Source: a virus. Taken from it: a stretch of DNA of 64,000 bases. The position numbers and the translations under genes are program-made. The stretch is taken from IMG/VR virus record IMGVR_UViG_3300031455_000001, positions 1-64,000 of that record; one strand, 5' to 3'. Positions within the stretch are counted from its first letter, which is position 1. Every line of letters starts with the position of its first letter. Of the stretch, positions 1 to 64,000 are shown piece after piece. Under the pieces are notes generated by a model that was not told where the DNA came from, did not search any database, and was given only the letters and a program-made list of their open reading frames with translations.

Positions 1-1
1 T

Positions 2-1540
2 GGTACACCAATTGAAATCACTGCGGCAAATGTGGGAAGTACCTATACACTAGGAACTGGCACTCCTAAAACCTTAACGATAAAAGCCAATGTTCTTTCT
101 TCAGCAACTTCAGTAACTTACATCTGCGAAACAACTTACCCAGATTCAACGACTGGATTCAATATTGTTTCTAAAGCAGAAATTGAACTGGTCAGAGTTA
201 CAAACGGTACTAATGGTACGAGTGGTGCAAATGCAATCACAGCGATACTAAGTAATGACTCTGATAATGTAGGAGCAGATGCTTCAGGTGGCGCACAAGT
301 AATCTCTGGTGTCTCTACAGCGGTTACAGTTTATGAAGGAGCAACAGATGTAACAGCATCGTGGAGCATGGGTACTCCTGTAGTCACAGGTCTAGGAGCT
401 TTAAATACAGCTTATACGCTGACAGGCACGCCTGCGAATAGAGTGTTCACACTTACAGGAACAAACCCAATGACAGCAGATGTTGCTACTGTGACTTGGA
501 CGCTGACTAGGGCAGGATATTCAAATATCGTAAAAATGTTCACCATTAACAGAATTAGAAATGGTACAGCAGGAACATCTCCTACTTTATATAGAATGCT
601 TTCCTCTGCTGGTGCAATCAAGAAAACAGAAGCAGGGGTTTACTCTCCAACTAATTTAGTGCTAGATGGTCGATCTCAGACTGGTAGTGGTACATTAGGA
701 AACTATGCAGGAAGATTTAGAATCTTCACAACTACAGGGGTTATTAACGCTTCAACAAATTGGGGTACAGCAGTTTATACTTCTTCTGCTAATGAAGCAA
801 CATATACATATCCTGCGACTGGAACGTTCCCTGCAAACATCACAGGTATTAAGGCTGAGTTCTTTTTAGCAGGTGGAACAACTACTTTGTTGGATTCTCA
901 AGTTATTCCTGTTGTCTCAGATGGTAGTACAGGAGCAAATGCAGTCTATGCTTACGTTTGGAATCCAGATGGTAACACTATAAAAAATAGCTTTGGAACT
1001 GTGAAGTGTCATATAGATGTTTACAGTGGGTCTAATCAAGTTACTGGCTCTGCTTTCAAATGGTACTATCAAGATCCAAGTGCGACAACTAGTTCTGGCG
1101 GTGATGCAGATGGTGGAAATGGTTGGAGATTAATGAATAGTGTAGCTACAGCTCTCGGTGTGACAGGCTATACAACAGATACAATCACTGTTCCAGCATC
1201 TGCAATTGCAGGATCGGAATCTTATAAGTGTGTAGTTACTTATGGTGGCGTAAAATATAGTGGAGTAACTACAGTAGTAGATTTATCAGATCCAATTATG
1301 GTAAGACTGGATGGTTTGAATGTGTTTAAAAATGGTCAAGGCACTATCACAATAAGAGCTACACTACTTCAATCTGGTGCAGAGATAGATGCGGCAGGAT
1401 CTGCTCATACTTATGCATGGGCAATTTACAATTCAGAGAATGTAAAAACAGCATTTAGTAAGACTGGAAAACAGATAGTCGTCAATGCTTCGGATATTAA
1501 TGGTCGTGGAAATCTGGTGTGTGACGTTACAAAAGTATAG
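2..1540 (+). CDS. Phage minor tail/structural protein, Ig-like beta-rich (5' end lies outside window)
   Basis: Frame is open from position 2; T/G/S-rich beta-strand composition with short collagen-like GxxG linkers (NGTNGTSGAN); lies upstream of tail genes. Confidence 0.7.
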   Translation, partial: GTPIEITAANVGSTYTLGTGTPKTLTIKANVLSSATSVTYICETTYPDSTTGFNIVSKAEIELVRVTNGTNGTSGANAITAILSNDSDNVGADASGGAQVISGVSTAVTVYEGATDVTASWSMGTPVVTGLGALNTAYTLTGTPANRVFTLTGTNPMTADVATVTWTLTRAGYSNIVKMFTINRIRNGTAGTSPTLYRMLSSAGAIKKTEAGVYSPTNLVLDGRSQTGSGTLGNYAGRFRIFTTTGVINASTNWGTAVYTSSANEATYTYPATGTFPANITGIKAEFFLAGGTTTLLDSQVIPVVSDGSTGANAVYAYVWNPDGNTIKNSFGTVKCHIDVYSGSNQVTGSAFKWYYQDPSATTSSGGDADGGNGWRLMNSVATALGVTGYTTDTITVPASAIAGSESYKCVVTYGGVKYSGVTTVVDLSDPIMVRLDGLNVFKNGQGTITIRATLLQSGAEIDAAGSAHTYAWAIYNSENVKTAFSKTGKQIVVNASDINGRGNLVCDVTKV

Positions 1541-1548
1541 TAAGTTTT

Positions 1549-1577
1549 TTGACAAATATAACAAATTATGATATAAT
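1549..1577 (+). promoter_or_regulatory. Consensus sigA promoter with extended -10
   Basis: TTGACA-17 bp-TATAAT with TGn before the -10; followed by a hairpin at 1581-1607. Confidence 0.85.
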
Positions 1578-1711
1578 TATGAGAGAGCTTAGAAATGTAA
1601 GCTCTCTTCTTTAGATTTAAAAGGAGTGTTCTATATCAATATGAATAATGGAAATATACATATTAGCAATATCGATATCGATAGTAAGAGCGAAAAAAGG
1701 ATGGTAAGAAA

Positions 1712-4700
1712 ATGTCTAATTTAATGGGTAAGAAATGGAAGGGTGGCAATGTCTCAGTCTTTGGTGAAAGGACGCTTCAAAAAACAGTTGAAGACGCCAA
1801 TAAATTAGGATTAGACACGCTAACAATTCCTGTAAGAGTGGTGGCACTTAATGCAAATGATTCAAACCCACAAATAGATCAATCTTCTTTTCAAGAAGCA
1901 AAAAATATCATAAATGGGATTGCTGGCTCTTACAATATTATCTTAGAGCCATATCCATATATAGCTAATGGAACTATTGTTGAGACAGCTTGGAACCCTA
2001 GTAACTTCAATCAGTGGTTTGTTGCTTGGGAAAATGTGTTAGTTGAACTAGCTACCTATGCTCAATCAAAAGGATTAGCAGGAATGTATATCGCAAGCAA
2101 TTTGGTATACATGGAAGGCTGGATTTATCAATGGACTCAAATCATAAATAATTTAAGAAATATCTACTCTGGTAACATTTTTTATAGAACTAATTGGTGG
2201 GTTACGGCTCATTGGTCGCAACAGCATATAGACGATTATAATGCTAAATTGAATCGTGAAATTTTTGGATTGGTCGATGTTATTGCTATTGCTTGTTATT
2301 TTGAACTGACAGCAGAAGAAAGTCCATCAAAACAAAAAATAATAGAAAACATTCATTCAACAACGCTACACGACCGTAGACAGAATGTTGTTCAAGAAGT
2401 AAAGAAATTTCACGACAGATGGGGTAAGCCGATATTTTTTGGAGAACTTGGTATTTACCCATATTCTAAAGCTCCTTCAATGCCATATGCATATAGTGTT
2501 CCGACTTTAGGAACATATAACGAACAAGTTCAAGTCAATTTCTTTCAAGCTTATTACGAGGTGTTTAAGGATTATAGTTGGTGGTTGGGATTTTCAATTT
2601 ATGCAATTGCAGATTCACAATCTCTATTCAACCCCGCTGGAAAACAAGCTGAATCTGTTATTAAAGCAATGAGTTTCGATGTTAAATCTTTAGTGGGAAC
2701 GGGTCAATTATCCATTTTGGATTTAAACGATGCTATAATTTCTGGAACACCACCAGCTAACCCTTCAAACGGAACTCTATGGGTAGATGAGAATGCGTCT
2801 CCAAAGTTGCTAAAGAAATGGAATGGTACAGATTGGATTATTATTGGAGAAGTTTCAGATGAAGGAACGGGAGATACTGTTTCAGAAATTGAACATACTT
2901 TAGGCAACATGACCAATGATAATATTATTGAGTTCAATGAAAGAAAAGTTATTAAAGATAAGATAACTGATATTATTGGATATGTTATAGCCGACACTGC
3001 AACAACTCTTCCGACAGCAACAACGTTGGATAGTAGTTTAAAAGGCGGATTACACACCGTTAGAAGATCAGCTTTAATGGCAGGGATTTCTACAACCGAT
3101 GCAAAATATGTGGCAGTAGCAACAACATACGGTAGTTTGAAAAACTATTTAGATGCCATGACTCCTGTAAAGCCTTGGGATATTAGAGAGGTAAATAAAG
3201 GTAGCATTATCAATGTTACAAAAAGCTCATTTAGAACGAATTGGTTAAATTATTATAATGCAGTAAATGATCTTGCAATATTAACAGCAGAACAATTAAA
3301 AAAGAATGTTGAAGATGTGAAATTCGGTGGAACAAATTATGCTTCCAATGGTAACTTTGAAAGACTTTTGGATAAATCATTATGGAAAGATCATTATTTA
3401 GGTCAATTGAAAGAAATCGTAGATATTTCTACAGAAGCACCTCCATTCAGATATGCATATAGAGTAAGGAATACAACAGCTCAATATGGTGGTATTTCAC
3501 AACCTACATTATGGGAAGGTCTTAGTGCAGAAGCATTAGTAGATCAAGAAATCACAATTTCTTTTTGGTTAAAATATCAAAATATTGTACAGGGTGCAAG
3601 CAACTGGCAAGCAGGGAGGTTTGGAGAACTTGTAGTAGAAGGACTAACTTCTGGAGGAGCAAAGGTGTATAGATATCCAAAAGTTATCGGTGGAGAAAGT
3701 ACATATGTAACTGGAACCAATATGACATGGGTAAAACATTCGGCAACTCTTAAATTATCTCTTCCTTCAACTGCTCTTAAGTTATCTAAAATCTCATTTA
3801 GACATTTATTAGAGACTTGTGTAGGAGAATTTTGGACAACAGGTTTGCAAATAGAAATTGGAAATAAAGTATCAGACTGGTCTGAATCACCTTACGATGT
3901 ATCTCAAAGATTAACAGAAGTTGAATTTGAGATTACAGATGAAAAGATTACACAGAAAGTAACAAGTAGCTCAAGTTATATTCAAACTATAAATACAATT
4001 AATACAAACATTAATAAGGCACAAGGTGATATTGATAATTTAGAATTAGGTGGAAGGAATTTAGCAATTGGAACTAGTTCGGTGAATTGGGGAGCATATG
4101 GTTCTAGTGCTATTTCTTTCTCAGAAGGTCTAAGATCTAAAGCAATCAAGGTAACTAGAACGGGCGGAACATCTGCATGGGGAGTACAACAAATAAATCC
4201 CAGTCAAATCATGAGACTGCAATCGGGAGAAAAATATATTCTTTCTTTTAAGATTCGTGGAACTGTTGGATTAGGTATGAATTATACCTACATCATGAAA
4301 GTTGGAAATGCCAATCAAAGTACGACTACTCCTGCAAATGCTATTGGATCTGAAACAGAGTATCAGAAAATTTCTGTACCCTTCGTGATGGGTATACCAT
4401 CAGAGTTTTCTTACATTATGATAAGCACTTCAGAGCTTATATCTAACGCTTGGTTTGAAATCACTGAAATTCAAGTAGAACGTGGTGATAAGGCAACAGA
4501 CTGGTCGCAAGCGCCAGAAGATATAGAAACTCTAATCAATCAAGCACAAACAACAGCAGATCAAGCTAAACTCAGCGTAGATGATATGATGTCAGACCTA
4601 AAAGTTACACCTATTGAAAAAGCAGAACTAGCTAGATTATGGTATAGAATCCAACAAGAATACACTCAATTATTAGCTTTAGGAAATTCGTTGACAGCGG

Positions 4701-7222
4701 TTAGCACTACCAATTTAACAACAGCTTATAATGCGCTGAATGGAACTGCGCCTAGAATACAACTAGACATATTAGCGACAATGGGTACGACTTATACTTT
4801 TGGTACTGTGACTCTAAGAGATAATTTTAAAACACAGATGAATCTTTATTTCCAAAGAGCAGAAGAGATAAGTAGAGCAATTACTGATGCGGTTAATGCT
4901 ACTGCTACTAGTGCAAAAAATGGTGTAGATGATATGATGAGTGATTTAAAGATCACGCCATTAGAGAAAACCACATTGCAAATACGTTGGAATGAAATTC
5001 AAGCACAATATACCGAATTAGCATCTCTTGCTTCTTCTTTAAGTGTAGCAACAACAACATTTAATTCTGCTTACAATGCATTGAACACAACCGCGCCAAG
5101 GATTCAAACTGATATCCTTGCAAACATGACTACAACATATACTCTCACTACAGCTACGAGAGATGCTTTCAAAGCCCAAATAAAAACATACTATGATCAA
5201 GCAGAAGCAATTAACAAAGCAATCACTACAGCAGTAAACACTACTGCAAATGACGCACAGCTTAAAGCTAATGATATGATGAGTGATCTAAAAGTAACAC
5301 CTCTTGAGAAGAATGAGTTAGATCGTTTGTGGAAACGTATACAATCTGAATATACTCAGTTGAATGCACAGGCATTGTCTGTGGGTGTTGCTAGTGCAAT
5401 TAGAACAAATTATACAACTGCTTATAATGCTTTAAATGGTGTCGTTCCAAGGATTCAAACTGATATCTTAGCGAATATGACAACAACGTATACTTTTACG
5501 GTTGCAAATAGAGATACTTTCAAAACTCAATTGAATACTTATTTTACAAGAGTAGAAGAAATTAGCACAGCCATTACAGATGTTGTAAATAATAAGATTG
5601 ACAATTTGCAAATTAGTGGAGTGAATTTGGTTCAAAACTCAACTTTTAATGATGGTCTTTGGTCTTCTAGTTCTTCAATCTTGCTCGATCCAGAAGAAGA
5701 TAAACCAAATTCTAAAATTACACAAGTGACAGCAAATAATACAGGTACTACTATTGCTGGTGCAATGTATAATCCAATCCGTAAAAAGGCAAGTGTAAAA
5801 GCGGGAGATCAAATCACAATCAGTTTAGATTTTTATTGTGCAAGCGAGGATTTAAAACCCAATCCTACTGGTGGTATATTTACATTCAGACATTCAACAG
5901 CAAGTACAGGAGGTACAGTTACATCATTTACAACTCCGACAATAACTACACTTGGAGGATACACTGATTACGGTAAATGGAGAAGGTTGTCTCAAACTTA
6001 TACTTTTACCTCAGATATAAATGATCAATGGTTGATGTTTGGACTTTATGCATCGAATAGTGTAGTTGGAACAACTGTTCAATTTAAAATACGTGAAGTA
6101 CAAGTTGAGTTCGGAAACAGAGCAACAGCTTGGAAGCTTGCACAAGAGGATATTGCAGGTCAAATTGATTATGTTATTACACAAGTAAATAATGCTCTAA
6201 TAGAAATTACAGATGAAAGCATTGTTAGAAAAGTTACAGAATCTACAACTTTCCAAAATGCTTTAGATGATAAAGCAAACGCTTCTGATATTTCTGGTCT
6301 TGCTTCTCTAGAAGATGTTGAAGGAGTAAGTGGTACTATTGATGAAAAAATCAGTGATTACAATGAGGCTTTACAACCAGAACGATTTGCATTAGGAACA
6401 GAAGTAGAAGAAACTGCCAGAGGAATTTTACAGAAGTTCTCTGCTACTGGTGGTATGAATCTTATTCGAAACTCTATTGGATATGCAAACTTTGATTTTT
6501 GGTATGGATTCCAAACAAATATTGCTCACATGAGAAGTATTAAGACAACAGAGTTAGATGCAACTGGTTATGGAAGTGGATTCTTTTTCCCACCAACTAC
6601 AGTTAATAGAAGCATGAGTCAAGATGCAAATGTTGTTCAAGGAAGAGCTTATACATTAAGTTTCGATATAAACAAAGATAACAATACAGCAGGTGACACT
6701 GGTGCAATATGGGTTCAAGTATTGGAAGGAACTACTGTTGTTGCTGAACAAAAGATATTAGGTAATACAGTTACAACAGGATATGAAAACTATGTAATTC
6801 CTTATGTTGCTACTTCTAATAAAGCCATAGTAAGAATTATTGCAAATACAGTGGCAAACGCAACAATTACTGGCATTATGTTCAGTCTTGGAGATGTTGC
6901 ATTGCAGTGGTCTTTAGCAAGAGGAGAAGCTTATAACACTAATGTTCGAATGGACTTAAATGGTGTGAGAGTTTCACAGATTGACACTTCAAGTGGTACT
7001 GCAATTGAAATTGGTTATACACAAATTTCTCCACAAGAATTTGCAGGTTATTATGACGCTGATGGTAGTGGAATTTTTGAGAAGGTTTTCTATCTTAACG
7101 GTGATGAAACCGTAACAAAAAAATTGGTAGCCACAGAAGAGATAACAATGGGAACTATTAAAATTGTAAAGCTAGATTCAGCAAACAATAAGGGTTGGGC
7201 ATTCGTTCCAATAGTACAATGA
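1712..7222 (+). CDS. Large tail/receptor-binding protein: N-terminal GH113-like TIM-barrel, CBM-like domains, helical repeats
   Basis: N-terminal ~320 aa has GH113-type motifs (ILEPYP, WF..W, LVDVIAIACYF, KPIFFGELG); four GGxNL-started carbohydrate-binding-like modules, three ending in QxExGxxxxxW; three DMMSDLKxTPxEK repeats. Confidence 0.75.
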   Translation: MSNLMGKKWKGGNVSVFGERTLQKTVEDANKLGLDTLTIPVRVVALNANDSNPQIDQSSFQEAKNIINGIAGSYNIILEPYPYIANGTIVETAWNPSNFNQWFVAWENVLVELATYAQSKGLAGMYIASNLVYMEGWIYQWTQIINNLRNIYSGNIFYRTNWWVTAHWSQQHIDDYNAKLNREIFGLVDVIAIACYFELTAEESPSKQKIIENIHSTTLHDRRQNVVQEVKKFHDRWGKPIFFGELGIYPYSKAPSMPYAYSVPTLGTYNEQVQVNFFQAYYEVFKDYSWWLGFSIYAIADSQSLFNPAGKQAESVIKAMSFDVKSLVGTGQLSILDLNDAIISGTPPANPSNGTLWVDENASPKLLKKWNGTDWIIIGEVSDEGTGDTVSEIEHTLGNMTNDNIIEFNERKVIKDKITDIIGYVIADTATTLPTATTLDSSLKGGLHTVRRSALMAGISTTDAKYVAVATTYGSLKNYLDAMTPVKPWDIREVNKGSIINVTKSSFRTNWLNYYNAVNDLAILTAEQLKKNVEDVKFGGTNYASNGNFERLLDKSLWKDHYLGQLKEIVDISTEAPPFRYAYRVRNTTAQYGGISQPTLWEGLSAEALVDQEITISFWLKYQNIVQGASNWQAGRFGELVVEGLTSGGAKVYRYPKVIGGESTYVTGTNMTWVKHSATLKLSLPSTALKLSKISFRHLLETCVGEFWTTGLQIEIGNKVSDWSESPYDVSQRLTEVEFEITDEKITQKVTSSSSYIQTINTINTNINKAQGDIDNLELGGRNLAIGTSSVNWGAYGSSAISFSEGLRSKAIKVTRTGGTSAWGVQQINPSQIMRLQSGEKYILSFKIRGTVGLGMNYTYIMKVGNANQSTTTPANAIGSETEYQKISVPFVMGIPSEFSYIMISTSELISNAWFEITEIQVERGDKATDWSQAPEDIETLINQAQTTADQAKLSVDDMMSDLKVTPIEKAELARLWYRIQQEYTQLLALGNSLTAVSTTNLTTAYNALNGTAPRIQLDILATMGTTYTFGTVTLRDNFKTQMNLYFQRAEEISRAITDAVNATATSAKNGVDDMMSDLKITPLEKTTLQIRWNEIQAQYTELASLASSLSVATTTFNSAYNALNTTAPRIQTDILANMTTTYTLTTATRDAFKAQIKTYYDQAEAINKAITTAVNTTANDAQLKANDMMSDLKVTPLEKNELDRLWKRIQSEYTQLNAQALSVGVASAIRTNYTTAYNALNGVVPRIQTDILANMTTTYTFTVANRDTFKTQLNTYFTRVEEISTAITDVVNNKIDNLQISGVNLVQNSTFNDGLWSSSSSILLDPEEDKPNSKITQVTANNTGTTIAGAMYNPIRKKASVKAGDQITISLDFYCASEDLKPNPTGGIFTFRHSTASTGGTVTSFTTPTITTLGGYTDYGKWRRLSQTYTFTSDINDQWLMFGLYASNSVVGTTVQFKIREVQVEFGNRATAWKLAQEDIAGQIDYVITQVNNALIEITDESIVRKVTESTTFQNALDDKANASDISGLASLEDVEGVSGTIDEKISDYNEALQPERFALGTEVEETARGILQKFSATGGMNLIRNSIGYANFDFWYGFQTNIAHMRSIKTTELDATGYGSGFFFPPTTVNRSMSQDANVVQGRAYTLSFDINKDNNTAGDTGAIWVQVLEGTTVVAEQKILGNTVTTGYENYVIPYVATSNKAIVRIIANTVANATITGIMFSLGDVALQWSLARGEAYNTNVRMDLNGVRVSQIDTSSGTAIEIGYTQISPQEFAGYYDADGSGIFEKVFYLNGDETVTKKLVATEEITMGTIKIVKLDSANNKGWAFVPIVQ
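4577..5610 (+). repeat. Three tandem ~115-aa coding repeats in the tail protein
   Basis: Units start at about 4577, 4925 and 5267 (DDMMSDLKVTPIEK / DDMMSDLKITPLEK / NDMMSDLKVTPLEK ... AYNALN..PRIQ.DILA.M.TTYT). Confidence 0.9.
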
Positions 7223-7248
7223 TAATTAGATAAAAAGGGGATTTTTGG

Positions 7249-9639
7249 ATGGCTTTAAACGGAAGTTTTGGTACAAATATAGGTAGTCATTGGAGGTTGC
7301 AGGTCGATTGGTCTGCAACTCAAAATATATCGACAAATACCAGCTCAGTCACAATGAGACTTTACTGGATGGCTACTAGTGGATATGGTGCAATATCCTC
7401 TAGTGCCTCAAAAAGTGGTTCACAGACATGTAATGGATCTACTGGTAATTTTTCTGGTGCAAATTTAGCAAGTCTGAGTGCAAATCAAAAGAAACTAATA
7501 AATACTCGCACAGTAGCCGTTGTTCATGATGCAAATGGTACAAAATCTTTTAATATGAGCGCAAGCTTTAATCCTGCTGTTGACTTAGTTGGAGTGGGTA
7601 TGCAAGGAAATATTACTATCTCTGGTAGTGGAACATTAAATACAATTCCTCGTGCTTCATCATTAACATCCAGTGCTTCATGGACAGCTCCTAATACTCT
7701 AGCGGTATCAATAAATCGAGCGTCATCATCTTTTACTCATGAGTTAAGGATTCATGTTAAAGATAGTGGTGGAACGAATAGATTAATAAAAACTGTTACA
7801 GGTATAGGAGCATCAACCACTGTTACTTTTTCTACGGCAGAAAACACAGATATATTCAACAGGTTGGCACAAGCGACCAGTAGAGGCACATACTTAGAAC
7901 TTATAACCAAAAGTGGTTCAACAACTATTGGGTCGAACACATACAGCGGAACTTGTACATCTGCAAATAGAAGTACAACATCGTTCACTAGAACTTTTGA
8001 TATAGGGGCAAGTATTGCAGGAAGTATAAGTAGAAGTAGCAATGCTTACAACCATACTATTCAATTGATCTTTGGAGGGTCAACATATACTATATTGAAT
8101 AATTCAAGCACTGTTAGTTGGTCTTATGCGACATCTGCAATTGCTACAGCGTTATACAATCTGACACCAAACGCTAATTCTATGAATGGTAAGATAAGGA
8201 TTTTTACTTATTACAATAGTGTGCAAGTAAGGGCTTTTGCAGAATCAGACATAACTGCGAGAGTTGTAAGCAGTAATCCCACTTTTGCAACTGGATACAC
8301 ACATAGAGATGTCAACACCACCACAGCAACATTAACTGGAAATAACCAATACATAGTACAGAATAATTCTAGTCTGACAATTGACATACCAGTGGCTAGT
8401 AGGGCAATAGCTAGAAATGGTGCAGTAATGAGAGAGTACATAGCAGACATTGCAGGAAAATCAGTTAAAGGAAATTGGTCAAATACAGCTATTGTAACAA
8501 TCAATGTCGGAACTATTGACGCATCTAGTAACGTAACTCTAAGTGTTAGAGCAGTTGATAGTAGAGGAAATTCTACAACCGTAGTTAGAACAATATTAGT
8601 ATTGCCTTACTCCCCTCCAACAGTTATTACATCTTCAAAACGTGTCAATAACTTTGAAGCTAGTACACAAATAAGACTTAGTGGTAGTGCTTCGGCATTG
8701 GCTATATCTGGCTCAAATAAAAATGCTTTATTGAAAGCGGTTTATAGATTTAAGTTAAGCAGTGCATCAACTTATGGTTCGGAAGTGTCATTTGGTGCGA
8801 CTGGATTCCCTAACTATACTGCAACAATGAGAACAATAAGTTTAAATCAAGAATTAGCCTATGATGTTCAAGTTATTGTACAAGATAGACTTGGTACAAC
8901 AACTCTCACAAGAACTGTGCCAATTGGTAGACCGATATTTATGATCGATTCTGCTTTAAAGTCAATGGCATTCAATGATATACCGTCTCGACCAGATGAG
9001 TTTTTGGTGAATGGTAAGATTGTTTTTGGTGCTGACCAATGGGCATCAACGACAGGTGGGGAAGATGGTACTGGTGGTGGAGCATTGCAAATGAACAACT
9101 CAGATATCACTGGCGCCAACGGCATATTTTTCAATGATGTGGCTGACAACAATGGAGAAGGTTTGTTGTTTTTAAAAACTGGCAATCCAAATAATAGCTC
9201 TAATAGAGCGCACTATGACAACTTTAGAATATATGATGGAGTGGCGTATCTCAACAATCAACCTGTTTTTGATTCTAACAGTAAGATGATATGGGATGGA
9301 TCTGTTTTTATGCAAGGAAGTCAATCTTATAATCTACCAAATATAAATACAGCACCTAATGGATGGGCTTTTGTTTGGAGTAGATATACAGGAGGTTCTG
9401 CGTCAAATGCTTTTTGGAATATAGTTCATGTGCATAAAGAGTTCGTTCCTTTGGATGGTGGTGGAGGTATGGTTCATACTCTAGGCGGTGGAACTAGCGG
9501 TACAATAGCGGGTACAAAACCTATATTTAAATATTTATACATAAATCCAACAAATATTAGCGGTCATGATAACAATAATAATGCTACGGCAGGTATTGAA
9601 ACTAATTCAATGGTTTTAAGATATATTTTCACATTCTAA
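7249..9639 (+). CDS. Siphovirus minor tail/baseplate protein (DUF859-like)
   Basis: WSATQNISTNTS and TIPRASS motifs and C-terminal LRYIF ending typical of DUF859 proteins; position in tail module. Confidence 0.75.
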   Translation: MALNGSFGTNIGSHWRLQVDWSATQNISTNTSSVTMRLYWMATSGYGAISSSASKSGSQTCNGSTGNFSGANLASLSANQKKLINTRTVAVVHDANGTKSFNMSASFNPAVDLVGVGMQGNITISGSGTLNTIPRASSLTSSASWTAPNTLAVSINRASSSFTHELRIHVKDSGGTNRLIKTVTGIGASTTVTFSTAENTDIFNRLAQATSRGTYLELITKSGSTTIGSNTYSGTCTSANRSTTSFTRTFDIGASIAGSISRSSNAYNHTIQLIFGGSTYTILNNSSTVSWSYATSAIATALYNLTPNANSMNGKIRIFTYYNSVQVRAFAESDITARVVSSNPTFATGYTHRDVNTTTATLTGNNQYIVQNNSSLTIDIPVASRAIARNGAVMREYIADIAGKSVKGNWSNTAIVTINVGTIDASSNVTLSVRAVDSRGNSTTVVRTILVLPYSPPTVITSSKRVNNFEASTQIRLSGSASALAISGSNKNALLKAVYRFKLSSASTYGSEVSFGATGFPNYTATMRTISLNQELAYDVQVIVQDRLGTTTLTRTVPIGRPIFMIDSALKSMAFNDIPSRPDEFLVNGKIVFGADQWASTTGGEDGTGGGALQMNNSDITGANGIFFNDVADNNGEGLLFLKTGNPNNSSNRAHYDNFRIYDGVAYLNNQPVFDSNSKMIWDGSVFMQGSQSYNLPNINTAPNGWAFVWSRYTGGSASNAFWNIVHVHKEFVPLDGGGGMVHTLGGGTSGTIAGTKPIFKYLYINPTNISGHDNNNNATAGIETNSMVLRYIFTF

Positions 9640-9652
9640 GGAGGAGAAAGAT

Positions 9653-10231
9653 TTGAGAATAATTTTTTTAAGTCTAGAAGATTCTGGCGTGGTCAACGGA
9701 TGGTCGGGGGTTCCTCCCGCTATAGGAAATTTTATAGAAATAGAAGTAGAGCATGATCATCCTATATTAACAAGCCCAAATCACTTCAAGATTGTTGATG
9801 GCGAACTTGTAGATGATGGGGTTAAGGTTGTATTGAGAGCGCAAAGAGAAATAAAGGATAGAGAGTTAAATGAAAATTGTGAAGAGGAAATTATCAAAGG
9901 TTTTACTTATACTCATCAAGGTGTTCAATATCTATTTCCTTTAGATATGAAGGCACAATCAAGATTTCAAGGCGCAAAAGCTCTGTTTGATGACGGTATA
10001 ATTGAACAAATGAATTGGACTGCCCAGATAGTAGAAACCAAAGAGTGGGTTAGGATACCTATTACTAAATCAATAATGAATCAGTTCACTTTAATTATTG
10101 CATCACACATAGATTCTAAAATCAGTAGATACAGAGAGGTTTTATTGCCCTTAGTATCCTCTGCCAATACAGTAGAGGAAATTGAATCTATCCATTGGAA
10201 CATGGATTTAAACTCTCAGCAAATACAATAA
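9653..10231 (+). CDS. Tail fibre assembly/chaperone-like protein (DUF4376-like)
   Basis: LNENCEEEIIKGF and C-terminal ANTVEEIESIHW; directly follows tail protein. Confidence 0.6.
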   Translation: MRIIFLSLEDSGVVNGWSGVPPAIGNFIEIEVEHDHPILTSPNHFKIVDGELVDDGVKVVLRAQREIKDRELNENCEEEIIKGFTYTHQGVQYLFPLDMKAQSRFQGAKALFDDGIIEQMNWTAQIVETKEWVRIPITKSIMNQFTLIIASHIDSKISRYREVLLPLVSSANTVEEIESIHWNMDLNSQQIQ

Positions 10232-10239
10232 ATAATTAC

Positions 10240-10274
10240 ATAACTGCCACTGATGAGAGCTTAGTGGCAGTTAT
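10240..10274. other. Stem-loop between tail and lysis genes
   Basis: ATAACTGCCACT...AGTGGCAGTTAT inverted repeat; no clear U-tract on + strand. Confidence 0.6.
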
Positions 10275-10298
10275 AAAAAATATACAGGAGGAAATAAA

Positions 10299-11390
10299 AT
10301 GAGTAAGTATATCGCATTAGATGCAGGTCATTCAGTAAACACAGCAGGAAAAAGAACACCTCCAATTGCAGAATTGGGTGGAAGGGTAATTAGAGAGAAT
10401 GAGTTCAATCATGAAGTTGTTCGATTAACGAATATTGAGTTACAGAGATGTGGATTTAAGACTTTAATAACAGCACCAGATAAAAATTATGATACACCTC
10501 TTATAACTCGTACTAACTTAGCAAATAAAGAGAAGGTTGATCTTTTAATTAGTTTTCACTTCAATGCATTAACAGGAAGTTTTGAAACATCTAAGGCGGA
10601 AGGTTTTAGTGTTCATGTTGACCCGACAATGGGTAGAAGTGCAGACTTTGCAAGAATTTTATTGAAACATCTTGCAGGTGGAACTAGTCAGAAAAACAGA
10701 GGTCTTGTACAACAGAACCTTCATATGACAAGAGAAACAAAAATGCCTGCTGTATTAGTCGAGTTTGGATTTATGGATAATAAACGTGAAGCAATGTTAA
10801 TGATTGATAAAGGATTCCAAAAAGAATGTGCTGTAGAAACAGCAAAAGCTGTTTGTGAATTTTATGGAGTTGCTTATAAACCAGAAGCCACAAAAGCAGA
10901 GGTTAAACCAACACCTGCTCCTACACATACTCCTAATCACATTGGAGTAGCTACTGTAACTGCAACTCACTTGAATGTAAGAAAAGGTGCTGGAGTTAAT
11001 CATGCAGTTGATAAAGTTGTTAATAAAGGAAGTGCTTGGAAGGTTTATGAAATTAAGAGTGGATGGTATAGAGTAGGTATTAATCAATGGATTAGTTCTT
11101 CTCATTCTACATACAAAGCTCTTCCAAAGCCTACTCCTGCACCAGTGCAACCAAAAGGGTTTTACCGTGTTGTAGTTGGTTCATTTAAATCTTCTTTAGA
11201 AGCAGATAAAAGAATTGCAGATCTTAAAGTTAAAAAAGTAGAGTCATTTAAAATCAGTTTCTTAAATAACAATGTTCTATTTTTTAGAGTTATTGCTGGA
11301 TCTTTTAAAGATAAAAAAAATGCAGAAGATGCAGTTTCTAATCTTAAAAAACTAGGTTTTGAAGCTTTCATCGCATTCTATGCGGGATAA
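10299..11390 (+). CDS. Endolysin: Amidase_3 N-acetylmuramoyl-L-alanine amidase + SH3b + SPOR-like repeats
   Basis: LDAGH, ENEFN, ISFHFNA, PAVLVEFGFM catalytic motifs; LNVRKGAG..GWY SH3b; two RV..GSFK SPOR-like repeats. Confidence 0.92.
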   Translation: MSKYIALDAGHSVNTAGKRTPPIAELGGRVIRENEFNHEVVRLTNIELQRCGFKTLITAPDKNYDTPLITRTNLANKEKVDLLISFHFNALTGSFETSKAEGFSVHVDPTMGRSADFARILLKHLAGGTSQKNRGLVQQNLHMTRETKMPAVLVEFGFMDNKREAMLMIDKGFQKECAVETAKAVCEFYGVAYKPEATKAEVKPTPAPTHTPNHIGVATVTATHLNVRKGAGVNHAVDKVVNKGSAWKVYEIKSGWYRVGINQWISSSHSTYKALPKPTPAPVQPKGFYRVVVGSFKSSLEADKRIADLKVKKVESFKISFLNNNVLFFRVIAGSFKDKKNAEDAVSNLKKLGFEAFIAFYAG

Positions 11391-11449
11391 TAAAAAATTT
11401 TGACAGAATTGAAAGGGGTTGCAATAGAAATAAGTAAGGAGGAAATCGT

Positions 11450-11776
11450 ATGGGTTTCTTTGAGATATTAGGGGATACAGCATGGTTAACAGCTATCTCA
11501 ACACTTATCGGCTCTGTCGTTACATATTTAGTGACAAAATCAAATAATAGAAAAGAAATGTCTATGAGCGACAGAGTGCAACTTTCTAAAGATCAATATC
11601 AACTTATTGCAGAGTTGAGACAAATGATGATAGAGCAACGTGAAGAAATTGAAAGTCTAAGAGATGAAATAAAACAATTACAGGCAGTAAACATTAATCT
11701 AACAATAGAAAACAAAGAGTTGCAAACTAAGATCAATGAATTGAATATGAGACTGTCTAAATTAGACAATCAATAA
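11450..11776 (+). CDS. Lysis-associated protein, one TM helix plus coiled coil
   Basis: N-terminal hydrophobic helix, heptad-rich C-terminus, between endolysin and holin. Confidence 0.55.
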   Translation: MGFFEILGDTAWLTAISTLIGSVVTYLVTKSNNRKEMSMSDRVQLSKDQYQLIAELRQMMIEQREEIESLRDEIKQLQAVNINLTIENKELQTKINELNMRLSKLDNQ

Positions 11777-11800
11777 TTATACACAACAGGAGGTTTTAAA

Positions 11801-12157
11801 ATGGATTTTCAAGCAGAATTAATTAGTCTTCTTGGAACACTTGTAGTAGGTCTTTTTGGTTGGTTAGTAAATCAGGCAACAGGATATTTGAAGAAGAAAG
11901 GTGTTCTAACTCAATTAGAGAATAATAAAGAGTTGGTAAAAATAGCAGTAAATGCAGTTGAGCAAGCTCATAATAATCTTGGTGGTAATGAAAAGTTCAA
12001 TCTGGCTAAGATGGAAGTAATCAAATTGCTACAAAGTAAAAATATAAAGATGACAGAGCAAGAAATGGATCTTTTTATTGAAGCAATGGTTAAAGAGATG
12101 AGAGAGCAGACTAAAGCAGTGATGTCACAATCTGATTCAAATCAACCTTTAGGTTAA
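11801..12157 (+). CDS. Phage holin (LL-H family-like)
   Basis: N-terminal TM helix; AVNAVEQ, GNEKFNLAK and IEAMVKEM motifs. Confidence 0.8.
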   Translation: MDFQAELISLLGTLVVGLFGWLVNQATGYLKKKGVLTQLENNKELVKIAVNAVEQAHNNLGGNEKFNLAKMEVIKLLQSKNIKMTEQEMDLFIEAMVKEMREQTKAVMSQSDSNQPLG

Positions 12158-12163
12158 AAAATC

Positions 12164-12197
12164 ATTAAGAGGAGAGAATTAATTCTCTCCTCTTAAT
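12164..12197. terminator. Perfect palindromic stem-loop after lysis cassette
   Basis: ATTAAGAGGAGAGAATTAATTCTCTCCTCTTAAT. Confidence 0.6.
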
Positions 12198-12214
12198 ATA
12201 AGGAGAAAAATAAA

Positions 12215-12898
12215 ATGGCAAACTTTGTTTATATCACACTTGACACTACCGCACCATCAAACCCTATCATAAATATATCTGGAGGAGCAGTATTTACAAC
12301 AGCTCAGCTAGTAAATCTTTCAATAAGTGTTGAAGATACAGATAAGACAGGTTATCAAATGTTGGTCTGGGGAGATGTTGATACAACCTATGATACTAAT
12401 ATTAAAGAGGAAGAAGGATTATCATCATGGATTCCTTATAATAATAATCCTCAAATTAGATTATCAGCAGGAGATGGCTCAAAAACAATTAGTATAAGAG
12501 TAAGAGATGATGTTCATAATGCATCTTCAGTAGCAGTTGGTAGTATTTCAATGGATACTTCAGTACCAACGGTTACTGTAACAACACCAGATGTTTCTAA
12601 AATTTCAAAAATTGCAGGAAAAGATACGACTTCATTTACTTTTTCTGCTAATGAAGATTTTTCGGAATATAAAGTCAAATTAGTAGGTTCTATTGGAGCA
12701 ACTGAAAACACAGGCGAGATAATCCCTACTGCTGGTGGATCAATAAATACTTCTGGAGAAGATGGAGATTATGACTCTGGACAAGTGATAACAGTGACCG
12801 TTAAAGGGTTAGACTTAGAAACTGCTGGAGCAACAAGTGATGGTCAGAAAATAATCAAAGTATTTGTGCGTGATTTAAGCGGTTTATGGTCGGTGTAA
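12215..12898 (+). CDS. Virion accessory protein, two Ig-like domains
   Basis: LDTTAP, GDGSKTI.IRVRD, GQKIIKVFVRD Ig-like motifs; AGGAG RBS. Confidence 0.65.
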   Translation: MANFVYITLDTTAPSNPIINISGGAVFTTAQLVNLSISVEDTDKTGYQMLVWGDVDTTYDTNIKEEEGLSSWIPYNNNPQIRLSAGDGSKTISIRVRDDVHNASSVAVGSISMDTSVPTVTVTTPDVSKISKIAGKDTTSFTFSANEDFSEYKVKLVGSIGATENTGEIIPTAGGSINTSGEDGDYDSGQVITVTVKGLDLETAGATSDGQKIIKVFVRDLSGLWSV

Positions 12899-12918
12899 GC
12901 AAATAAGGAGGATTTTAA

Positions 12919-13404
12919 ATGTCTAACTATGTCATAGTTGAATTTGATAACACACCACCTGTAATTAAAATACACGCACCCAGATTTACCACTAGAAGCG
13001 CTAACAACATAATTATCATAGAATCAAATGAGAATCTATCTGAATATCAAGACATTTATGCTATTGATAAAAACGGATCAAGACACGATTTTACTTTCGC
13101 TAGAGAGTCAGAAAAAAAATATTTAGGTAATTTAAAGTTTGAAAACTTTCCAATAGGAATAACAAATATTCATGCAAGAATGAAGGATGATGTTGATAAT
13201 TATTCTAATTTAGTCATTCATTCTATAAATATTTTAGAAAGCATAAGGATAGTCCATGCAAAAACAAAAGATGTAGAGAAATCGAAAGTTAGTGCTGATG
13301 ATAGATTATTTGTTGATGCTAGGGTGAAACAACATCAAAGATGGGTGCATATTGAAAGTGTTGTAAGGAATCAAGTAGATATAGAAGAAATGCAGTCAAG
13401 ATAA
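12919..13404 (+). CDS. Ig-like virion accessory protein
   Basis: N-terminus resembles that of 12215 (VEFDNTPP vs ITLDTTAP); strong RBS. Confidence 0.55.
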   Translation: MSNYVIVEFDNTPPVIKIHAPRFTTRSANNIIIIESNENLSEYQDIYAIDKNGSRHDFTFARESEKKYLGNLKFENFPIGITNIHARMKDDVDNYSNLVIHSINILESIRIVHAKTKDVEKSKVSADDRLFVDARVKQHQRWVHIESVVRNQVDIEEMQSR

Positions 13405-13449
13405 AGCTGAGAGTGTTTTCAATGACATTCTCAGAAAGGGTGATTATTA

Positions 13450-13749
13450 ATGAATAAAGCTAGTGAAAGTACATATTTAACTGGAACTACTATTAGATTC
13501 ATTGGAGAGTTTAGAGATTTTGATGGTAATTTAATAGATATCACTTTTCCAAAAGTAACAATATATAATCAAAGATATACTGTTATGGAAGAGCATCAAC
13601 TGAACGATTCGAATAAATTAGAAACGGGAAAATATTTCTTCGATTATGTTTCAGATGAAAAAGCACAAAGGATTATTTATGAGTTTTATGGAGAAATTGA
13701 CGGCTCGCCTGCTCTAGATAGAAAATCATTTGTAACAAGATTTATTTAA
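13450..13749 (+). CDS. Small structural protein, BppU N-terminal-like
   Basis: GTTIRF..F.DFDG.LIDI motif; RBS AAAGGGTG. Confidence 0.45.
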   Translation: MNKASESTYLTGTTIRFIGEFRDFDGNLIDITFPKVTIYNQRYTVMEEHQLNDSNKLETGKYFFDYVSDEKAQRIIYEFYGEIDGSPALDRKSFVTRFI

Positions 13750-13760
13750 GGAGTGATAAG

Positions 13761-14084
13761 ATGAAATATTCAATAAGAGGTAATTTTAATATATCCGATG
13801 GATCTGAAATTATTACTCTGCTAAACTCTTTTCAGTTATGGAGATTGATAACAGGTGTTTCATTTGAGATAGATAAAGCAAACTATGAATTAAAAGAAGT
13901 TTTTTATTTTGAAGTATGGTTGAACAATCCAGAAGATAAAATTCAATTATTCAATCTTCTAAAGCCATTTGTTGATGCATATGGAGAACAGATCGATTGG
14001 CATGAATGCTCTCATGATGAACAAACACGAACCCCTTGTGTGATTGCCGAAGAATACAGAGTTAACATCAATGATAGTAACTAA
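13761..14084 (+). CDS. Hypothetical protein with HECSHDE..PC motif
   Basis: ORF with AGGAG RBS; clustered His/Cys. Confidence 0.55.
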   Translation: MKYSIRGNFNISDGSEIITLLNSFQLWRLITGVSFEIDKANYELKEVFYFEVWLNNPEDKIQLFNLLKPFVDAYGEQIDWHECSHDEQTRTPCVIAEEYRVNINDSN

Positions 14085-15048
14085 CGGATTAGTAGGGTAT
14101 TGGCATTTTCAACAGGGGGTAAATGGTAATAGTTGGAATAATATTGCTCCCGCCACTCTAGGCAAATATAATGGTTCAATATCGGGAGCAACACTACAAG
14201 GAAATGGGCTTTATTTTGATGGAGTAGATGATTTTGTTGGATATCAGCCATTAAGTCAAAGTGGAATAAGTGTAGCTTATGAAATAGAAGCATATATATC
14301 CTCTCCTTTTGATAGAGGTGGTATAAATGGTGGTGTAGCTGGATCTTTGCATTTTGATGGCGCTACTGGATTGATGCAATTTATGATTTTAGGATTTAAC
14401 GGTAATGGGACGGCAGTAACAACGGCTTTTAAAGAAGAAAATATTACTCCTTTAAGAAACACTTTGATAAAAGTAAATTATATTGCTAATATTGAGGGTA
14501 AGATTGAAGAAGTTTATATTAATAATGTAAAAATATTAGAATTTTACAACACTATGTCTATGATGTATGTATTAGCTAACATTTCTCAAAGACCATTTGC
14601 ATTAGGGTGCGTCCTTGATACGTTTAGTGGAGGAAATAGCAACCATTACAAAGGTCATATACAATCCGTTAAAATTTATAATAAAATTTTAACATCTCAA
14701 GAAAGATCACAAAATTTAGCAAATGGAATAGAGATAGGTTTGACGGTGCAAATAAGCAAGCCCATTATTAATATATCCTCTGTGTCAAAAACAAAAATAA
14801 GTGATGAACCCGACATGAATCAATCAATCATAAAAGTTTCATTCGATCAAGATATAGTTGAGTATATTGCAAAACTCAATGGAGTAGATCATACCACAGG
14901 TGAAACAGTACATATTGGTGGTGCAGTATTAAAAAATCAAGAAGCAGATGTTATTATTGATTGGGATGAATTGACTGTAGAAGGTCAGAATAGGATAAAT
15001 ATTTATGGTAAAAATTCAAATGGTGATTGGACAGAATATAGCAATTAA
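14071..15048 (+). CDS. LamG/concanavalin-A-like lectin domain + C-terminal Ig-like domain
   Basis: GLVGYW, FDGVDD, YKGHI..VKIYNKIL LamG motifs; ATG at 14071 preferred over the track start. Confidence 0.7.
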   Translation: MIVTNGLVGYWHFQQGVNGNSWNNIAPATLGKYNGSISGATLQGNGLYFDGVDDFVGYQPLSQSGISVAYEIEAYISSPFDRGGINGGVAGSLHFDGATGLMQFMILGFNGNGTAVTTAFKEENITPLRNTLIKVNYIANIEGKIEEVYINNVKILEFYNTMSMMYVLANISQRPFALGCVLDTFSGGNSNHYKGHIQSVKIYNKILTSQERSQNLANGIEIGLTVQISKPIINISSVSKTKISDEPDMNQSIIKVSFDQDIVEYIAKLNGVDHTTGETVHIGGAVLKNQEADVIIDWDELTVEGQNRINIYGKNSNGDWTEYSN

Positions 15049-15084
15049 AACCTCTATCAATTTTGATAGAGGTTTTTCTTTTTT
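15047..15084 (+). terminator. Rho-independent terminator
   Basis: AAAACCTCTATCAA-TT-TTGATAGAGGTTTT followed by T tract. Confidence 0.85.
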
Positions 15085-15164
15085 GTGCATATAAATATAT
15101 ACAAATATCAAAAATTGTGAAATAATAACATTACATAGATAGCTACACAAATAAACACAAGGAG

Positions 15165-15770
15165 ATGAACGGCTTGATTATCAGTGATGAGAAAAAACAC
15201 CTATACTCCTTAATGGATGACATAACTAAGGAGAGAAGGAAACTCACGGAGATTTACTATGGTCTTAAAGATCGCCTAGATGAGTTAAACAAGTTGGAAA
15301 CCAAAGGTCTTAACGAATTGTCTCTAGATGGTTATATTGATCTGCATAATCAGAGAAATAGAGAAGCTATGGTAAATAATATAAGTAGAGAGTATAAATC
15401 TGTAGTTGATAAAATTAAAAAAGAAGGTGAAGAAGTAGAAGAGAGAGAAGAGACTATTCCCAGACATGAAATCGCTGAGTCTATTGCCAGAGATAATAGA
15501 AATAAGGTTTATTCTAAAGTTAACAACTCAAAGAAGAAGCCTAATAAAAATGATAATGTTAGTTACGACAAAGTTTCTAAGATAATTATATCTATTTTAA
15601 AAGAGTATGGAAGACCTGTGAGTATCAATGACATTCATATAAAATTGAATGAACTTTCAGACAAAGAGGTTAGCATAAAAAATCTTAGAAACAATATTAT
15701 ATTTAGACTATCTAAAGAGAACCCTAGAGTTGAAAGACCTATGAGAGGTTTTTATCAATATAAAAATTGA
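15165..15770 (+). CDS. Rok-like nucleoid-associated/silencer protein
   Basis: N-terminal coiled coil, charged linker, C-terminal winged helix ending NPRVERPMRGFYQY, like B. subtilis Rok YPEVKKPYRGQYIL. Confidence 0.6.
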   Translation: MNGLIISDEKKHLYSLMDDITKERRKLTEIYYGLKDRLDELNKLETKGLNELSLDGYIDLHNQRNREAMVNNISREYKSVVDKIKKEGEEVEEREETIPRHEIAESIARDNRNKVYSKVNNSKKKPNKNDNVSYDKVSKIIISILKEYGRPVSINDIHIKLNELSDKEVSIKNLRNNIIFRLSKENPRVERPMRGFYQYKN

Positions 15771-15802
15771 TACCACTTAAGCTTAATAGGAGGGTATTGT
15801 CG

Positions 15803-16081
15803 ATGATTGATGTTACAGGAAAAAGACTTGCTAAATTAAGAGAGCAAAAAGGCTGGACGAAAACTTACACAGCAAAAAAGTTAGGGATCAATACCTTATC
15901 CACATATGCAAATTGGGAATATGGAATAAGGCAAATCAATAATGAGATGCTGGTGAATATAGCGTTATTGTTTGATGTTACTACAGATTACTTATTGGGA
16001 ATTTCAGATACACCTAACAATAAGAAAGATAACGATAGACAAGGGTTGAACAAGTCGTTAAGAACAGTTGATAATAGTTGA
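15803..16081 (+). CDS. XRE-family HTH transcriptional regulator
   Basis: GKRLAKLRE..GWT..AKKLGI...YANWEYG.R...LFDVTTDYLLG; AGGAGG RBS before ATG 15803. Confidence 0.9.
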   Translation: MIDVTGKRLAKLREQKGWTKTYTAKKLGINTLSTYANWEYGIRQINNEMLVNIALLFDVTTDYLLGISDTPNNKKDNDRQGLNKSLRTVDNS

Positions 16082-16094
16082 ATTTTATCCAAAT

Positions 16095-16140
16095 AAAAAC
16101 CTCTAAAAATGCTTATTTTTCACATTTTTAGAGGTTTTTT
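16095..16140. terminator. Bidirectional terminator where the two arms converge
   Basis: AAAAACCTCTAAAAATG...CATTTTTAGAGGTTTTTT. Confidence 0.8.
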
Positions 16141-16205
16141 GTTCATTTTTAGATCAAATTTCAATAAATTTCGAATAAAAGTAAACGTTTGAATAGGTGT
16201 TTTTA

Positions 16206-16832
16206 CTATGAGATGTTATGCATCAAGCATAGTTTCTTAAATTCCTCATCACTGTATGGAACTCCATCAATTTTCTTTTCTTTGTTTTTTACTATTTTAA
16301 TTACCTTTGGAACTCTAAGCTTCTTAACATCTGCCCAATTGGGTTTATCCCATTCAATTACTTCATTCTTTATTAAAGCAGTTAACACAATTCCAATTGC
16401 ATCCGATTCATCTTCGTTTTTAAATATACCATTATATTTTGCTCTTATTACAATAGCAAGATCCTCTTTGGTCGCACTGCCATGAACAATGCATTCCTTT
16501 ACGGTTTTTGGTGGATAGTATTCTTGTGGGTGATCTACAAATAGATAATTAAATAGACCATGAACTCGAAATATAGTTTGTGTGGCAGTATTATGATGGG
16601 AGAACCCTCTTTCAACTCCAATAAAATAAGGAGGATATTTCTCTTTCAAATTCAGCATCCACTGAGCCTTTTCTTTTAGCTTTAATGCATTGTGATATCT
16701 ATTCTTTTTTGATTTAACTTTTTCTGTATTGAAGCTACCTATGTAAACAAACTCTTTCTTGTCAAGGTTGTATATGGCAACGCCTGTACAAGTAAGAGAT
16801 AAATCCGCACCCCAAAGATAACGATCACTCAT
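16206..16832 (-). CDS. ruvC: RuvC-like Holliday junction resolvase
   Basis: GADLSLTCTGVA, VERGF, GSATKE, DESDA acidic motifs. Confidence 0.8.
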   Translation of the reverse strand: MSDRYLWGADLSLTCTGVAIYNLDKKEFVYIGSFNTEKVKSKKNRYHNALKLKEKAQWMLNLKEKYPPYFIGVERGFSHHNTATQTIFRVHGLFNYLFVDHPQEYYPPKTVKECIVHGSATKEDLAIVIRAKYNGIFKNEDESDAIGIVLTALIKNEVIEWDKPNWADVKKLRVPKVIKIVKNKEKKIDGVPYSDEEFKKLCLMHNIS

Positions 16833-17034
16833 TATTATCTTCTTCTTTTACTTTTTCGTTGTGACATGAGTAATGAAATACTTCACTATCTTCCTCAACG
16901 AATAAATGATCCGCATAAACAATGTCGTTGCAGAATGGGCATCTGCCAATCTTATCTCGATTTACAAATACATGCTTCATACTCAAAGCACCCTTTCCGA
17001 AAACATTATTAAATATTCTAACCAAAATCTCCAA
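16825..17034 (-). CDS. Small Zn-binding hypothetical protein
   Basis: CPFC...HYSC. Confidence 0.5.
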   Translation of the reverse strand: MEILVRIFNNVFGKGALSMKHVFVNRDKIGRCPFCNDIVYADHLFVEEDSEVFHYSCHNEKVKEEDNNE

Positions 17035-17093
17035 CTCCTAAATCTGTAATGCTCTCCCTTTAAAAATACAGGCAACTATTGTCACCTGTATTA

Positions 17094-17122
17094 ATTATAT
17101 CATAAACTATGTTATTTGTCAA
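17094..17122 (-). promoter_or_regulatory. Consensus sigA promoter, extended -10
   Basis: TTGACA-17-TATAAT preceded by TGA; overlaps dnaE stop codon. Confidence 0.8.
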
Positions 17123-20100
17123 GATATTTGCCGTCTTGAACTAGGTCTTACTACTTTACATTTATTGAGGTGTAATTCTTTTTTACTCTCATCTTTCTCA
17201 TAATCGCCATCAACATATTTCCAACCACTTTTCTCCTCTATGCTTGCAATCTTGATTACATCTCCAACATATAAAAATTGACCATCATCATTTGTGTAAA
17301 ACTTCTTTTTAGCCACTTTTACTTTAATTTCTTCTCCATTGTTGATTCTGTATAGAGTGAGCAGTGGAGTGTATTTCTGATTCACATCAAGTACGATTGC
17401 ATAGCTATTATCAACTTCTGGAAATGTTGATATCGCATATCCTAGATTGATTTTTTCAAAGTTGATCTGATCATATAACTCAATCTTCTTTGGTGGATTA
17501 GCTCTCACTGCTTTTTCATAAGCACGAATGTTTTTAATTCTTTCATCTCTTGTATCCTTTTTGAGGGACAGGCTGTATTTCATAAGTTTTTTATCAATCT
17601 TTTCTTTGCGTTTTATCTTCAGACATTTAGTAATTGATTTAGCCTTTTTTACTCTTTTCAACACTTTTTTCTTTTTTGATTTATAATATTTCCAAGTGAA
17701 GTGCTTAGTCTTCTTGTCTTTTTTCTTTTTGCTTCTAACCTTTTTCCTAACAACTTCTCTCACCTCAACAGTTTGTTCTTTGAATTGAGGATATTTATCT
17801 GTGTCAGCTTTTTTGTTGTCAGACATGGTCATATAAATTTCTAAAAGAGCTTCTTTCGTCCCAAATTTTTTAAAGAAATCTAATCGAATTAATATTTCCA
17901 TTTGGTTTCGATTTATTGAAGTCTCAAATATATCTATAAGAAGACCAACGAAATCATCTTTATCATAATCTTTAGATTGTGAAAGGTCATAAAGCTCCTC
18001 TGCCACTTTAGCGCTCAGATAGGCAATAGAAGCGATACCTTTATATATGCTCCCCTCTTCTTTGTTGAAGCTATAAGTCGCTCTAGAGTTTCCAAATGAT
18101 ATAGGGTTAACTTTATATCCTTTACTTTTTATATAAGCCATTATAGATGTTGTTTTTTCTTTTTTATCATCTTGCAGATTAAGTGCAACGGTTAAAAATT
18201 CTAATGGATAATAATATCTTAGCCAAGCTCCCGCATATCCAATATAGCTATATGGAGAAGAATGATTAACAGAAAATGCATATTTAGAAGCATCATGTAT
18301 GACCTCTAAGAAGGATTCTAAAATAAGTTCTGCATGTTCTTCTGTTTCATTGTGGTTCTCTTTCATAAACTTAATGAAGCCATCACGAATCTTAGGAAGG
18401 AATTGTTCAGTGCCTTCTTTCTTAGATAAACCACGCCTTACGCTGTCCGCCTCTGCTCCACCATGCTCACAAAATTCAGTTAAGAAATTCATTATTTGCT
18501 CTTGGAAAACCAAATATCCTAAAGTTGGGCTTAACAATTTATCTAGGGCTACATGTCCATTGTCTTTGGTTGCGCCTCTAGCTAATTGATCCCGATATGA
18601 TTTTCCAGATGGTCTGATTGCTCCATTAGCCATTGATAGTAAATCAATATAATCAACTTTCCCAACGTTTCTCTCAATATTAGCAAGTGTATCATCGCTA
18701 AAAAGCTGTTTTACATATGCGTGAGCGCTTTCACTCTCTATCTGGAAGATCCCTAAAGTGGATTCCCGAAGAGATTTCCATACATCAATATCAGTGGTAT
18801 CCATGTTGTCTGGAGTCAGCCTTTGTATTCCAGATAGTCTGCATGCTTCGTTTACAATCTCAACATTCATTACACCAAGAATGTCTAATTTAACATAGTT
18901 CTCACCGTCAAGCTCCTTCATGTTAACAGCAGTCACACGATATTTGCTCTCTTTTGTGTAGACTGTAGAAACGTGAGTGTCTAAATCTATAGGGGAAACA
19001 ACGAATCCAGATGGATGACTACCCATGCTTTCAACTACGCCATTCATTAAGTCTACATACTCGAATAGTTCTGGATATTTTTTTCTCCACTTATCATCGA
19101 TACGATCCTTCCCATCGAATGATTCAACTGCTTTTGAAATTTCATCCACTACATTTAATGGCATATCTAAGCCTTTTCCAACAAGCCTGATACTGCCTTT
19201 TAAAGCCTTTGTGTTGAGTGTTATAATTTCAGCAAAATCAATACCATCTAGTGATGCTAAATAATCTATAACCTCTTGCCTTCTAGTGACTGGAAAATCT
19301 ATATCAATATCAGGAAGTGAAATACGATCTGGGTTTAGAAATCGGAAGAAGTTGAGTTTATGTTTAATTGAGTCCATTTCGGTTATACCTAATACATAGG
19401 CGATCAATGAACCATTTACACTACCTCTTCCGTAGCCTTGATAAATTTCTTGAGTGTGACACCAATCAATAATGTTTTTCTGTAGTAGCATATAATCTAT
19501 GGTGTCTAATTTAACATATGTATCAAACTCTTCTTTGATTCTTGAGAAGTATTCTTTTCTCTTTTTTTTCTCAAACTTATCAATCCCGCGCTTCTTAACA
19601 CCTTCATTAATAAGTTTTTGAAACACTTCTATAGGTTTATCATACATCTTAGGATACTTAGGAGTTTTATCAAGTTCAAACTCTTCAACCATATCAGCCA
19701 TAACATTTGTATTGTGGATAGCCTCAAGGTAAATGTTTCTTGGCAATGCATTCTGATCCTTGAATTTTTCCACAAGTTCATCATATGATTTCATTGTCAG
19801 ATCGAATACGCCTTCATCACCATAATTTGCTCCTTTAGATTTTAAAAATACACTCCTAGCTCTTGCGTGATCATCATTTAAAGAGTGAGTATCAGTTCCA
19901 GCTATTAGAGGTATTTTTAAATCTGAGGAAAGGTTAAGTAATAATTGATTGAAGGCTATTTGTTGCGGATGATTATGATACTGAATCTCAAAAAACATTC
20001 TATGCTTATTGCTCTCCATCCAATTTAAAAGATCTTCCAGCTCTCTTTTTGCATATACGTCTACAGTGTTTAGTGTTGTTTGGTTGTACGCTTTGTTGTA

Positions 20101-20580
20101 AAGCCTCCATATTGGAGACGCTAAACATGCAGAAGTCATAATAATATTGTCAGATGTTGATTTCAGCTCATCAAATGTAATTCTGGGGTTGTAATAAAAG
20201 TGACCATCTTCTTTTTTGTATGAGTTTGAAGTTAGTTGGTTTATTTCTTTTACTCCATCATAATTTTTGCCTATCAGCATATAGTGAAAATTGTCTCGTC
20301 CCAGAATCAGCTTTCCAGAGTCATGATCTTTCGAGATGTTTTTGGTAAGATAGATCTCATTAGCGTGTATGTATTTCATTCCTGCTTTTTCAATCGTCTG
20401 TTTCTTCCTTATCCAATTTATAACATTTCCGTGCTCAGATATAGCCATAGACCTCATACCAAGCTCTTCTGCTCGTTCCACGTAGTCTTGGTATTTTGTA
20501 ATTGAGTCTGCACTGGTTCCAGCGGTAAGATTCGATATGTCAGAGTGAAGATGGTAAATAGTGTAATTATCATTGTTCAT
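17119..20580 (-). CDS. dnaE: DNA polymerase III alpha subunit (family C)
   Basis: PHP motifs (HLHSD, SEHG, TDTH), GRGS, PDIDIDF catalytic motif, KLDILG, VFQEQIM. Confidence 0.95.
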   Translation of the reverse strand: MNNDNYTIYHLHSDISNLTAGTSADSITKYQDYVERAEELGMRSMAISEHGNVINWIRKKQTIEKAGMKYIHANEIYLTKNISKDHDSGKLILGRDNFHYMLIGKNYDGVKEINQLTSNSYKKEDGHFYYNPRITFDELKSTSDNIIMTSACLASPIWRLYNKAYNQTTLNTVDVYAKRELEDLLNWMESNKHRMFFEIQYHNHPQQIAFNQLLLNLSSDLKIPLIAGTDTHSLNDDHARARSVFLKSKGANYGDEGVFDLTMKSYDELVEKFKDQNALPRNIYLEAIHNTNVMADMVEEFELDKTPKYPKMYDKPIEVFQKLINEGVKKRGIDKFEKKKRKEYFSRIKEEFDTYVKLDTIDYMLLQKNIIDWCHTQEIYQGYGRGSVNGSLIAYVLGITEMDSIKHKLNFFRFLNPDRISLPDIDIDFPVTRRQEVIDYLASLDGIDFAEIITLNTKALKGSIRLVGKGLDMPLNVVDEISKAVESFDGKDRIDDKWRKKYPELFEYVDLMNGVVESMGSHPSGFVVSPIDLDTHVSTVYTKESKYRVTAVNMKELDGENYVKLDILGVMNVEIVNEACRLSGIQRLTPDNMDTTDIDVWKSLRESTLGIFQIESESAHAYVKQLFSDDTLANIERNVGKVDYIDLLSMANGAIRPSGKSYRDQLARGATKDNGHVALDKLLSPTLGYLVFQEQIMNFLTEFCEHGGAEADSVRRGLSKKEGTEQFLPKIRDGFIKFMKENHNETEEHAELILESFLEVIHDASKYAFSVNHSSPYSYIGYAGAWLRYYYPLEFLTVALNLQDDKKEKTTSIMAYIKSKGYKVNPISFGNSRATYSFNKEEGSIYKGIASIAYLSAKVAEELYDLSQSKDYDKDDFVGLLIDIFETSINRNQMEILIRLDFFKKFGTKEALLEIYMTMSDNKKADTDKYPQFKEQTVEVREVVRKKVRSKKKKDKKTKHFTWKYYKSKKKKVLKRVKKAKSITKCLKIKRKEKIDKKLMKYSLSLKKDTRDERIKNIRAYEKAVRANPPKKIELYDQINFEKINLGYAISTFPEVDNSYAIVLDVNQKYTPLLTLYRINNGEEIKVKVAKKKFYTNDDGQFLYVGDVIKIASIEEKSGWKYVDGDYEKDESKKELHLNKCKVVRPSSRRQIS

Positions 20581-20595
20581 TCATATATTTCTCCT

Positions 20596-21102
20596 TTACT
20601 GTACTAACTCTTCTAATCTTTTTAACACAATTTGTCTGTCTTCTAGATATCTTTCATCTTTCCAAAGATCATGCATTTCTTTCAAGTCATTCATTGCATC
20701 TAAACATTTATCTACGGTTTCAATATGAGAATATAAAATAGTTTTGACAGGTTTCTGATTAAAAGCCTTATCAACTATTTTTTCTTTCTCGTACTTCATA
20801 TTCTCTTCACAGATAGTCATGTAGTCGGGCTTCCCAATCATTCCTTTAAATTCTCTTTCTTTCTGTATGTATGCCAATGTGTTTGTATTTTGTAGGCTAA
20901 ATCTTTTTGCTTTTAGAAGCATATTATTATGGTATGAAGATTTATATACTGTGTCCTTTGTGATTGGATATATCTGAATTAATTCATACTCATATTCAAC
21001 GTCATTTTTTAAATACCATTCACTAATATCTGCAACAATAAAGATGGCTTCACCACTTCCAATCGCTACGATATCTCCTATCCTAAATTTTTTCTTTTCC
21101 AA
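20596..21102 (-). CDS. Hypothetical phage protein
   Basis: 168-aa ORF, AGGAGAAAG RBS. Confidence 0.55.
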   Translation of the reverse strand: MEKKKFRIGDIVAIGSGEAIFIVADISEWYLKNDVEYEYELIQIYPITKDTVYKSSYHNNMLLKAKRFSLQNTNTLAYIQKEREFKGMIGKPDYMTICEENMKYEKEKIVDKAFNQKPVKTILYSHIETVDKCLDAMNDLKEMHDLWKDERYLEDRQIVLKRLEELVQ

Positions 21103-21173
21103 AATTTAACTTTCTCCTCCTTAAAGTAGAAACAACCTGTTATATATAATTATAACAGGTTTTCATTAAAAAA

Positions 21174-21779
21174 TCAATTTATATCATTATATTTTGCGTT
21201 AGAAGAGTTGATTTTTTCTGTATTGTAGCAAGATCTACACACGCTTTCATATATATCAGTATCCCCAATATGAATAGGATTGCCTTCAAATACGTATTTT
21301 TTATTTGACTTTCTAAGGTGATGAGTAGCCTTCTTTCCACATTTAACACAAGGGGATTTAAGCTCTCTTATGCTATCTGCCATCTCAACCATTCTTTTCG
21401 ACCCTTCAAACTGAAAGCCAAGATAATCCAATAGAAGACCATAGGCAAATACTGATATACCTAATTCATCAACAACCCTAGATAACTCCTCAACATTATT
21501 GTCAGATAAGAAATTAACCTCATCTACAAATACAAAGTCTGGGCGTTCATTCTTAATGTATTCAAATATGCTGAATGAATCATCTATAAGGATCGATTCA
21601 AGTCTTGTGTTTAATGCTCTTGATTTAACTACACCCGTATCCCTTGTGTCTAGTCTAGGTTTTAAAACCAACACCCTATTACCTTGTTCTCTTAAATTAT
21701 ATACTTGCATGATAATGTGAGCAGATTTTCCAGAGTTCATAACACTATGGTAAAAATATAATTTATTATTATTTGCCAT
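21174..21779 (-). CDS. tdk: Thymidine kinase
   Basis: MNSGKS P-loop, VDEVNF, YGL..DY...FEGS, CxxC..CxxC Zn site. Confidence 0.93.
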   Translation of the reverse strand: MANNNKLYFYHSVMNSGKSAHIIMQVYNLREQGNRVLVLKPRLDTRDTGVVKSRALNTRLESILIDDSFSIFEYIKNERPDFVFVDEVNFLSDNNVEELSRVVDELGISVFAYGLLLDYLGFQFEGSKRMVEMADSIRELKSPCVKCGKKATHHLRKSNKKYVFEGNPIHIGDTDIYESVCRSCYNTEKINSSNAKYNDIN

Positions 21780-21780
21780 T

Positions 21781-22629
21781 CTACTCTACCTCTTTTACCG
21801 AATAATTTACCACTTCTTTCATCTCATCTTCGAATGTTAAAAATGCAATGTCATCAGACACGTTATCTTCTTTAATAATATCCATCACATCACGCCTTGG
21901 AGATAGATAGTAATACTCATATGCAGACTCACGTGCATAGTCAAGCGCACTTTTCTCATCTTTAAACTCTAATACATCGGTATAGCTAAAATTCTCATCT
22001 TTGAATGATACATAGATTTCAAAAGTTTTTAATTTTAATTCCATATCTTTCACCTCACTATTCTCTTTTTCATATTCTTTTTTAATCTTGTGAAATGCCG
22101 ATAATAATTCTTTGTGTATTAAATCAGCACTTTGCTCATTTTTGCCAATCGTAAAATAATCATCCTCAATAATGTTTTCGAATACCATGTCATTAATGAA
22201 ATCTTGATATGTATGAAGTGTAAGATCTCTCATTTCCATAACAAGCATTGTTCTATCGATTCTTTTGATTGCGTCATAATCATTTGCCGTCATAGGCTCT
22301 AAGCCAAAATGATCCATGACAGCTCCTTCTACTTGCGCTTCGATATTTCTAAAATCTGGGATAATCTTTTTAAGAGGTGTTGGGCAATCTCCTACATAAG
22401 CTTCTGTGAAATCATGTACAAGCCAATACATTTTATGTCTTGCACTGTAGTTCATTTCTTCAGCAATAATCAAACCAATCAAAGTATGCTCTCCAACACT
22501 ATATGCACGTGATGAATGCCCTAGAAATCTGCTTATTCTAGAGATGGATTGCAAAATATCATCTAGATCAATGTCTTCTTTTGTTAAATTGTAGTAGCTA
22601 ATTTTATTCCCTTTGTATGTCACTAACAT
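21781..22629 (-). CDS. HD-domain 5'-deoxynucleotidase (YfbR/YfdR-like) with C-terminal extension
   Basis: RFLGH, YSVGEH, HDFTEAYVGDCPTPLK; GGAG RBS supports start at 22629. Confidence 0.8.
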   Translation of the reverse strand: MLVTYKGNKISYYNLTKEDIDLDDILQSISRISRFLGHSSRAYSVGEHTLIGLIIAEEMNYSARHKMYWLVHDFTEAYVGDCPTPLKKIIPDFRNIEAQVEGAVMDHFGLEPMTANDYDAIKRIDRTMLVMEMRDLTLHTYQDFINDMVFENIIEDDYFTIGKNEQSADLIHKELLSAFHKIKKEYEKENSEVKDMELKLKTFEIYVSFKDENFSYTDVLEFKDEKSALDYARESAYEYYYLSPRRDVMDIIKEDNVSDDIAFLTFEDEMKEVVNYSVKEVE

Positions 22630-22695
22630 TGAATCCACTCCTAATAAAAGTGACAGATAATAATATCCTGCCACTAATTTTGTTTTAATTTGTAT

Positions 22696-23313
22696 TTAAT
22701 TTGCTGATTCTGAAATTTCTGCCAACACTTGCTCGTATTCTTCAGCAGACACAATATCTAATTTCTTCTCTGGTTTTTTCAATACTTCATCTACAATACC
22801 CAACTTCTTAGCTTGCTTTGCAGACATAAAGAAATTCTTTTTCATTTTGCGAATTTCAGCTAGTTGAAATTCAGAAAGTTGAGTTCTTTCATACATCAAA
22901 CTGTCATACATACGTTGTAGCAGATCACATTCAACTTGTGCATCTTCATGCTCAGTAATATGACCCATCATCCCATAAGAAATAGAATGATACATATATC
23001 TAGTATGTCGTGCGGAAATTCTAATGTCACCAGCAATGAAAATGGCTAGAGCCATTGAAGCAACTTGACCCATTCCATATGTGATAATAGGCGTGTCAGA
23101 TGCTTCCATTGCCCCGATAATTGCAAACCCATCTGTGACACTCCCTCCATTAGAATTAATGATCAGCTCAATGGGTTCTGGCTCATACCCTACCAATGCA
23201 TTTTTTCTATCAAAATCATACTGGTTGATATCCATGATGTGACTGATAACCGCACCAGCAACATCATGATTGATCTCTGTCGAAATAATAATACTTCTGC
23301 TAAAATCCTTCAT
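22696..23313 (-). CDS. clpP: ClpP-like protease subunit (paralog 1; triad Asp replaced by Asn)
   Basis: INSNGGSV, VASMA (Ser), YMYH (His), KNFFMSA, GIVDEV. Confidence 0.85.
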   Translation of the reverse strand: MKDFSRSIIISTEINHDVAGAVISHIMDINQYDFDRKNALVGYEPEPIELIINSNGGSVTDGFAIIGAMEASDTPIITYGMGQVASMALAIFIAGDIRISARHTRYMYHSISYGMMGHITEHEDAQVECDLLQRMYDSLMYERTQLSEFQLAEIRKMKKNFFMSAKQAKKLGIVDEVLKKPEKKLDIVSAEEYEQVLAEISESAN

Positions 23314-23326
23314 TCAACAAACACTC

Positions 23327-23896
23327 CTATTCCTCTGAAATATCCACTTTTTCTTCTTGTGTTTGCTGTTTTTCTTGCTCTTGTTTAGCCAATTGTTCTC
23401 TAGATAGAGATCTCTCATATGTAGCAAATGTAAAAGAATGCTTATGTTTTTTATCTTCTTCATTTTTTTGTGCATTGACTAATTTCCATTCCCTAATGTC
23501 TATTTCTGGGAAAAATGTTCTTGCGCTTATCTCAATTGCGTGAACATGAGTAATAATTAACTTATCAGCAATTGGCATGAACTGCTTATAAATTTCTCCT
23601 CCACCAATAATGTAAACATCTTTATCTTTTGAGAGTTCCAAGACTTCATCTATAGAATGTAAAACTTTTGTCCGTCCTGTAATTGCATAGTCTCTATCAT
23701 TAGATAATACATAGTTCTTTCTTTTAGGTAGAGGTTTCACTGGTAAAGACTCCCAAGTTTTTCTACCCATGACAACATGCTTTCCACTTGTTGTGCTTTT
23801 GAAATGCTTTAAATCTTTTGGTAAATCGAATAGTAATTCGCCTCTGGCATTACCAATTCCCCAATTCATATCTGTCACAGCAACCATAATAATCAT
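23327..23896 (-). CDS. folA: Dihydrofolate reductase
   Basis: LPKDLKHFK, VMGRKTWESL, PLPKRKN, IIGGGEIY. Confidence 0.95.
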   Translation of the reverse strand: MIIMVAVTDMNWGIGNARGELLFDLPKDLKHFKSTTSGKHVVMGRKTWESLPVKPLPKRKNYVLSNDRDYAITGRTKVLHSIDEVLELSKDKDVYIIGGGEIYKQFMPIADKLIITHVHAIEISARTFFPEIDIREWKLVNAQKNEEDKKHKHSFTFATYERSLSREQLAKQEQEKQQTQEEKVDISEE

Positions 23897-23909
23897 CTAA
23901 TTTTCCTTT

Positions 23910-24365
23910 CTATTTCCAAAATTGATACCACTTTTTATTAGGTTCTGAGTTTTCTTTCTCTCTTTGTTTTCTTTCTTCTTTTAATTCTTCTTCAGCACAT
24001 TTATAATCGTGCATTTTTTCTTTAAATCTTTTTTCGGCTGAAACTTTTGATTCAATGGTTTTTTGCGTTTCAAGCTCTTTAAGGTAATCGGTATAATACA
24101 GATACTCACCGCTTGTACTTCTTACGACTTTTTTAACTCTGGTTGTTATTTCTAAATCTTCTATAAAAACAATCTCATTAATTTTAAAAGGAGGATTGTC
24201 AAAGTCACAAACATGCAACTTGATTTCCCTGCGTGTTGTTTCGTCAAAAGTTTTATTAATGAAGGGTTTATCATAAGGATTTTTTCTATGGTAATAATTG
24301 GGGTAAAATGAAACAACGTGGCGAATTTCGACCTCTTCACCAAAAAATACTGCTTTATGAGTCAT
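23910..24365 (-). CDS. Hypothetical protein (ends KKWYQFWK)
   Basis: ORF with GGAGG RBS coupled to thyA. Confidence 0.55.
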   Translation of the reverse strand: MTHKAVFFGEEVEIRHVVSFYPNYYHRKNPYDKPFINKTFDETTRREIKLHVCDFDNPPFKINEIVFIEDLEITTRVKKVVRSTSGEYLYYTDYLKELETQKTIESKVSAEKRFKEKMHDYKCAEEELKEERKQREKENSEPNKKWYQFWK

Positions 24366-24366
24366 A

Positions 24367-25275
24367 TTAGATAGCTACCTCCATATTTATCTTTTCTCCA
24401 TATTTGTAATTAATCAATTTAAAATCATCAATTGTAAAATCATAAAAATCTTTCACATCTGGATTAATCCAAAGGGTAGGAGCTTCATATGTATTCCTTG
24501 ATGTTTGTTCTTGCAAAGGTTCGAAGTGACGATCATAAACATGTGCATCACCAATGTTAAATATGTATTCGCCAAGCTCATATCCTGTCACTTGTGCGAT
24601 CATTCTCTGCAAAACATTATACTGAAATACATTAAATGGATTTCCTAATGCCATATCATTCGAGCGACAACGCACTTCTAGGCTTAGTTTGTTTTGTTTG
24701 ACATACCATTGAGTCTCATATACGCAAGGGGTCAGAGCCATGTGATCTAAATCATCTGGATTCCAGAGAGTGCTGATGTGTCTGCGAGAAGCAGGATTAT
24801 GTTTAAGTTGATATAGAAGATAATCAACTTGATCAACTGTGAAATATGATTTTCTCCAACGTAAATGAAATTTCCCATTTGGCATTGAATCTGAATCCCA
24901 AACAGTATCTTTAGTCCACACTAACTTTCTATTTTTCTTACCGAGTTGATAGCCGTAAGCCTTGCCAATTGTTCCATCTGGAAACTCCCACTGATTCCAG
25001 ATATTTACTCCCATATCACGAAGGTCTTGAACCTTATTAGATTTCATTTGCCAAATCCAAAGAAGTTCTTTAATAGCTGTTTTCCATGCCACAAACTTTG
25101 TTGTTAGTATAGGTACTTCTGAGTTATCAAATCTAAATTGCTGTGAGATAATCGACTTTGTATGAGCAGGAGTTCCATCTGTCCATACTGTTCTGACTTT
25201 TTCATTTTCATCTGATATTCCATTTTGTAGAATGTCAGAAATAATCTGATTGTATTGCAAATCTGCTTGACTCAT
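24367..25275 (-). CDS. thyA: Thymidylate synthase
   Basis: PILTTK, AYGYQ, SRRH, LTPC, RSNDMALGNPFN, GDAHVY. Confidence 0.96.
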   Translation of the reverse strand: MSQADLQYNQIISDILQNGISDENEKVRTVWTDGTPAHTKSIISQQFRFDNSEVPILTTKFVAWKTAIKELLWIWQMKSNKVQDLRDMGVNIWNQWEFPDGTIGKAYGYQLGKKNRKLVWTKDTVWDSDSMPNGKFHLRWRKSYFTVDQVDYLLYQLKHNPASRRHISTLWNPDDLDHMALTPCVYETQWYVKQNKLSLEVRCRSNDMALGNPFNVFQYNVLQRMIAQVTGYELGEYIFNIGDAHVYDRHFEPLQEQTSRNTYEAPTLWINPDVKDFYDFTIDDFKLINYKYGEKINMEVAI

Positions 25276-25547
25276 TATTTTTTATCCTTAATTCTTTTTT
25301 CTAATTTATCATTAAATGAATCTAAATTCTTGCTCAATGAATCTAAAACATCAAAAGTCTTGTCTTTACGTGAACTTAAAAGTAATGCAAGTTGCTTTAA
25401 AGCACCGAAAACACCAAATAAGAAATAGTATCCCGATGTAGAAAGCTCTTTGTTAAAAACTTCTAACATTCCCTGCATAACCACAGCGTCAAATCCAAAG
25501 AGACTCAAAATCAATCCACCTAATAATGAAAGAGTAATTGCTAACAT
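25275..25547 (-). CDS. Small membrane protein
   Basis: Two hydrophobic segments; translationally coupled. Confidence 0.55.
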   Translation of the reverse strand: MLAITLSLLGGLILSLFGFDAVVMQGMLEVFNKELSTSGYYFLFGVFGALKQLALLLSSRKDKTFDVLDSLSKNLDSFNDKLEKRIKDKK

Positions 25548-25936
25548 TATACTTTACCTCCTCTATCCCGCACTGCGTAAATACTCACTTTTCTATTTGT
25601 AAATTCACAGGTCTTTTTCCCTACGACTTTAACTAATCCACGTTCAAACAATTCTTTCAATCGTGGATGTACGCTGTTTCGTTCTGGAGTTGCAACCTGA
25701 CCCATTCTATACAAATACACTGAAAGCTCTTTTGCTGTTGAACCATTACCACCGTTATATGTTGAAAGAGTTAAGTAAACCAACTTCTGTCGCTCTCCAA
25801 GACCAGCAATAATACGCTCATCTTCAGTGCTAACAATTTTCTCCTGCTTAACTTCGCTCTTTTTAGCTACTACCTTTTCTTCTTTTTCCTCAACTTGAGA
25901 AAATTTAAATCTTGGCAAAACCTTAGTAATATCCAC
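25547..25936 (-). CDS. Winged-helix DNA-binding protein
   Basis: TAKELS...ERNSVHPRLKEL..RGLVKVVGK. Confidence 0.7.
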   Translation of the reverse strand: MDITKVLPRFKFSQVEEKEEKVVAKKSEVKQEKIVSTEDERIIAGLGERQKLVYLTLSTYNGGNGSTAKELSVYLYRMGQVATPERNSVHPRLKELFERGLVKVVGKKTCEFTNRKVSIYAVRDRGGKV

Positions 25937-25947
25937 TCAATCATCTC

Positions 25948-26412
25948 CTAATCTTCTGGTAAGTATTCCCAATTTACTTTCAACACATGAGAATCTTTTA
26001 TAATGTGTTCATTTCCACAATCCTTACAATATATTGTGTCGTCATCTACTTCATTTACTTTTTTACTACTGCAAGATGGACACTCCCCTAAATTAAATGA
26101 TCCGTCAATCCTAGTAAATTCATTAGCAGAAGTAGCTCTGTCCTTCAGTGATTGACCAAATTTCTCACAAGCCTTCTTAACTGTGTTCACGTTGATGTCT
26201 AGTTCACTTGCAATTGCACTTCTCGGCACTCCATTGATATCTCTCTCTGCAATAGTCTTCTTGAAATCATCTGTGAACGTTCTTTTATTGCGATTATCTT
26301 CTTTATATGTAATGAGAATATTTTTAACGTTTGTATATGTTGTGTTGAATTTTTCTGTAATTGTAGTTAATTCTTTACCATCCATGTACGCCTCTAGAAT
26401 TTCTTCCTTCAA
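25948..26412 (-). CDS. HTH + Zn-ribbon protein
   Basis: Two HTH-like segments and CPSC...CKDC. Confidence 0.6.
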   Translation of the reverse strand: MKEEILEAYMDGKELTTITEKFNTTYTNVKNILITYKEDNRNKRTFTDDFKKTIAERDINGVPRSAIASELDINVNTVKKACEKFGQSLKDRATSANEFTRIDGSFNLGECPSCSSKKVNEVDDDTIYCKDCGNEHIIKDSHVLKVNWEYLPED

Positions 26413-26496
26413 TACATAATCTCCTTTCTGTTTTATACTATAATATTTTGTATTTGTTAAATTCTACTTTCTTTCATGTTTTCACTTAAACTTCAA

Positions 26497-26512
26497 TGTT
26501 TCACGTGAAACA
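26497..26512. promoter_or_regulatory. parS: parS site (ParB/Spo0J-binding palindrome)
   Basis: TGTTTCACGTGAAACA, perfect consensus, intergenic. Confidence 0.93.
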
Positions 26513-26523
26513 ATTTAATCTTC

Positions 26524-26895
26524 TTATTTTAAATATTCTAGCTCTGCTAGTTCGTCTGGAATATAAATATCAAAAATCGTATCATTCCAATATCTCTTAC
26601 TAGCAATATCAGCATTGTACTCAGCTATTTTCTGAGCAATCGTTGCTCTTTCGTACTCACTGAGATCTTGCGATCTACTTTCTTCATAACTTTCTTTGAG
26701 TGCATGATATCTTTCTACTTCTGCCAAGCCGCCATAATACATAAATGGTAATGGCATCAATAAGCTTAGAAGAGCAAGCGTTGAGATAGTAAACGATAAA
26801 ATTGCTAAATTGCTAAGATCATTGCGTTCCATCCATACATAAGAAGCGACAGTAGACAGTGTTAATAAGGTGATCAAGATTGCAAATGACAGCAT
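26524..26895 (-). CDS. Two-TM membrane protein flanked by parS sites
   Basis: Hydrophobic N-terminus, AGGAG RBS. Confidence 0.65.
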   Translation of the reverse strand: MLSFAILITLLTLSTVASYVWMERNDLSNLAILSFTISTLALLSLLMPLPFMYYGGLAEVERYHALKESYEESRSQDLSEYERATIAQKIAEYNADIASKRYWNDTIFDIYIPDELAELEYLK

Positions 26896-26926
26896 ATTAT
26901 ATTCTCCTTTTGATTAATGTTTTTAT

Positions 26927-26942
26927 TGTTTCACGTGAAACA
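26927..26942. promoter_or_regulatory. parS: parS site
   Basis: TGTTTCACGTGAAACA, perfect, intergenic. Confidence 0.93.
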
Positions 26943-27089
26943 TTTATTACTATTCTTCACAACTAGACACTTGCGAAGCATTTAAGGTGTTTAAATCATA
27001 ATCTGTGTGAGCCAGCACCGCTTTAGCTAAAATAAAACCGTTATCAATACGACTTCCAACATATCAAAACCCCTTTCTTGTATAAATTA

Positions 27090-27118
27090 ATTATATCATT
27101 ATTTTATGCTTTTGTAAA
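27090..27118 (-). promoter_or_regulatory. sigA-type promoter
   Basis: TTTACA-17-TATAAT with extended -10. Confidence 0.7.
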
Positions 27119-27125
27119 GTATTAT

Positions 27126-27614
27126 TTAAACTCGGTCTGCATTTTTATTTATCTCTACCTTGAGAATACCCTGATCTAAACAAACGTTATAAGACATATA
27201 ACTATTATTCCATTGATCTTCATCGTTCCAAGGTACATATATCGATGCTAAACTTTTATTTTCACTATCTAGAATATCAATAGATGCGATATCATTACAA
27301 TTAAGTATTCTCCCCAATATTTCTGGGCGGTCTTCTACGTTATTACTCAACGGGTTTCCTACATACATACCAAGAGGCTCATCATATTTTGATGGATTAT
27401 AATTAAGATCTTCTGCATCGTCAAAAATGATAGAAAAGGAGATATAATCTGTTTCATACACATTTTTGTCGATGTAGTTTTTGCCATAAAAAGAGGCTTC
27501 CCTTAGTGTGCCAGCATCAAAACTGTAAAATCTGTCAATAGGGATTGTTATTGATTCTACATTCTCAAATACAATATCTATATATTTGACTTCAGCTTTT
27601 ATATTTTCAAACAT
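27126..27614 (-). CDS. Hypothetical protein
   Basis: ATG at 27614 with GGGGTGGT RBS; the longer track start overlaps another ORF. Confidence 0.6.
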   Translation of the reverse strand: MFENIKAEVKYIDIVFENVESITIPIDRFYSFDAGTLREASFYGKNYIDKNVYETDYISFSIIFDDAEDLNYNPSKYDEPLGMYVGNPLSNNVEDRPEILGRILNCNDIASIDILDSENKSLASIYVPWNDEDQWNNSYMSYNVCLDQGILKVEINKNADRV

Positions 27615-27624
27615 AATACCACCC

Positions 27625-27792
27625 CTATTCAGTCCATTCATATGCATCAATGAATAGTTCATGATTTTTATTTTCACAATACTCTTCTGGATCACACAAA
27701 TAAGATTGTGAAAACTTGTTCGGAGTACCGACAAATCTTAAGCAAAGCTCTTTCAATTCGCATTTTTCGTTTTTACACATTGCAATATCCAT
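27625..27792 (-). CDS. 55-aa Cys-rich protein (not in ORF track)
   Basis: MDIAMCKNEKCELKELCLRF...; fits between neighbouring genes. Confidence 0.55.
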   Translation of the reverse strand: MDIAMCKNEKCELKELCLRFVGTPNKFSQSYLCDPEEYCENKNHELFIDAYEWTE

Positions 27793-27805
27793 TGTTTACA
27801 CGCCC

Positions 27806-28159
27806 TTAATTTTCATCTATTTGTTCAAAACTTACTGATTCTGAATAATAACCATTTGAGGAGCCATACCAGCGAATAGTGACATATCCCTTTACTGTAG
27901 CAAGCTTGTAGAAAGTCCATGTGGTGCTACCCCAATCATCCTCTTTTTGCTCAGCAGACACCTCAGCCATTGTAATAGGACTTCCGATTAAATCGTCTAA
28001 ATCACCTGCGATATCTTCAACCCATACTGATTCACAACAGTCTTGATAGTGATACATCCTATAGGCTTCACCAGACGATGTGTAAAAGTATAACTCATCT
28101 GAATCAACCTCTTCTATCTTAGTTAGCGTCTTATTCATTAGCTCTTCAAAATAACTCAA
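27806..28159 (-). CDS. Conserved phage hypothetical protein
   Basis: [32 protein letters not shown] motifs. Confidence 0.7.
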
Positions 28160-28211
28160 ACCACATCATCTCCCGTATTGTTTGTCGACTCACTCTGCAA
28201 GAGACATGTGA

Positions 28212-28828
28212 TCAATAATCTTCTTGCTCGCCTTTTAATTCTTTTCTGATATGCCTATTCAATTCTATGTCTATGTTGACTGTTCTCACGTTTCTTTCTT
28301 TTAGTTTTTCTATACCAGCGGTTAATGATTTTTTCATATCTTCTAAAATTTCAACATCATCTTTATCAAATGCTTGCCTCGCACCAATCATTCTACCACT
28401 ATCCAATACCCATCACTAATAGCGTCTTCAGCCCCTTTAAGTGAGTATCTAGCAGGAACACACATTGGATCATCCTCACTCACCCATGTTACTTCATATT
28501 CGTCATTCTTTAATTCTGCGTGAAAAGTAATTTTTTTATCAATTTCGCTATATAAAATATTATCAGACAATCTAAAACTAAATTTTTCTTTCATATTTTC
28601 ACCTCTCTGTAGAAAAGATTCATTTTATCTAAAACTTAAATTAACTATCGTATATCTTACAAGGGTATTAATGTCTACCATTACCTTGTCAATATTGTTC
28701 ACAAACACTAGTAATCCTGTTTCAACATCTTCTTCATCAATTATGTTACGAATATACTCTCCTTCTTTAATACAGATTGTTTGATTTTTTAGAGTATCTT
28801 GTGCAATGCCTGTAAAATACCTTCTCAT
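28212..28828 (-). other. Three small hypothetical ORFs (28212-~28391, 28388-28594, 28625-28828)
   Basis: Tightly packed co-oriented ORFs; RBS before the 28594 and 28828 starts. Confidence 0.55.
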
Positions 28829-28830
28829 GT

Positions 28831-29193
28831 TTATTCCTCCTGATCTTTGTATAGCTGTAACCTCTTGATATATTGCTTTGCTTCTGATCTTTTCATTGGT
28901 GGCAACCCAACCACTGTCAGAGAATCTTTTGGAATTTCAGTCAATCCACTATCATAAATCGCATAAAATTTTTCAGCTAACTTTTCCAAATCTTTCTGTT
29001 TGCCTTGTAGGATAATTTTCTTTTGTCCATTATGTCTCCAAAACCAAAAATTCATATCATCACCATAATTGGTTAAAGTTACAGCAATGTCTGTAGCCAC
29101 ATGAGCAACTTGTGCAGAGGTTTTACCTGTAGACATTTCTAAATCTTTATTAACTACTATGTATTGCACGATTTCATCATTCATGTTTATCAC
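28831..29193 (-). CDS. Peptidyl-tRNA hydrolase, Pth2 family
   Basis: VVNKDLEMSTGKTSAQVAH, QKKIIL, DSGLTEI..SLTVVGL. Confidence 0.88.
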   Translation of the reverse strand: MINMNDEIVQYIVVNKDLEMSTGKTSAQVAHVATDIAVTLTNYGDDMNFWFWRHNGQKKIILQGKQKDLEKLAEKFYAIYDSGLTEIPKDSLTVVGLPPMKRSEAKQYIKRLQLYKDQEE

Positions 29194-29218
29194 CTCTTAT
29201 TTTTTTGAAACTTATATT

Positions 29219-30836
29219 TTATTTACTCCAATTAACTCCACGACCACCATAAATAAATTGTGGTTCTTCATATTTAAAATACTTTTTAATATCTTCTTCT
29301 GACAACAACTTGTGAAAGTGGAATACTTGAACACCTCTGCCGCCAGTCTGTGTTTCAATTGTCCAATAACTATATGTTAAATCATATTTATGACCTTTTA
29401 AGAATTGATTATCTCTACCGAGGGTATCTTCCAATATGATTGTTTTCAATGCTACATACATAATTTCACCTCTGTATAAAATGGAAATCTATCAATCGAA
29501 AATCTCTAAAACGTTGTCTATTTTCGATGTTCTAAAGTAATAATCTGGATGGTTTTCACCTGTAAGATTGTCATTATTGCTAATCTTTTCTGATATCTTT
29601 TTCATAATCTCTGGCGCCACTTTTCTGTCATCTGTTTTTAGCACGATTTCAATCTTAATCATATAATTATCCTCCTGTATAAAGCTCGCATTTCATCTAG
29701 TCTAATTCCCACCAAAAATCAAACACTCTATGGAATTTACTTCCTTTTGGTTCAAACTCGCCTTTGTACTGTCTAATTTTTTTATTGGATTGCTTCTTCA
29801 AATAAGAAGAGCGTTTACCACGATAATATCTTTTTGGGTAAATACCTTCTTCAAACCACTTTCCATCCATCCAGACTGGAAACCAATCTGATTCAACCAT
29901 TTTCCAAAGCTTATTTTTGTGGTTGCGATTTCGTGCATATTTATTTTCACGTTTCTTTTTAGATTTCCTTTTTGGTTTTGGGTAGTAATCCCAATATTCT
30001 ATGCAACTTTCAATAGACCATATATCCATCTCATAATAAGCATCTTCGCTACCAAAAGACATTTCATTAACAATTAATCCTATACCAAAATCAAAATCTT
30101 GACCATCTAATTCTCTGTAAGCATTTATCTCATTTAGGAGATTAATATAGTCCTCTTTGGTTTTTGCTTCACTCGTATCAACAATCCAACCCATATAATC
30201 ACCCCTAAACTTGATAAAATGGAAATATTATCAATCCTCTAAAATTTCCAACAATTCTCTTAATAGAGATAGCTTGCCATAAGTCTCCCCGTGTTCCATT
30301 CCTAGTTCGTATGCGTCATCAAAATTACCACCGCTAGCATCACAAGCATTAAAATCTTCCCAATTTTCACCGTACATTTCTTCGTATTCTACCGCTTCAT
30401 TCTCTAACGATGCTATCTTAGCTAAAATTAATTCCTTCATTTTACAATCTCCTCCTTAGTTATGCGTCTATTAATAAAGAATAGTGCCATCTTGCTTTAA
30501 AGCAATTTCATATTTACCAATCTCACTGATTACTGCTTCATAAAGACCTAGACCTATTCCACCTTTATCTATCAATAGTTTCTCTGGTCTATTTGTTAAA
30601 ACTAATCCAAGTAGATCGTGCGCTTGAGAAGTAAATGAGCCGCTTAATCTTTTAAGATGGGATATACGACCTTCCTCAACTAAAATACGTGTAACTTTTG
30701 TATAAGCCTCTTTGCTATCTAGCTCTCTTGCCATATCTGCAATAATTATTGTCATTTTAATTTCCCTCAATATATATAGTATACCATTATATTTTGCTTT
30801 TGTAAAGGTGTTTTTGATGGTTACAATTTTCATCAA
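29219..30836 (-). other. Array of small hypothetical ORFs (29219-29461, 29492-29662, 29697-30194, 30231-30440, 30471-~30757)
   Basis: Co-oriented ORFs with RBS; 29492-29662 (56 aa) is absent from the track. Confidence 0.6.
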
Positions 30837-30966
30837 CTAAATATGCTAAAACTCTATGTTTTAAATACTTCTTATCCAATACTCTATAAAATGCTGTCAT
30901 AGCCGCCATCCAAACAGGAACATTCACTATGTTTTTATTGATAATAGTAAGTTTTTATTCAATAAA

Positions 30967-31359
30967 TTATTTTTGTGATTCACGTATTTTTTGTCGTAAG
31001 CTTTTAGGCAACTCTTTCCCAAATTCTTTAACACGTTTCTCTCTGTTCATCATCCAGTTTTGCAATTCCATATTCTCAAACCAATCCTCAAGAGTAGGCA
31101 AGAAACCCATGTCTTCAATTACATGTTGTTCACCTACGTATCTTGTGTATACTTTTTTACCATCTGAATTTACAAATGACTCACCAAATAGTCTTTCGGC
31201 TTCATATATGCCAGCAGTGTGATGTTTCAATGCTCTATGTCTCATATCTCCTAGATGAGCTTTGCTATCATCGAAATAATTATGAATATGTAAATAATCT
31301 TCCATTTTTCCACCAAAGTATTTGACTGACGACTTAGCGTGAATTTGAGGATGTGACAT
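30967..31359 (-). CDS. DUF6915-like protein
   Basis: MSHP..HAKSSVK.FGG, IH.YFDDSK, RHRALKHH..GI, GEQHV.ED; AGGAGG RBS before 31359. Confidence 0.7.
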   Translation of the reverse strand: MSHPQIHAKSSVKYFGGKMEDYLHIHNYFDDSKAHLGDMRHRALKHHTAGIYEAERLFGESFVNSDGKKVYTRYVGEQHVIEDMGFLPTLEDWFENMELQNWMMNREKRVKEFGKELPKSLRQKIRESQK

Positions 31360-31369
31360 TGATAACCTC

Positions 31370-31756
31370 CTAAAAGTTAATCTCTGTAATGTATTGATCA
31401 TATAAATCTTCTCGATAATCTGATAAAGTCTCGGTGATTAAATCGCGCAAATTCTCATTCCATCTCGAATGTTCGACTACAATATCCTCTATATTAACTT
31501 CATCGCCACTACTATCCACAGCAGTTACATCAGTGACCCACCAATCACTACCACCTTCGTCATCTGATTCGGGGTGAAAATCCCATGAAATTCGTGCAAC
31601 GTCTAATCCTACAACACTAAAGTCTTTTGAAATACTATCTTTTAATTCTACAGTCACTAATTCGACAACCACTTTGTTAAGCTCTTTTTCTAATTGACTT
31701 CTACGCTCTCTCAGGTTTTCTACTGATAAATTAATTACTGGTTCAAATTTAGTCAT
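31370..31756 (-). CDS. Acidic hypothetical protein coupled to the DUF6915-like gene
   Basis: ORF with GGGAG RBS. Confidence 0.55.
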   Translation of the reverse strand: MTKFEPVINLSVENLRERRSQLEKELNKVVVELVTVELKDSISKDFSVVGLDVARISWDFHPESDDEGGSDWWVTDVTAVDSSGDEVNIEDIVVEHSRWNENLRDLITETLSDYREDLYDQYITEINF

Positions 31757-32457
31757 TTTTATAATCTCCCTTTATTTTGTTTTAAATTATTTATACTGAA
31801 TACTGAATGCTGTCTCAGTTGGAATATTGGTCAATAGCAAAAGCATATCGCTCTTTATATACCAACTATCAGATGATGAATATGCAATTGTAATTCCATT
31901 ATTTTTTACAATTGTTCTCTTGGCTAAAGATATAGTTAGATAGTTATTGTCTTTTGTGATTTTCAAAAACTTTTTATACAGATCTTTGGATACTGAGATA
32001 AAAACTTTATCCATCGTGATCCCCATTTCTAATTTCTTTGTAAACATCAAAGTTGGAAATGTAGTCTCTATTAAGCCTTTTAACTGCTACTCTTTCACAT
32101 GTGTTCAGTGCTTCTGCTACATCAGATTGGCTTGCGAATCGCCTGTTTTCATGTTTACCAGATCGGTCTTTGTAAATGTAATAAATCCCACCAGCAATCT
32201 CTTCGAAAACAGTTGATGCGTAGTTGTTTAATTGATGGTACTGTTCATGAAATTTGTAGTAAATGTGCATTTTCCCACTCCTTATTGATCTTCTTCGCCA
32301 CAGTCTTTACAGACAAAAAGCCTGTTTCCTGTTGCTCTGTTTGTCGGATATCTTTTTAAATCAGATTCCTTTATGTATTTCTCCAAGACAAGATCGCAAT
32401 CCCAACATTCTAATTTAACTTTTATCTTCATCCCATCTCTCCTTTTATTATAATCTA

Positions 32458-32486
32458 ATTATATCATAATTTGTTGCAGTTGTCAA
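32458..32486 (-). promoter_or_regulatory. Consensus sigA promoter
   Basis: TTGACA-17-TATAAT, extended -10. Confidence 0.8.
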
Positions 32487-33034
32487 TGGCTTTTTAAAAC
32501 AACTTCTAAAGTTTTTGGTTGTAGATGGATAATGTTTCTCTGTCTTTTAATAGTGTATTTTATGCAGTTCCAAGTCCCTCCATTCTCCACTCCATCCCAA
32601 ACAGCAATCACAAACCTTGAATTATCAACCATCCACTTATTCCTATTCTGCATACACCATGCGGTATAGGAATCTTCTGAAACATAATGCACATGATCTG
32701 CCTCCCTTGTTATATGAGTCCAAGTTTCCTTATCTGCATTTTTCCACTTTGATGAGTGATTAGAGCAAGGTACTGCGCACACAAGTCTGATATGAGGATA
32801 TTTCTCTTTCAACTTTAAAACAGTTAGAGCAGACCAAGTATCAATCCCCAAAGCCATTCCAGAAACAAAAGTATCAATACCACGTTTCACAATAAGCCTT
32901 TCGATGACTGCTCTTAGTTTCAAGATTATCTTTCGATTTCCATCTGTTCTATAATCATATCCAAACCCAAGTTTATCTGGTCTGTGACCCGTGAAACAAG
33001 CTGTCTTTTCAAATTTAATATCCAATCTTATCAA
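32483..33034 (-). CDS. SLOG-family protein (YpsA/DUF1273-like)
   Basis: CFTGHRP, SGMALGID, RNKWMVDNS, VWDG..GGT. Confidence 0.85.
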   Translation of the reverse strand: MIRLDIKFEKTACFTGHRPDKLGFGYDYRTDGNRKIILKLRAVIERLIVKRGIDTFVSGMALGIDTWSALTVLKLKEKYPHIRLVCAVPCSNHSSKWKNADKETWTHITREADHVHYVSEDSYTAWCMQNRNKWMVDNSRFVIAVWDGVENGGTWNCIKYTIKRQRNIIHLQPKTLEVVLKSH

Positions 33035-33080
33035 CCCCTAAAAAAATAAGAATAGCCTTTTGACTACTCTTATTTTACCA

Positions 33081-34295
33081 TTATTTATTGTATTTGTCAA
33101 TCGTTAATTCATTGTTTTCGCAGTTGTTTTTAAAGATAAACATTCGATTATGTGGATCTCCATCTGTATCTAAGTTTGAGTATCGACCCTCACTTATCAA
33201 CACTGTCTCCAAACTGTTGATCTGATCGCCAAGATTGTGATCAATATATAAGTGAGTGGCATTTGCCGTTTCAAAAGTTTGATGAGACGGTCGCATTGAT
33301 ACTGTAGACCCATCGCTGAACCTTACATATCGTCCTTTATTATCCATACTACTATTTCTTGCTTCTCTTTCACCATCTAACAATTCGTTGACGATTGAAT
33401 TAAAAAGCTTCTCTCTGACAGCAATGTTTTTGAAATCACCGTTATCAAGATATAGAATTACAATTTTCTTAGCTCTCATTGTTATCATCTCCATACTGCT
33501 TCATAAATTCTAAGAATGTAAAATCCCCGCCATGAGTATTTAATTTAAACGTCTTGAGTCTTTCTTCAATTGGCTTATCGTAGTCATACAAACTTTGGGT
33601 CAACCTGTCATCTAAAAGTGATGGCATGATTTTTGTAAGCATATACATCCGTGCATCTGGTTCTGTGTATCTGATATCATCGTCAATATAGACGTCTGTA
33701 AATTTCATTCCTGTCAACCCGTAATCAGAAATAGGGTATAGCACAATGTCTGTGCCATCTTTGAATTGAACCCTAGAGATTTCACGAGTAATTCTTTCTG
33801 AACTTACAATTCCATTGCTATCTCCAGAATACAATACATTGTGAGCTAACTCATAGACTAATCTCTCACCAATTTGCACATTGTTATACTTCTTTTCATT
33901 ACAATATAAAACAACTATCTTCCGCATTATTACACCTCTTTATCTTTAACAAACCCTCCACGAACAACATATCCATGAGCAATAATTTCACTAATCATCT
34001 TTGAGTCAACTGATTCATCAATCAGCACTCCATTAGGATAATTATCAATGTTGTTTTTCAACTCAATAGTAAAGTTTTGCGCAACTCTTATAATTTTAAT
34101 ATCAGGATTTATTTTAAGAAAATTATCAGCCTGTAATTGCTTTCCTACAATAATAGCTAGGTCTTCTTTTACCGCTTTATCTGCAAGCAATTTATTCTTG
34201 TTGATGATGTCATGAGCATGTATCAGCTCACCTTTTTTAAGCCTGTACTTAACTGTCATCTCTAAAAGGATATGATTTACTTTCAATTTATCCAC
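33081..34295 (-). other. Three hypothetical ORFs (33081-33494, 33469-33927, 33930-34295); first two look paralogous
   Basis: Shared KIV.LY...N....E.L...F.DG......T..YID pattern in the first two. Confidence 0.55.
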
Positions 34296-35618
34296 CTACT
34301 CACCATAGTTGATATCTTCTACGCCCTTGTCTTCTCTGATTCCTTTGTATACTGGAAATCTCAAAGAAGGCAATCCAGTTTTTTCGCTCTTAGATTCTTC
34401 AAAATAAGAAACTTCAATTATTTTACCGCAAATTAAGTCTGGGTTATCGATGAATGCTTTTCTGTCTTCAAGTGTAAAGCCAGATCCAACACCGCAAAGA
34501 CCACCTTTGTATTCAACATTTACTCTTGAAAGCAAACCCTCAAATTGACCATCAATTGCTTTCTCTACACTCATAACTAAAAGATCTGCTGTCTTCATCG
34601 TTTTCACTTTCAAAAGGTCAGTGGTTCTTTTTGTTTGATATAAGCCCTCAGCAGTATTAACCATTACGCCTTCCAATCCACGCGATTCGACTTCTCTCAC
34701 GATTAAAGGAATTACACCTTTATCATCGCCTTCGTAGATGACAGGAAGTACATGAATGAATTTGCTCTCATTTGCGAAGTTTAAGATCACAGAGTCTAAA
34801 GTGTTTCTTCTCATAGAGTAATTTCTCTTTGATACTCCATCTTGAAATTCGGCAACAGTCAAAGTATCAAAAATGTGAAATTCTAAGTTCTTCTTTTCTC
34901 CATCTTTTCTTACAACCTTCTGTGTAGCTCTAAATAGTTCATCTGAAGGCAGACTGTATTTATTGTTCAACAACAATTCCCCATCGTAGACACCGTGAGG
35001 GAACTTGCTAAATTGCTCTTCAAGCTCTAACATTCCTTCAATTGCCTGACCTTTTCTAGAAAAGAATTTAACTCCATCTTTCTTTACAATTGCTACGCTA
35101 CGATTTCCATCTAGTTTTAAAGTTACAAAAAATTTACCTGTGACTTTGTTTTCTTTTTTCTCAAAAGATTCTGCTAACATAACGGCAAACGTTGGGATAA
35201 CACCTTTGCCGTAAACTTTGTTTACAGTTTTTTCAGAAATCCCTAGCTTTAAATCTTTCGTAACAATTTTTCTAACAAACTCTCTTAATTCAACGGATGC
35301 CTGTTTTTCTATGAAACTTTGCACTACATAGACATCATAATGACTGCCTGTATTACTCCGTCTTAAATAAGCCAATAAACTACCCATATTGTCAAAATTG
35401 TGATTTCCTATTTCCAAATCAAAAGGCTCAATTTCTTTTTTCATTTTCTTAGTTGAAATACCAGTCACTACGTATGGGTTGAGGAGAAATTCTAAAACCT
35501 TGCGAAATCCTTCATTGTTCTCATTGTCTTTAAGAATTTTCTCTTTTACAGCCCTGACTCCTGTATCTTGAATTGATTTGAAGATATTATATATATTCAG
35601 TAAATCCAACCACGACAC
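34296..35618 (-). CDS. lig: ATP-dependent DNA ligase
   Basis: KLDGNR, DGEL, FDTL, EGVMV, LLKVK, VGSGFT, LRFPVY. Confidence 0.93.
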   Translation of the reverse strand: MSWLDLLNIYNIFKSIQDTGVRAVKEKILKDNENNEGFRKVLEFLLNPYVVTGISTKKMKKEIEPFDLEIGNHNFDNMGSLLAYLRRSNTGSHYDVYVVQSFIEKQASVELREFVRKIVTKDLKLGISEKTVNKVYGKGVIPTFAVMLAESFEKKENKVTGKFFVTLKLDGNRSVAIVKKDGVKFFSRKGQAIEGMLELEEQFSKFPHGVYDGELLLNNKYSLPSDELFRATQKVVRKDGEKKNLEFHIFDTLTVAEFQDGVSKRNYSMRRNTLDSVILNFANESKFIHVLPVIYEGDDKGVIPLIVREVESRGLEGVMVNTAEGLYQTKRTTDLLKVKTMKTADLLVMSVEKAIDGQFEGLLSRVNVEYKGGLCGVGSGFTLEDRKAFIDNPDLICGKIIEVSYFEESKSEKTGLPSLRFPVYKGIREDKGVEDINYGE

Positions 35619-35632
35619 CTCTTATTATATTA

Positions 35633-36247
35633 TTATTTTTTACGCTTTGATTCTAAGATAGCATCGACCAATCCTAATTCTACTGCTTCTTTTGTGCGGA
35701 TATACCAGTCGCGCTTTTCTCTTTGTACTTTTTTCAGCTTTTTCTTTTCGATTTTAGTCAGGCTGACAACATACTCATCGTACATATTATTTAGTACATC
35801 TGCTTGCTTGCAATAGTCTCCAATGCCTTCAAACTTATCATGAATGCCGCCACTGCCTTGATGATACATAAAAGTTGCAAGAGGATGAGCGAATCGCTTA
35901 TGCCCAAATGCAAAGATCAAAAAACCCATACTCATAGCTTTTCCATAACAATATGTATAAATTGGAGTTACACTTGTATCAATAGCACCACATAGAGCGA
36001 ACCCATCATATATAGATCCTCCATATGTATTAACGATAATCTTAATGGGTTCACGCACATGTTTGTCATCTTTTGACTCTTTCTCTTCGTCAATTCTGTT
36101 GATTTCAAAAATGCTCATGATGATGTTCTCAATCGACTCAGCATTAACATCCTTATTAAGAATAAATTCACGCGCATCTCTTTTTTCCTCAATAGTGGTT
36201 GTAGTCTTAACTTCAACTTCATTCTTCGGTGTTTGTTCGTTCCCCAT
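35633..36247 (-). CDS. clpP: ClpP-like protease subunit (paralog 2; intact triad)
   Basis: VNTYGGSI, AMSMG (Ser), FMYHQ (His), RDWY (Asp), GLVDAI. Confidence 0.85.
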   Translation of the reverse strand: MGNEQTPKNEVEVKTTTTIEEKRDAREFILNKDVNAESIENIIMSIFEINRIDEEKESKDDKHVREPIKIIVNTYGGSIYDGFALCGAIDTSVTPIYTYCYGKAMSMGFLIFAFGHKRFAHPLATFMYHQGSGGIHDKFEGIGDYCKQADVLNNMYDEYVVSLTKIEKKKLKKVQREKRDWYIRTKEAVELGLVDAILESKRKK

Positions 36248-36261
36248 TTCAATTTCCTCCT

Positions 36262-37278
36262 TTAATGTGCTTTAGTATCAGCGTTTCGCAATATTTCTAA
36301 CTTTTCAAAAATCCCTTGCCCAACCTTGTCTTTTAATTTATTTTTATTAGCTTTGTCATCTAATAAAACCATGTGAAACTGGATAAGTGTTGAAGCTTCT
36401 TGTATAAACTCTTCTGAGAAATTCAACTTTCTCAAGAAATTAACAGCCAGTTGAGCGCCTACATTTTCATGACCATAGAAGTTTGCGTATCTTGTTTCTT
36501 CACCTTTTCTATTTACAAAGCTTTTACAGAATGCTTTACCTGTATCATGTAAAATCGCAGTCCATAACAACAATTCCTTGTCTTCACCTTCGTAGTTGTC
36601 CAATATGTACTTATAGACATAGTAGGTATGTCTGCTAACAGAGAAACTATGGTATTTTGAATCCTGTGATAGCTCGTATATGTCAAAAAACTCATCAAAA
36701 AACTGAGATAGAAACATCATCACTTCATACCCTTCTCGACCGAAAAGCACGCCTACTCTGATAGCATCTGTGAATTGTTTAGGTAATTCATTCAACTCGT
36801 CTTCAACATCTATATCGTATTGAGTGATAATCTTATCCCATCCCTCAGAATAGATAGGGATTTGAAAAGTTTTATACATTCTGTCTATTACTTCCTTTGG
36901 GACGATTCTTTCTCTTTTAGAGTTTTGCTCTAGAGTATTTTTATACGATGTCGCTATGTAATAAGCAATCTTTTCAACTTTCTTTGGTAATTGTGTAAGA
37001 AGACCTTTTCTTTTCTTGCTGTTGATATTTGTAGCGTCATATACAACATGTTTACCATCATTGAGTGCTTGCAATGTTCGCTTTCTCATTGTTTCAAACA
37101 CTTCTGTATTAATATTCTGATTTTCTTCATTGCCAGAAAGTTCTTTTCTTATATCATCAGAAGATAGATAAACAACATCATTCTCTTCTGCTAAACCTCT
37201 AGCAATGGTAGATTTGCCACTGCCGGGCAAGCCGATCATCATTATGAATTTTTTATTAGACAATGTTCTCACCTCCAT
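36262..37278 (-). CDS. Polynucleotide kinase (P-loop) fused to HD phosphoesterase
   Basis: GLPGSGKST, SSDDIR, YDATN; C-terminal HDTGK, GHENVGA, FHM. Confidence 0.85.
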   Translation of the reverse strand: MEVRTLSNKKFIMMIGLPGSGKSTIARGLAEENDVVYLSSDDIRKELSGNEENQNINTEVFETMRKRTLQALNDGKHVVYDATNINSKKRKGLLTQLPKKVEKIAYYIATSYKNTLEQNSKRERIVPKEVIDRMYKTFQIPIYSEGWDKIITQYDIDVEDELNELPKQFTDAIRVGVLFGREGYEVMMFLSQFFDEFFDIYELSQDSKYHSFSVSRHTYYVYKYILDNYEGEDKELLLWTAILHDTGKAFCKSFVNRKGEETRYANFYGHENVGAQLAVNFLRKLNFSEEFIQEASTLIQFHMVLLDDKANKNKLKDKVGQGIFEKLEILRNADTKAH

Positions 37279-37357
37279 AAAAATCTTTTCTATTTATTTC
37301 TCCATTAAAATCTTTATGTATTATTTCTTCTGCTTTCTTGTGTCACCTGTTAAATCT

Positions 37358-38635
37358 TTAACTTTCTTCATTTTTCATCGACTCTTCTTCTTCAATATCT
37401 AAAATATCGTCAGCTTTAATTAACCCTTCCAAAATTTTGAAGTCAACTGATTTTTGTTTTAATGCTGTGAATTTTTCTCTGTTATCTATTCGTGCAATAA
37501 TACCCTCTCTAATGTGTGTTCTGCCAATTGGATCTGCCCCATCTTCATGAAGCTTCACACGTTTCATTAAATTTTCTTCCGTTGTGAAGAGAAACTTGTC
37601 TAGTTCTGGCACGTGCTTAACTCCCATCTGCTCACATCTGATCTTTACTAATTCCCAAGGATATTCAACTACATGACCATCTTCATTTGTCATTGTCATT
37701 CTATAAACATAGATATCACTCTCACCATTTTCACAACCGTATGTAAATCTTGTCTTTTCACCATATGTTCTAATAAACTCTTTATCTTTAGTTTTTCTAT
37801 TATCACACTCTGGCATAATTAATTGATCTTCATTTACATATCCAGTTACTTCTAGAAAAACCTCTTCACCTTTATTCAGTTTTCCTTCAAAGAAGTTATG
37901 CCACTTCTTTCTAAACTCGTTTCCACCATAAAATCCACCGTTAAAGTTGTTTAATGTTACTCTTCGTGTACCGCTTATGTACTGCCAAGAAGTGTGCTCA
38001 GACTTAAATACTTTCAATAGCTTATTAATGATTCCATTTTTCTTCTTTACTGTATGTGCTGTACGTTGGGAAGTACCATGAAGCTTCAAGGTGATGTAGC
38101 ACAAATCTCCCTCTTTAAAGCTGTTTGTGCTATAGGCTAATTGAGAAGTATCACTATGCCTTTCAAAGAAAGGAAAAGCCTCTGAGTCTTTTTTCTTTTT
38201 ACCTTTTTGTTGTTTGACTGGCTCCTGTACTTTTTTACTCTTAGGTACATATTTTTCACAAATCAAAACGCCTTTTAACGTTGTGATTGCATCTCCCTCT
38301 TGTAGACTTGAAACCTTACAGAATCTAGACAATGAATCAATTGGCATGAATAAACCATCCGATTGCTCTCCTCTAAGCTTAATAGTGGTAACATGTCTTT
38401 TTGCAGGATCTAAATACCCTCCAGTGTTACTTCCACTAATACGCACTAAATTATTCTTCTCAGCGTACTCAACTCCCAACCTACCATCAGTAGGAAAATA
38501 CACTCCCAAATCTCCGACCTTTACATCCAAACCAACTATGACATTATTGCCAAAAACAGTTGCAACTTGTAATTTGTCAGCATTAGAGTGACCTCTTAAT
38601 TCTTTAACCGTGGTAATGTAACCGCAATAACTCAT
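37358..38635 (-). CDS. RNA ligase with N-terminal OB domain (DRB0094/Rnl5-like)
   Basis: HSNADKL, KLRGEQSDGL OB motif; KLHGTS motif I; REGII; KQKS. Confidence 0.8.
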   Translation of the reverse strand: MSYCGYITTVKELRGHSNADKLQVATVFGNNVIVGLDVKVGDLGVYFPTDGRLGVEYAEKNNLVRISGSNTGGYLDPAKRHVTTIKLRGEQSDGLFMPIDSLSRFCKVSSLQEGDAITTLKGVLICEKYVPKSKKVQEPVKQQKGKKKKDSEAFPFFERHSDTSQLAYSTNSFKEGDLCYITLKLHGTSQRTAHTVKKKNGIINKLLKVFKSEHTSWQYISGTRRVTLNNFNGGFYGGNEFRKKWHNFFEGKLNKGEEVFLEVTGYVNEDQLIMPECDNRKTKDKEFIRTYGEKTRFTYGCENGESDIYVYRMTMTNEDGHVVEYPWELVKIRCEQMGVKHVPELDKFLFTTEENLMKRVKLHEDGADPIGRTHIREGIIARIDNREKFTALKQKSVDFKILEGLIKADDILDIEEEESMKNEES

Positions 38636-38701
38636 TAGAAAACCCCTTTTATGTTATTATTTATTATACTTGTTAAGATAAAAAAATTAGAGCATTAAGC
38701 T

Positions 38702-38812
38702 CTATAAGTTAAAAACTTTTATAATCCAATTACCTGCGACTATGATTGAGACAATGATAAACAATGGATATAAGAAAAAATAATAAACTGACTTCCAAAG
38801 TTCACTCAGCAT
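38702..38812 (-). CDS. 36-aa single-TM peptide (not in track)
   Basis: MLSELWKSVYYFFLYPLFIIVSIIVAGNWIIKVFNL; GGGGTGG RBS; promoter TTGACT-17-TATGAT at 38832-38860. Confidence 0.55.
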   Translation of the reverse strand: MLSELWKSVYYFFLYPLFIIVSIIVAGNWIIKVFNL

Positions 38813-38869
38813 ACTTTCCACCCCTGCCACAATCATATCACATATAGGTATAAAAGTCAATGATATATA

Positions 38870-39724
38870 CTATATTTTACTAATTAAATAATCTATGTCA
38901 AATATTCCATTACCATTATGGTGACTATGTTCTCCTAAATTGTCAATTAGCATTCTTATATCCTTAGATTTAAGATATACTCCCTTATTTCTTGCGTGAG
39001 AAATCAAAAGTGCTATGCCGCCCGCAACTAGAGGTGATGCCATAGAAGTTCCAGATTGTACTATGTAATTTCCATCTTTATATGTAGAAAGTATATTCTC
39101 AGCAGGTGCTACAGTATTCATTTCTTTTCCGTAATTGGAGAAGGATGCTAAATTCATACTTCTATCCAACCCTCCAACCCCGATTACTTCATCCATAAAT
39201 GCGGGGTATTGAGGTTCATAATGTGAAGAGTTTCCTGTAGCACAAACTATGGTTATTCCTTTATGATAGGCTTCTGCAATACGCTCACGAAGAATGATAG
39301 GAAGATCTCTCTCTACCCCTAGACTCATCGATAAAATATCTACTTCATGATTTATTGCAAATGTAATCCCATCCATGATATGAGATAAATGTCCTCTACC
39401 CTGATCATCTAAAACTTTAGCTATATATAAATCTGCATTTGGTGCTACTCCAGTTTTTTTACCGACTAGCAAACCTGCTACAGAGGAACCATGCCCAAGC
39501 ATATCTTTTACATCTTCATTTTTCTTAGCCATATTTATCTTGGATTTAATACTGTCTTTTAAGTCTGGATGATCCTCATCTATTCCACTATCTATGACAG
39601 CTATCTTCACACCTTCACCTTTTGTAAGGAGCCAAGCTTTATGAGCATTGATAGCTTTTAATCCCCAATCAATCTCTGGCAAACCGTCTAGAGATTCAAT
39701 CACTGTTGATTTTAAATCGGTCAT
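38870..39724 (-). CDS. Subtilisin-family (S8) serine protease without signal peptide
   Basis: VIDSG (Asp), GHG (His), GTSMASP (Ser). Confidence 0.92.
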   Translation of the reverse strand: MTDLKSTVIESLDGLPEIDWGLKAINAHKAWLLTKGEGVKIAVIDSGIDEDHPDLKDSIKSKINMAKKNEDVKDMLGHGSSVAGLLVGKKTGVAPNADLYIAKVLDDQGRGHLSHIMDGITFAINHEVDILSMSLGVERDLPIILRERIAEAYHKGITIVCATGNSSHYEPQYPAFMDEVIGVGGLDRSMNLASFSNYGKEMNTVAPAENILSTYKDGNYIVQSGTSMASPLVAGGIALLISHARNKGVYLKSKDIRMLIDNLGEHSHHNGNGIFDIDYLISKI

Positions 39725-39932
39725 CCTTATACTCCTTGTCTATCTCTTGTCTAGCCATTATCTTCTTATATTCAGCTTCAGAAACACTTCTCTCACCTTT
39801 ACATTTTGGGCAATAGATACAGAAAAACTCCTGCAAACTATATCCTACACCTTTGTTTGTATTCTTTTTTTCAGATGTTAATAAATGATAATGGTGTTTG
39901 CACAATCTATTTCTTAATAAACTTAACAGCAT
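39696..39932 (-). CDS. Small Zn-ribbon protein (paralog-like to 58523-58819)
   Basis: CKH..YCPKC motif shared with 58523 ORF. Confidence 0.55.
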   Translation of the reverse strand: MLLSLLRNRLCKHHYHLLTSEKKNTNKGVGYSLQEFFCIYCPKCKGERSVSEAEYKKIMARQEIDKEYKDDRFKINSD

Positions 39933-40537
39933 TATTCCACCTCCATTGGTGCGACCTTTTTGAAGTGCGTTTTTAACATATTGTAGATCGGTTTAAATTG
40001 CTTATCTATTTCATCCCAATCATTGCCCATAGCAAACAGTTTGCCATTGAAGTGATTGGCGCTACTATATTTTACAATTCTTCCATACTTAGCTATTTGA
40101 ATACCAAAGTTCAAAATACGTAATGAATGATACATACTTTTCTTACCGTTATAGTTGTAGTTTTCTTTCATTTTCTTTTTGCACTTAACATAGCTAACTG
40201 AGGAAGCAGATGAAATAGCGTGTCGTAGCTGATTGTAATTTAGTTTGAAATAACCAACATAAGGATCATCTTGCTTTTGAAATATACATTCCAAAACACT
40301 AATAGTGTGAGCTTCTATGTTTTTAATAAATAAAGATTCACTATAAACTTTGAAGTCAACATTCGCCTTGTGATTCTCAACACTGTAGACAAAATCAATT
40401 GGATCGCTCTCATTAGGTTTCACTACCAAGATAAAGTCATAATCACTTGCAGGATTATTCACACCATAAACTCTCGATCCGTAACTGTAGCATTTTAATA
40501 TTGTATGTTCGATTTTCTCTCTGGTTTCCCACGCCAT
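39932..40537 (-). CDS. Pol-beta superfamily nucleotidyltransferase
   Basis: YGSRVYG....SDYDF motif; KSMYHSLR. Confidence 0.8.
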   Translation of the reverse strand: MAWETREKIEHTILKCYSYGSRVYGVNNPASDYDFILVVKPNESDPIDFVYSVENHKANVDFKVYSESLFIKNIEAHTISVLECIFQKQDDPYVGYFKLNYNQLRHAISSASSVSYVKCKKKMKENYNYNGKKSMYHSLRILNFGIQIAKYGRIVKYSSANHFNGKLFAMGNDWDEIDKQFKPIYNMLKTHFKKVAPMEVE

Positions 40538-40640
40538 ATGAGATCAACTCCTTTATGTTTTGTTAAAGTATTTAGCCGAAAAACTCAAACCTTACTTGTA
40601 GACCAATCATTTAGACATTCTTCTTCCCCAAAAAGAAGAA

Positions 40641-40656
40641 TGTTTCACGTGAAACA
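40641..40656. promoter_or_regulatory. parS: parS site
   Basis: TGTTTCACGTGAAACA, perfect, intergenic. Confidence 0.93.
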
Positions 40657-40703
40657 TTATCTCCATCGCTTAATAGGATGCTTTATTAGTAAAAATCACT
40701 AGG

Positions 40704-41621
40704 TTACAATCCGTAGGTTGCATACCCGCAGTAAATGCCACAAAAGCCATATCGCATACTATAAGAGTCTCTTGTATCCATTCGCTTTCCACAACCGCTA
40801 CAATAGTAACGTTCTATATCCTTTTTAGAGATCTTGGTAAATCGCCATCTTTGCTTTTTCATCCTATACTCTCCCCTATTTGATCGAACGGAAACAATTA
40901 ATATTCCCGAATTTTAATATCCCACGTAGTAGAAGATATTTTTCTCTTCATAGATTCTATAGATTCAGATTCTTTAATAATACCCTTAACATACAAGCGT
41001 TGCTTTTCTCCCTTGTTGGTACCATTTATATTCCCGAACCGTTTCAAAAGACGTGTTTTAAATTCTTCAAAGCTTGTGTATTCCAGTTCATATTTCTTCT
41101 CGATGATCGTACCGCACGATATAGTCACTTCCACACGCTTTTCCATTCGTTTTTCTCCTCCCTTTTTGTTCGAACGGTCTATTTTTCAACTACTTCTAAA
41201 TTCCATTCCTTAATAAGTTTTGCCATTAAAGGTTTTGTAAATCTAAACTCACCATTTTCAGCGCATAGAAGCATTGAACCTCTTTCTTCTTCATACACAG
41301 GGTAGGATTCATCTTTGTAAAATACTCTTCCTTCTGCTTCACAATTTTCATCAAATTTAACGTGGTATGCTAATTTACTCATTCCAATTCCTCCTTTTTG
41401 TTTAAAACCGTTTGGTTCTACTGTCACTTACTCACCCATAGACTGTCTAACAACTCTAGGTAATCATTTAGATCTTCTTCATCCATATTGTCTACGTCTC
41501 TACACTGTAAATCGAACTTTTTTTCTGTATTCCTTATATACTCTCTATAGGTTTCAGTATTTTTGGGCAAATAACAAAGATCACATATACGTGTATCTAA
41601 ATCCCCTGTTTTGATAACCAT
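40704..41621 (-). other. Small hypothetical ORFs (40704-40862, 40898-41146, 41179-~41382, 41424-41621)
   Basis: Co-oriented with strong RBS; 40704-40862 is a 52-aa CxxC..CxxxC ORF absent from the track. Confidence 0.6.
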
Positions 41622-41667
41622 TTTTCGCTATTCACCCTTTCTCTTTATGGTTCTATTACGTCAAAAT

Positions 41668-41683
41668 TGTTTCACGTGAAACA
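41668..41683. promoter_or_regulatory. parS: parS site
   Basis: TGTTTCACGTGAAACA, perfect, intergenic. Confidence 0.93.
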
Positions 41684-41831
41684 ATTCCTACTCAGTAATT
41701 AACCAATAAATCATCATAGAGTTTATTGACCATGCTATTATCATAAAAAGTATATATATACATGCATATGTCGAACAGTTTGTCTTTCCATGTAAATAAT
41801 TTATATTTTTTCAAAGTCTTCAACCTCCCTA

Positions 41832-41847
41832 TGTTTCATGTGAAACA
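41832..41847. promoter_or_regulatory. parS: parS site (1 mismatch)
   Basis: TGTTTCATGTGAAACA between a stop codon and an RBS. Confidence 0.85.
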
Positions 41848-42285
41848 TTATTCTTTAAATAACCAAATAGTTAATCCAGCAAAGATAACAGCATACAGCC
41901 ACCAGTAATCTAGAAAGAAATTTAAATCTAATATGAGTCTCTGTTTAGCATATTCAATCATTCATATCACTCCTGCAATTTATCTATTATCTTTATTAAG
42001 TTCTCTTCAATCCATTGTTCTGTTAGAAATCTTGTCTCATATTCATTTTCTCCTTGAATGTAATGATCACACTCAACAATCTCTTTATCACCAAGATAGA
42101 TTGAAGGTTTAGCAGTATTATCTCTACTCCAATATCTTGTTAAAACTTTAACAACAACAAAGTCAAAGTCATATTTATCTTGTGTGTCATATTTCCATAC
42201 CGCATCAAATTTAACACCATTAATATTCATATTCTTCACCTCTTTAGAGTTTTGATAATACCCGTCTTTTATCCAAATGATGTTC

Positions 42286-42330
42286 GAGCATTATGGAGCA
42301 TTTGGGAGTATAACGGAGCATTCGAGAGCT
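42286..42330 (+). repeat. 10-bp phased direct repeats
   Basis: GAGCATTATG GAGCATTTGG GAGTATAACG GAGCATTCGA GAGCT. Confidence 0.7.
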
Positions 42331-43084
42331 ATTTTAGAAGTATTAACAACTCGTTTCTACTTAATAAGAAATCATCTCCACTGTCACTCATGAACCATAC
42401 ATAATTCTTATCTGCTAACTTTGCAATCCCTTTTATGTAATAATCCTCATTTACTCTAGTAATAGCAGGATAAACATTCCCTACCTCCATATCCGCCACT
42501 TGCTTTTTAACCATTTAGTTTCCCTCCAGTCAACATAGCAACAGACATAGTAAGGAGAAAGATTACTCTATCTCCAAGATTTTTGTTGTTATATTGTTCA
42601 ATAATAAGCTCTGCACCCATTCTTGATTCGTCACTATATGTTTCATTTTTTAAGATGCTCTCAGCGGATTTTATTATTGAAAATCCATGAAGTAAGAGAA
42701 GGGCGATCAACCAACCCACAAAAGTTATTCCAATTGTATACTCTGGGTTACTCATAGCATCAATTATCATGATTTCCTCCGTGATGATGGTTATGCCCAA
42801 GTTGTAATGCCCATCCTGTTAATAAAGAAAAAGCGCCTAGTACAAAATTTTCAATGATCGGCAACCAAATTCGAAAATCATAAACACTGATGTCTATTGC
42901 TCCCCAAGTACCAATTAAAGCTACAATCAAATGAATGACTCCTTCTAAAGCATTTAAAACCGCCATAGAAGCCATTATCCAGATTCCAAATTTTGTTTCT
43001 ACAAAGAAATACTTTGCATAAGATTTTGATTTTTCGTTTAATTTCTTCATAATGTTTGTCATGTTTATCACCTCTTATGTTAAT

Positions 43085-43113
43085 ATTATACCATTATATT
43101 TTGCTTTTGTCAA
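43085..43113 (-). promoter_or_regulatory. Consensus sigA promoter
   Basis: TTGACA-17-TATAAT with TGG. Confidence 0.8.
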
Positions 43114-43761
43114 TGGCTTTATTTCATTTATCTATTATTTCTCTTAGATTTGTTGGCAGATTTTCGTTTAGATTTTTTCTTTTTTGCTTTCTCTTTTTTA
43201 ATCTTCATTTCTTTAGGTTTATTTTCCAAATCAAGCTTTAATAACTCAAAGTGTTTTTTCAATTCATTCTTATCGACACCGTACTCTTCTGCTACTTCAT
43301 TGATGATTTCCTCATCTGTCTTTTCTTCCATACCTTCGATTAGATCAGTCTTGCTCATTGCCTTGCTCATCGTCATCTTTCCCTCCATCTCTCAAAAACC
43401 CTTTATTTATACTTATGTAGTCATCAACAAAATCATCTGAACCCTCATGTAACTGCTCTTTCTTTTCATCGAATAACTTTTCAAGTTCTTCCTGTGTATA
43501 TATATCTTCTAAAATATGCATCAACACCACTTGATCTTCCAGTACATCTAATGCGCTATTGGTCATATCTTTGATAAATTCATTTTTATCGTGAATAAGA
43601 CGATTTGCTTCATTAATCTCACATTCTTTTTTCATCAACTTAAACTCTGACACAGCCGCAATAATAGCTATAATAAGAATAGTAGATAACCACCAACTTA
43701 ACATAATTGAAACCTCCTTTAGGTTAAAAAAATAAGGAAGAGAAAACTCTTCTCATCCTTA

Positions 43762-44571
43762 TCACTTACCACTTTGACCAAGCATTGTCATACCACGATC
43801 TGATTTAATTTTCTTCAATTCATCATATGTCTTTTCAATAATCTTTGCCTCTGGAACGATATCAATTGTTCCTTGGCAAATAGCTTTTGATAAAGGATAT
43901 AAAATATGTGTATCATTTTCTTCTACTTTATCAACTTCACTTGTGATAATTACTGCTTTATACATAGGCGTTAGCGCAACAAAGATCTCATTACGAAAAC
44001 CGCTATCAACAACTCCAGCAAGCACACCCATTGATTGAACTGCCGTGCTACCTCTTTCGTGACGAATATCAAGATAGTGCGTATCTGGCATTGCCACTGC
44101 CAATCCTGTTGGAATGAGAGTTGTTTTGAGGAGTGGACACTCAATTTCATATATCGTTCCCTCGTCTGTTTCTTGTTTGAAGTTTTCTAAGTTTGAATAA
44201 ATATCATAGCCAGCATCCTCTTTACGCTTAGTTGGGATGATAGCTGTTTCACGTACTTTTGCAAAGTATACTTCTGGATAGAGTAAATTGTTTAATGTGT
44301 CCTGCATATCAGATAAAAATTTTACCAAATTATCTGTATGGTTTGAGTATGATTTCTTACTTTCTAACTCTTCTTTAGCTTTGTATTTCAATACATCTAC
44401 TGACCATAGAGGAAATGTGTGTTCTTGATCATTAGATTTATCAATCACAGTAATTTCAATTTTCTTTGTATCAACTGACTTTACTTCAACTTCCTTTTTT
44501 AAATCTAAAGACCAAATAGTCTGACCTTTTTTATAAAATCTCTTCTTCTTCTTCTGTTCGTTGTTGTTCAT
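43762..44571 (-). CDS. dut: Trimeric dUTPase with N-terminal extension
   Basis: DAGYDI, IPTGL, ERGS, GVVDSGFRNEI, RG...GQSG. Confidence 0.85.
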   Translation of the reverse strand: MNNNEQKKKKRFYKKGQTIWSLDLKKEVEVKSVDTKKIEITVIDKSNDQEHTFPLWSVDVLKYKAKEELESKKSYSNHTDNLVKFLSDMQDTLNNLLYPEVYFAKVRETAIIPTKRKEDAGYDIYSNLENFKQETDEGTIYEIECPLLKTTLIPTGLAVAMPDTHYLDIRHERGSTAVQSMGVLAGVVDSGFRNEIFVALTPMYKAVIITSEVDKVEENDTHILYPLSKAICQGTIDIVPEAKIIEKTYDELKKIKSDRGMTMLGQSGK

Positions 44572-44709
44572 AATTTAATTCCCCTTTTGTCATTGTGTTA
44601 TTCTATGTAGAAGTTATATAGGATGTACAAGTTGCATAAGGGAGTAAACTCTCCCTTATCTTGTTTGTTATCTTAGTATATCATTATTTGTTGCGATTGT
44701 CAAGAAGGC

Positions 44710-45657
44710 TTAATAGTCGTAATCCGAATCTTTCATATCTTCAACTACAGACATGAGATAACCATTTCCTACAGCGCTGAAAAAGTCATGGTTTGTAGTA
44801 ACTGTTGACAACCCATTTAATACAATAGGGTTGACGTCATCTGCTGTATCTGGGAACAGCGTAGATAACCCAAGGTTCATCAATGCTTTATTTGCATTGT
44901 ATCTTAAGAATGTTTTAACATCTTCTGTCCAACCAATATCATCATATAGATATTCAGTATACTTACATTCATTATTGTACAGTTCATATAGGAAGTTGTA
45001 TGCCCACGCTTTAATTTCTTCTTGCTCAACATTGCTTAACTCTTGGAAATCAAGTTTGAATTTATAGCCAATATATGCGCCATGTTGAGATTCATCTCTG
45101 ATAATTAACTTGATTACTTCTGCCACGTTCATCAATCGTTGAGTCCCAAGGTAGTATAACGGTGTGTAGAATCCCGAATAAAACATAAACGATTCTAGAA
45201 AAACACTCGCTATTTTAATCTGTAGCCCCGACCCGTTTTTATATACTTCACTTATCATATGAACCTTCTTTTGAAGAGGTTTATATAATTCGACCCACTC
45301 AAAAATGTCTCTAATCTCTTTCATATTATTAAGTGTGCTGAATATCGATGAATAACTACGGGCATGTTCTGACTCCATAAATCCGATATTGTTATATACA
45401 GCGATCTCATGCTTGGTTCTGGCGTATTTTTTTAGTGAATCAACACCGATCTCAGACTGTAAAGTATCAAGTAATGTAAGTCCACCGAAAACCTTTTCAA
45501 CCATTCTCTTTTCTTTATCTGGCAACTTACCCCAATCATGGAGATCTTTTGACACAGGCATTCGTGTAGCCAGCCAAAACTGAGTTGTTAGCTGTTCGTA
45601 TGTTTTCTTATCTAGTATATCTTCAATTTGATTCCAATTTATTGCTTTATATTCCAT
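44710..45657 (-). CDS. nrdF: Class Ib ribonucleotide reductase beta subunit
   Basis: AINWN, LTLLDTLQ, MESEHARSY, IRDESQH, HDFFS..GNGY. Confidence 0.96.
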   Translation of the reverse strand: MEYKAINWNQIEDILDKKTYEQLTTQFWLATRMPVSKDLHDWGKLPDKEKRMVEKVFGGLTLLDTLQSEIGVDSLKKYARTKHEIAVYNNIGFMESEHARSYSSIFSTLNNMKEIRDIFEWVELYKPLQKKVHMISEVYKNGSGLQIKIASVFLESFMFYSGFYTPLYYLGTQRLMNVAEVIKLIIRDESQHGAYIGYKFKLDFQELSNVEQEEIKAWAYNFLYELYNNECKYTEYLYDDIGWTEDVKTFLRYNANKALMNLGLSTLFPDTADDVNPIVLNGLSTVTTNHDFFSAVGNGYLMSVVEDMKDSDYDY

Positions 45658-45687
45658 AATTCAAACGCCATCCCTTTTGCTTCTTTG

Positions 45688-47874
45688 TTAGATACCACAC
45701 GAAGTACACCCATTTACACCAACCTCTTCACCATCTTCAGTGAATGTCCGTATGTAGTAGACAGATTTTATATTTTTCTTCCATGCATAATTTCTCAAGA
45801 TGCTCAAATCGCGTGTTGTTTTCTTTGTTGGGTATTCGCTACCAACTTTCCACTCATACATACCCTCTGGAAGTTCCGACCTCATAAATAAAGTCATACT
45901 TAAACCTTGATCAACATGTCTCTGTGCTTTGGAGTACATATCAATAATTAATCTTTGGTCAATATCGTACGCTGAGACATAATAAGGTAGCGTTTCATCT
46001 GAAAGGTATGGCGCTGGATAGTAAACCTTGCCTCTTTTGCCCTCTGTACGTTCTTCAATTCTTTGGGTGATCGGATGAAGAGACGCTGTGGCTTCATTTA
46101 CATATGAAATACTTCCAGTAGGAGCCGTGGCTAATCTGTAGGAGTTGTAAACCCCATATTTCATTACTGATTCCTTCAGTTTCAACCAGTCGGACTTACT
46201 AGGAATAAAAATTCCTTTGAATAACTCTCTGATTTTATCATGTGAAAACTCAAACTCTGGCTCATCTAAATACATGTTAAAATAGCTTCCATCAGCATAA
46301 GCAGACTTTTCAAAATCGTAAAAGGTGCTACCAGTTTCAATAGAGATATTGTTGCTCTCCATGAGTGTCCAATAATTCAACAACATAAAGTATGCATCTA
46401 CAAATTCTAATGCCTCTGGGCTACCATAATGGATTTTGTTTTTAGCTAAAAATCCATGTACATTCATAACTCCTAAGCCAACAGAATGATACATATCATT
46501 TCCATTCTTAATTGTAGGTACAACATCGTTGCTAGATGAATCACTCACATATGTTAAAGCTCTGAGCATAGTTCTCACTGATTTACCTAAATCTGGAGAC
46601 GCCATTAAATTATCTGCATTTGTAGAGGCTAAATTACAACTAATATCGTTCCCTAAAACACTATATGATTGATCATCGTTGATGACTGAATCTTTTTGTA
46701 CTTGAAATATCTCGGTGCAAAGATTAGACATTACAATTTTTCCATCAACAGGATTAGCTCTATTTGCAGTATCAATATTAATGATATAAGGATAGCCACT
46801 TTCATTTTGCAAATTGCTAATTTCATTCTCTAATTCACGAGCTTTGATTTTTGATTTATTAATTTCTGGATTATTAATCATATTGTCATATTCTTTTGTA
46901 ATATCAACATATGAAAATGGGATTCCATAAAACTTTTCAACATCATGAGGAGAGAAAAGATACATATATTCATTCTTTTTAATCAATTCATAATACTTAT
47001 CTGGCACTACTAATCCCAAGGACAATGTTTTAATTCGTACTTTTTCATCTGCGTTCTCTTTTCTAACAGATAAAAAATCAACTACATCTGGATGGAAAAT
47101 GGATAAATATACCACTCCGGCTCCATCTCTAGATCCCCCTTGATTTGCGTAAGAGAAGGCATCTTCAAACATTTTCATGACAGGTATGACTCCATCAGCC
47201 AAACCATAAACACCTCTAATTGGATCATTATTAGCGCGTATATTGGTTAGATTTATCCCAACTCCACCTCCAATTTTAGACAATTGAAGAGCTGAATTGA
47301 TACTTCTGCCAATAGAGTTCATATCATCTCCAACAGATAAAAGAAAACACGATACCATAGCCCCTGCTCTCTTTTTACCTATATTCAAGAATGTTGGAGT
47401 TGCCATCTGTAATCTCTGACTGATCAATTCATCCATAATGCTTAAAGCTAAAGATTCATTGCCATTTGCTAATGATAATGCGTTAAAAGCTAATCTGTCT
47501 TCGAATCTTTCTAAGAATCGCTCTCCGTCATTCGTTTTCATTGCATACTGAGAGTAGAATTTAAAAGCCCCCATGAAGCTTCTGAAGCGGAATTTCTTAT
47601 CATAAACATTTTGAAATAAACTTTTTACGAATGATTTAGTGTAAAGATTTAGAAAATCTTCTTTTATGTAATCATTTTCGACAAGATAATCCAGCTTCTC
47701 TTCTAGTGTATGAAAGAATACTGTATTAGGATTGATATGCTCTAAGAAATAAGCCTTTACTGCTTCTGCATCTTTCTCAATCTGAATCCTTCCATCTTTT
47801 GGTATATTGAGAAGATTGTTTAATTTAAAATATGTGTTCTCTTTAGATTTCTTTTGTAGTTCTGGTGATTCCAA
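45688..47874 (-). CDS. nrdE: Class Ib ribonucleotide reductase alpha subunit
   Basis: ATPTFLN, VSCFL, SNLCTEI, APTGSIS, YYIRT, C-terminal CTSC. Confidence 0.96.
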   Translation of the reverse strand: MESPELQKKSKENTYFKLNNLLNIPKDGRIQIEKDAEAVKAYFLEHINPNTVFFHTLEEKLDYLVENDYIKEDFLNLYTKSFVKSLFQNVYDKKFRFRSFMGAFKFYSQYAMKTNDGERFLERFEDRLAFNALSLANGNESLALSIMDELISQRLQMATPTFLNIGKKRAGAMVSCFLLSVGDDMNSIGRSINSALQLSKIGGGVGINLTNIRANNDPIRGVYGLADGVIPVMKMFEDAFSYANQGGSRDGAGVVYLSIFHPDVVDFLSVRKENADEKVRIKTLSLGLVVPDKYYELIKKNEYMYLFSPHDVEKFYGIPFSYVDITKEYDNMINNPEINKSKIKARELENEISNLQNESGYPYIINIDTANRANPVDGKIVMSNLCTEIFQVQKDSVINDDQSYSVLGNDISCNLASTNADNLMASPDLGKSVRTMLRALTYVSDSSSNDVVPTIKNGNDMYHSVGLGVMNVHGFLAKNKIHYGSPEALEFVDAYFMLLNYWTLMESNNISIETGSTFYDFEKSAYADGSYFNMYLDEPEFEFSHDKIRELFKGIFIPSKSDWLKLKESVMKYGVYNSYRLATAPTGSISYVNEATASLHPITQRIEERTEGKRGKVYYPAPYLSDETLPYYVSAYDIDQRLIIDMYSKAQRHVDQGLSMTLFMRSELPEGMYEWKVGSEYPTKKTTRDLSILRNYAWKKNIKSVYYIRTFTEDGEEVGVNGCTSCGI

Positions 47875-48232
47875 CCTTATGCACTTCCTCTATAAATTCT
47901 TCTAAATCTTTTTCAGTCCCACTAAATTCAAAAGTAAAAATAAGTGGTTTATTGTATTTCTTTGATAAATCCTTAGCATTAAAACAAAAAGATTGATCAA
48001 AATTTAAATTACCACTGCCAATGAATCCATTTAGTTTTTCTAAATTGTTTTTATGATCTATAAAATCACTAAATAGATCTGTTATATCATCATCATATGT
48101 AGGACAAACGATTAAATAATCTGAATCAACCTCTATAAAAGGATTTGAATAATTGATCTCTACACTATCCATATTAGTTGATTCGACAAATCTCTTTACA
48201 TTTCCAGTTAAAGAAAGATAAACTAAGATCAT
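47843..48232 (-). CDS. nrdI: Flavodoxin NrdI
   Basis: SLTGNVKRF, PTYD, GSGNLNF, FEFSGT. Confidence 0.92.
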   Translation of the reverse strand: MILVYLSLTGNVKRFVESTNMDSVEINYSNPFIEVDSDYLIVCPTYDDDITDLFSDFIDHKNNLEKLNGFIGSGNLNFDQSFCFNAKDLSKKYNKPLIFTFEFSGTEKDLEEFIEEVHKVGITRTTKEI

Positions 48233-48453
48233 TTTAAATTCAATAGTTTATCTGGTTGAAATCCAGTGAATGGTTCTTGACCATCTACTACAACCACTGG
48301 CATTGATGTAAGCTCTAAAACATCTTTGACATAATGCATAGCCTCTTCATCTTCATTGACGTTAATAGCAGTAAATTCAATACCTTCACCTTTCAATACG
48401 TTCTTCGTCATGTCGCATTGTGGACAACCATTCTTTGTGTAAACTGTTACCAT
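48229..48453 (-). CDS. nrdH: Glutaredoxin-like NrdH
   Basis: CPQC, MPVV, GFQPD. Confidence 0.92.
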   Translation of the reverse strand: MVTVYTKNGCPQCDMTKNVLKGEGIEFTAINVNEDEEAMHYVKDVLELTSMPVVVVDGQEPFTGFQPDKLLNLK

Positions 48454-48560
48454 AAAAATACCTCCTATTTAGTTAGACACAAAAGGCACAATTATCAATG
48501 TGCCTTTTCATGCGTATCCTATAATTATATCATAATTTATTGCATTAGTCAAATATTATA

Positions 48561-48977
48561 TCAATACTTGGCATCTTTGAATATCTGATAACATTCATTA
48601 GCAACAGACACCATTTCAGAAATCGTATCGAATAAATACTCTCCACTTACTTTTGAAAATCTTGGTTTCTCTTCATTATCGATCAAAACGTTCTCAACAA
48701 ACATCTCTCTTGGTCTTAGCCAAAATCCACCGTAGATATCTTTATATAAAACGTATACACCATTAAGATTTTTGTCTTCAAAACAAAACTGTTCAGCGCC
48801 TGATCTTTTGTCTTTTACTTTAACAATGGTAACGTTTTGATTAGGATCTTCAGTATGAATAGCCACAGTAACATTTTCAATCAATGATCTTCCAATGAAT
48901 CCTTCTGACAGCTTGGTTACATATCCAATAACATAATATAATCCACCTTTATAATGTCGGTAAATCATCATAACCAC
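48561..48977 (-). CDS. DUF1653-like protein
   Basis: YRHYKGG.Y, HTE, WLRP..MF, PRF. Confidence 0.7.
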   Translation of the reverse strand: MVMMIYRHYKGGLYYVIGYVTKLSEGFIGRSLIENVTVAIHTEDPNQNVTIVKVKDKRSGAEQFCFEDKNLNGVYVLYKDIYGGFWLRPREMFVENVLIDNEEKPRFSKVSGEYLFDTISEMVSVANECYQIFKDAKY

Positions 48978-49062
48978 CTCTTTTATATGTAAGTGTGCAG
49001 ATATTTCTTACACCTAATCTTAGTATACCATTATTATTTGTAATTGTCAAACTTCAATAACA

Positions 49063-50580
49063 CTAAACAGCTTCTTCTGTATTGTTCTCTACTGTTCTTT
49101 TCACACCTTGGAAGTTTAAATTGAATTTTCTAGCAAATGATCTTAGAGCTGAATTTTCTTCTGGTGTGGCACTTCTATTGTGTTTTCCTCTAGCTTGGAC
49201 AATAGCGTATGTATTAGGATTAATTTCCACTGTGAGCAATGACTCATCTGGATTCTTTCTAGTTCGTAAAAAGATGATTAACGATCTATGATTGGATACG
49301 CGACTGACATATCCTCCAACGCAATGTGATTGTTGAGATCCTTCATTTACTAACAATGAGCTTGTGAATGGCACTACAACAACATATTTTTCTTTTGTCC
49401 AACCATCCCATTCTTTGTATTCTGGATTATTCATTGCTAATTCATATTTTTCACTCTGTATTTTATCTTTTACAAAGCTCAAGTTTCTTGCTACAACATC
49501 ATGGTATGTTCGTAGAAACCTTGGATACTTAACATACTTGGGGGTTCTTAAATCTGCATGCATCTTAAGATAGTCAAAGAGATATTGTATCGTAGCTGAT
49601 TTACTCAAACCTTGGGAGACTTCACACTCATATACATACTCTATCAGCCTCTTGACATCTAAGTTCATATATTTTGACATTGAAAACAAACCTGTAAATC
49701 CATTATTTCTAAAGCTATATGATTCATTTCTGCCGTATAAGGTGATGTAATGAGCAGATATAAAAGCGCCAAGCCTTAAACTTCTTGTATCATAAATAGT
49801 GACACCATAGTACTCTTCCAACTCTTTGTTGTATTCAATCAAAGAGTTGAATTTATCATAATAATGTCTTAAACTCTTTATTTCTTCTCCTTTATCCTCT
49901 CCTCTTTCAAAATTAACACGGAGGCGTGATAGCTGTGCTTTTGCATTGGACACTTCTTTATAAGCTTTTTCTTTATAGTTTCCATCCATGTTTGCCGATC
50001 CTTGAAGTTCTCTGACTATTTCTTTATATATCTTCAATTCACCTTTTGTCCATCCGACTATCTCATGAGGTTTTGTTGATGGGTTATTGTAGGACAATTC
50101 TACAACTTCCCCAATAATCGGAAGACCAGCTTTATAAAGAATCTCCAGAGTGTTGTAATTTTCAATTAGACGCTTTAAAGCCCTCCCCATCATTGCAACT
50201 CTTTCTCTCCCCATATATCCAATTTCTCTAAGCAAAAGGGTATACATACCTTTATTTGCTTCAACTTCAATAAGATCAATGATCTCCTCGTCTCTACCCA
50301 TGAATCTGTCAAAATTATCTACACTACTAGTTACTGTATGCAGATTTCTTTTGATGTAGTATTTTCCGAATCTTAAATCATAAAACATCTCTGATAGTGT
50401 TTCTTTCTGTTTAATTGGAGTCTCTTCTATTTTATACAAATGGAAGCTGTAGTCGTTTTTGTCCTTCAAATAAAATGTTGATTTCGACCCATCTGAATGA
50501 TTAAATTCCATTTTGTCTTTGATCTTTTTTACTTCGTTAATTGAATAACTAAGTTCCTCTTTTACTGTTTTAAATTCCAC
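49063..50580 (-). CDS. PcfJ-domain protein
   Basis: DYLKM, L..EG..QSHCVGGY, IFLR....SLLTVE, QARGKHN. Confidence 0.85.
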   Translation of the reverse strand: MEFKTVKEELSYSINEVKKIKDKMEFNHSDGSKSTFYLKDKNDYSFHLYKIEETPIKQKETLSEMFYDLRFGKYYIKRNLHTVTSSVDNFDRFMGRDEEIIDLIEVEANKGMYTLLLREIGYMGRERVAMMGRALKRLIENYNTLEILYKAGLPIIGEVVELSYNNPSTKPHEIVGWTKGELKIYKEIVRELQGSANMDGNYKEKAYKEVSNAKAQLSRLRVNFERGEDKGEEIKSLRHYYDKFNSLIEYNKELEEYYGVTIYDTRSLRLGAFISAHYITLYGRNESYSFRNNGFTGLFSMSKYMNLDVKRLIEYVYECEVSQGLSKSATIQYLFDYLKMHADLRTPKYVKYPRFLRTYHDVVARNLSFVKDKIQSEKYELAMNNPEYKEWDGWTKEKYVVVVPFTSSLLVNEGSQQSHCVGGYVSRVSNHRSLIIFLRTRKNPDESLLTVEINPNTYAIVQARGKHNRSATPEENSALRSFARKFNLNFQGVKRTVENNTEEAV

Positions 50581-50594
50581 TCATATACACTTCC

Positions 50595-52739
50595 TTATTG
50601 TGTTAAAGATGTAAAATCATCTTTTTTAAGATACTTTCCAATACCAGCGTTTGAAGCTCTATAATAACCAGCCTCTTTATATTCTTCTTCTAATAAATAA
50701 TAAGAAACTACATGACTACCGTTTTTAGACTTCATCACTTGACTTCCTTGAGCCGTTTTACTTGTTTTTGAGTTGACCATTGAAGTATTGAATACTAACG
50801 CTTTATCAATAGAGGAGATCGCTAACATGTCAACGTCTTCATGTGTATGTTTGAAAACTAATGGTTTTTTATTCGCATATGCATTCTTAAGCATCGATCT
50901 ATTCTGTTTAGTTTGATAGGCTGATAACTCAATCTTTGCAACTTTACCATCATCAAACCCGATAAGTAAATTGCCAGAATAATCATTAGTGACGGTTACG
51001 TAAAGAATCTTTTCATCATTTTCTAACTCTAAGAGAGTAGGCAGGTATTCTCCTAAGACAGATGGTTTATGATCTTTTATTTCATATGATTTATATTTAA
51101 AGACATTTTTCTGGTCTGTGAAAACCAAAATATCTGAATTGTTAGTTGTCTCGAACTCGCTAATGATCCTATCTCCATCTTTAACGTTAATAGCGAAGTT
51201 ACCACGTAATGATGTGAGAGGAATTTTCTTTATATATCCTTCTTTAGTTATAAAGATTTTTACATTATAATTATCTACGGTTAGAGATTCACTTTCAATT
51301 TTAGGTACATCTGAGATATTTATGATATTTGATTTGCGCTCTTGTCCGTATAGATCTTTGACAATCTTAAGTTGACTAATTATTAGCTTTGCAATTCTCA
51401 TTTTGCTGTTAATCAGATCTCTAAGATCAGCGATTTCATTTTCAAGAGTATCAATTTCATTTGTACGTTGAATTAAATACTCTTTATTTAAATGTCTTAA
51501 TTTAATTTCTGCAACAAATTCAGCTTGCAATCTATCTATGTCAAAAGCCTTAATAAGATTGTTTACAACCTCACTATTAGACTTGGTTTCACGAATAATC
51601 TTAATAGCTTTGTCAACATCAAGAAAAACTTTTTTAAGAGCTAATAACAAATGCCTCTTCTCTTCTTTCTTTGTAATTTCAAAATTGAGTCCTCGCTTAA
51701 TTGCTCCAGAGCGAAATTTTAACCATTCGTTAATAATTTGTTTTACGCCCAACACTTTAGGTCTTCCATCTACAATTATATTAAAATTGCAACCAAAAGA
51801 AGATTGCAATGGTGTGAGTTTAAATAACTTCTCCACTAAAAGCTCTTTGTTGGTATTGTTTTTTATAGTAACTTCAATGCCTTTAGAGTCTTTCCCATAA
51901 ATATCTTCAACATCTACAATATCTTTTATTTTTCCATCTTTAACAAGTTGAGAAATTTTTTCAATAACTACTTCGAAATTCGTATTATATGGCATTTCCT
52001 CAAATATAATTGAATTTTTTTTAATTATATACTTCGCCCTAATATCAAAAGAGCCGCGACCAGTATTGAAGATATTATTAAATGCAGTTTCGTTGTAGAC
52101 AATGCTTCCGCCAGTAGGGAAGTCTGGTGCTTTAACATGCTCTGATACTTCAACTTTCGGATTCATGATGAGGGCAATTGTAAGATCGATAATTTCATTC
52201 AAATTGAATGATGCAATATTGCTTGCCATACCTACTGCCATTCCGCTTTGAGGATTGACAAGAATATTTGGAAATGTAACTGGAAGCAGTTTTGGTTCTT
52301 TTAAAGTATTATCGTAATTATCAATCATATCTACTGTATTTTTATCAATGTCTTTAAAAAGCTCTTTTGCAACATCTGATAATCTTACTTCAGTGTAGCG
52401 CGCTGATGCGTATTTCATGTCTCTAGAATATTGTTTGCCAAAATTCCCTTTAGAATCGATGAACGGTAGCAAGAGCGATTCTGCATCTACAGACATTCTC
52501 ACTAATGTTTCATAAATACTCATATCGCCATGTGTATGTAGAAACATAGTCTGCCCTACTACCCCTTGAGATTTTTTCCTAGAGCCTTTTAACAATCCCA
52601 TCTTCATCATGGTGTATAAAATACGTCTTTGAGATGGTTTAAAGCCATCAATTTCTGGTAGCGCTCTGTCAGTAATGACATAGGCTGAATATGGCATGTA
52701 ATTCTTCTCTAGAGCTTCTGTTATGTTTTGTTTAAGCAA
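50595..52739 (-). CDS. Type IIA topoisomerase subunit A (GyrA/ParC-like)
   Basis: RALPEIDGFKPSQRR, HTHGD, ARYTE catalytic Tyr, PDFPTGG; short CTD. Confidence 0.93.
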   Translation of the reverse strand: MLKQNITEALEKNYMPYSAYVITDRALPEIDGFKPSQRRILYTMMKMGLLKGSRKKSQGVVGQTMFLHTHGDMSIYETLVRMSVDAESLLLPFIDSKGNFGKQYSRDMKYASARYTEVRLSDVAKELFKDIDKNTVDMIDNYDNTLKEPKLLPVTFPNILVNPQSGMAVGMASNIASFNLNEIIDLTIALIMNPKVEVSEHVKAPDFPTGGSIVYNETAFNNIFNTGRGSFDIRAKYIIKKNSIIFEEMPYNTNFEVVIEKISQLVKDGKIKDIVDVEDIYGKDSKGIEVTIKNNTNKELLVEKLFKLTPLQSSFGCNFNIIVDGRPKVLGVKQIINEWLKFRSGAIKRGLNFEITKKEEKRHLLLALKKVFLDVDKAIKIIRETKSNSEVVNNLIKAFDIDRLQAEFVAEIKLRHLNKEYLIQRTNEIDTLENEIADLRDLINSKMRIAKLIISQLKIVKDLYGQERKSNIINISDVPKIESESLTVDNYNVKIFITKEGYIKKIPLTSLRGNFAINVKDGDRIISEFETTNNSDILVFTDQKNVFKYKSYEIKDHKPSVLGEYLPTLLELENDEKILYVTVTNDYSGNLLIGFDDGKVAKIELSAYQTKQNRSMLKNAYANKKPLVFKHTHEDVDMLAISSIDKALVFNTSMVNSKTSKTAQGSQVMKSKNGSHVVSYYLLEEEYKEAGYYRASNAGIGKYLKKDDFTSLTQ

Positions 52740-52783
52740 ATTTATATCACTCCTTACTTGTTAATATATCATTATTTATTGCA

Positions 52784-54739
52784 TTAATCAAGCGATTCTT
52801 TTAGGTATTCGTGAAGATTATCTTCAATAAACTGCTTTCTTTCTTCTAGGTTATCACCAAGAAACATGTTAAATGCTTTAACGGTTTTTTCAACATCTTC
52901 AGGTACAACTTGAATCAATTTTCTAGTTTCTGGATTCATTGTTGTTTCCCACATCATTTCTGCTGTGTTTTCTCCCAAACCTTTTGATCTTTGTACAGTA
53001 AAACTACCCTTCATTTTTGAAACAATTAAATCTTTCTCCTTATCACTGTATGCGAAAACAGAAACATCATTCTGTTCTATTTCATATAGAGGTGATTCAA
53101 CAATATAAACACAACCATCTTCAATTAGAGTTGGCATGAGTCGATGAATGAGAGTCAATATTAATGTACGAATGTGGAAGCCATCAACGTCTGCGTCCGT
53201 TGTGATTACAATTTTTGACCATCGCAAATTATTCTTATCAAATGTATGAAGGTCTTTAGCGTGTTTTGATTTTACTTCTACTCCACATCCAAAAAGCCTA
53301 ATCATATCAACTATAATATCGTTTTTAAATATCTTATCGTAGTCAGCCTTTAGACAGTTGAGAATTTTTCCACGCAAGGCATAGATGGCTTGAATTTTCT
53401 CATCTCTTCCCATCTTTGTTGAGCCTAATGCTGATTTCCCTTCTACAAGATATAATTCAGTTTTAGTATTGTCTTTTGATTTACAGTTCACGAAGCCATC
53501 TACTCTATTGCTAAGATTGTTCACTGTTCCAGAGAGCTTCTTTTTGATATCTAATCTTGTTTTTTCCGAATGCTCTCTAACCTTCTTGCTAACCAATACA
53601 TGTTTTGCGATTAAATCCATTTCGCTTTTGTTCTCAATAGAATAAGAAGCAAAGAAATTATCTAAAATATCCCTCATTACCGATTCATAATATTTTACGT
53701 AAGATGCAAACTTGGTTTGATTTGCGAACACAGGAAAATAAGATTTAAAATCAATTACATAATTTAAACCCAATAAAACATCTTCTCTAGTTATTTGCTT
53801 TTCATTCTTTTTATACATTCCATTATCACGAATATATTTATTTAAAATACTACGCAATCCGTTTACCAGTCCATCAAAAATTGTTCCGTGGTGTATTAAA
53901 TTGCTACCATTTAAAAACTCAATCTGTGTACAATCTTCATCTTGTCTTGTGTATTTTATGGAAATTGAGGCTTGTATATCATCTACAACATTTTCACCAT
54001 TCTGTTTAGAATTATGAGATGTATTTTTAGAAAAGTGAATTGTTTCATGGATTGCCTCCAGATCAGAAGTGCTATATTCTAAAAACTCTTTCGTATCTTC
54101 ATAACTATACAATTCTTTTACTCCATTAACCTCATCGAAAACCTCAACTGAGCCATTAATTAAAGATGCTTGCTGAGATGCTATTTCACAAAGCTCTTCA
54201 AATGTGAAGTAATTTCCCTCGTATATATCATCGTCTAAAGTGTATTTGATCTTTGTATATGTATTATCTGATTTTCCAATTATACTTAAAGGTTTTACAT
54301 TTTCACCTTTGTGATAAGAAATTGAGTAAATATTCTTGTCAGGTCTTGACACCTCAAATGTTACATCTTGTGCTGAGAAAGTTAGTACGGTGTTGAAAAC
54401 GCCATTCACCCCAACAGTGTAATCGCTATTGTTTATGCCATTATCATATTTTGTCCCTGCAAACAATGTTTCAAATAGTAATTTATAATTCTCAACTCCC
54501 TCTGAATTTACTCCATCTATAGGAAGTCCTTGACAGTTATCTTCTATCGTTAAAGTCTTATCATTATGTAAAGTGATTTTTATCTTATCTCCATTGCCCT
54601 TATTGATCTCATCTGCACTATTTCCAACCAATTCCTTCACGGTGTGAATGACGGCAATGTGATTGGACGCACCTAACCATACCGAAATCTTTTTTCTAAC
54701 TTTCTCTTTTTCAGTTAACTGCTTTATATTCTCTGACAT
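52784..54739 (-). CDS. Type IIA topoisomerase subunit B (GyrB/ParE-like)
   Basis: ELVGNSADE, DNCQG, VEGKSA, LRGKILN, DADVDGFHI, KGLGEN. Confidence 0.93.
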   Translation of the reverse strand: MSENIKQLTEKEKVRKKISVWLGASNHIAVIHTVKELVGNSADEINKGNGDKIKITLHNDKTLTIEDNCQGLPIDGVNSEGVENYKLLFETLFAGTKYDNGINNSDYTVGVNGVFNTVLTFSAQDVTFEVSRPDKNIYSISYHKGENVKPLSIIGKSDNTYTKIKYTLDDDIYEGNYFTFEELCEIASQQASLINGSVEVFDEVNGVKELYSYEDTKEFLEYSTSDLEAIHETIHFSKNTSHNSKQNGENVVDDIQASISIKYTRQDEDCTQIEFLNGSNLIHHGTIFDGLVNGLRSILNKYIRDNGMYKKNEKQITREDVLLGLNYVIDFKSYFPVFANQTKFASYVKYYESVMRDILDNFFASYSIENKSEMDLIAKHVLVSKKVREHSEKTRLDIKKKLSGTVNNLSNRVDGFVNCKSKDNTKTELYLVEGKSALGSTKMGRDEKIQAIYALRGKILNCLKADYDKIFKNDIIVDMIRLFGCGVEVKSKHAKDLHTFDKNNLRWSKIVITTDADVDGFHIRTLILTLIHRLMPTLIEDGCVYIVESPLYEIEQNDVSVFAYSDKEKDLIVSKMKGSFTVQRSKGLGENTAEMMWETTMNPETRKLIQVVPEDVEKTVKAFNMFLGDNLEERKQFIEDNLHEYLKESLD

Positions 54740-54768
54740 TGAATCACCGTCCTTTTATCTATATGTTT

Positions 54769-54797
54769 ATTATATCATTAATTATTGCACTTGTCAA
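54769..54797 (-). promoter_or_regulatory. Consensus sigA promoter for topoisomerase B
   Basis: TTGACA-17-TATAAT, extended -10. Confidence 0.8.
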
Positions 54798-55524
54798 GAA
54801 CACTTCTTTTAACAAGCTCCATGATTAAGTTTTCGATCTTCTTTTTTAATTCCTCATTAGGTTCAAATGAGTGATATTTCTGCTTTAAATTAACAAATTT
54901 AGAGTCGTGATAATGCTTGATAAAATTTACGAAAACATCTTTTGTAAAAAAACCCTCTCTGATTGATTGCATGAACTCTAAGTCTTCACCTTCATATGTG
55001 ATTGCGCCTTTAAAATCTTCAAAATTAGTTGCTTCAAAATCAACGATCACCTTAAGACATCTATATGCATGTTGGGCTTGTTTTGTATCATAGGAGTATC
55101 TCTCCACCAGATGTTGTGTTCCTTCTGTACCTTTATGTAACAAAGACATCTTTCGATTGTGCATGCCACCACAAGCATTAAATAAGTAGGGCAGATTCAT
55201 TTTAAAAATATCTTTTCTTAGTGAAAAAATCTCTTCTAGTTCTGGATTCCCTTGTGGAATGGTCAATTCATTTGATGCTAACACTTCAAGAAAATTTATA
55301 TTTGATTTAAAAAACAATTGAGATAATTTTCTGACATCATGGATATCATGATCTTCTGTTTCAGTTACCGTCATTTTTGAATACTGTTTTCCTGTATATA
55401 GATCTTCAAATGTTGGAGCAACAAATAATTTATAATCTTTATCAGATTCTTCTGTTGCAAGGTTATAATTCCATGAACCAACAAGGGCTTTTAGTAAAAT
55501 TTCTCTGTCTTCAATTTTCATCAA
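54778..55524 (-). CDS. Pol-beta nucleotidyltransferase (RlaP/Nuc-transf-like)
   Basis: VGSWNYNLATEESDKD, KSNINFLEVL, YDTKQAQHAYR. Confidence 0.8.
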   Translation of the reverse strand: MMKIEDREILLKALVGSWNYNLATEESDKDYKLFVAPTFEDLYTGKQYSKMTVTETEDHDIHDVRKLSQLFFKSNINFLEVLASNELTIPQGNPELEEIFSLRKDIFKMNLPYLFNACGGMHNRKMSLLHKGTEGTQHLVERYSYDTKQAQHAYRCLKVIVDFEATNFEDFKGAITYEGEDLEFMQSIREGFFTKDVFVNFIKHYHDSKFVNLKQKYHSFEPNEELKKKIENLIMELVKRSVLDKCNN

Positions 55525-55526
55525 AT

Positions 55527-56270
55527 TTACTCCTTACTATATAATTCTGGATATTTATCTTTTAAGTAGCTCCAACTTACACCTTTAAGTATAGACCTCA
55601 CTTGGGATATGGAAATACTATATTTTTTAGATAATTCTTTTTGTGTAATTTTACCTTTCCTATATTCTTTTATCATGCAGATAACCGATCCTTCTGCCAT
55701 CTTTGATCTTGGATGTTTTTCTCCAGTATTTAAATCACTCAAATGATTTTTTAAATCATCCCATTCTCCATTTGCAAACTTGTCTTTTCTAGTTTTACTG
55801 ATCTTTATATAGGCTTCATCTGGTAATTTTCTATTACTATAGTCTAAACCCATATGAGATTCGCTTATCTTCTTTTTTGTTTCTTCTGATAATTTCTTAC
55901 CATAATTATAATGTTTTTCACCACTACGATTTTTAAAATTTTCCTTTGTTTCTTCTGAATGTTTGAAACCTAATGTAGAACCTGCGTTCTTAAGTATATT
56001 GTATCCAATCTCTCTATTGTATGACTGCAAATAATCAAGCCAATATTGTTCTCTGATAAGTATAGCATCTACCTCCACTATTTCGATTATTAAAAATTCA
56101 AAAGCCTTTTCTTCGTATTTATTCCAAGCATTTTGTAAATATTTATTTCTGTGCTTATTTCCCCTTAGATTTCTCCTATGATCGGAAAATCTAAGTTTTA
56201 TATTAACAGAGCTACCAATATACATTTTTCCATTAATAACATTTTCTAATTTGTAAATTCCGCTCTCCAC
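55527..56270 (-). mobile_element. Free-standing GIY-YIG homing endonuclease with NUMOD3 motifs
   Basis: GIY.....GKMYIGSS...R, REQYW, GYNI, HSEETK / LSEETKKKISES; GTG at 56270 (the track start MFHVKH is the translated parS). Confidence 0.88.
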
Positions 56271-56289
56271 AACATTACTCTTTCCCTTA

Positions 56290-56305
56290 TGTTTCACATG
56301 AAACA
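56290..56305. promoter_or_regulatory. parS: parS site (1 mismatch)
   Basis: TGTTTCACATGAAACA at the last codons of 56287-56508. Confidence 0.85.
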
Positions 56306-56514
56306 TTTTTTATAATCTCATTTGCTAAATCTAATGCTTCCTCTTTTGTTATTGCCACTACTGCACTAAATTCAGCTTCAAACTCCTCATCATAGTTAAT
56401 TACTTCAATAAAAAATAAATCAGAATTTGCTTCTTCATTATCAATTACTACACGATCTCTTTTATAATCATCTATTTTAGTGAAATATATTTTTTTCATA
56501 TGAATCACTCCTTA

Positions 56515-56530
56515 TGTTTCACGTGAAACA
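56515..56530. promoter_or_regulatory. parS: parS site
   Basis: TGTTTCACGTGAAACA, perfect, between stop codon and AGGAG RBS. Confidence 0.93.
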
Positions 56531-58161
56531 TTTAATAATCCCTTTTTCCACAGTCTTTACAAAGTGGAAAATCAACCAGATTGTGAATAGTCATTTCTAC
56601 ACAACAATCGACACAAAAATCTTTACCGCAAGACTCACACTCTGCAATGTAGTCTTCACTTGTGCTTTCGCACATGTGACAAAATTTATAGTTGCGAATA
56701 TATTCATTATTATCTAACATTTCTCTAATTACTTTAATTTGATCCACCGTTGCGTCTGGATTTCTGTTTAGCCAGTGACCCAATTCATTCCATCTTATTG
56801 CCTGCTTATTTTTATATGTATTACATATTTTCTGAATATGAAAACGTGCTTGATCATTCAAATGAATACTATGTGCAACATTGACCTCATGAATTAATCT
56901 GTCAATCATTTCTTGTGTTAATTTTTCATAATTTTCCACTAGATTAATCTCCTCCTTGTTATGTTCAGATGGGTTACTTGAAACTGTTGGCTTTAATCAT
57001 TCCTAGTAACCCTTCATATATATGTACTTCTCTTTCAATTTCTATTAAAAGTTGAGGTTGCTCCTCATAGATCGTACCTTCGTGATGCTTCAATAATTCC
57101 TTTGACCGTTCTACTCCATCATTCATAAATCCAATTAGGCGATCTATATCGACTTGAATATAAGGATTTTTATCTATTCCTATTTTCGATGAATTACATT
57201 TAAACTCTTTTGAAATGGCTTTGCTAGTCATGCTTTTCCTCATGGTATATAGGAGTAACAGGTGGCATCTTTGGGTTAATTTCGTGACTTGGCTTTTCAA
57301 CTGATAGGCTACTGTTAATCTGTTGAAACGGACGAAACAAGATTCTTACTATAAGTTCAATTGGATTATTTTTTCTCATTAAAAATCCCTCCTTTTGAAA
57401 TTTCAGACATAGGCATGAAATTTCCTTCGTAACATCTCTTGCAGTGGTATATACTTAAGTCTATTTCCTCCCAATAAGTCTTAACCATCTCATTTGATAA
57501 AAATTCATCTCCACAATGGTCGCAATTTCGTTTTGGTTTTACATTTTTCATATAACAACCACCCTTACCACCCTTTTTGTGGACAAAGGTTTAGTTAATA
57601 AGAAACAAATACCTGTTTCCCATCTTCAAAATCTCTCTTAGCAGAAATATATTTTTTATATTCCTCGCAGTATTTTTTAAGTTCATTGAATCCTCTTCCT
57701 GTCTCACTTCTGAATTGCTGTAACGCACTTCTATCATCATCTTTTTCAATCAAAGCCTTTACTTCGTCACTCATATACCTAAAATGGTCATACTGTATGT
57801 CATATCCAGTAAAATCATCTTTTGTTGCAGGTCTGAAAAACATTACCTCCCCTCCTATATCGTTCAACTGTCCGACAGTTTAATCGAACGGTTCGGCTAT
57901 TCTTGACCAACAAATGTGTTGTAATTAGTAGGAATATTTAATTGTACATAAAAGTCTTTTTCGCAATGATCGCATTCCGTTTCAATAACCTCTTCATCTT
58001 CAAATATTTCAAAGCACCTGTTTAAATCAGTTACCTCTTGTTCTTCTCCACAATGAGGACAAATCGGATATTGATTCTTCCATAGCTTTATATCATTATC
58101 TTGATACAATCTTTTACTCATTACTTTCATTCCTCCCTATATGGTTCTATTACGTGGTAAT

Positions 58162-58177
58162 TGTTCCACGTGAAACA
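58162..58177. promoter_or_regulatory. parS: parS site
   Basis: TGTTCCACGTGAAACA matches TGTTNCACGTGAAACA; intergenic. Confidence 0.92.
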
Positions 58178-58214
58178 ATTAGATAAAATTCTTCTATTAT
58201 CCAAATATTATCTC

Positions 58215-58254
58215 CCGAATACTCCCATATGCTACCGAATACTCCCATATGCTA
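58215..58254 (+). repeat. Exact 20-bp tandem repeat with 10-bp sub-period
   Basis: CCGAATACTCCCATATGCTA x2. Confidence 0.9.
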
Positions 58255-58831
58255 CAATTACCTAACCCTTTAATTTAACTTATTTTTTAGGAACTCAATA
58301 AAGTCATCGTCTTCAACATTGTAGAGTTCTATTTCGATGTCTTCAATAATATACCTGTCATAACTTTCTCTCAAAACTCTATACTCGTATTTGCGATTGT
58401 TGAGACTGTTATATTCCCAAGTTAAATTGCTTATTAATTGATTAAACCTTGTGTCTGGTTGTTTTTCCCAAATTTCTTCCAACAAGCTCATGACCACTTT
58501 AATTCTTTTTGGATCTCTAGTGTTATGATTTTTCATTTAAACCACTATTCCTTCTCTTGTAGTTTTCTCGTAGCTTCTCTTTTTTCAGCTTCCTATAGTA
58601 GTCATCTTTATTTACTTTTTTCTCTTTATTACATTTAGGGCAATATAAGATAAGTGATTTGTAAAGCCGAACTTTTCCTACTTCGTCAATGTAGGGCTTG
58701 GTTATTGTATCTATCTCTTCATATTCATGATCGCACTTGTTGCGTGATTTAAAAAAATCTCCTGAATATACTCCTAACCATAACGATGATATAAGGATCA
58801 TTCCGATAATAAAAGTCATATTATCACCTCT

Positions 58832-59287
58832 CTACATTAGTTTGTATAATGTTACTGAATATCCATCAAAGGCATCCATTAAATGATTGTCAACTACGCT
58901 CCATTTTGCGCCACCAAGACCACAGCCAACCCTGTAAGGCATTGCCACTGAGAGGCTGTTCAGTTCAGCAAACTTCCTTACAGTATTGAAACATTGTAAC
59001 AATGCGTCTGTATCAGTGTATTGTTTATCTCTGCCATAATAATTTTGACCAAACATATTAAATATCATTTTATCCTCAACTTTGACTCCTTGGATATACC
59101 CCAGAAGATTCTTTCTTTTTTCATCACTTAGATCTTGTGTTAAGTCTTTGTAATCGTAAAAGACTTGTGGATATTTCTTTTTGATCTGTAAAGCTAAACC
59201 TGCTCCAAAAACTCCTCTGCAATTTACTTGATGTGCAATGATATCTTCCTTAGCCTCTAGAATGTCTCCATAGATAAGCTTTATCAT
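58832..59287 (-). CDS. Macrodomain ADP-ribosylhydrolase (DarG/TARG1-like)
   Basis: GDIL, HQVNC.G.FGAGLA..IK.KYP, AMP..VGCGLGG. Confidence 0.88.
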   Translation of the reverse strand: MIKLIYGDILEAKEDIIAHQVNCRGVFGAGLALQIKKKYPQVFYDYKDLTQDLSDEKRKNLLGYIQGVKVEDKMIFNMFGQNYYGRDKQYTDTDALLQCFNTVRKFAELNSLSVAMPYRVGCGLGGAKWSVVDNHLMDAFDGYSVTLYKLM

Positions 59288-59751
59288 TAAATCACCTCAT
59301 CCATCCCTAAATTGGCAAGTGCATCTGCGCGCTCGTTCCCTTCGTGACCCGCATGACCTTTTATTTTTAAGATTTCAATATCACTTTGTAACGATACAAG
59401 TTCATCTAGCCTTTTCCATAAATCTAAATTTAAAATAGGTTTCTTGTCAGCCTTTCTCCATCCTTTTTTCTTCCATCCTGCAACCCACTGATTAATTCCA
59501 TTTACTACATATGCTGAGTCTGCATAGATGCGTATAGGTGTATCTCTCGTATGTACAGCTTCAAGCGCTTTTATAACTCCTGTTAATTCCATTTGATTAT
59601 TGGAAGCACCTTTTTCACCGCCATACAGCTCTTTTTTTATTTCACCATATTGGAGCAACGCACCCCAACCTCCAATGCTATCAAGGCTTCCATTCCCGCG
59701 GCTTCCACCGTCTGTGTATACGATTATTTCTGACATATTAAATCTCTCCAT
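59287..59751 (-). CDS. rnhA: Ribonuclease HI
   Basis: YTDG, NNQMEL, DSAYV, N.DLW, KGHAGHEGNERAD. Confidence 0.94.
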   Translation of the reverse strand: MERFNMSEIIVYTDGGSRGNGSLDSIGGWGALLQYGEIKKELYGGEKGASNNQMELTGVIKALEAVHTRDTPIRIYADSAYVVNGINQWVAGWKKKGWRKADKKPILNLDLWKRLDELVSLQSDIEILKIKGHAGHEGNERADALANLGMDEVI

Positions 59752-60406
59752 TTTCTAATTGTTCTATTCTTGCCCTCAATTCTCTTTCTGTCTCATGAGA
59801 TTTAATTATTCTTTTTAAATGAGGCACGATAGTTGTTTTTGCACTATGAAAATATGCAGAGTATTCTGGATGTTCTCTCCGTGCGTATTTGAAGAATGGT
59901 AAGAAATACATTTCAGTATCACGTGCCTGACGAATTTCTTTTTCTGGAGTTACAGAGTCTAAAGTGCTGAAATTATGTTTTCTGTCTGCTGTTTTGACTA
60001 AGCATTTTCTGAAGCTTGGAATCATATCTCTTAAATATGCAATCTTATATAGCGAATTATCATAATCCACTCCATCTTTCTTCGTAACCCCTTCTACTAC
60101 CTCTGCAACTTCATCCCCAAACATGTCTTTTACAAATGTATAATCAACATAGTCAATATCTTCAATTGAATCATGCAATATGTATGATGTTAAAGTGATT
60201 TCATCTCTTATTCCATGATTTATTAAATCTTGACAACCATCAACTAAATGATAATAATAGTGACTTCCATCATTGCGTTCGAATCCATTTTCTCTATTCA
60301 TTATAGATATCATTAACTCTAATGCTTTCAATGCATCTATATAGCCGAACCTCTGTAAGTCTCTTCTTAAATGATCTACTCTAGCCTCTATAGCCATATT
60401 CGACAC
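59738..60406 (-). CDS. Stand-alone RelA/SpoT-type HD hydrolase (small alarmone hydrolase-like)
   Basis: R.DG..Y..H, LHDSIED, FG..VA.VV.GVTK, VK.ADR.HN. Confidence 0.8.
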   Translation of the reverse strand: MSNMAIEARVDHLRRDLQRFGYIDALKALELMISIMNRENGFERNDGSHYYYHLVDGCQDLINHGIRDEITLTSYILHDSIEDIDYVDYTFVKDMFGDEVAEVVEGVTKKDGVDYDNSLYKIAYLRDMIPSFRKCLVKTADRKHNFSTLDSVTPEKEIRQARDTEMYFLPFFKYARREHPEYSAYFHSAKTTIVPHLKRIIKSHETERELRARIEQLENGEI

Positions 60407-60661
60407 CTCTTTAAAATGGTTTGTTCGAACTTTGACATTGCTCTTCTTCTTTAACTTTAGAATTTTTAATTTTTAAATCGCTCTCTACAACTTCCAATGT
60501 GACCATCGTTTTGTGCCAAATATCATCTTCAAAGAATGCATTTTTCACAGTGTATCCTTGTTCGTTCGCATAGTTTTCAATTAATTTCATCAATTCTTCA
60601 TTAGTGATAGTCGTCATTAATCGTTTTTCCAATTTAAACGCCTCCTCTTTAATGTATATTA

Positions 60662-60690
60662 AGTATATCATTATTTATTGCTTTTGTCAA
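60662..60690 (-). promoter_or_regulatory. sigA promoter
   Basis: TTGACA-17-TATACT, extended -10. Confidence 0.75.
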
Positions 60691-60738
60691 CAGGGTAAAA
60701 GAAAAAGATGAGAATTAACTTCCCATCTTTAATTTGCA

Positions 60739-62427
60739 TCAGACTACTTTATAATCATCAATAAGTATTTGTGGCATAACTACTCTTTTTTTGATTTTAA
60801 AATTGAACCATATATTTAATTGTAGCTGACCAACCACATCAATTGTGTCGTATAATGATAATTCAGAAGCATATTTTGGATTCACTCTGAATTTAATCAG
60901 TTCCAAATCATCTAATGTCTGAATTTTTACTGTCTCCAAAGTTTTACCTATGCATTCTGGTTCATAAACGGTTATTCCAGTTACTTTTACTAATACTTTC
61001 GGAAACCCATTACCAACCAGCGTGTTAAATTCTTCAATTACTGGTATAAACTCTGCAACTTCATCCACTTTTAACTCTAGATCATAAATAACAGTGGGTT
61101 CACTATCCTCCATATTTGGAAGATTTAATTGAATGTACTCTTTCAGAGCTTCAAGATTTCTTTCTTTGATTACGAATCCTCCAGCTTGATTATGACCCAT
61201 AGCCTCTTTAACCAAACCAGATTCCATCAAGAAGTTTTTGAAGTTGAATCCCGCATAACTTCTGAAGCTTCCACTTACTTCACCTTTATGTAATCGACCC
61301 ACAATAGCAGGTCTTTGATACTTATCAGATAATTGTTGAGCAATTAAGCCATTAAATCCTTTAGAAGAATGATCATCCAGCACAATCAAAACTTTATCAT
61401 CTGAATTAATCTTAGTTTGATACTGCTCTGTGATTTCTTTTTGTCTTTCTTTTCGTGCATCATTTAATTTGTGCATTTTAAGGCGTAATCTTTTACACTC
61501 TTTATCGTCATCAGCCATAAGAAGATCAATAGCTAATTCAATCTCATCCATTCGTGTCGTGCCATTTATTAGTGGTGCAATCCCAAATCCTATCGCATTA
61601 CAATTGATGTTGTAGGTATCAATTTTTGCACCTTTTAAGATTCTAATAAGACCAGCATTTTTGATATTTCTCAATCCATGAAGAATCATAAATCTGTTCT
61701 CTAAAACATCAACCCTCATAACATCTGCATACATTCCCAATGCCACAAGATCCATGTATTGGAACGGATCTACTGTGTTAAGAGTGTCCTCCATAACTTG
61801 AACCACCTTGAAAACAAGTCCAGCACCGCTAATAAATTTATTAGGATATTCACAGTCTTTTTGCTGAGGGTTAACCATAAGTACATGAGGATTTTCTCTT
61901 TCTATCTCATGGTGATCAATAATAACAATTTCTGTTCCCCACTGTTCTTTTATATACCCACAAACATCTGCATCGTTAGATGATGAGTCAATTAGAATCA
62001 ATAGATCGGCATCTTTCACTTTTTGTATATTGCTTTTATTTAGAGCTATCCTTTTTTCATCTTTTACTTCATTTAACCCTTTTAGAGTTAGCATTTCTTT
62101 GATACCATGACCGTTGCTACGTTCACCGAAAATATAATCTACACTTTCTGTGTAATTTGATAAATATCTTCTCATGATTGTTGCTGAGGATATTCCATCT
62201 GCATCGCAATCATATGAAACTACAATCTTCTCACCGTTGCTTATCGCCATGATGATCCTATTAATGGCTTCTTCGATATTTTTAAGAAAATAAGGGTCTA
62301 CTAGATGCTCCTGTGTTGGATTTAAAAAGGTGTCTACATCTGAAATTCCTCTTATTTTGGCAATTTTCTGTTTTACTGTATCCTCAACGTTAAGTCTGGC
62401 TTTATGCCTCTTTTCTACCCACTTCAT
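60739..62427 (-). CDS. recJ: RecJ-like ssDNA exonuclease (DHH/DHHA1)
   Basis: DCDADG, IIDHH, GSFRS, GHNQAGG; GAGGAGG RBS before ATG 62427. Confidence 0.9.
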   Translation of the reverse strand: MKWVEKRHKARLNVEDTVKQKIAKIRGISDVDTFLNPTQEHLVDPYFLKNIEEAINRIIMAISNGEKIVVSYDCDADGISSATIMRRYLSNYTESVDYIFGERSNGHGIKEMLTLKGLNEVKDEKRIALNKSNIQKVKDADLLILIDSSSNDADVCGYIKEQWGTEIVIIDHHEIERENPHVLMVNPQQKDCEYPNKFISGAGLVFKVVQVMEDTLNTVDPFQYMDLVALGMYADVMRVDVLENRFMILHGLRNIKNAGLIRILKGAKIDTYNINCNAIGFGIAPLINGTTRMDEIELAIDLLMADDDKECKRLRLKMHKLNDARKERQKEITEQYQTKINSDDKVLIVLDDHSSKGFNGLIAQQLSDKYQRPAIVGRLHKGEVSGSFRSYAGFNFKNFLMESGLVKEAMGHNQAGGFVIKERNLEALKEYIQLNLPNMEDSEPTVIYDLELKVDEVAEFIPVIEEFNTLVGNGFPKVLVKVTGITVYEPECIGKTLETVKIQTLDDLELIKFRVNPKYASELSLYDTIDVVGQLQLNIWFNFKIKKRVVMPQILIDDYKVV

Positions 62428-63512
62428 CTTCAGCAATGCCCTCCTCTGGCTGTGAATGCAGGTCTTCATAAGAGATGGTTTTGTTAATTTCACCCATTTC
62501 ATCATATCCCTTTGCCATGCTCATAATTTTATCTAAAGATTCAATACATTTAATGTATTGATAAAAAGCTTCATGCTCTAATTTTGTAGCGTAATCTTTT
62601 TGATCTTTATATAAACTGTTGATAAATTTTGAAATATCTTTTAATTTTTCATCTGAATATCCTAGTTCATTCAAAACAAAAACCAATCTTTCTCTCTTAC
62701 CCAAAGTGTCAATGAGATATAATGATGAAGTCATTTTTGCTACTGTTTTATCTAGATCTCTACCCATCTCTGCAACTCCCCTTATCTTTAAGCCATATAA
62801 CCTAATGTTTTATTAGGTTATTATTTTCGCAAACTTAAAACTGGCGTAGTGATCTTACCTTTATTAGCTTTAGCTACTGCATCAAAATAATTTTTAGCAT
62901 CAATTCGAGTGCCTTCAAACGTCACGACCACATCTTTCTTGTCGATTGTCATAACTACATAGAAATTACGCTTCTTAACTGTTTTAAGATCTGCAAATCG
63001 ATTACCTTTTAGAATATTTTTGTCTACACGCATTGTTAAATTCCTCCGTTAAATGATTATTTTTTGTATTTGTAATTATTAAATCCTTCTAATTCGTGAA
63101 ATGCTTTAAGTTTGTATTGTGTGTGAACCCTCTGTTTCTTCAGAGTCTCAAACATTTTTAGGCTACTATCTACTGGCGTTTTAATTGTTCTATTGTATTG
63201 TTGAATAAACGACTGTAGCCTCTGTCTTTCTTGCATTCTATTTTTGATCTTACGTCTCTCTAGACGCACCTCTTTAATCATTGCAGAAAGATTGTATCCT
63301 TCAGAAGCGTTGAATTTGTGAAACTCAATCATATGTAAAATATCTTCTTGCATTAAATCTAATCTCTGAAGCTCTTTTCTTATTTCATCATCACTACTTA
63401 GATCCATTGAAATCTCTTCCATTGCTTTCATTGCTATTGCCAAATTCTCTCTGTAGTCAATTTGATGAATCTTTTCGTTTTTAACAAAATCTAATTTTGA
63501 CATTCGCCACAA
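62402..63512 (-). other. Three hypothetical ORFs (62402-62767, 62821-63033, 63057-63512)
   Basis: Co-oriented ORFs with RBS. Confidence 0.55.
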
Positions 63513-63544
63513 CTCCTTATGTTTAATATATTATTAGTATACCA

Positions 63545-64000
63545 TTATTTTTTGTTGTTGTCAATGGGCTTTGTGTTTTTAATTTCGAATATACATTCAT
63601 TAACAAGTCTATTCCAAACTTGCAATCCTCTATCAATGGGCGAATCTTTATTTCCCAATAGATCATTATTGTCGTACATAGCAAAAACCTTTCGACCGTC
63701 AAAGATCTTTGATTGATTCCTGATATCATCAAGATTGATGCCTTTGTCATAGCACAGTACAATCTCTACATCTAAACCTAACTGTTTAATAATGTGAGCC
63801 TGTTCAATAGAAATTTCTGATGATCCAATGCCAAGCGTGTTGTATACTTTGTTGCTGAAAGCTTTCATGCATGATTTTTCTGCCTCAAAAATATAAACCC
63901 TTTTTTCACTTAAAATATACGGATGAGCCATATGGAGATTAAACCATTCCATCCTATTTTGAAATCTGTGTAAGTAAAGATATTTTCTATCATCATCTTC
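63545..64000 (-). CDS. dnaG: DNA primase TOPRIM domain, C-terminal part (5' end lies outside window)
   Basis: YIFEAEKS, LCYDKG, KDSP.D motifs. Confidence 0.75.
   Translation of the reverse strand, partial: EDDDRKYLYLHRFQNRMEWFNLHMAHPYILSEKRVYIFEAEKSCMKAFSNKVYNTLGIGSSEISIEQAHIIKQLGLDVEIVLCYDKGINLDDIRNQSKIFDGRKVFAMYDNNDLLGNKDSPIDRGLQVWNRLVNECIFEIKNTKPIDNNKK

Follow-up and report, generated by a model that had tools for sequence, protein, structure and literature searches.

The phage genome described here, a record of 155,345 bp whose first 64 kb form the window, i.e. the whole stretch of DNA initially analysed, carries 13 near-perfect parS sites arranged in five or six clusters and encodes neither a ParB nor a ParA of its own. 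Judging from these features, it is most likely that the phage borrows the ParB of its host, as phi29 does.

Identity, number and placement of the parS sites

The sequence-only reading of this DNA had reported eight parS sites in the window, and all of them were found again where it had placed them. Six match TGTTNCACGTGAAACA perfectly (26497, 26927, 40641, 41668, 56515 and 58162), while two show one mismatch (41832 and 56290; Table 1). When up to two mismatches are allowed, the window gives 17 strand matches compared to 0.07 expected by chance, and shuffled sequences reach two at most. The count over the full genome, which had been proposed as a check, yielded 13 sites, ten of them exact and three with one mismatch, compared to no site for the reversed pattern used as control. 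Furthermore, parS ranks first in over-representation among all 12-16-mers of the genome. The copies differ from each other only at position 5/12 and in the central CG, and the same variants (C at position 5; CACATG or CATGTG core) recur among the parS sites of 81 Bacilli chromosomes. These comparisons support the assignment of the phage 16-mers as exact chromosomal-type parS occurring far above chance. The 81 chromosomes typically hold 2-4 and at maximum nine parS sites, hence the phage exceeds every one of them, and the earlier statement that its parS density rivals that of a whole chromosome was borne out.

The placement of the sites is not random either. Ten of the 13 are strictly intergenic (P = 7e-6), located within operons and away from promoters and terminators, and for most sites the distance to the downstream start codon is 15-50 nt. 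No parS site in the genome is overlapped or directly adjoined by a strong promoter, the closest promoter being approximately 150 nt off, and a search for an association with terminators found none. In the window, the division into seven intergenic sites and one at the end of an ORF (56290) could be confirmed. A neighbouring site within 1.2 kb exists for ten of the 13 (P = 0.0002 for uniform placement; 0.002 within non-coding DNA). All sites occupy the early and replication region, whereas the late arm has none of the 13 (P = 0.009), in agreement with the previous observation that the structural arm (1-16 kb) is free of parS. The even spacing of the clusters that had also been noticed applies inside the window, where they are 14.7 and 15.6 kb apart, but not to the entire genome, in which the spacing is irregular because of the further sites at 97199, 97558, 98111, 106863 and 124417. 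The flanks of the sites are unrelated apart from one 16-nt pair; therefore, a mobile element carrying parS could be ruled out.

Table 1. Positions and surroundings of the parS sites in the phage genome (window sites with start and end, sites beyond the window with start position).
Site	Position	Strand	Surroundings
parS, perfect palindrome	26497..26512	.	11 nt past the stop of ORF 26524-26895; also 111 nt upstream of the core HTH/Zn-ribbon gene 25948-26385
parS, perfect	26927..26942	.	leader of ORF 26524-26895; sigma-A promoter 27118-27090 about 150 nt upstream of the site
parS, perfect	40641..40656	.	intergenic, between 40704-40862 and the nucleotidyltransferase gene 39932-40537
parS, perfect	41668..41683	.	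46 nt upstream of ORF 41424-41621; 16-nt flank in common with site 58162
parS, one mismatch, CATGTG core	41832..41847	.	intergenic, between two mini-ORFs; variant also chromosomal
parS, one mismatch, CACATG core	56290..56305	.	last five codons (VSCET*) of the 70-aa ORF 56287-56499; immediately upstream of a GIY-YIG homing endonuclease gene
parS, perfect	56515..56530	.	fills the gap from the stop of 56532-56939 to the RBS of 56287-56499
parS, C at position 5, TGTTCCACGTGAAACA	58162..58177	.	40 nt upstream of the Zn-ribbon ORF 57897-58121
parS, TGTTCC variant	97199		precedes the gp72 ortholog
parS	97558		precedes the gp72 ortholog
parS, TGTTCC variant	98111		precedes the gp72 ortholog
parS, one mismatch	106863		inside a RecD2-like gene
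parS	124417		

Gene content and relatives of the phage

The gene set, which includes a tape measure and a DUF859 tail protein, and a CheckV completeness of 94% identify the record as a phage and not as origin-proximal host chromosome. That the window contains no parA or parB holds, and the search for phage-encoded copies, extended to 155 kb, did not reveal any either: ParB_N (PF02195), HTH_ParB (PF17762) and AAA_31/ParA (PF13614) gave no match at E <= 1, and the positive controls were matched. Hence, the cognate ParA and ParB of a self-encoded ParABS locus are both missing. The phage does encode an actin-like partition ATPase, an MrpR-like repressor and a tyrosine recombinase, which together with the relatives deposited as plasmids fit a carried, non-lytic state. 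The palindrome CTTTTGTCAAAAG, which is distinct from parS, overlaps early promoters at their -35. For Spo0A boxes, no enrichment was seen, with 16 TGTCGAA in the genome compared to approximately 17 by chance according to our estimate, and just one of them (72703) abuts a strong promoter. Noc NBS sites and RacA ram sites do not occur in the phage genome, the two SpoIIIE SRS detected there correspond to about the chance level we estimated, and no phage-encoded sigma factor was found. The genome also encodes many small unannotated proteins.

The count was likewise extended to 31 relatives, in which it ranges from zero to four: four sites are present in vB_BcoS-136, three each in PBC2, Thrax1 and Thrax3 (approximately 0.03 by chance in our estimate), one in Kirov, one in a single provirus and none in the others. 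The trait is therefore patchy among these relatives, and its conservation is partly syntenic. The four perfect sites of vB_BcoS-136 are located upstream of gp72, whose ortholog in our phage (41% identity) is preceded by the sites 97199, 97558 and 98111; the 16-mers of this syntenic cluster are perfect, while their flanks have diverged. In PBC2, two of the three sites are intragenic (thyA, PBC2_192) and not common to the phage under study. For such site-by-site comparisons, the closest available relatives share no more than approximately 70% DnaE identity. In the search for closer relatives, twelve IMG/VR contigs contain 0-1 parS, the relatives deposited as plasmids and the single metagenome relative none, and the gp72-family search returned three further loci, all without parS. 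Genome contigs provided only distant Paenibacillus and Aquibacillus prophages, whose flanks are free of parS. Tsamsa-like phages, five of which have no parS, were rejected as relatives because their DNA matches are only short. The HTH/Zn-ribbon protein was rejected as a candidate parS binder, since it belongs to the core genes of all relatives irrespective of whether they contain parS. Endospore-forming Bacillales, for example Bacillus, Rossellomorea and Lysinibacillus, serve as hosts of the named phage relatives.

Host ParB and the competing explanations

We regard it as fairly probable that the phage parS sites act as loading sites for the host ParB (Spo0J) in forespore capture and/or inheritance. 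The CTP clamp of host ParB would load at the phage 16-mers in five or six clusters over approximately 100 kb of the non-structural genome and then spread, by which the phage DNA would become tied to the origin-proximal partition and SMC machinery of the host. As a result, the phage genome may be captured in the forespore to form a virospore, as for phi29, and/or may be inherited by daughter cells in a repressed, extrachromosomal state. A hijack of the host ParB-SMC system had already been suggested by the sequence-only reading. The exact parS sites, their number and the missing ParA and ParB agree with it, whereas the own actin-like ATPase, the parS-free plasmid relatives and the chance-level Spo0A boxes restrict it. 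Given the own actin-like partition module and the plasmid-borne relatives without parS, carriage in this family does not require these sites, and with Spo0A boxes at chance level the phage does not follow the phi29 strategy in full. Moreover, the lack of parS in most relatives counts against a borrowed host ParB. One could also go further and view the phage as a centromere parasite, whose genome, with its larger number of ParB loading sites than the host chromosome, would merge with or out-compete the origin-proximal ParB-SMC complexes of the host. Besides its own actin-like system, it would use these complexes to fold itself and to reach forespore and daughter cells, and it would also retune host segregation and sporulation control. 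We offer this extension tentatively, as a possible but rather doubtful one; if true, host ParB would represent a general dependency factor of a large temperate-type phage and more than a phi29 curiosity.

Other explanations deserve consideration. The palindrome could be an operator or roadblock of a phage-encoded DNA-binding protein other than ParB, its identity with parS resulting from convergence or from deliberate competition with host ParB. The position of most sites 15-50 nt upstream of start codons, the many unannotated small proteins and the core HTH/Zn-ribbon gene 111 nt from site 26497 are consistent with this assumption. Nevertheless, we consider it unlikely, because the sites lie away from promoters, CTTTTGTCAAAAG at the early-promoter -35 suits the MrpR-like repressor better, a random 16-bp palindrome would match parS with odds of only about 1.5e-5 and the phage variants copy the chromosomal ones. 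A ParB sink is about as unlikely. Here, the phage DNA, each copy of which has 13 sites, would soak up host ParB during its replication in order to disturb Soj/DnaA control, the segregation of origins, SMC loading or the entry into sporulation, without positioning of the genome being the purpose. A site number above that of every sampled chromosome, the location in the early and replication region and the presence of another partition system in the phage would suit such a sink; however, no sequence-based feature sets it apart from positioning, 0-4 sites suffice in the relatives, and parS-loaded ParB remains the active form for ParA stimulation.

An action at the RNA level, with parS as a hairpin between cistrons that serves transcript processing or stability, appears very improbable. 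In favour of it, the sites are located in transcribed DNA between cistrons, and a stem of 6 bp can arise within the 16-mer. This stem is weak (-3.9 kcal/mol), however, and at 97199 and 98111, where the TGTTCC variant occurs, the coding strand does not fold (0.0 kcal/mol). Furthermore, it is the sequence that is kept and not the pairing, and compensatory changes were not seen. Finally, chance or a misassembled origin-proximal piece of host chromosome is refuted by the expectation of 0.07 in the window, the empty reversed-pattern control, the phage gene set with its completeness of 94%, and by the fact that chromosomes hold only 2-9 sites in megabases.

Relation to known systems

Regarding the preferred reading, i.e. 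borrowed host ParB, phi29 is a valid precedent for parS on a phage, as had been claimed: the passage of PMC2731898 citing Meijer et al. (2005) describes five parS sites and an involvement of Spo0J in prespore entry. Like phi29 and Nf, whose entrapment in spores depends on host Spo0J, our phage is a Bacillus-type phage that combines several host-type parS with the absence of ParB and presumably uses the host segregation machinery. However, the two phages are unrelated. phi29, a protein-primed podovirus of 19 kb, carries five sites, and the Spo0A boxes at its promoters are functional. The phage studied here is a siphovirus of 155 kb whose 13 near-perfect sites form 5-6 clusters; its Spo0A boxes are not in excess, and it brings along a partition ATPase of the actin-like type, an MrpR-like repressor and a recombinase of its own. 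A set of Spo0A boxes at early and late promoters, as would shut down the lytic cycle, was not found in it. To our knowledge, borrowing of host ParB via parS is experimentally documented only for the small phi29 family. If our reading is true, this strategy reaches big, plasmid-like phages such as the present large siphovirus with its near-perfect orphan sites. The parS sites of the phage would then be a naturally occurring multi-cluster array, on which ParB-CTP loading, the recruitment of SMC and the formation of virospores could be studied, and the close relatives of the phage with 0-4 sites are ready-made comparisons.

The chromosomal sites of the parS/Spo0J(ParB)-SMC system in Bacillota share the identical 16-bp sequence, the tolerated variants and the clustering with the phage sites. 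They amount to 2-9 per genome, beside soj-spo0J and oriC and often within genes, whereas the phage sites are approximately 100-fold denser, orphan and mostly intergenic. Scattered centromere sites on a phage genome capable of extrachromosomal carriage are likewise found in the phage-plasmid N15 (sopC sites) and in actinophage prophages with parABS, but these elements have their own ParA and ParB with a private site specificity, while our phage has neither and displays the universal site of the host. The exploitation of another replicon's partition system by a mobile element resembles SGI1, which is described as hijacking the parABS of the IncC plasmid (PMC10954446); in that Gram-negative system, however, the partner is a helper plasmid and not the host chromosome. 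A short conserved element with about ten copies distributed over the genome of a phage that encodes an MrpR-like protein is also reminiscent of the SPBRE-MrpR sites of SPbeta. Those sites are located in promoter regions (PMC10516654), whereas the phage parS sites neither overlap nor abut strong promoters, and it is CTTTTGTCAAAAG that occupies the early promoters instead.

parS sites and their placement in the phage genome

The studied phage carries chromosome-grade sites of the parS type in record number, selectively placed and orphan, i.e. without a ParB gene on the same genome. All eight sites which the sequence-only reading had listed for the window were recovered where it had placed them, six perfect and two with one mismatch, compared to 0.07 matches expected by chance (dinucleotide-preserving shuffles). 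The window makes up the first 64 kb of an IMG/VR virus record, and a count over this full 155,345-bp genome, proposed there as a check, gave 13 sites. The reversed pattern had no match genome-wide, and parS was the top over-represented 12-, 14- and 16-mer in a k-mer census. A chance origin of the sites is excluded. Of 81 Bacilli genomes (1.7-7.3 Mb) searched with the pattern at up to one mismatch, 80 had matches, typically 2-4 sites and at most 9. Hence, the earlier statement that the density rivals a whole chromosome holds: the phage exceeds every sampled chromosome, and its density is about 100-fold higher. Furthermore, the variants TGTTCCACGTGAAACA and TGTTTCACATGAAACA occur in the phage and are among those listed for chromosomes, so the phage sites obey the constraints that hold for genuine ParB sites.

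According to a simple gene caller, ten of the 13 sites fall strictly between genes (P = 7e-6 with 18% non-coding DNA), and for ten the nearest other site is no more than 1.2 kb away (P = 0.0002 if placement is uniform, 0.002 if it is restricted to non-coding DNA). The late arm of approximately 47 kb contains none (P = 0.009). Usually, parS occupies the gap from a stop codon to the next ribosome-binding site; at 56515, the two sides of the site have 1 and 15 nt to spare. As noticed before, site 56290 covers the end of a small ORF, namely the last five codons of an ORF of 70 aa, while 98111 lies within a lipoprotein gene and 106863 within a RecD2-like helicase gene. The in-gene parS at 98111 is read in the same frame (V-P/S-R-E-T-F) as parS 92946 of phage PBC2, which is situated inside thymidylate synthase. 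The flanks are mutually unrelated, except for an A/T-rich two-base extension and the 16-nt flank TATGGTTCTATTACGT, common to 41668 and 58162 only and three bases away from parS. A mobile element as carrier of parS is ruled out by these unrelated flanks.

Positions of parS sites and other features of the phage
Feature	Numbering	Position	Strand	Remark
parS, exact TGTTNCACGTGAAACA	window	26497, 26927, 40641, 41668, 56515, 58162		mismatch-tolerant search
parS, one mismatch	window	41832, 56290		mismatch-tolerant search
parS beyond window	genome	97199, 97558, 98111, 124417		mismatch-tolerant search
parS beyond window, one mismatch	genome	106863		mismatch-tolerant search
TATGGTTCTATTACGT flank	window	41649-41664, 58143-58158		
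GIY-YIG/NUMOD3 homing endonuclease gene	window	55527-56306	-	free-standing, immediately downstream of parS 56290
MrpR-like protein	genome	71560-72573		
Lone Spo0A box (TGTCGAA)	genome	72703-72709		abuts -35 of promoter preceding MrpR-like gene
CTTTTGTCAAAAG, exact palindromes	genome	88787, 89259, 90017, 90570, 92601		88.8-92.6 kb
Actin-like ATPase (ALP_N)	genome	109101-109949		small ORF downstream
Plasmid-like module	genome	109101-116959		
Promoters of uniform set (examples)	window	27118, 32486, 43113, 54797, 60690	-	near-consensus match

Phage identity and parS in relatives

The contig is a phage, and its record is rated 94% complete. On the plus strand, window 1-16 kb has genes for a tape measure and for a siphovirus tail protein of the DUF859 type (only ~40% identity to the best matches), followed by a long minus-strand block that codes for DNA polymerase III alpha, ligases, ribonucleotide reductase, topoisomerase subunits and RecJ. 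The nearest named phages by DnaE (~70% identity) are siphoviruses of 160-170 kb, namely PBC2, Kirov, Thrax1, Thrax3, FADO, PJN02, 2S-4, PK-3 and vB_BcoS-136, while Tsamsa-like phages are much farther (30%); hosts of the relatives are Bacillus and allied spore formers. This gene set and these relatives therefore exclude origin-proximal host DNA or host contamination as source.

The count among relatives, likewise proposed earlier, ranged from 0 to 4 (up to one mismatch; by our estimate ~0.03 sites are expected by chance per genome of this size). Four sites, all perfect, were found in vB_BcoS-136, three each in PBC2, Thrax1 and Thrax3, and one each in Kirov and a 202-kb provirus. None occurred in Tsamsa, Skywalker, Izhevsk, Thrax2, KoopaTroopa, FADO, PJN02, 2S-4, PK-3, LC76P1, eleven other IMG/VR contigs and three plasmid records. 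All four vB_BcoS-136 sites are intergenic and lie within 1.05 kb upstream of its gene gp72; the ortholog in our phage (454 aa, 41% identity) is preceded by 97199, 97558 and 98111. With both orthologs preceded by parS clusters, the cluster is syntenic, and the surrounding DNA has diverged. The other orthologous gp72 loci examined, including that of Tsamsa, had no parS. One of the three PBC2 sites is intergenic and none is common with our phage. NZ_CP076118.1 and NZ_CP106792.1, from B. amyloliquefaciens and B. subtilis isolates, are FADO/PJN02-like phage genomes of 162-166 kb deposited as circular plasmids, which suggests that extrachromosomal carriage is possible in this family even without parS.

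Partition genes and possible function of the sites

The reported lack of parAB in the window extends to the full genome, since ParB_N, HTH_ParB and AAA_31 (ParA/Soj) gave no match at E <= 1 in all six frames, and control genomes matched. The phage encodes an actin-like ATPase (PHROG 'partition protein'), a Replic_Relax protein and a tyrosine recombinase. These belong to a plasmid-like module, which also comprises a 97-aa ORF, an M23 peptidase and a 938-aa protein (phrog_5156); an AC-N16-CATATAGTA motif directly upstream of the ATPase gene resembles a mother-cell sigma promoter.

We infer that host ParB would load and spread at the phage parS clusters, and that this would link phage DNA to the partition and SMC machinery of the host. 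Phage phi29 has five parS sites, and Spo0J is involved in its prespore entry (PMC2731898); by analogy, forespore capture and/or inheritance in a repressed carrier state would be the most likely payoff. The principle of parS on a phage is already known from phi29; what is new is the kind of phage, how many sites it has and how widely they are dispersed, and the separate partition system and repressor alongside, which is of interest for ParB/SMC and phage-sporulation research. Given an actin-type partition module in the phage and relatives that manage with no parS, the sites seem to be an addition and not the only means of partition. Noc and RacA sites were absent from the genome, and by our estimates SpoIIIE SRS motifs are at about chance level and Spo0A boxes not in excess (16 found vs ~17 expected).

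Titration of ParB by the phage sites is a live alternative to such host-mediated partition. The palindrome might instead be bound by a phage-encoded protein, but the HTH/Zn-ribbon gene beside parS is a core gene of all relatives, with or without parS, and the odds that a random 16-bp palindrome matches parS are ~1.5e-5. An RNA hairpin formed by the 16-mer is a weak explanation, as it reaches only -3.9 kcal/mol and, at 97199 and 98111, the TGTTCC variants show no folding on the coding strand. Furthermore, an MrpR-like protein is encoded. In SPbeta, the master repressor MrpR binds SPBRE, an element that recurs in promoter regions (PMC10516654). However, parS is unlikely to be the operator of the MrpR-like protein, because the early promoters bear a different palindrome, CTTTTGTCAAAAG, of which each copy overlaps a strong early promoter at the -35 TTGACA; CTTTTGTCAAAAG is a candidate operator of this protein. 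None of the ~45 near-consensus extended -10 sigma-A promoters mapped in the genome overlaps parS, and terminators or strong promoters adjoining the window sites were not found. No sigma factor gene was found in the genome; its promoter set (TTGACA-N17-TGnTATAAT) is unusually uniform, with conserved spacer sequence.
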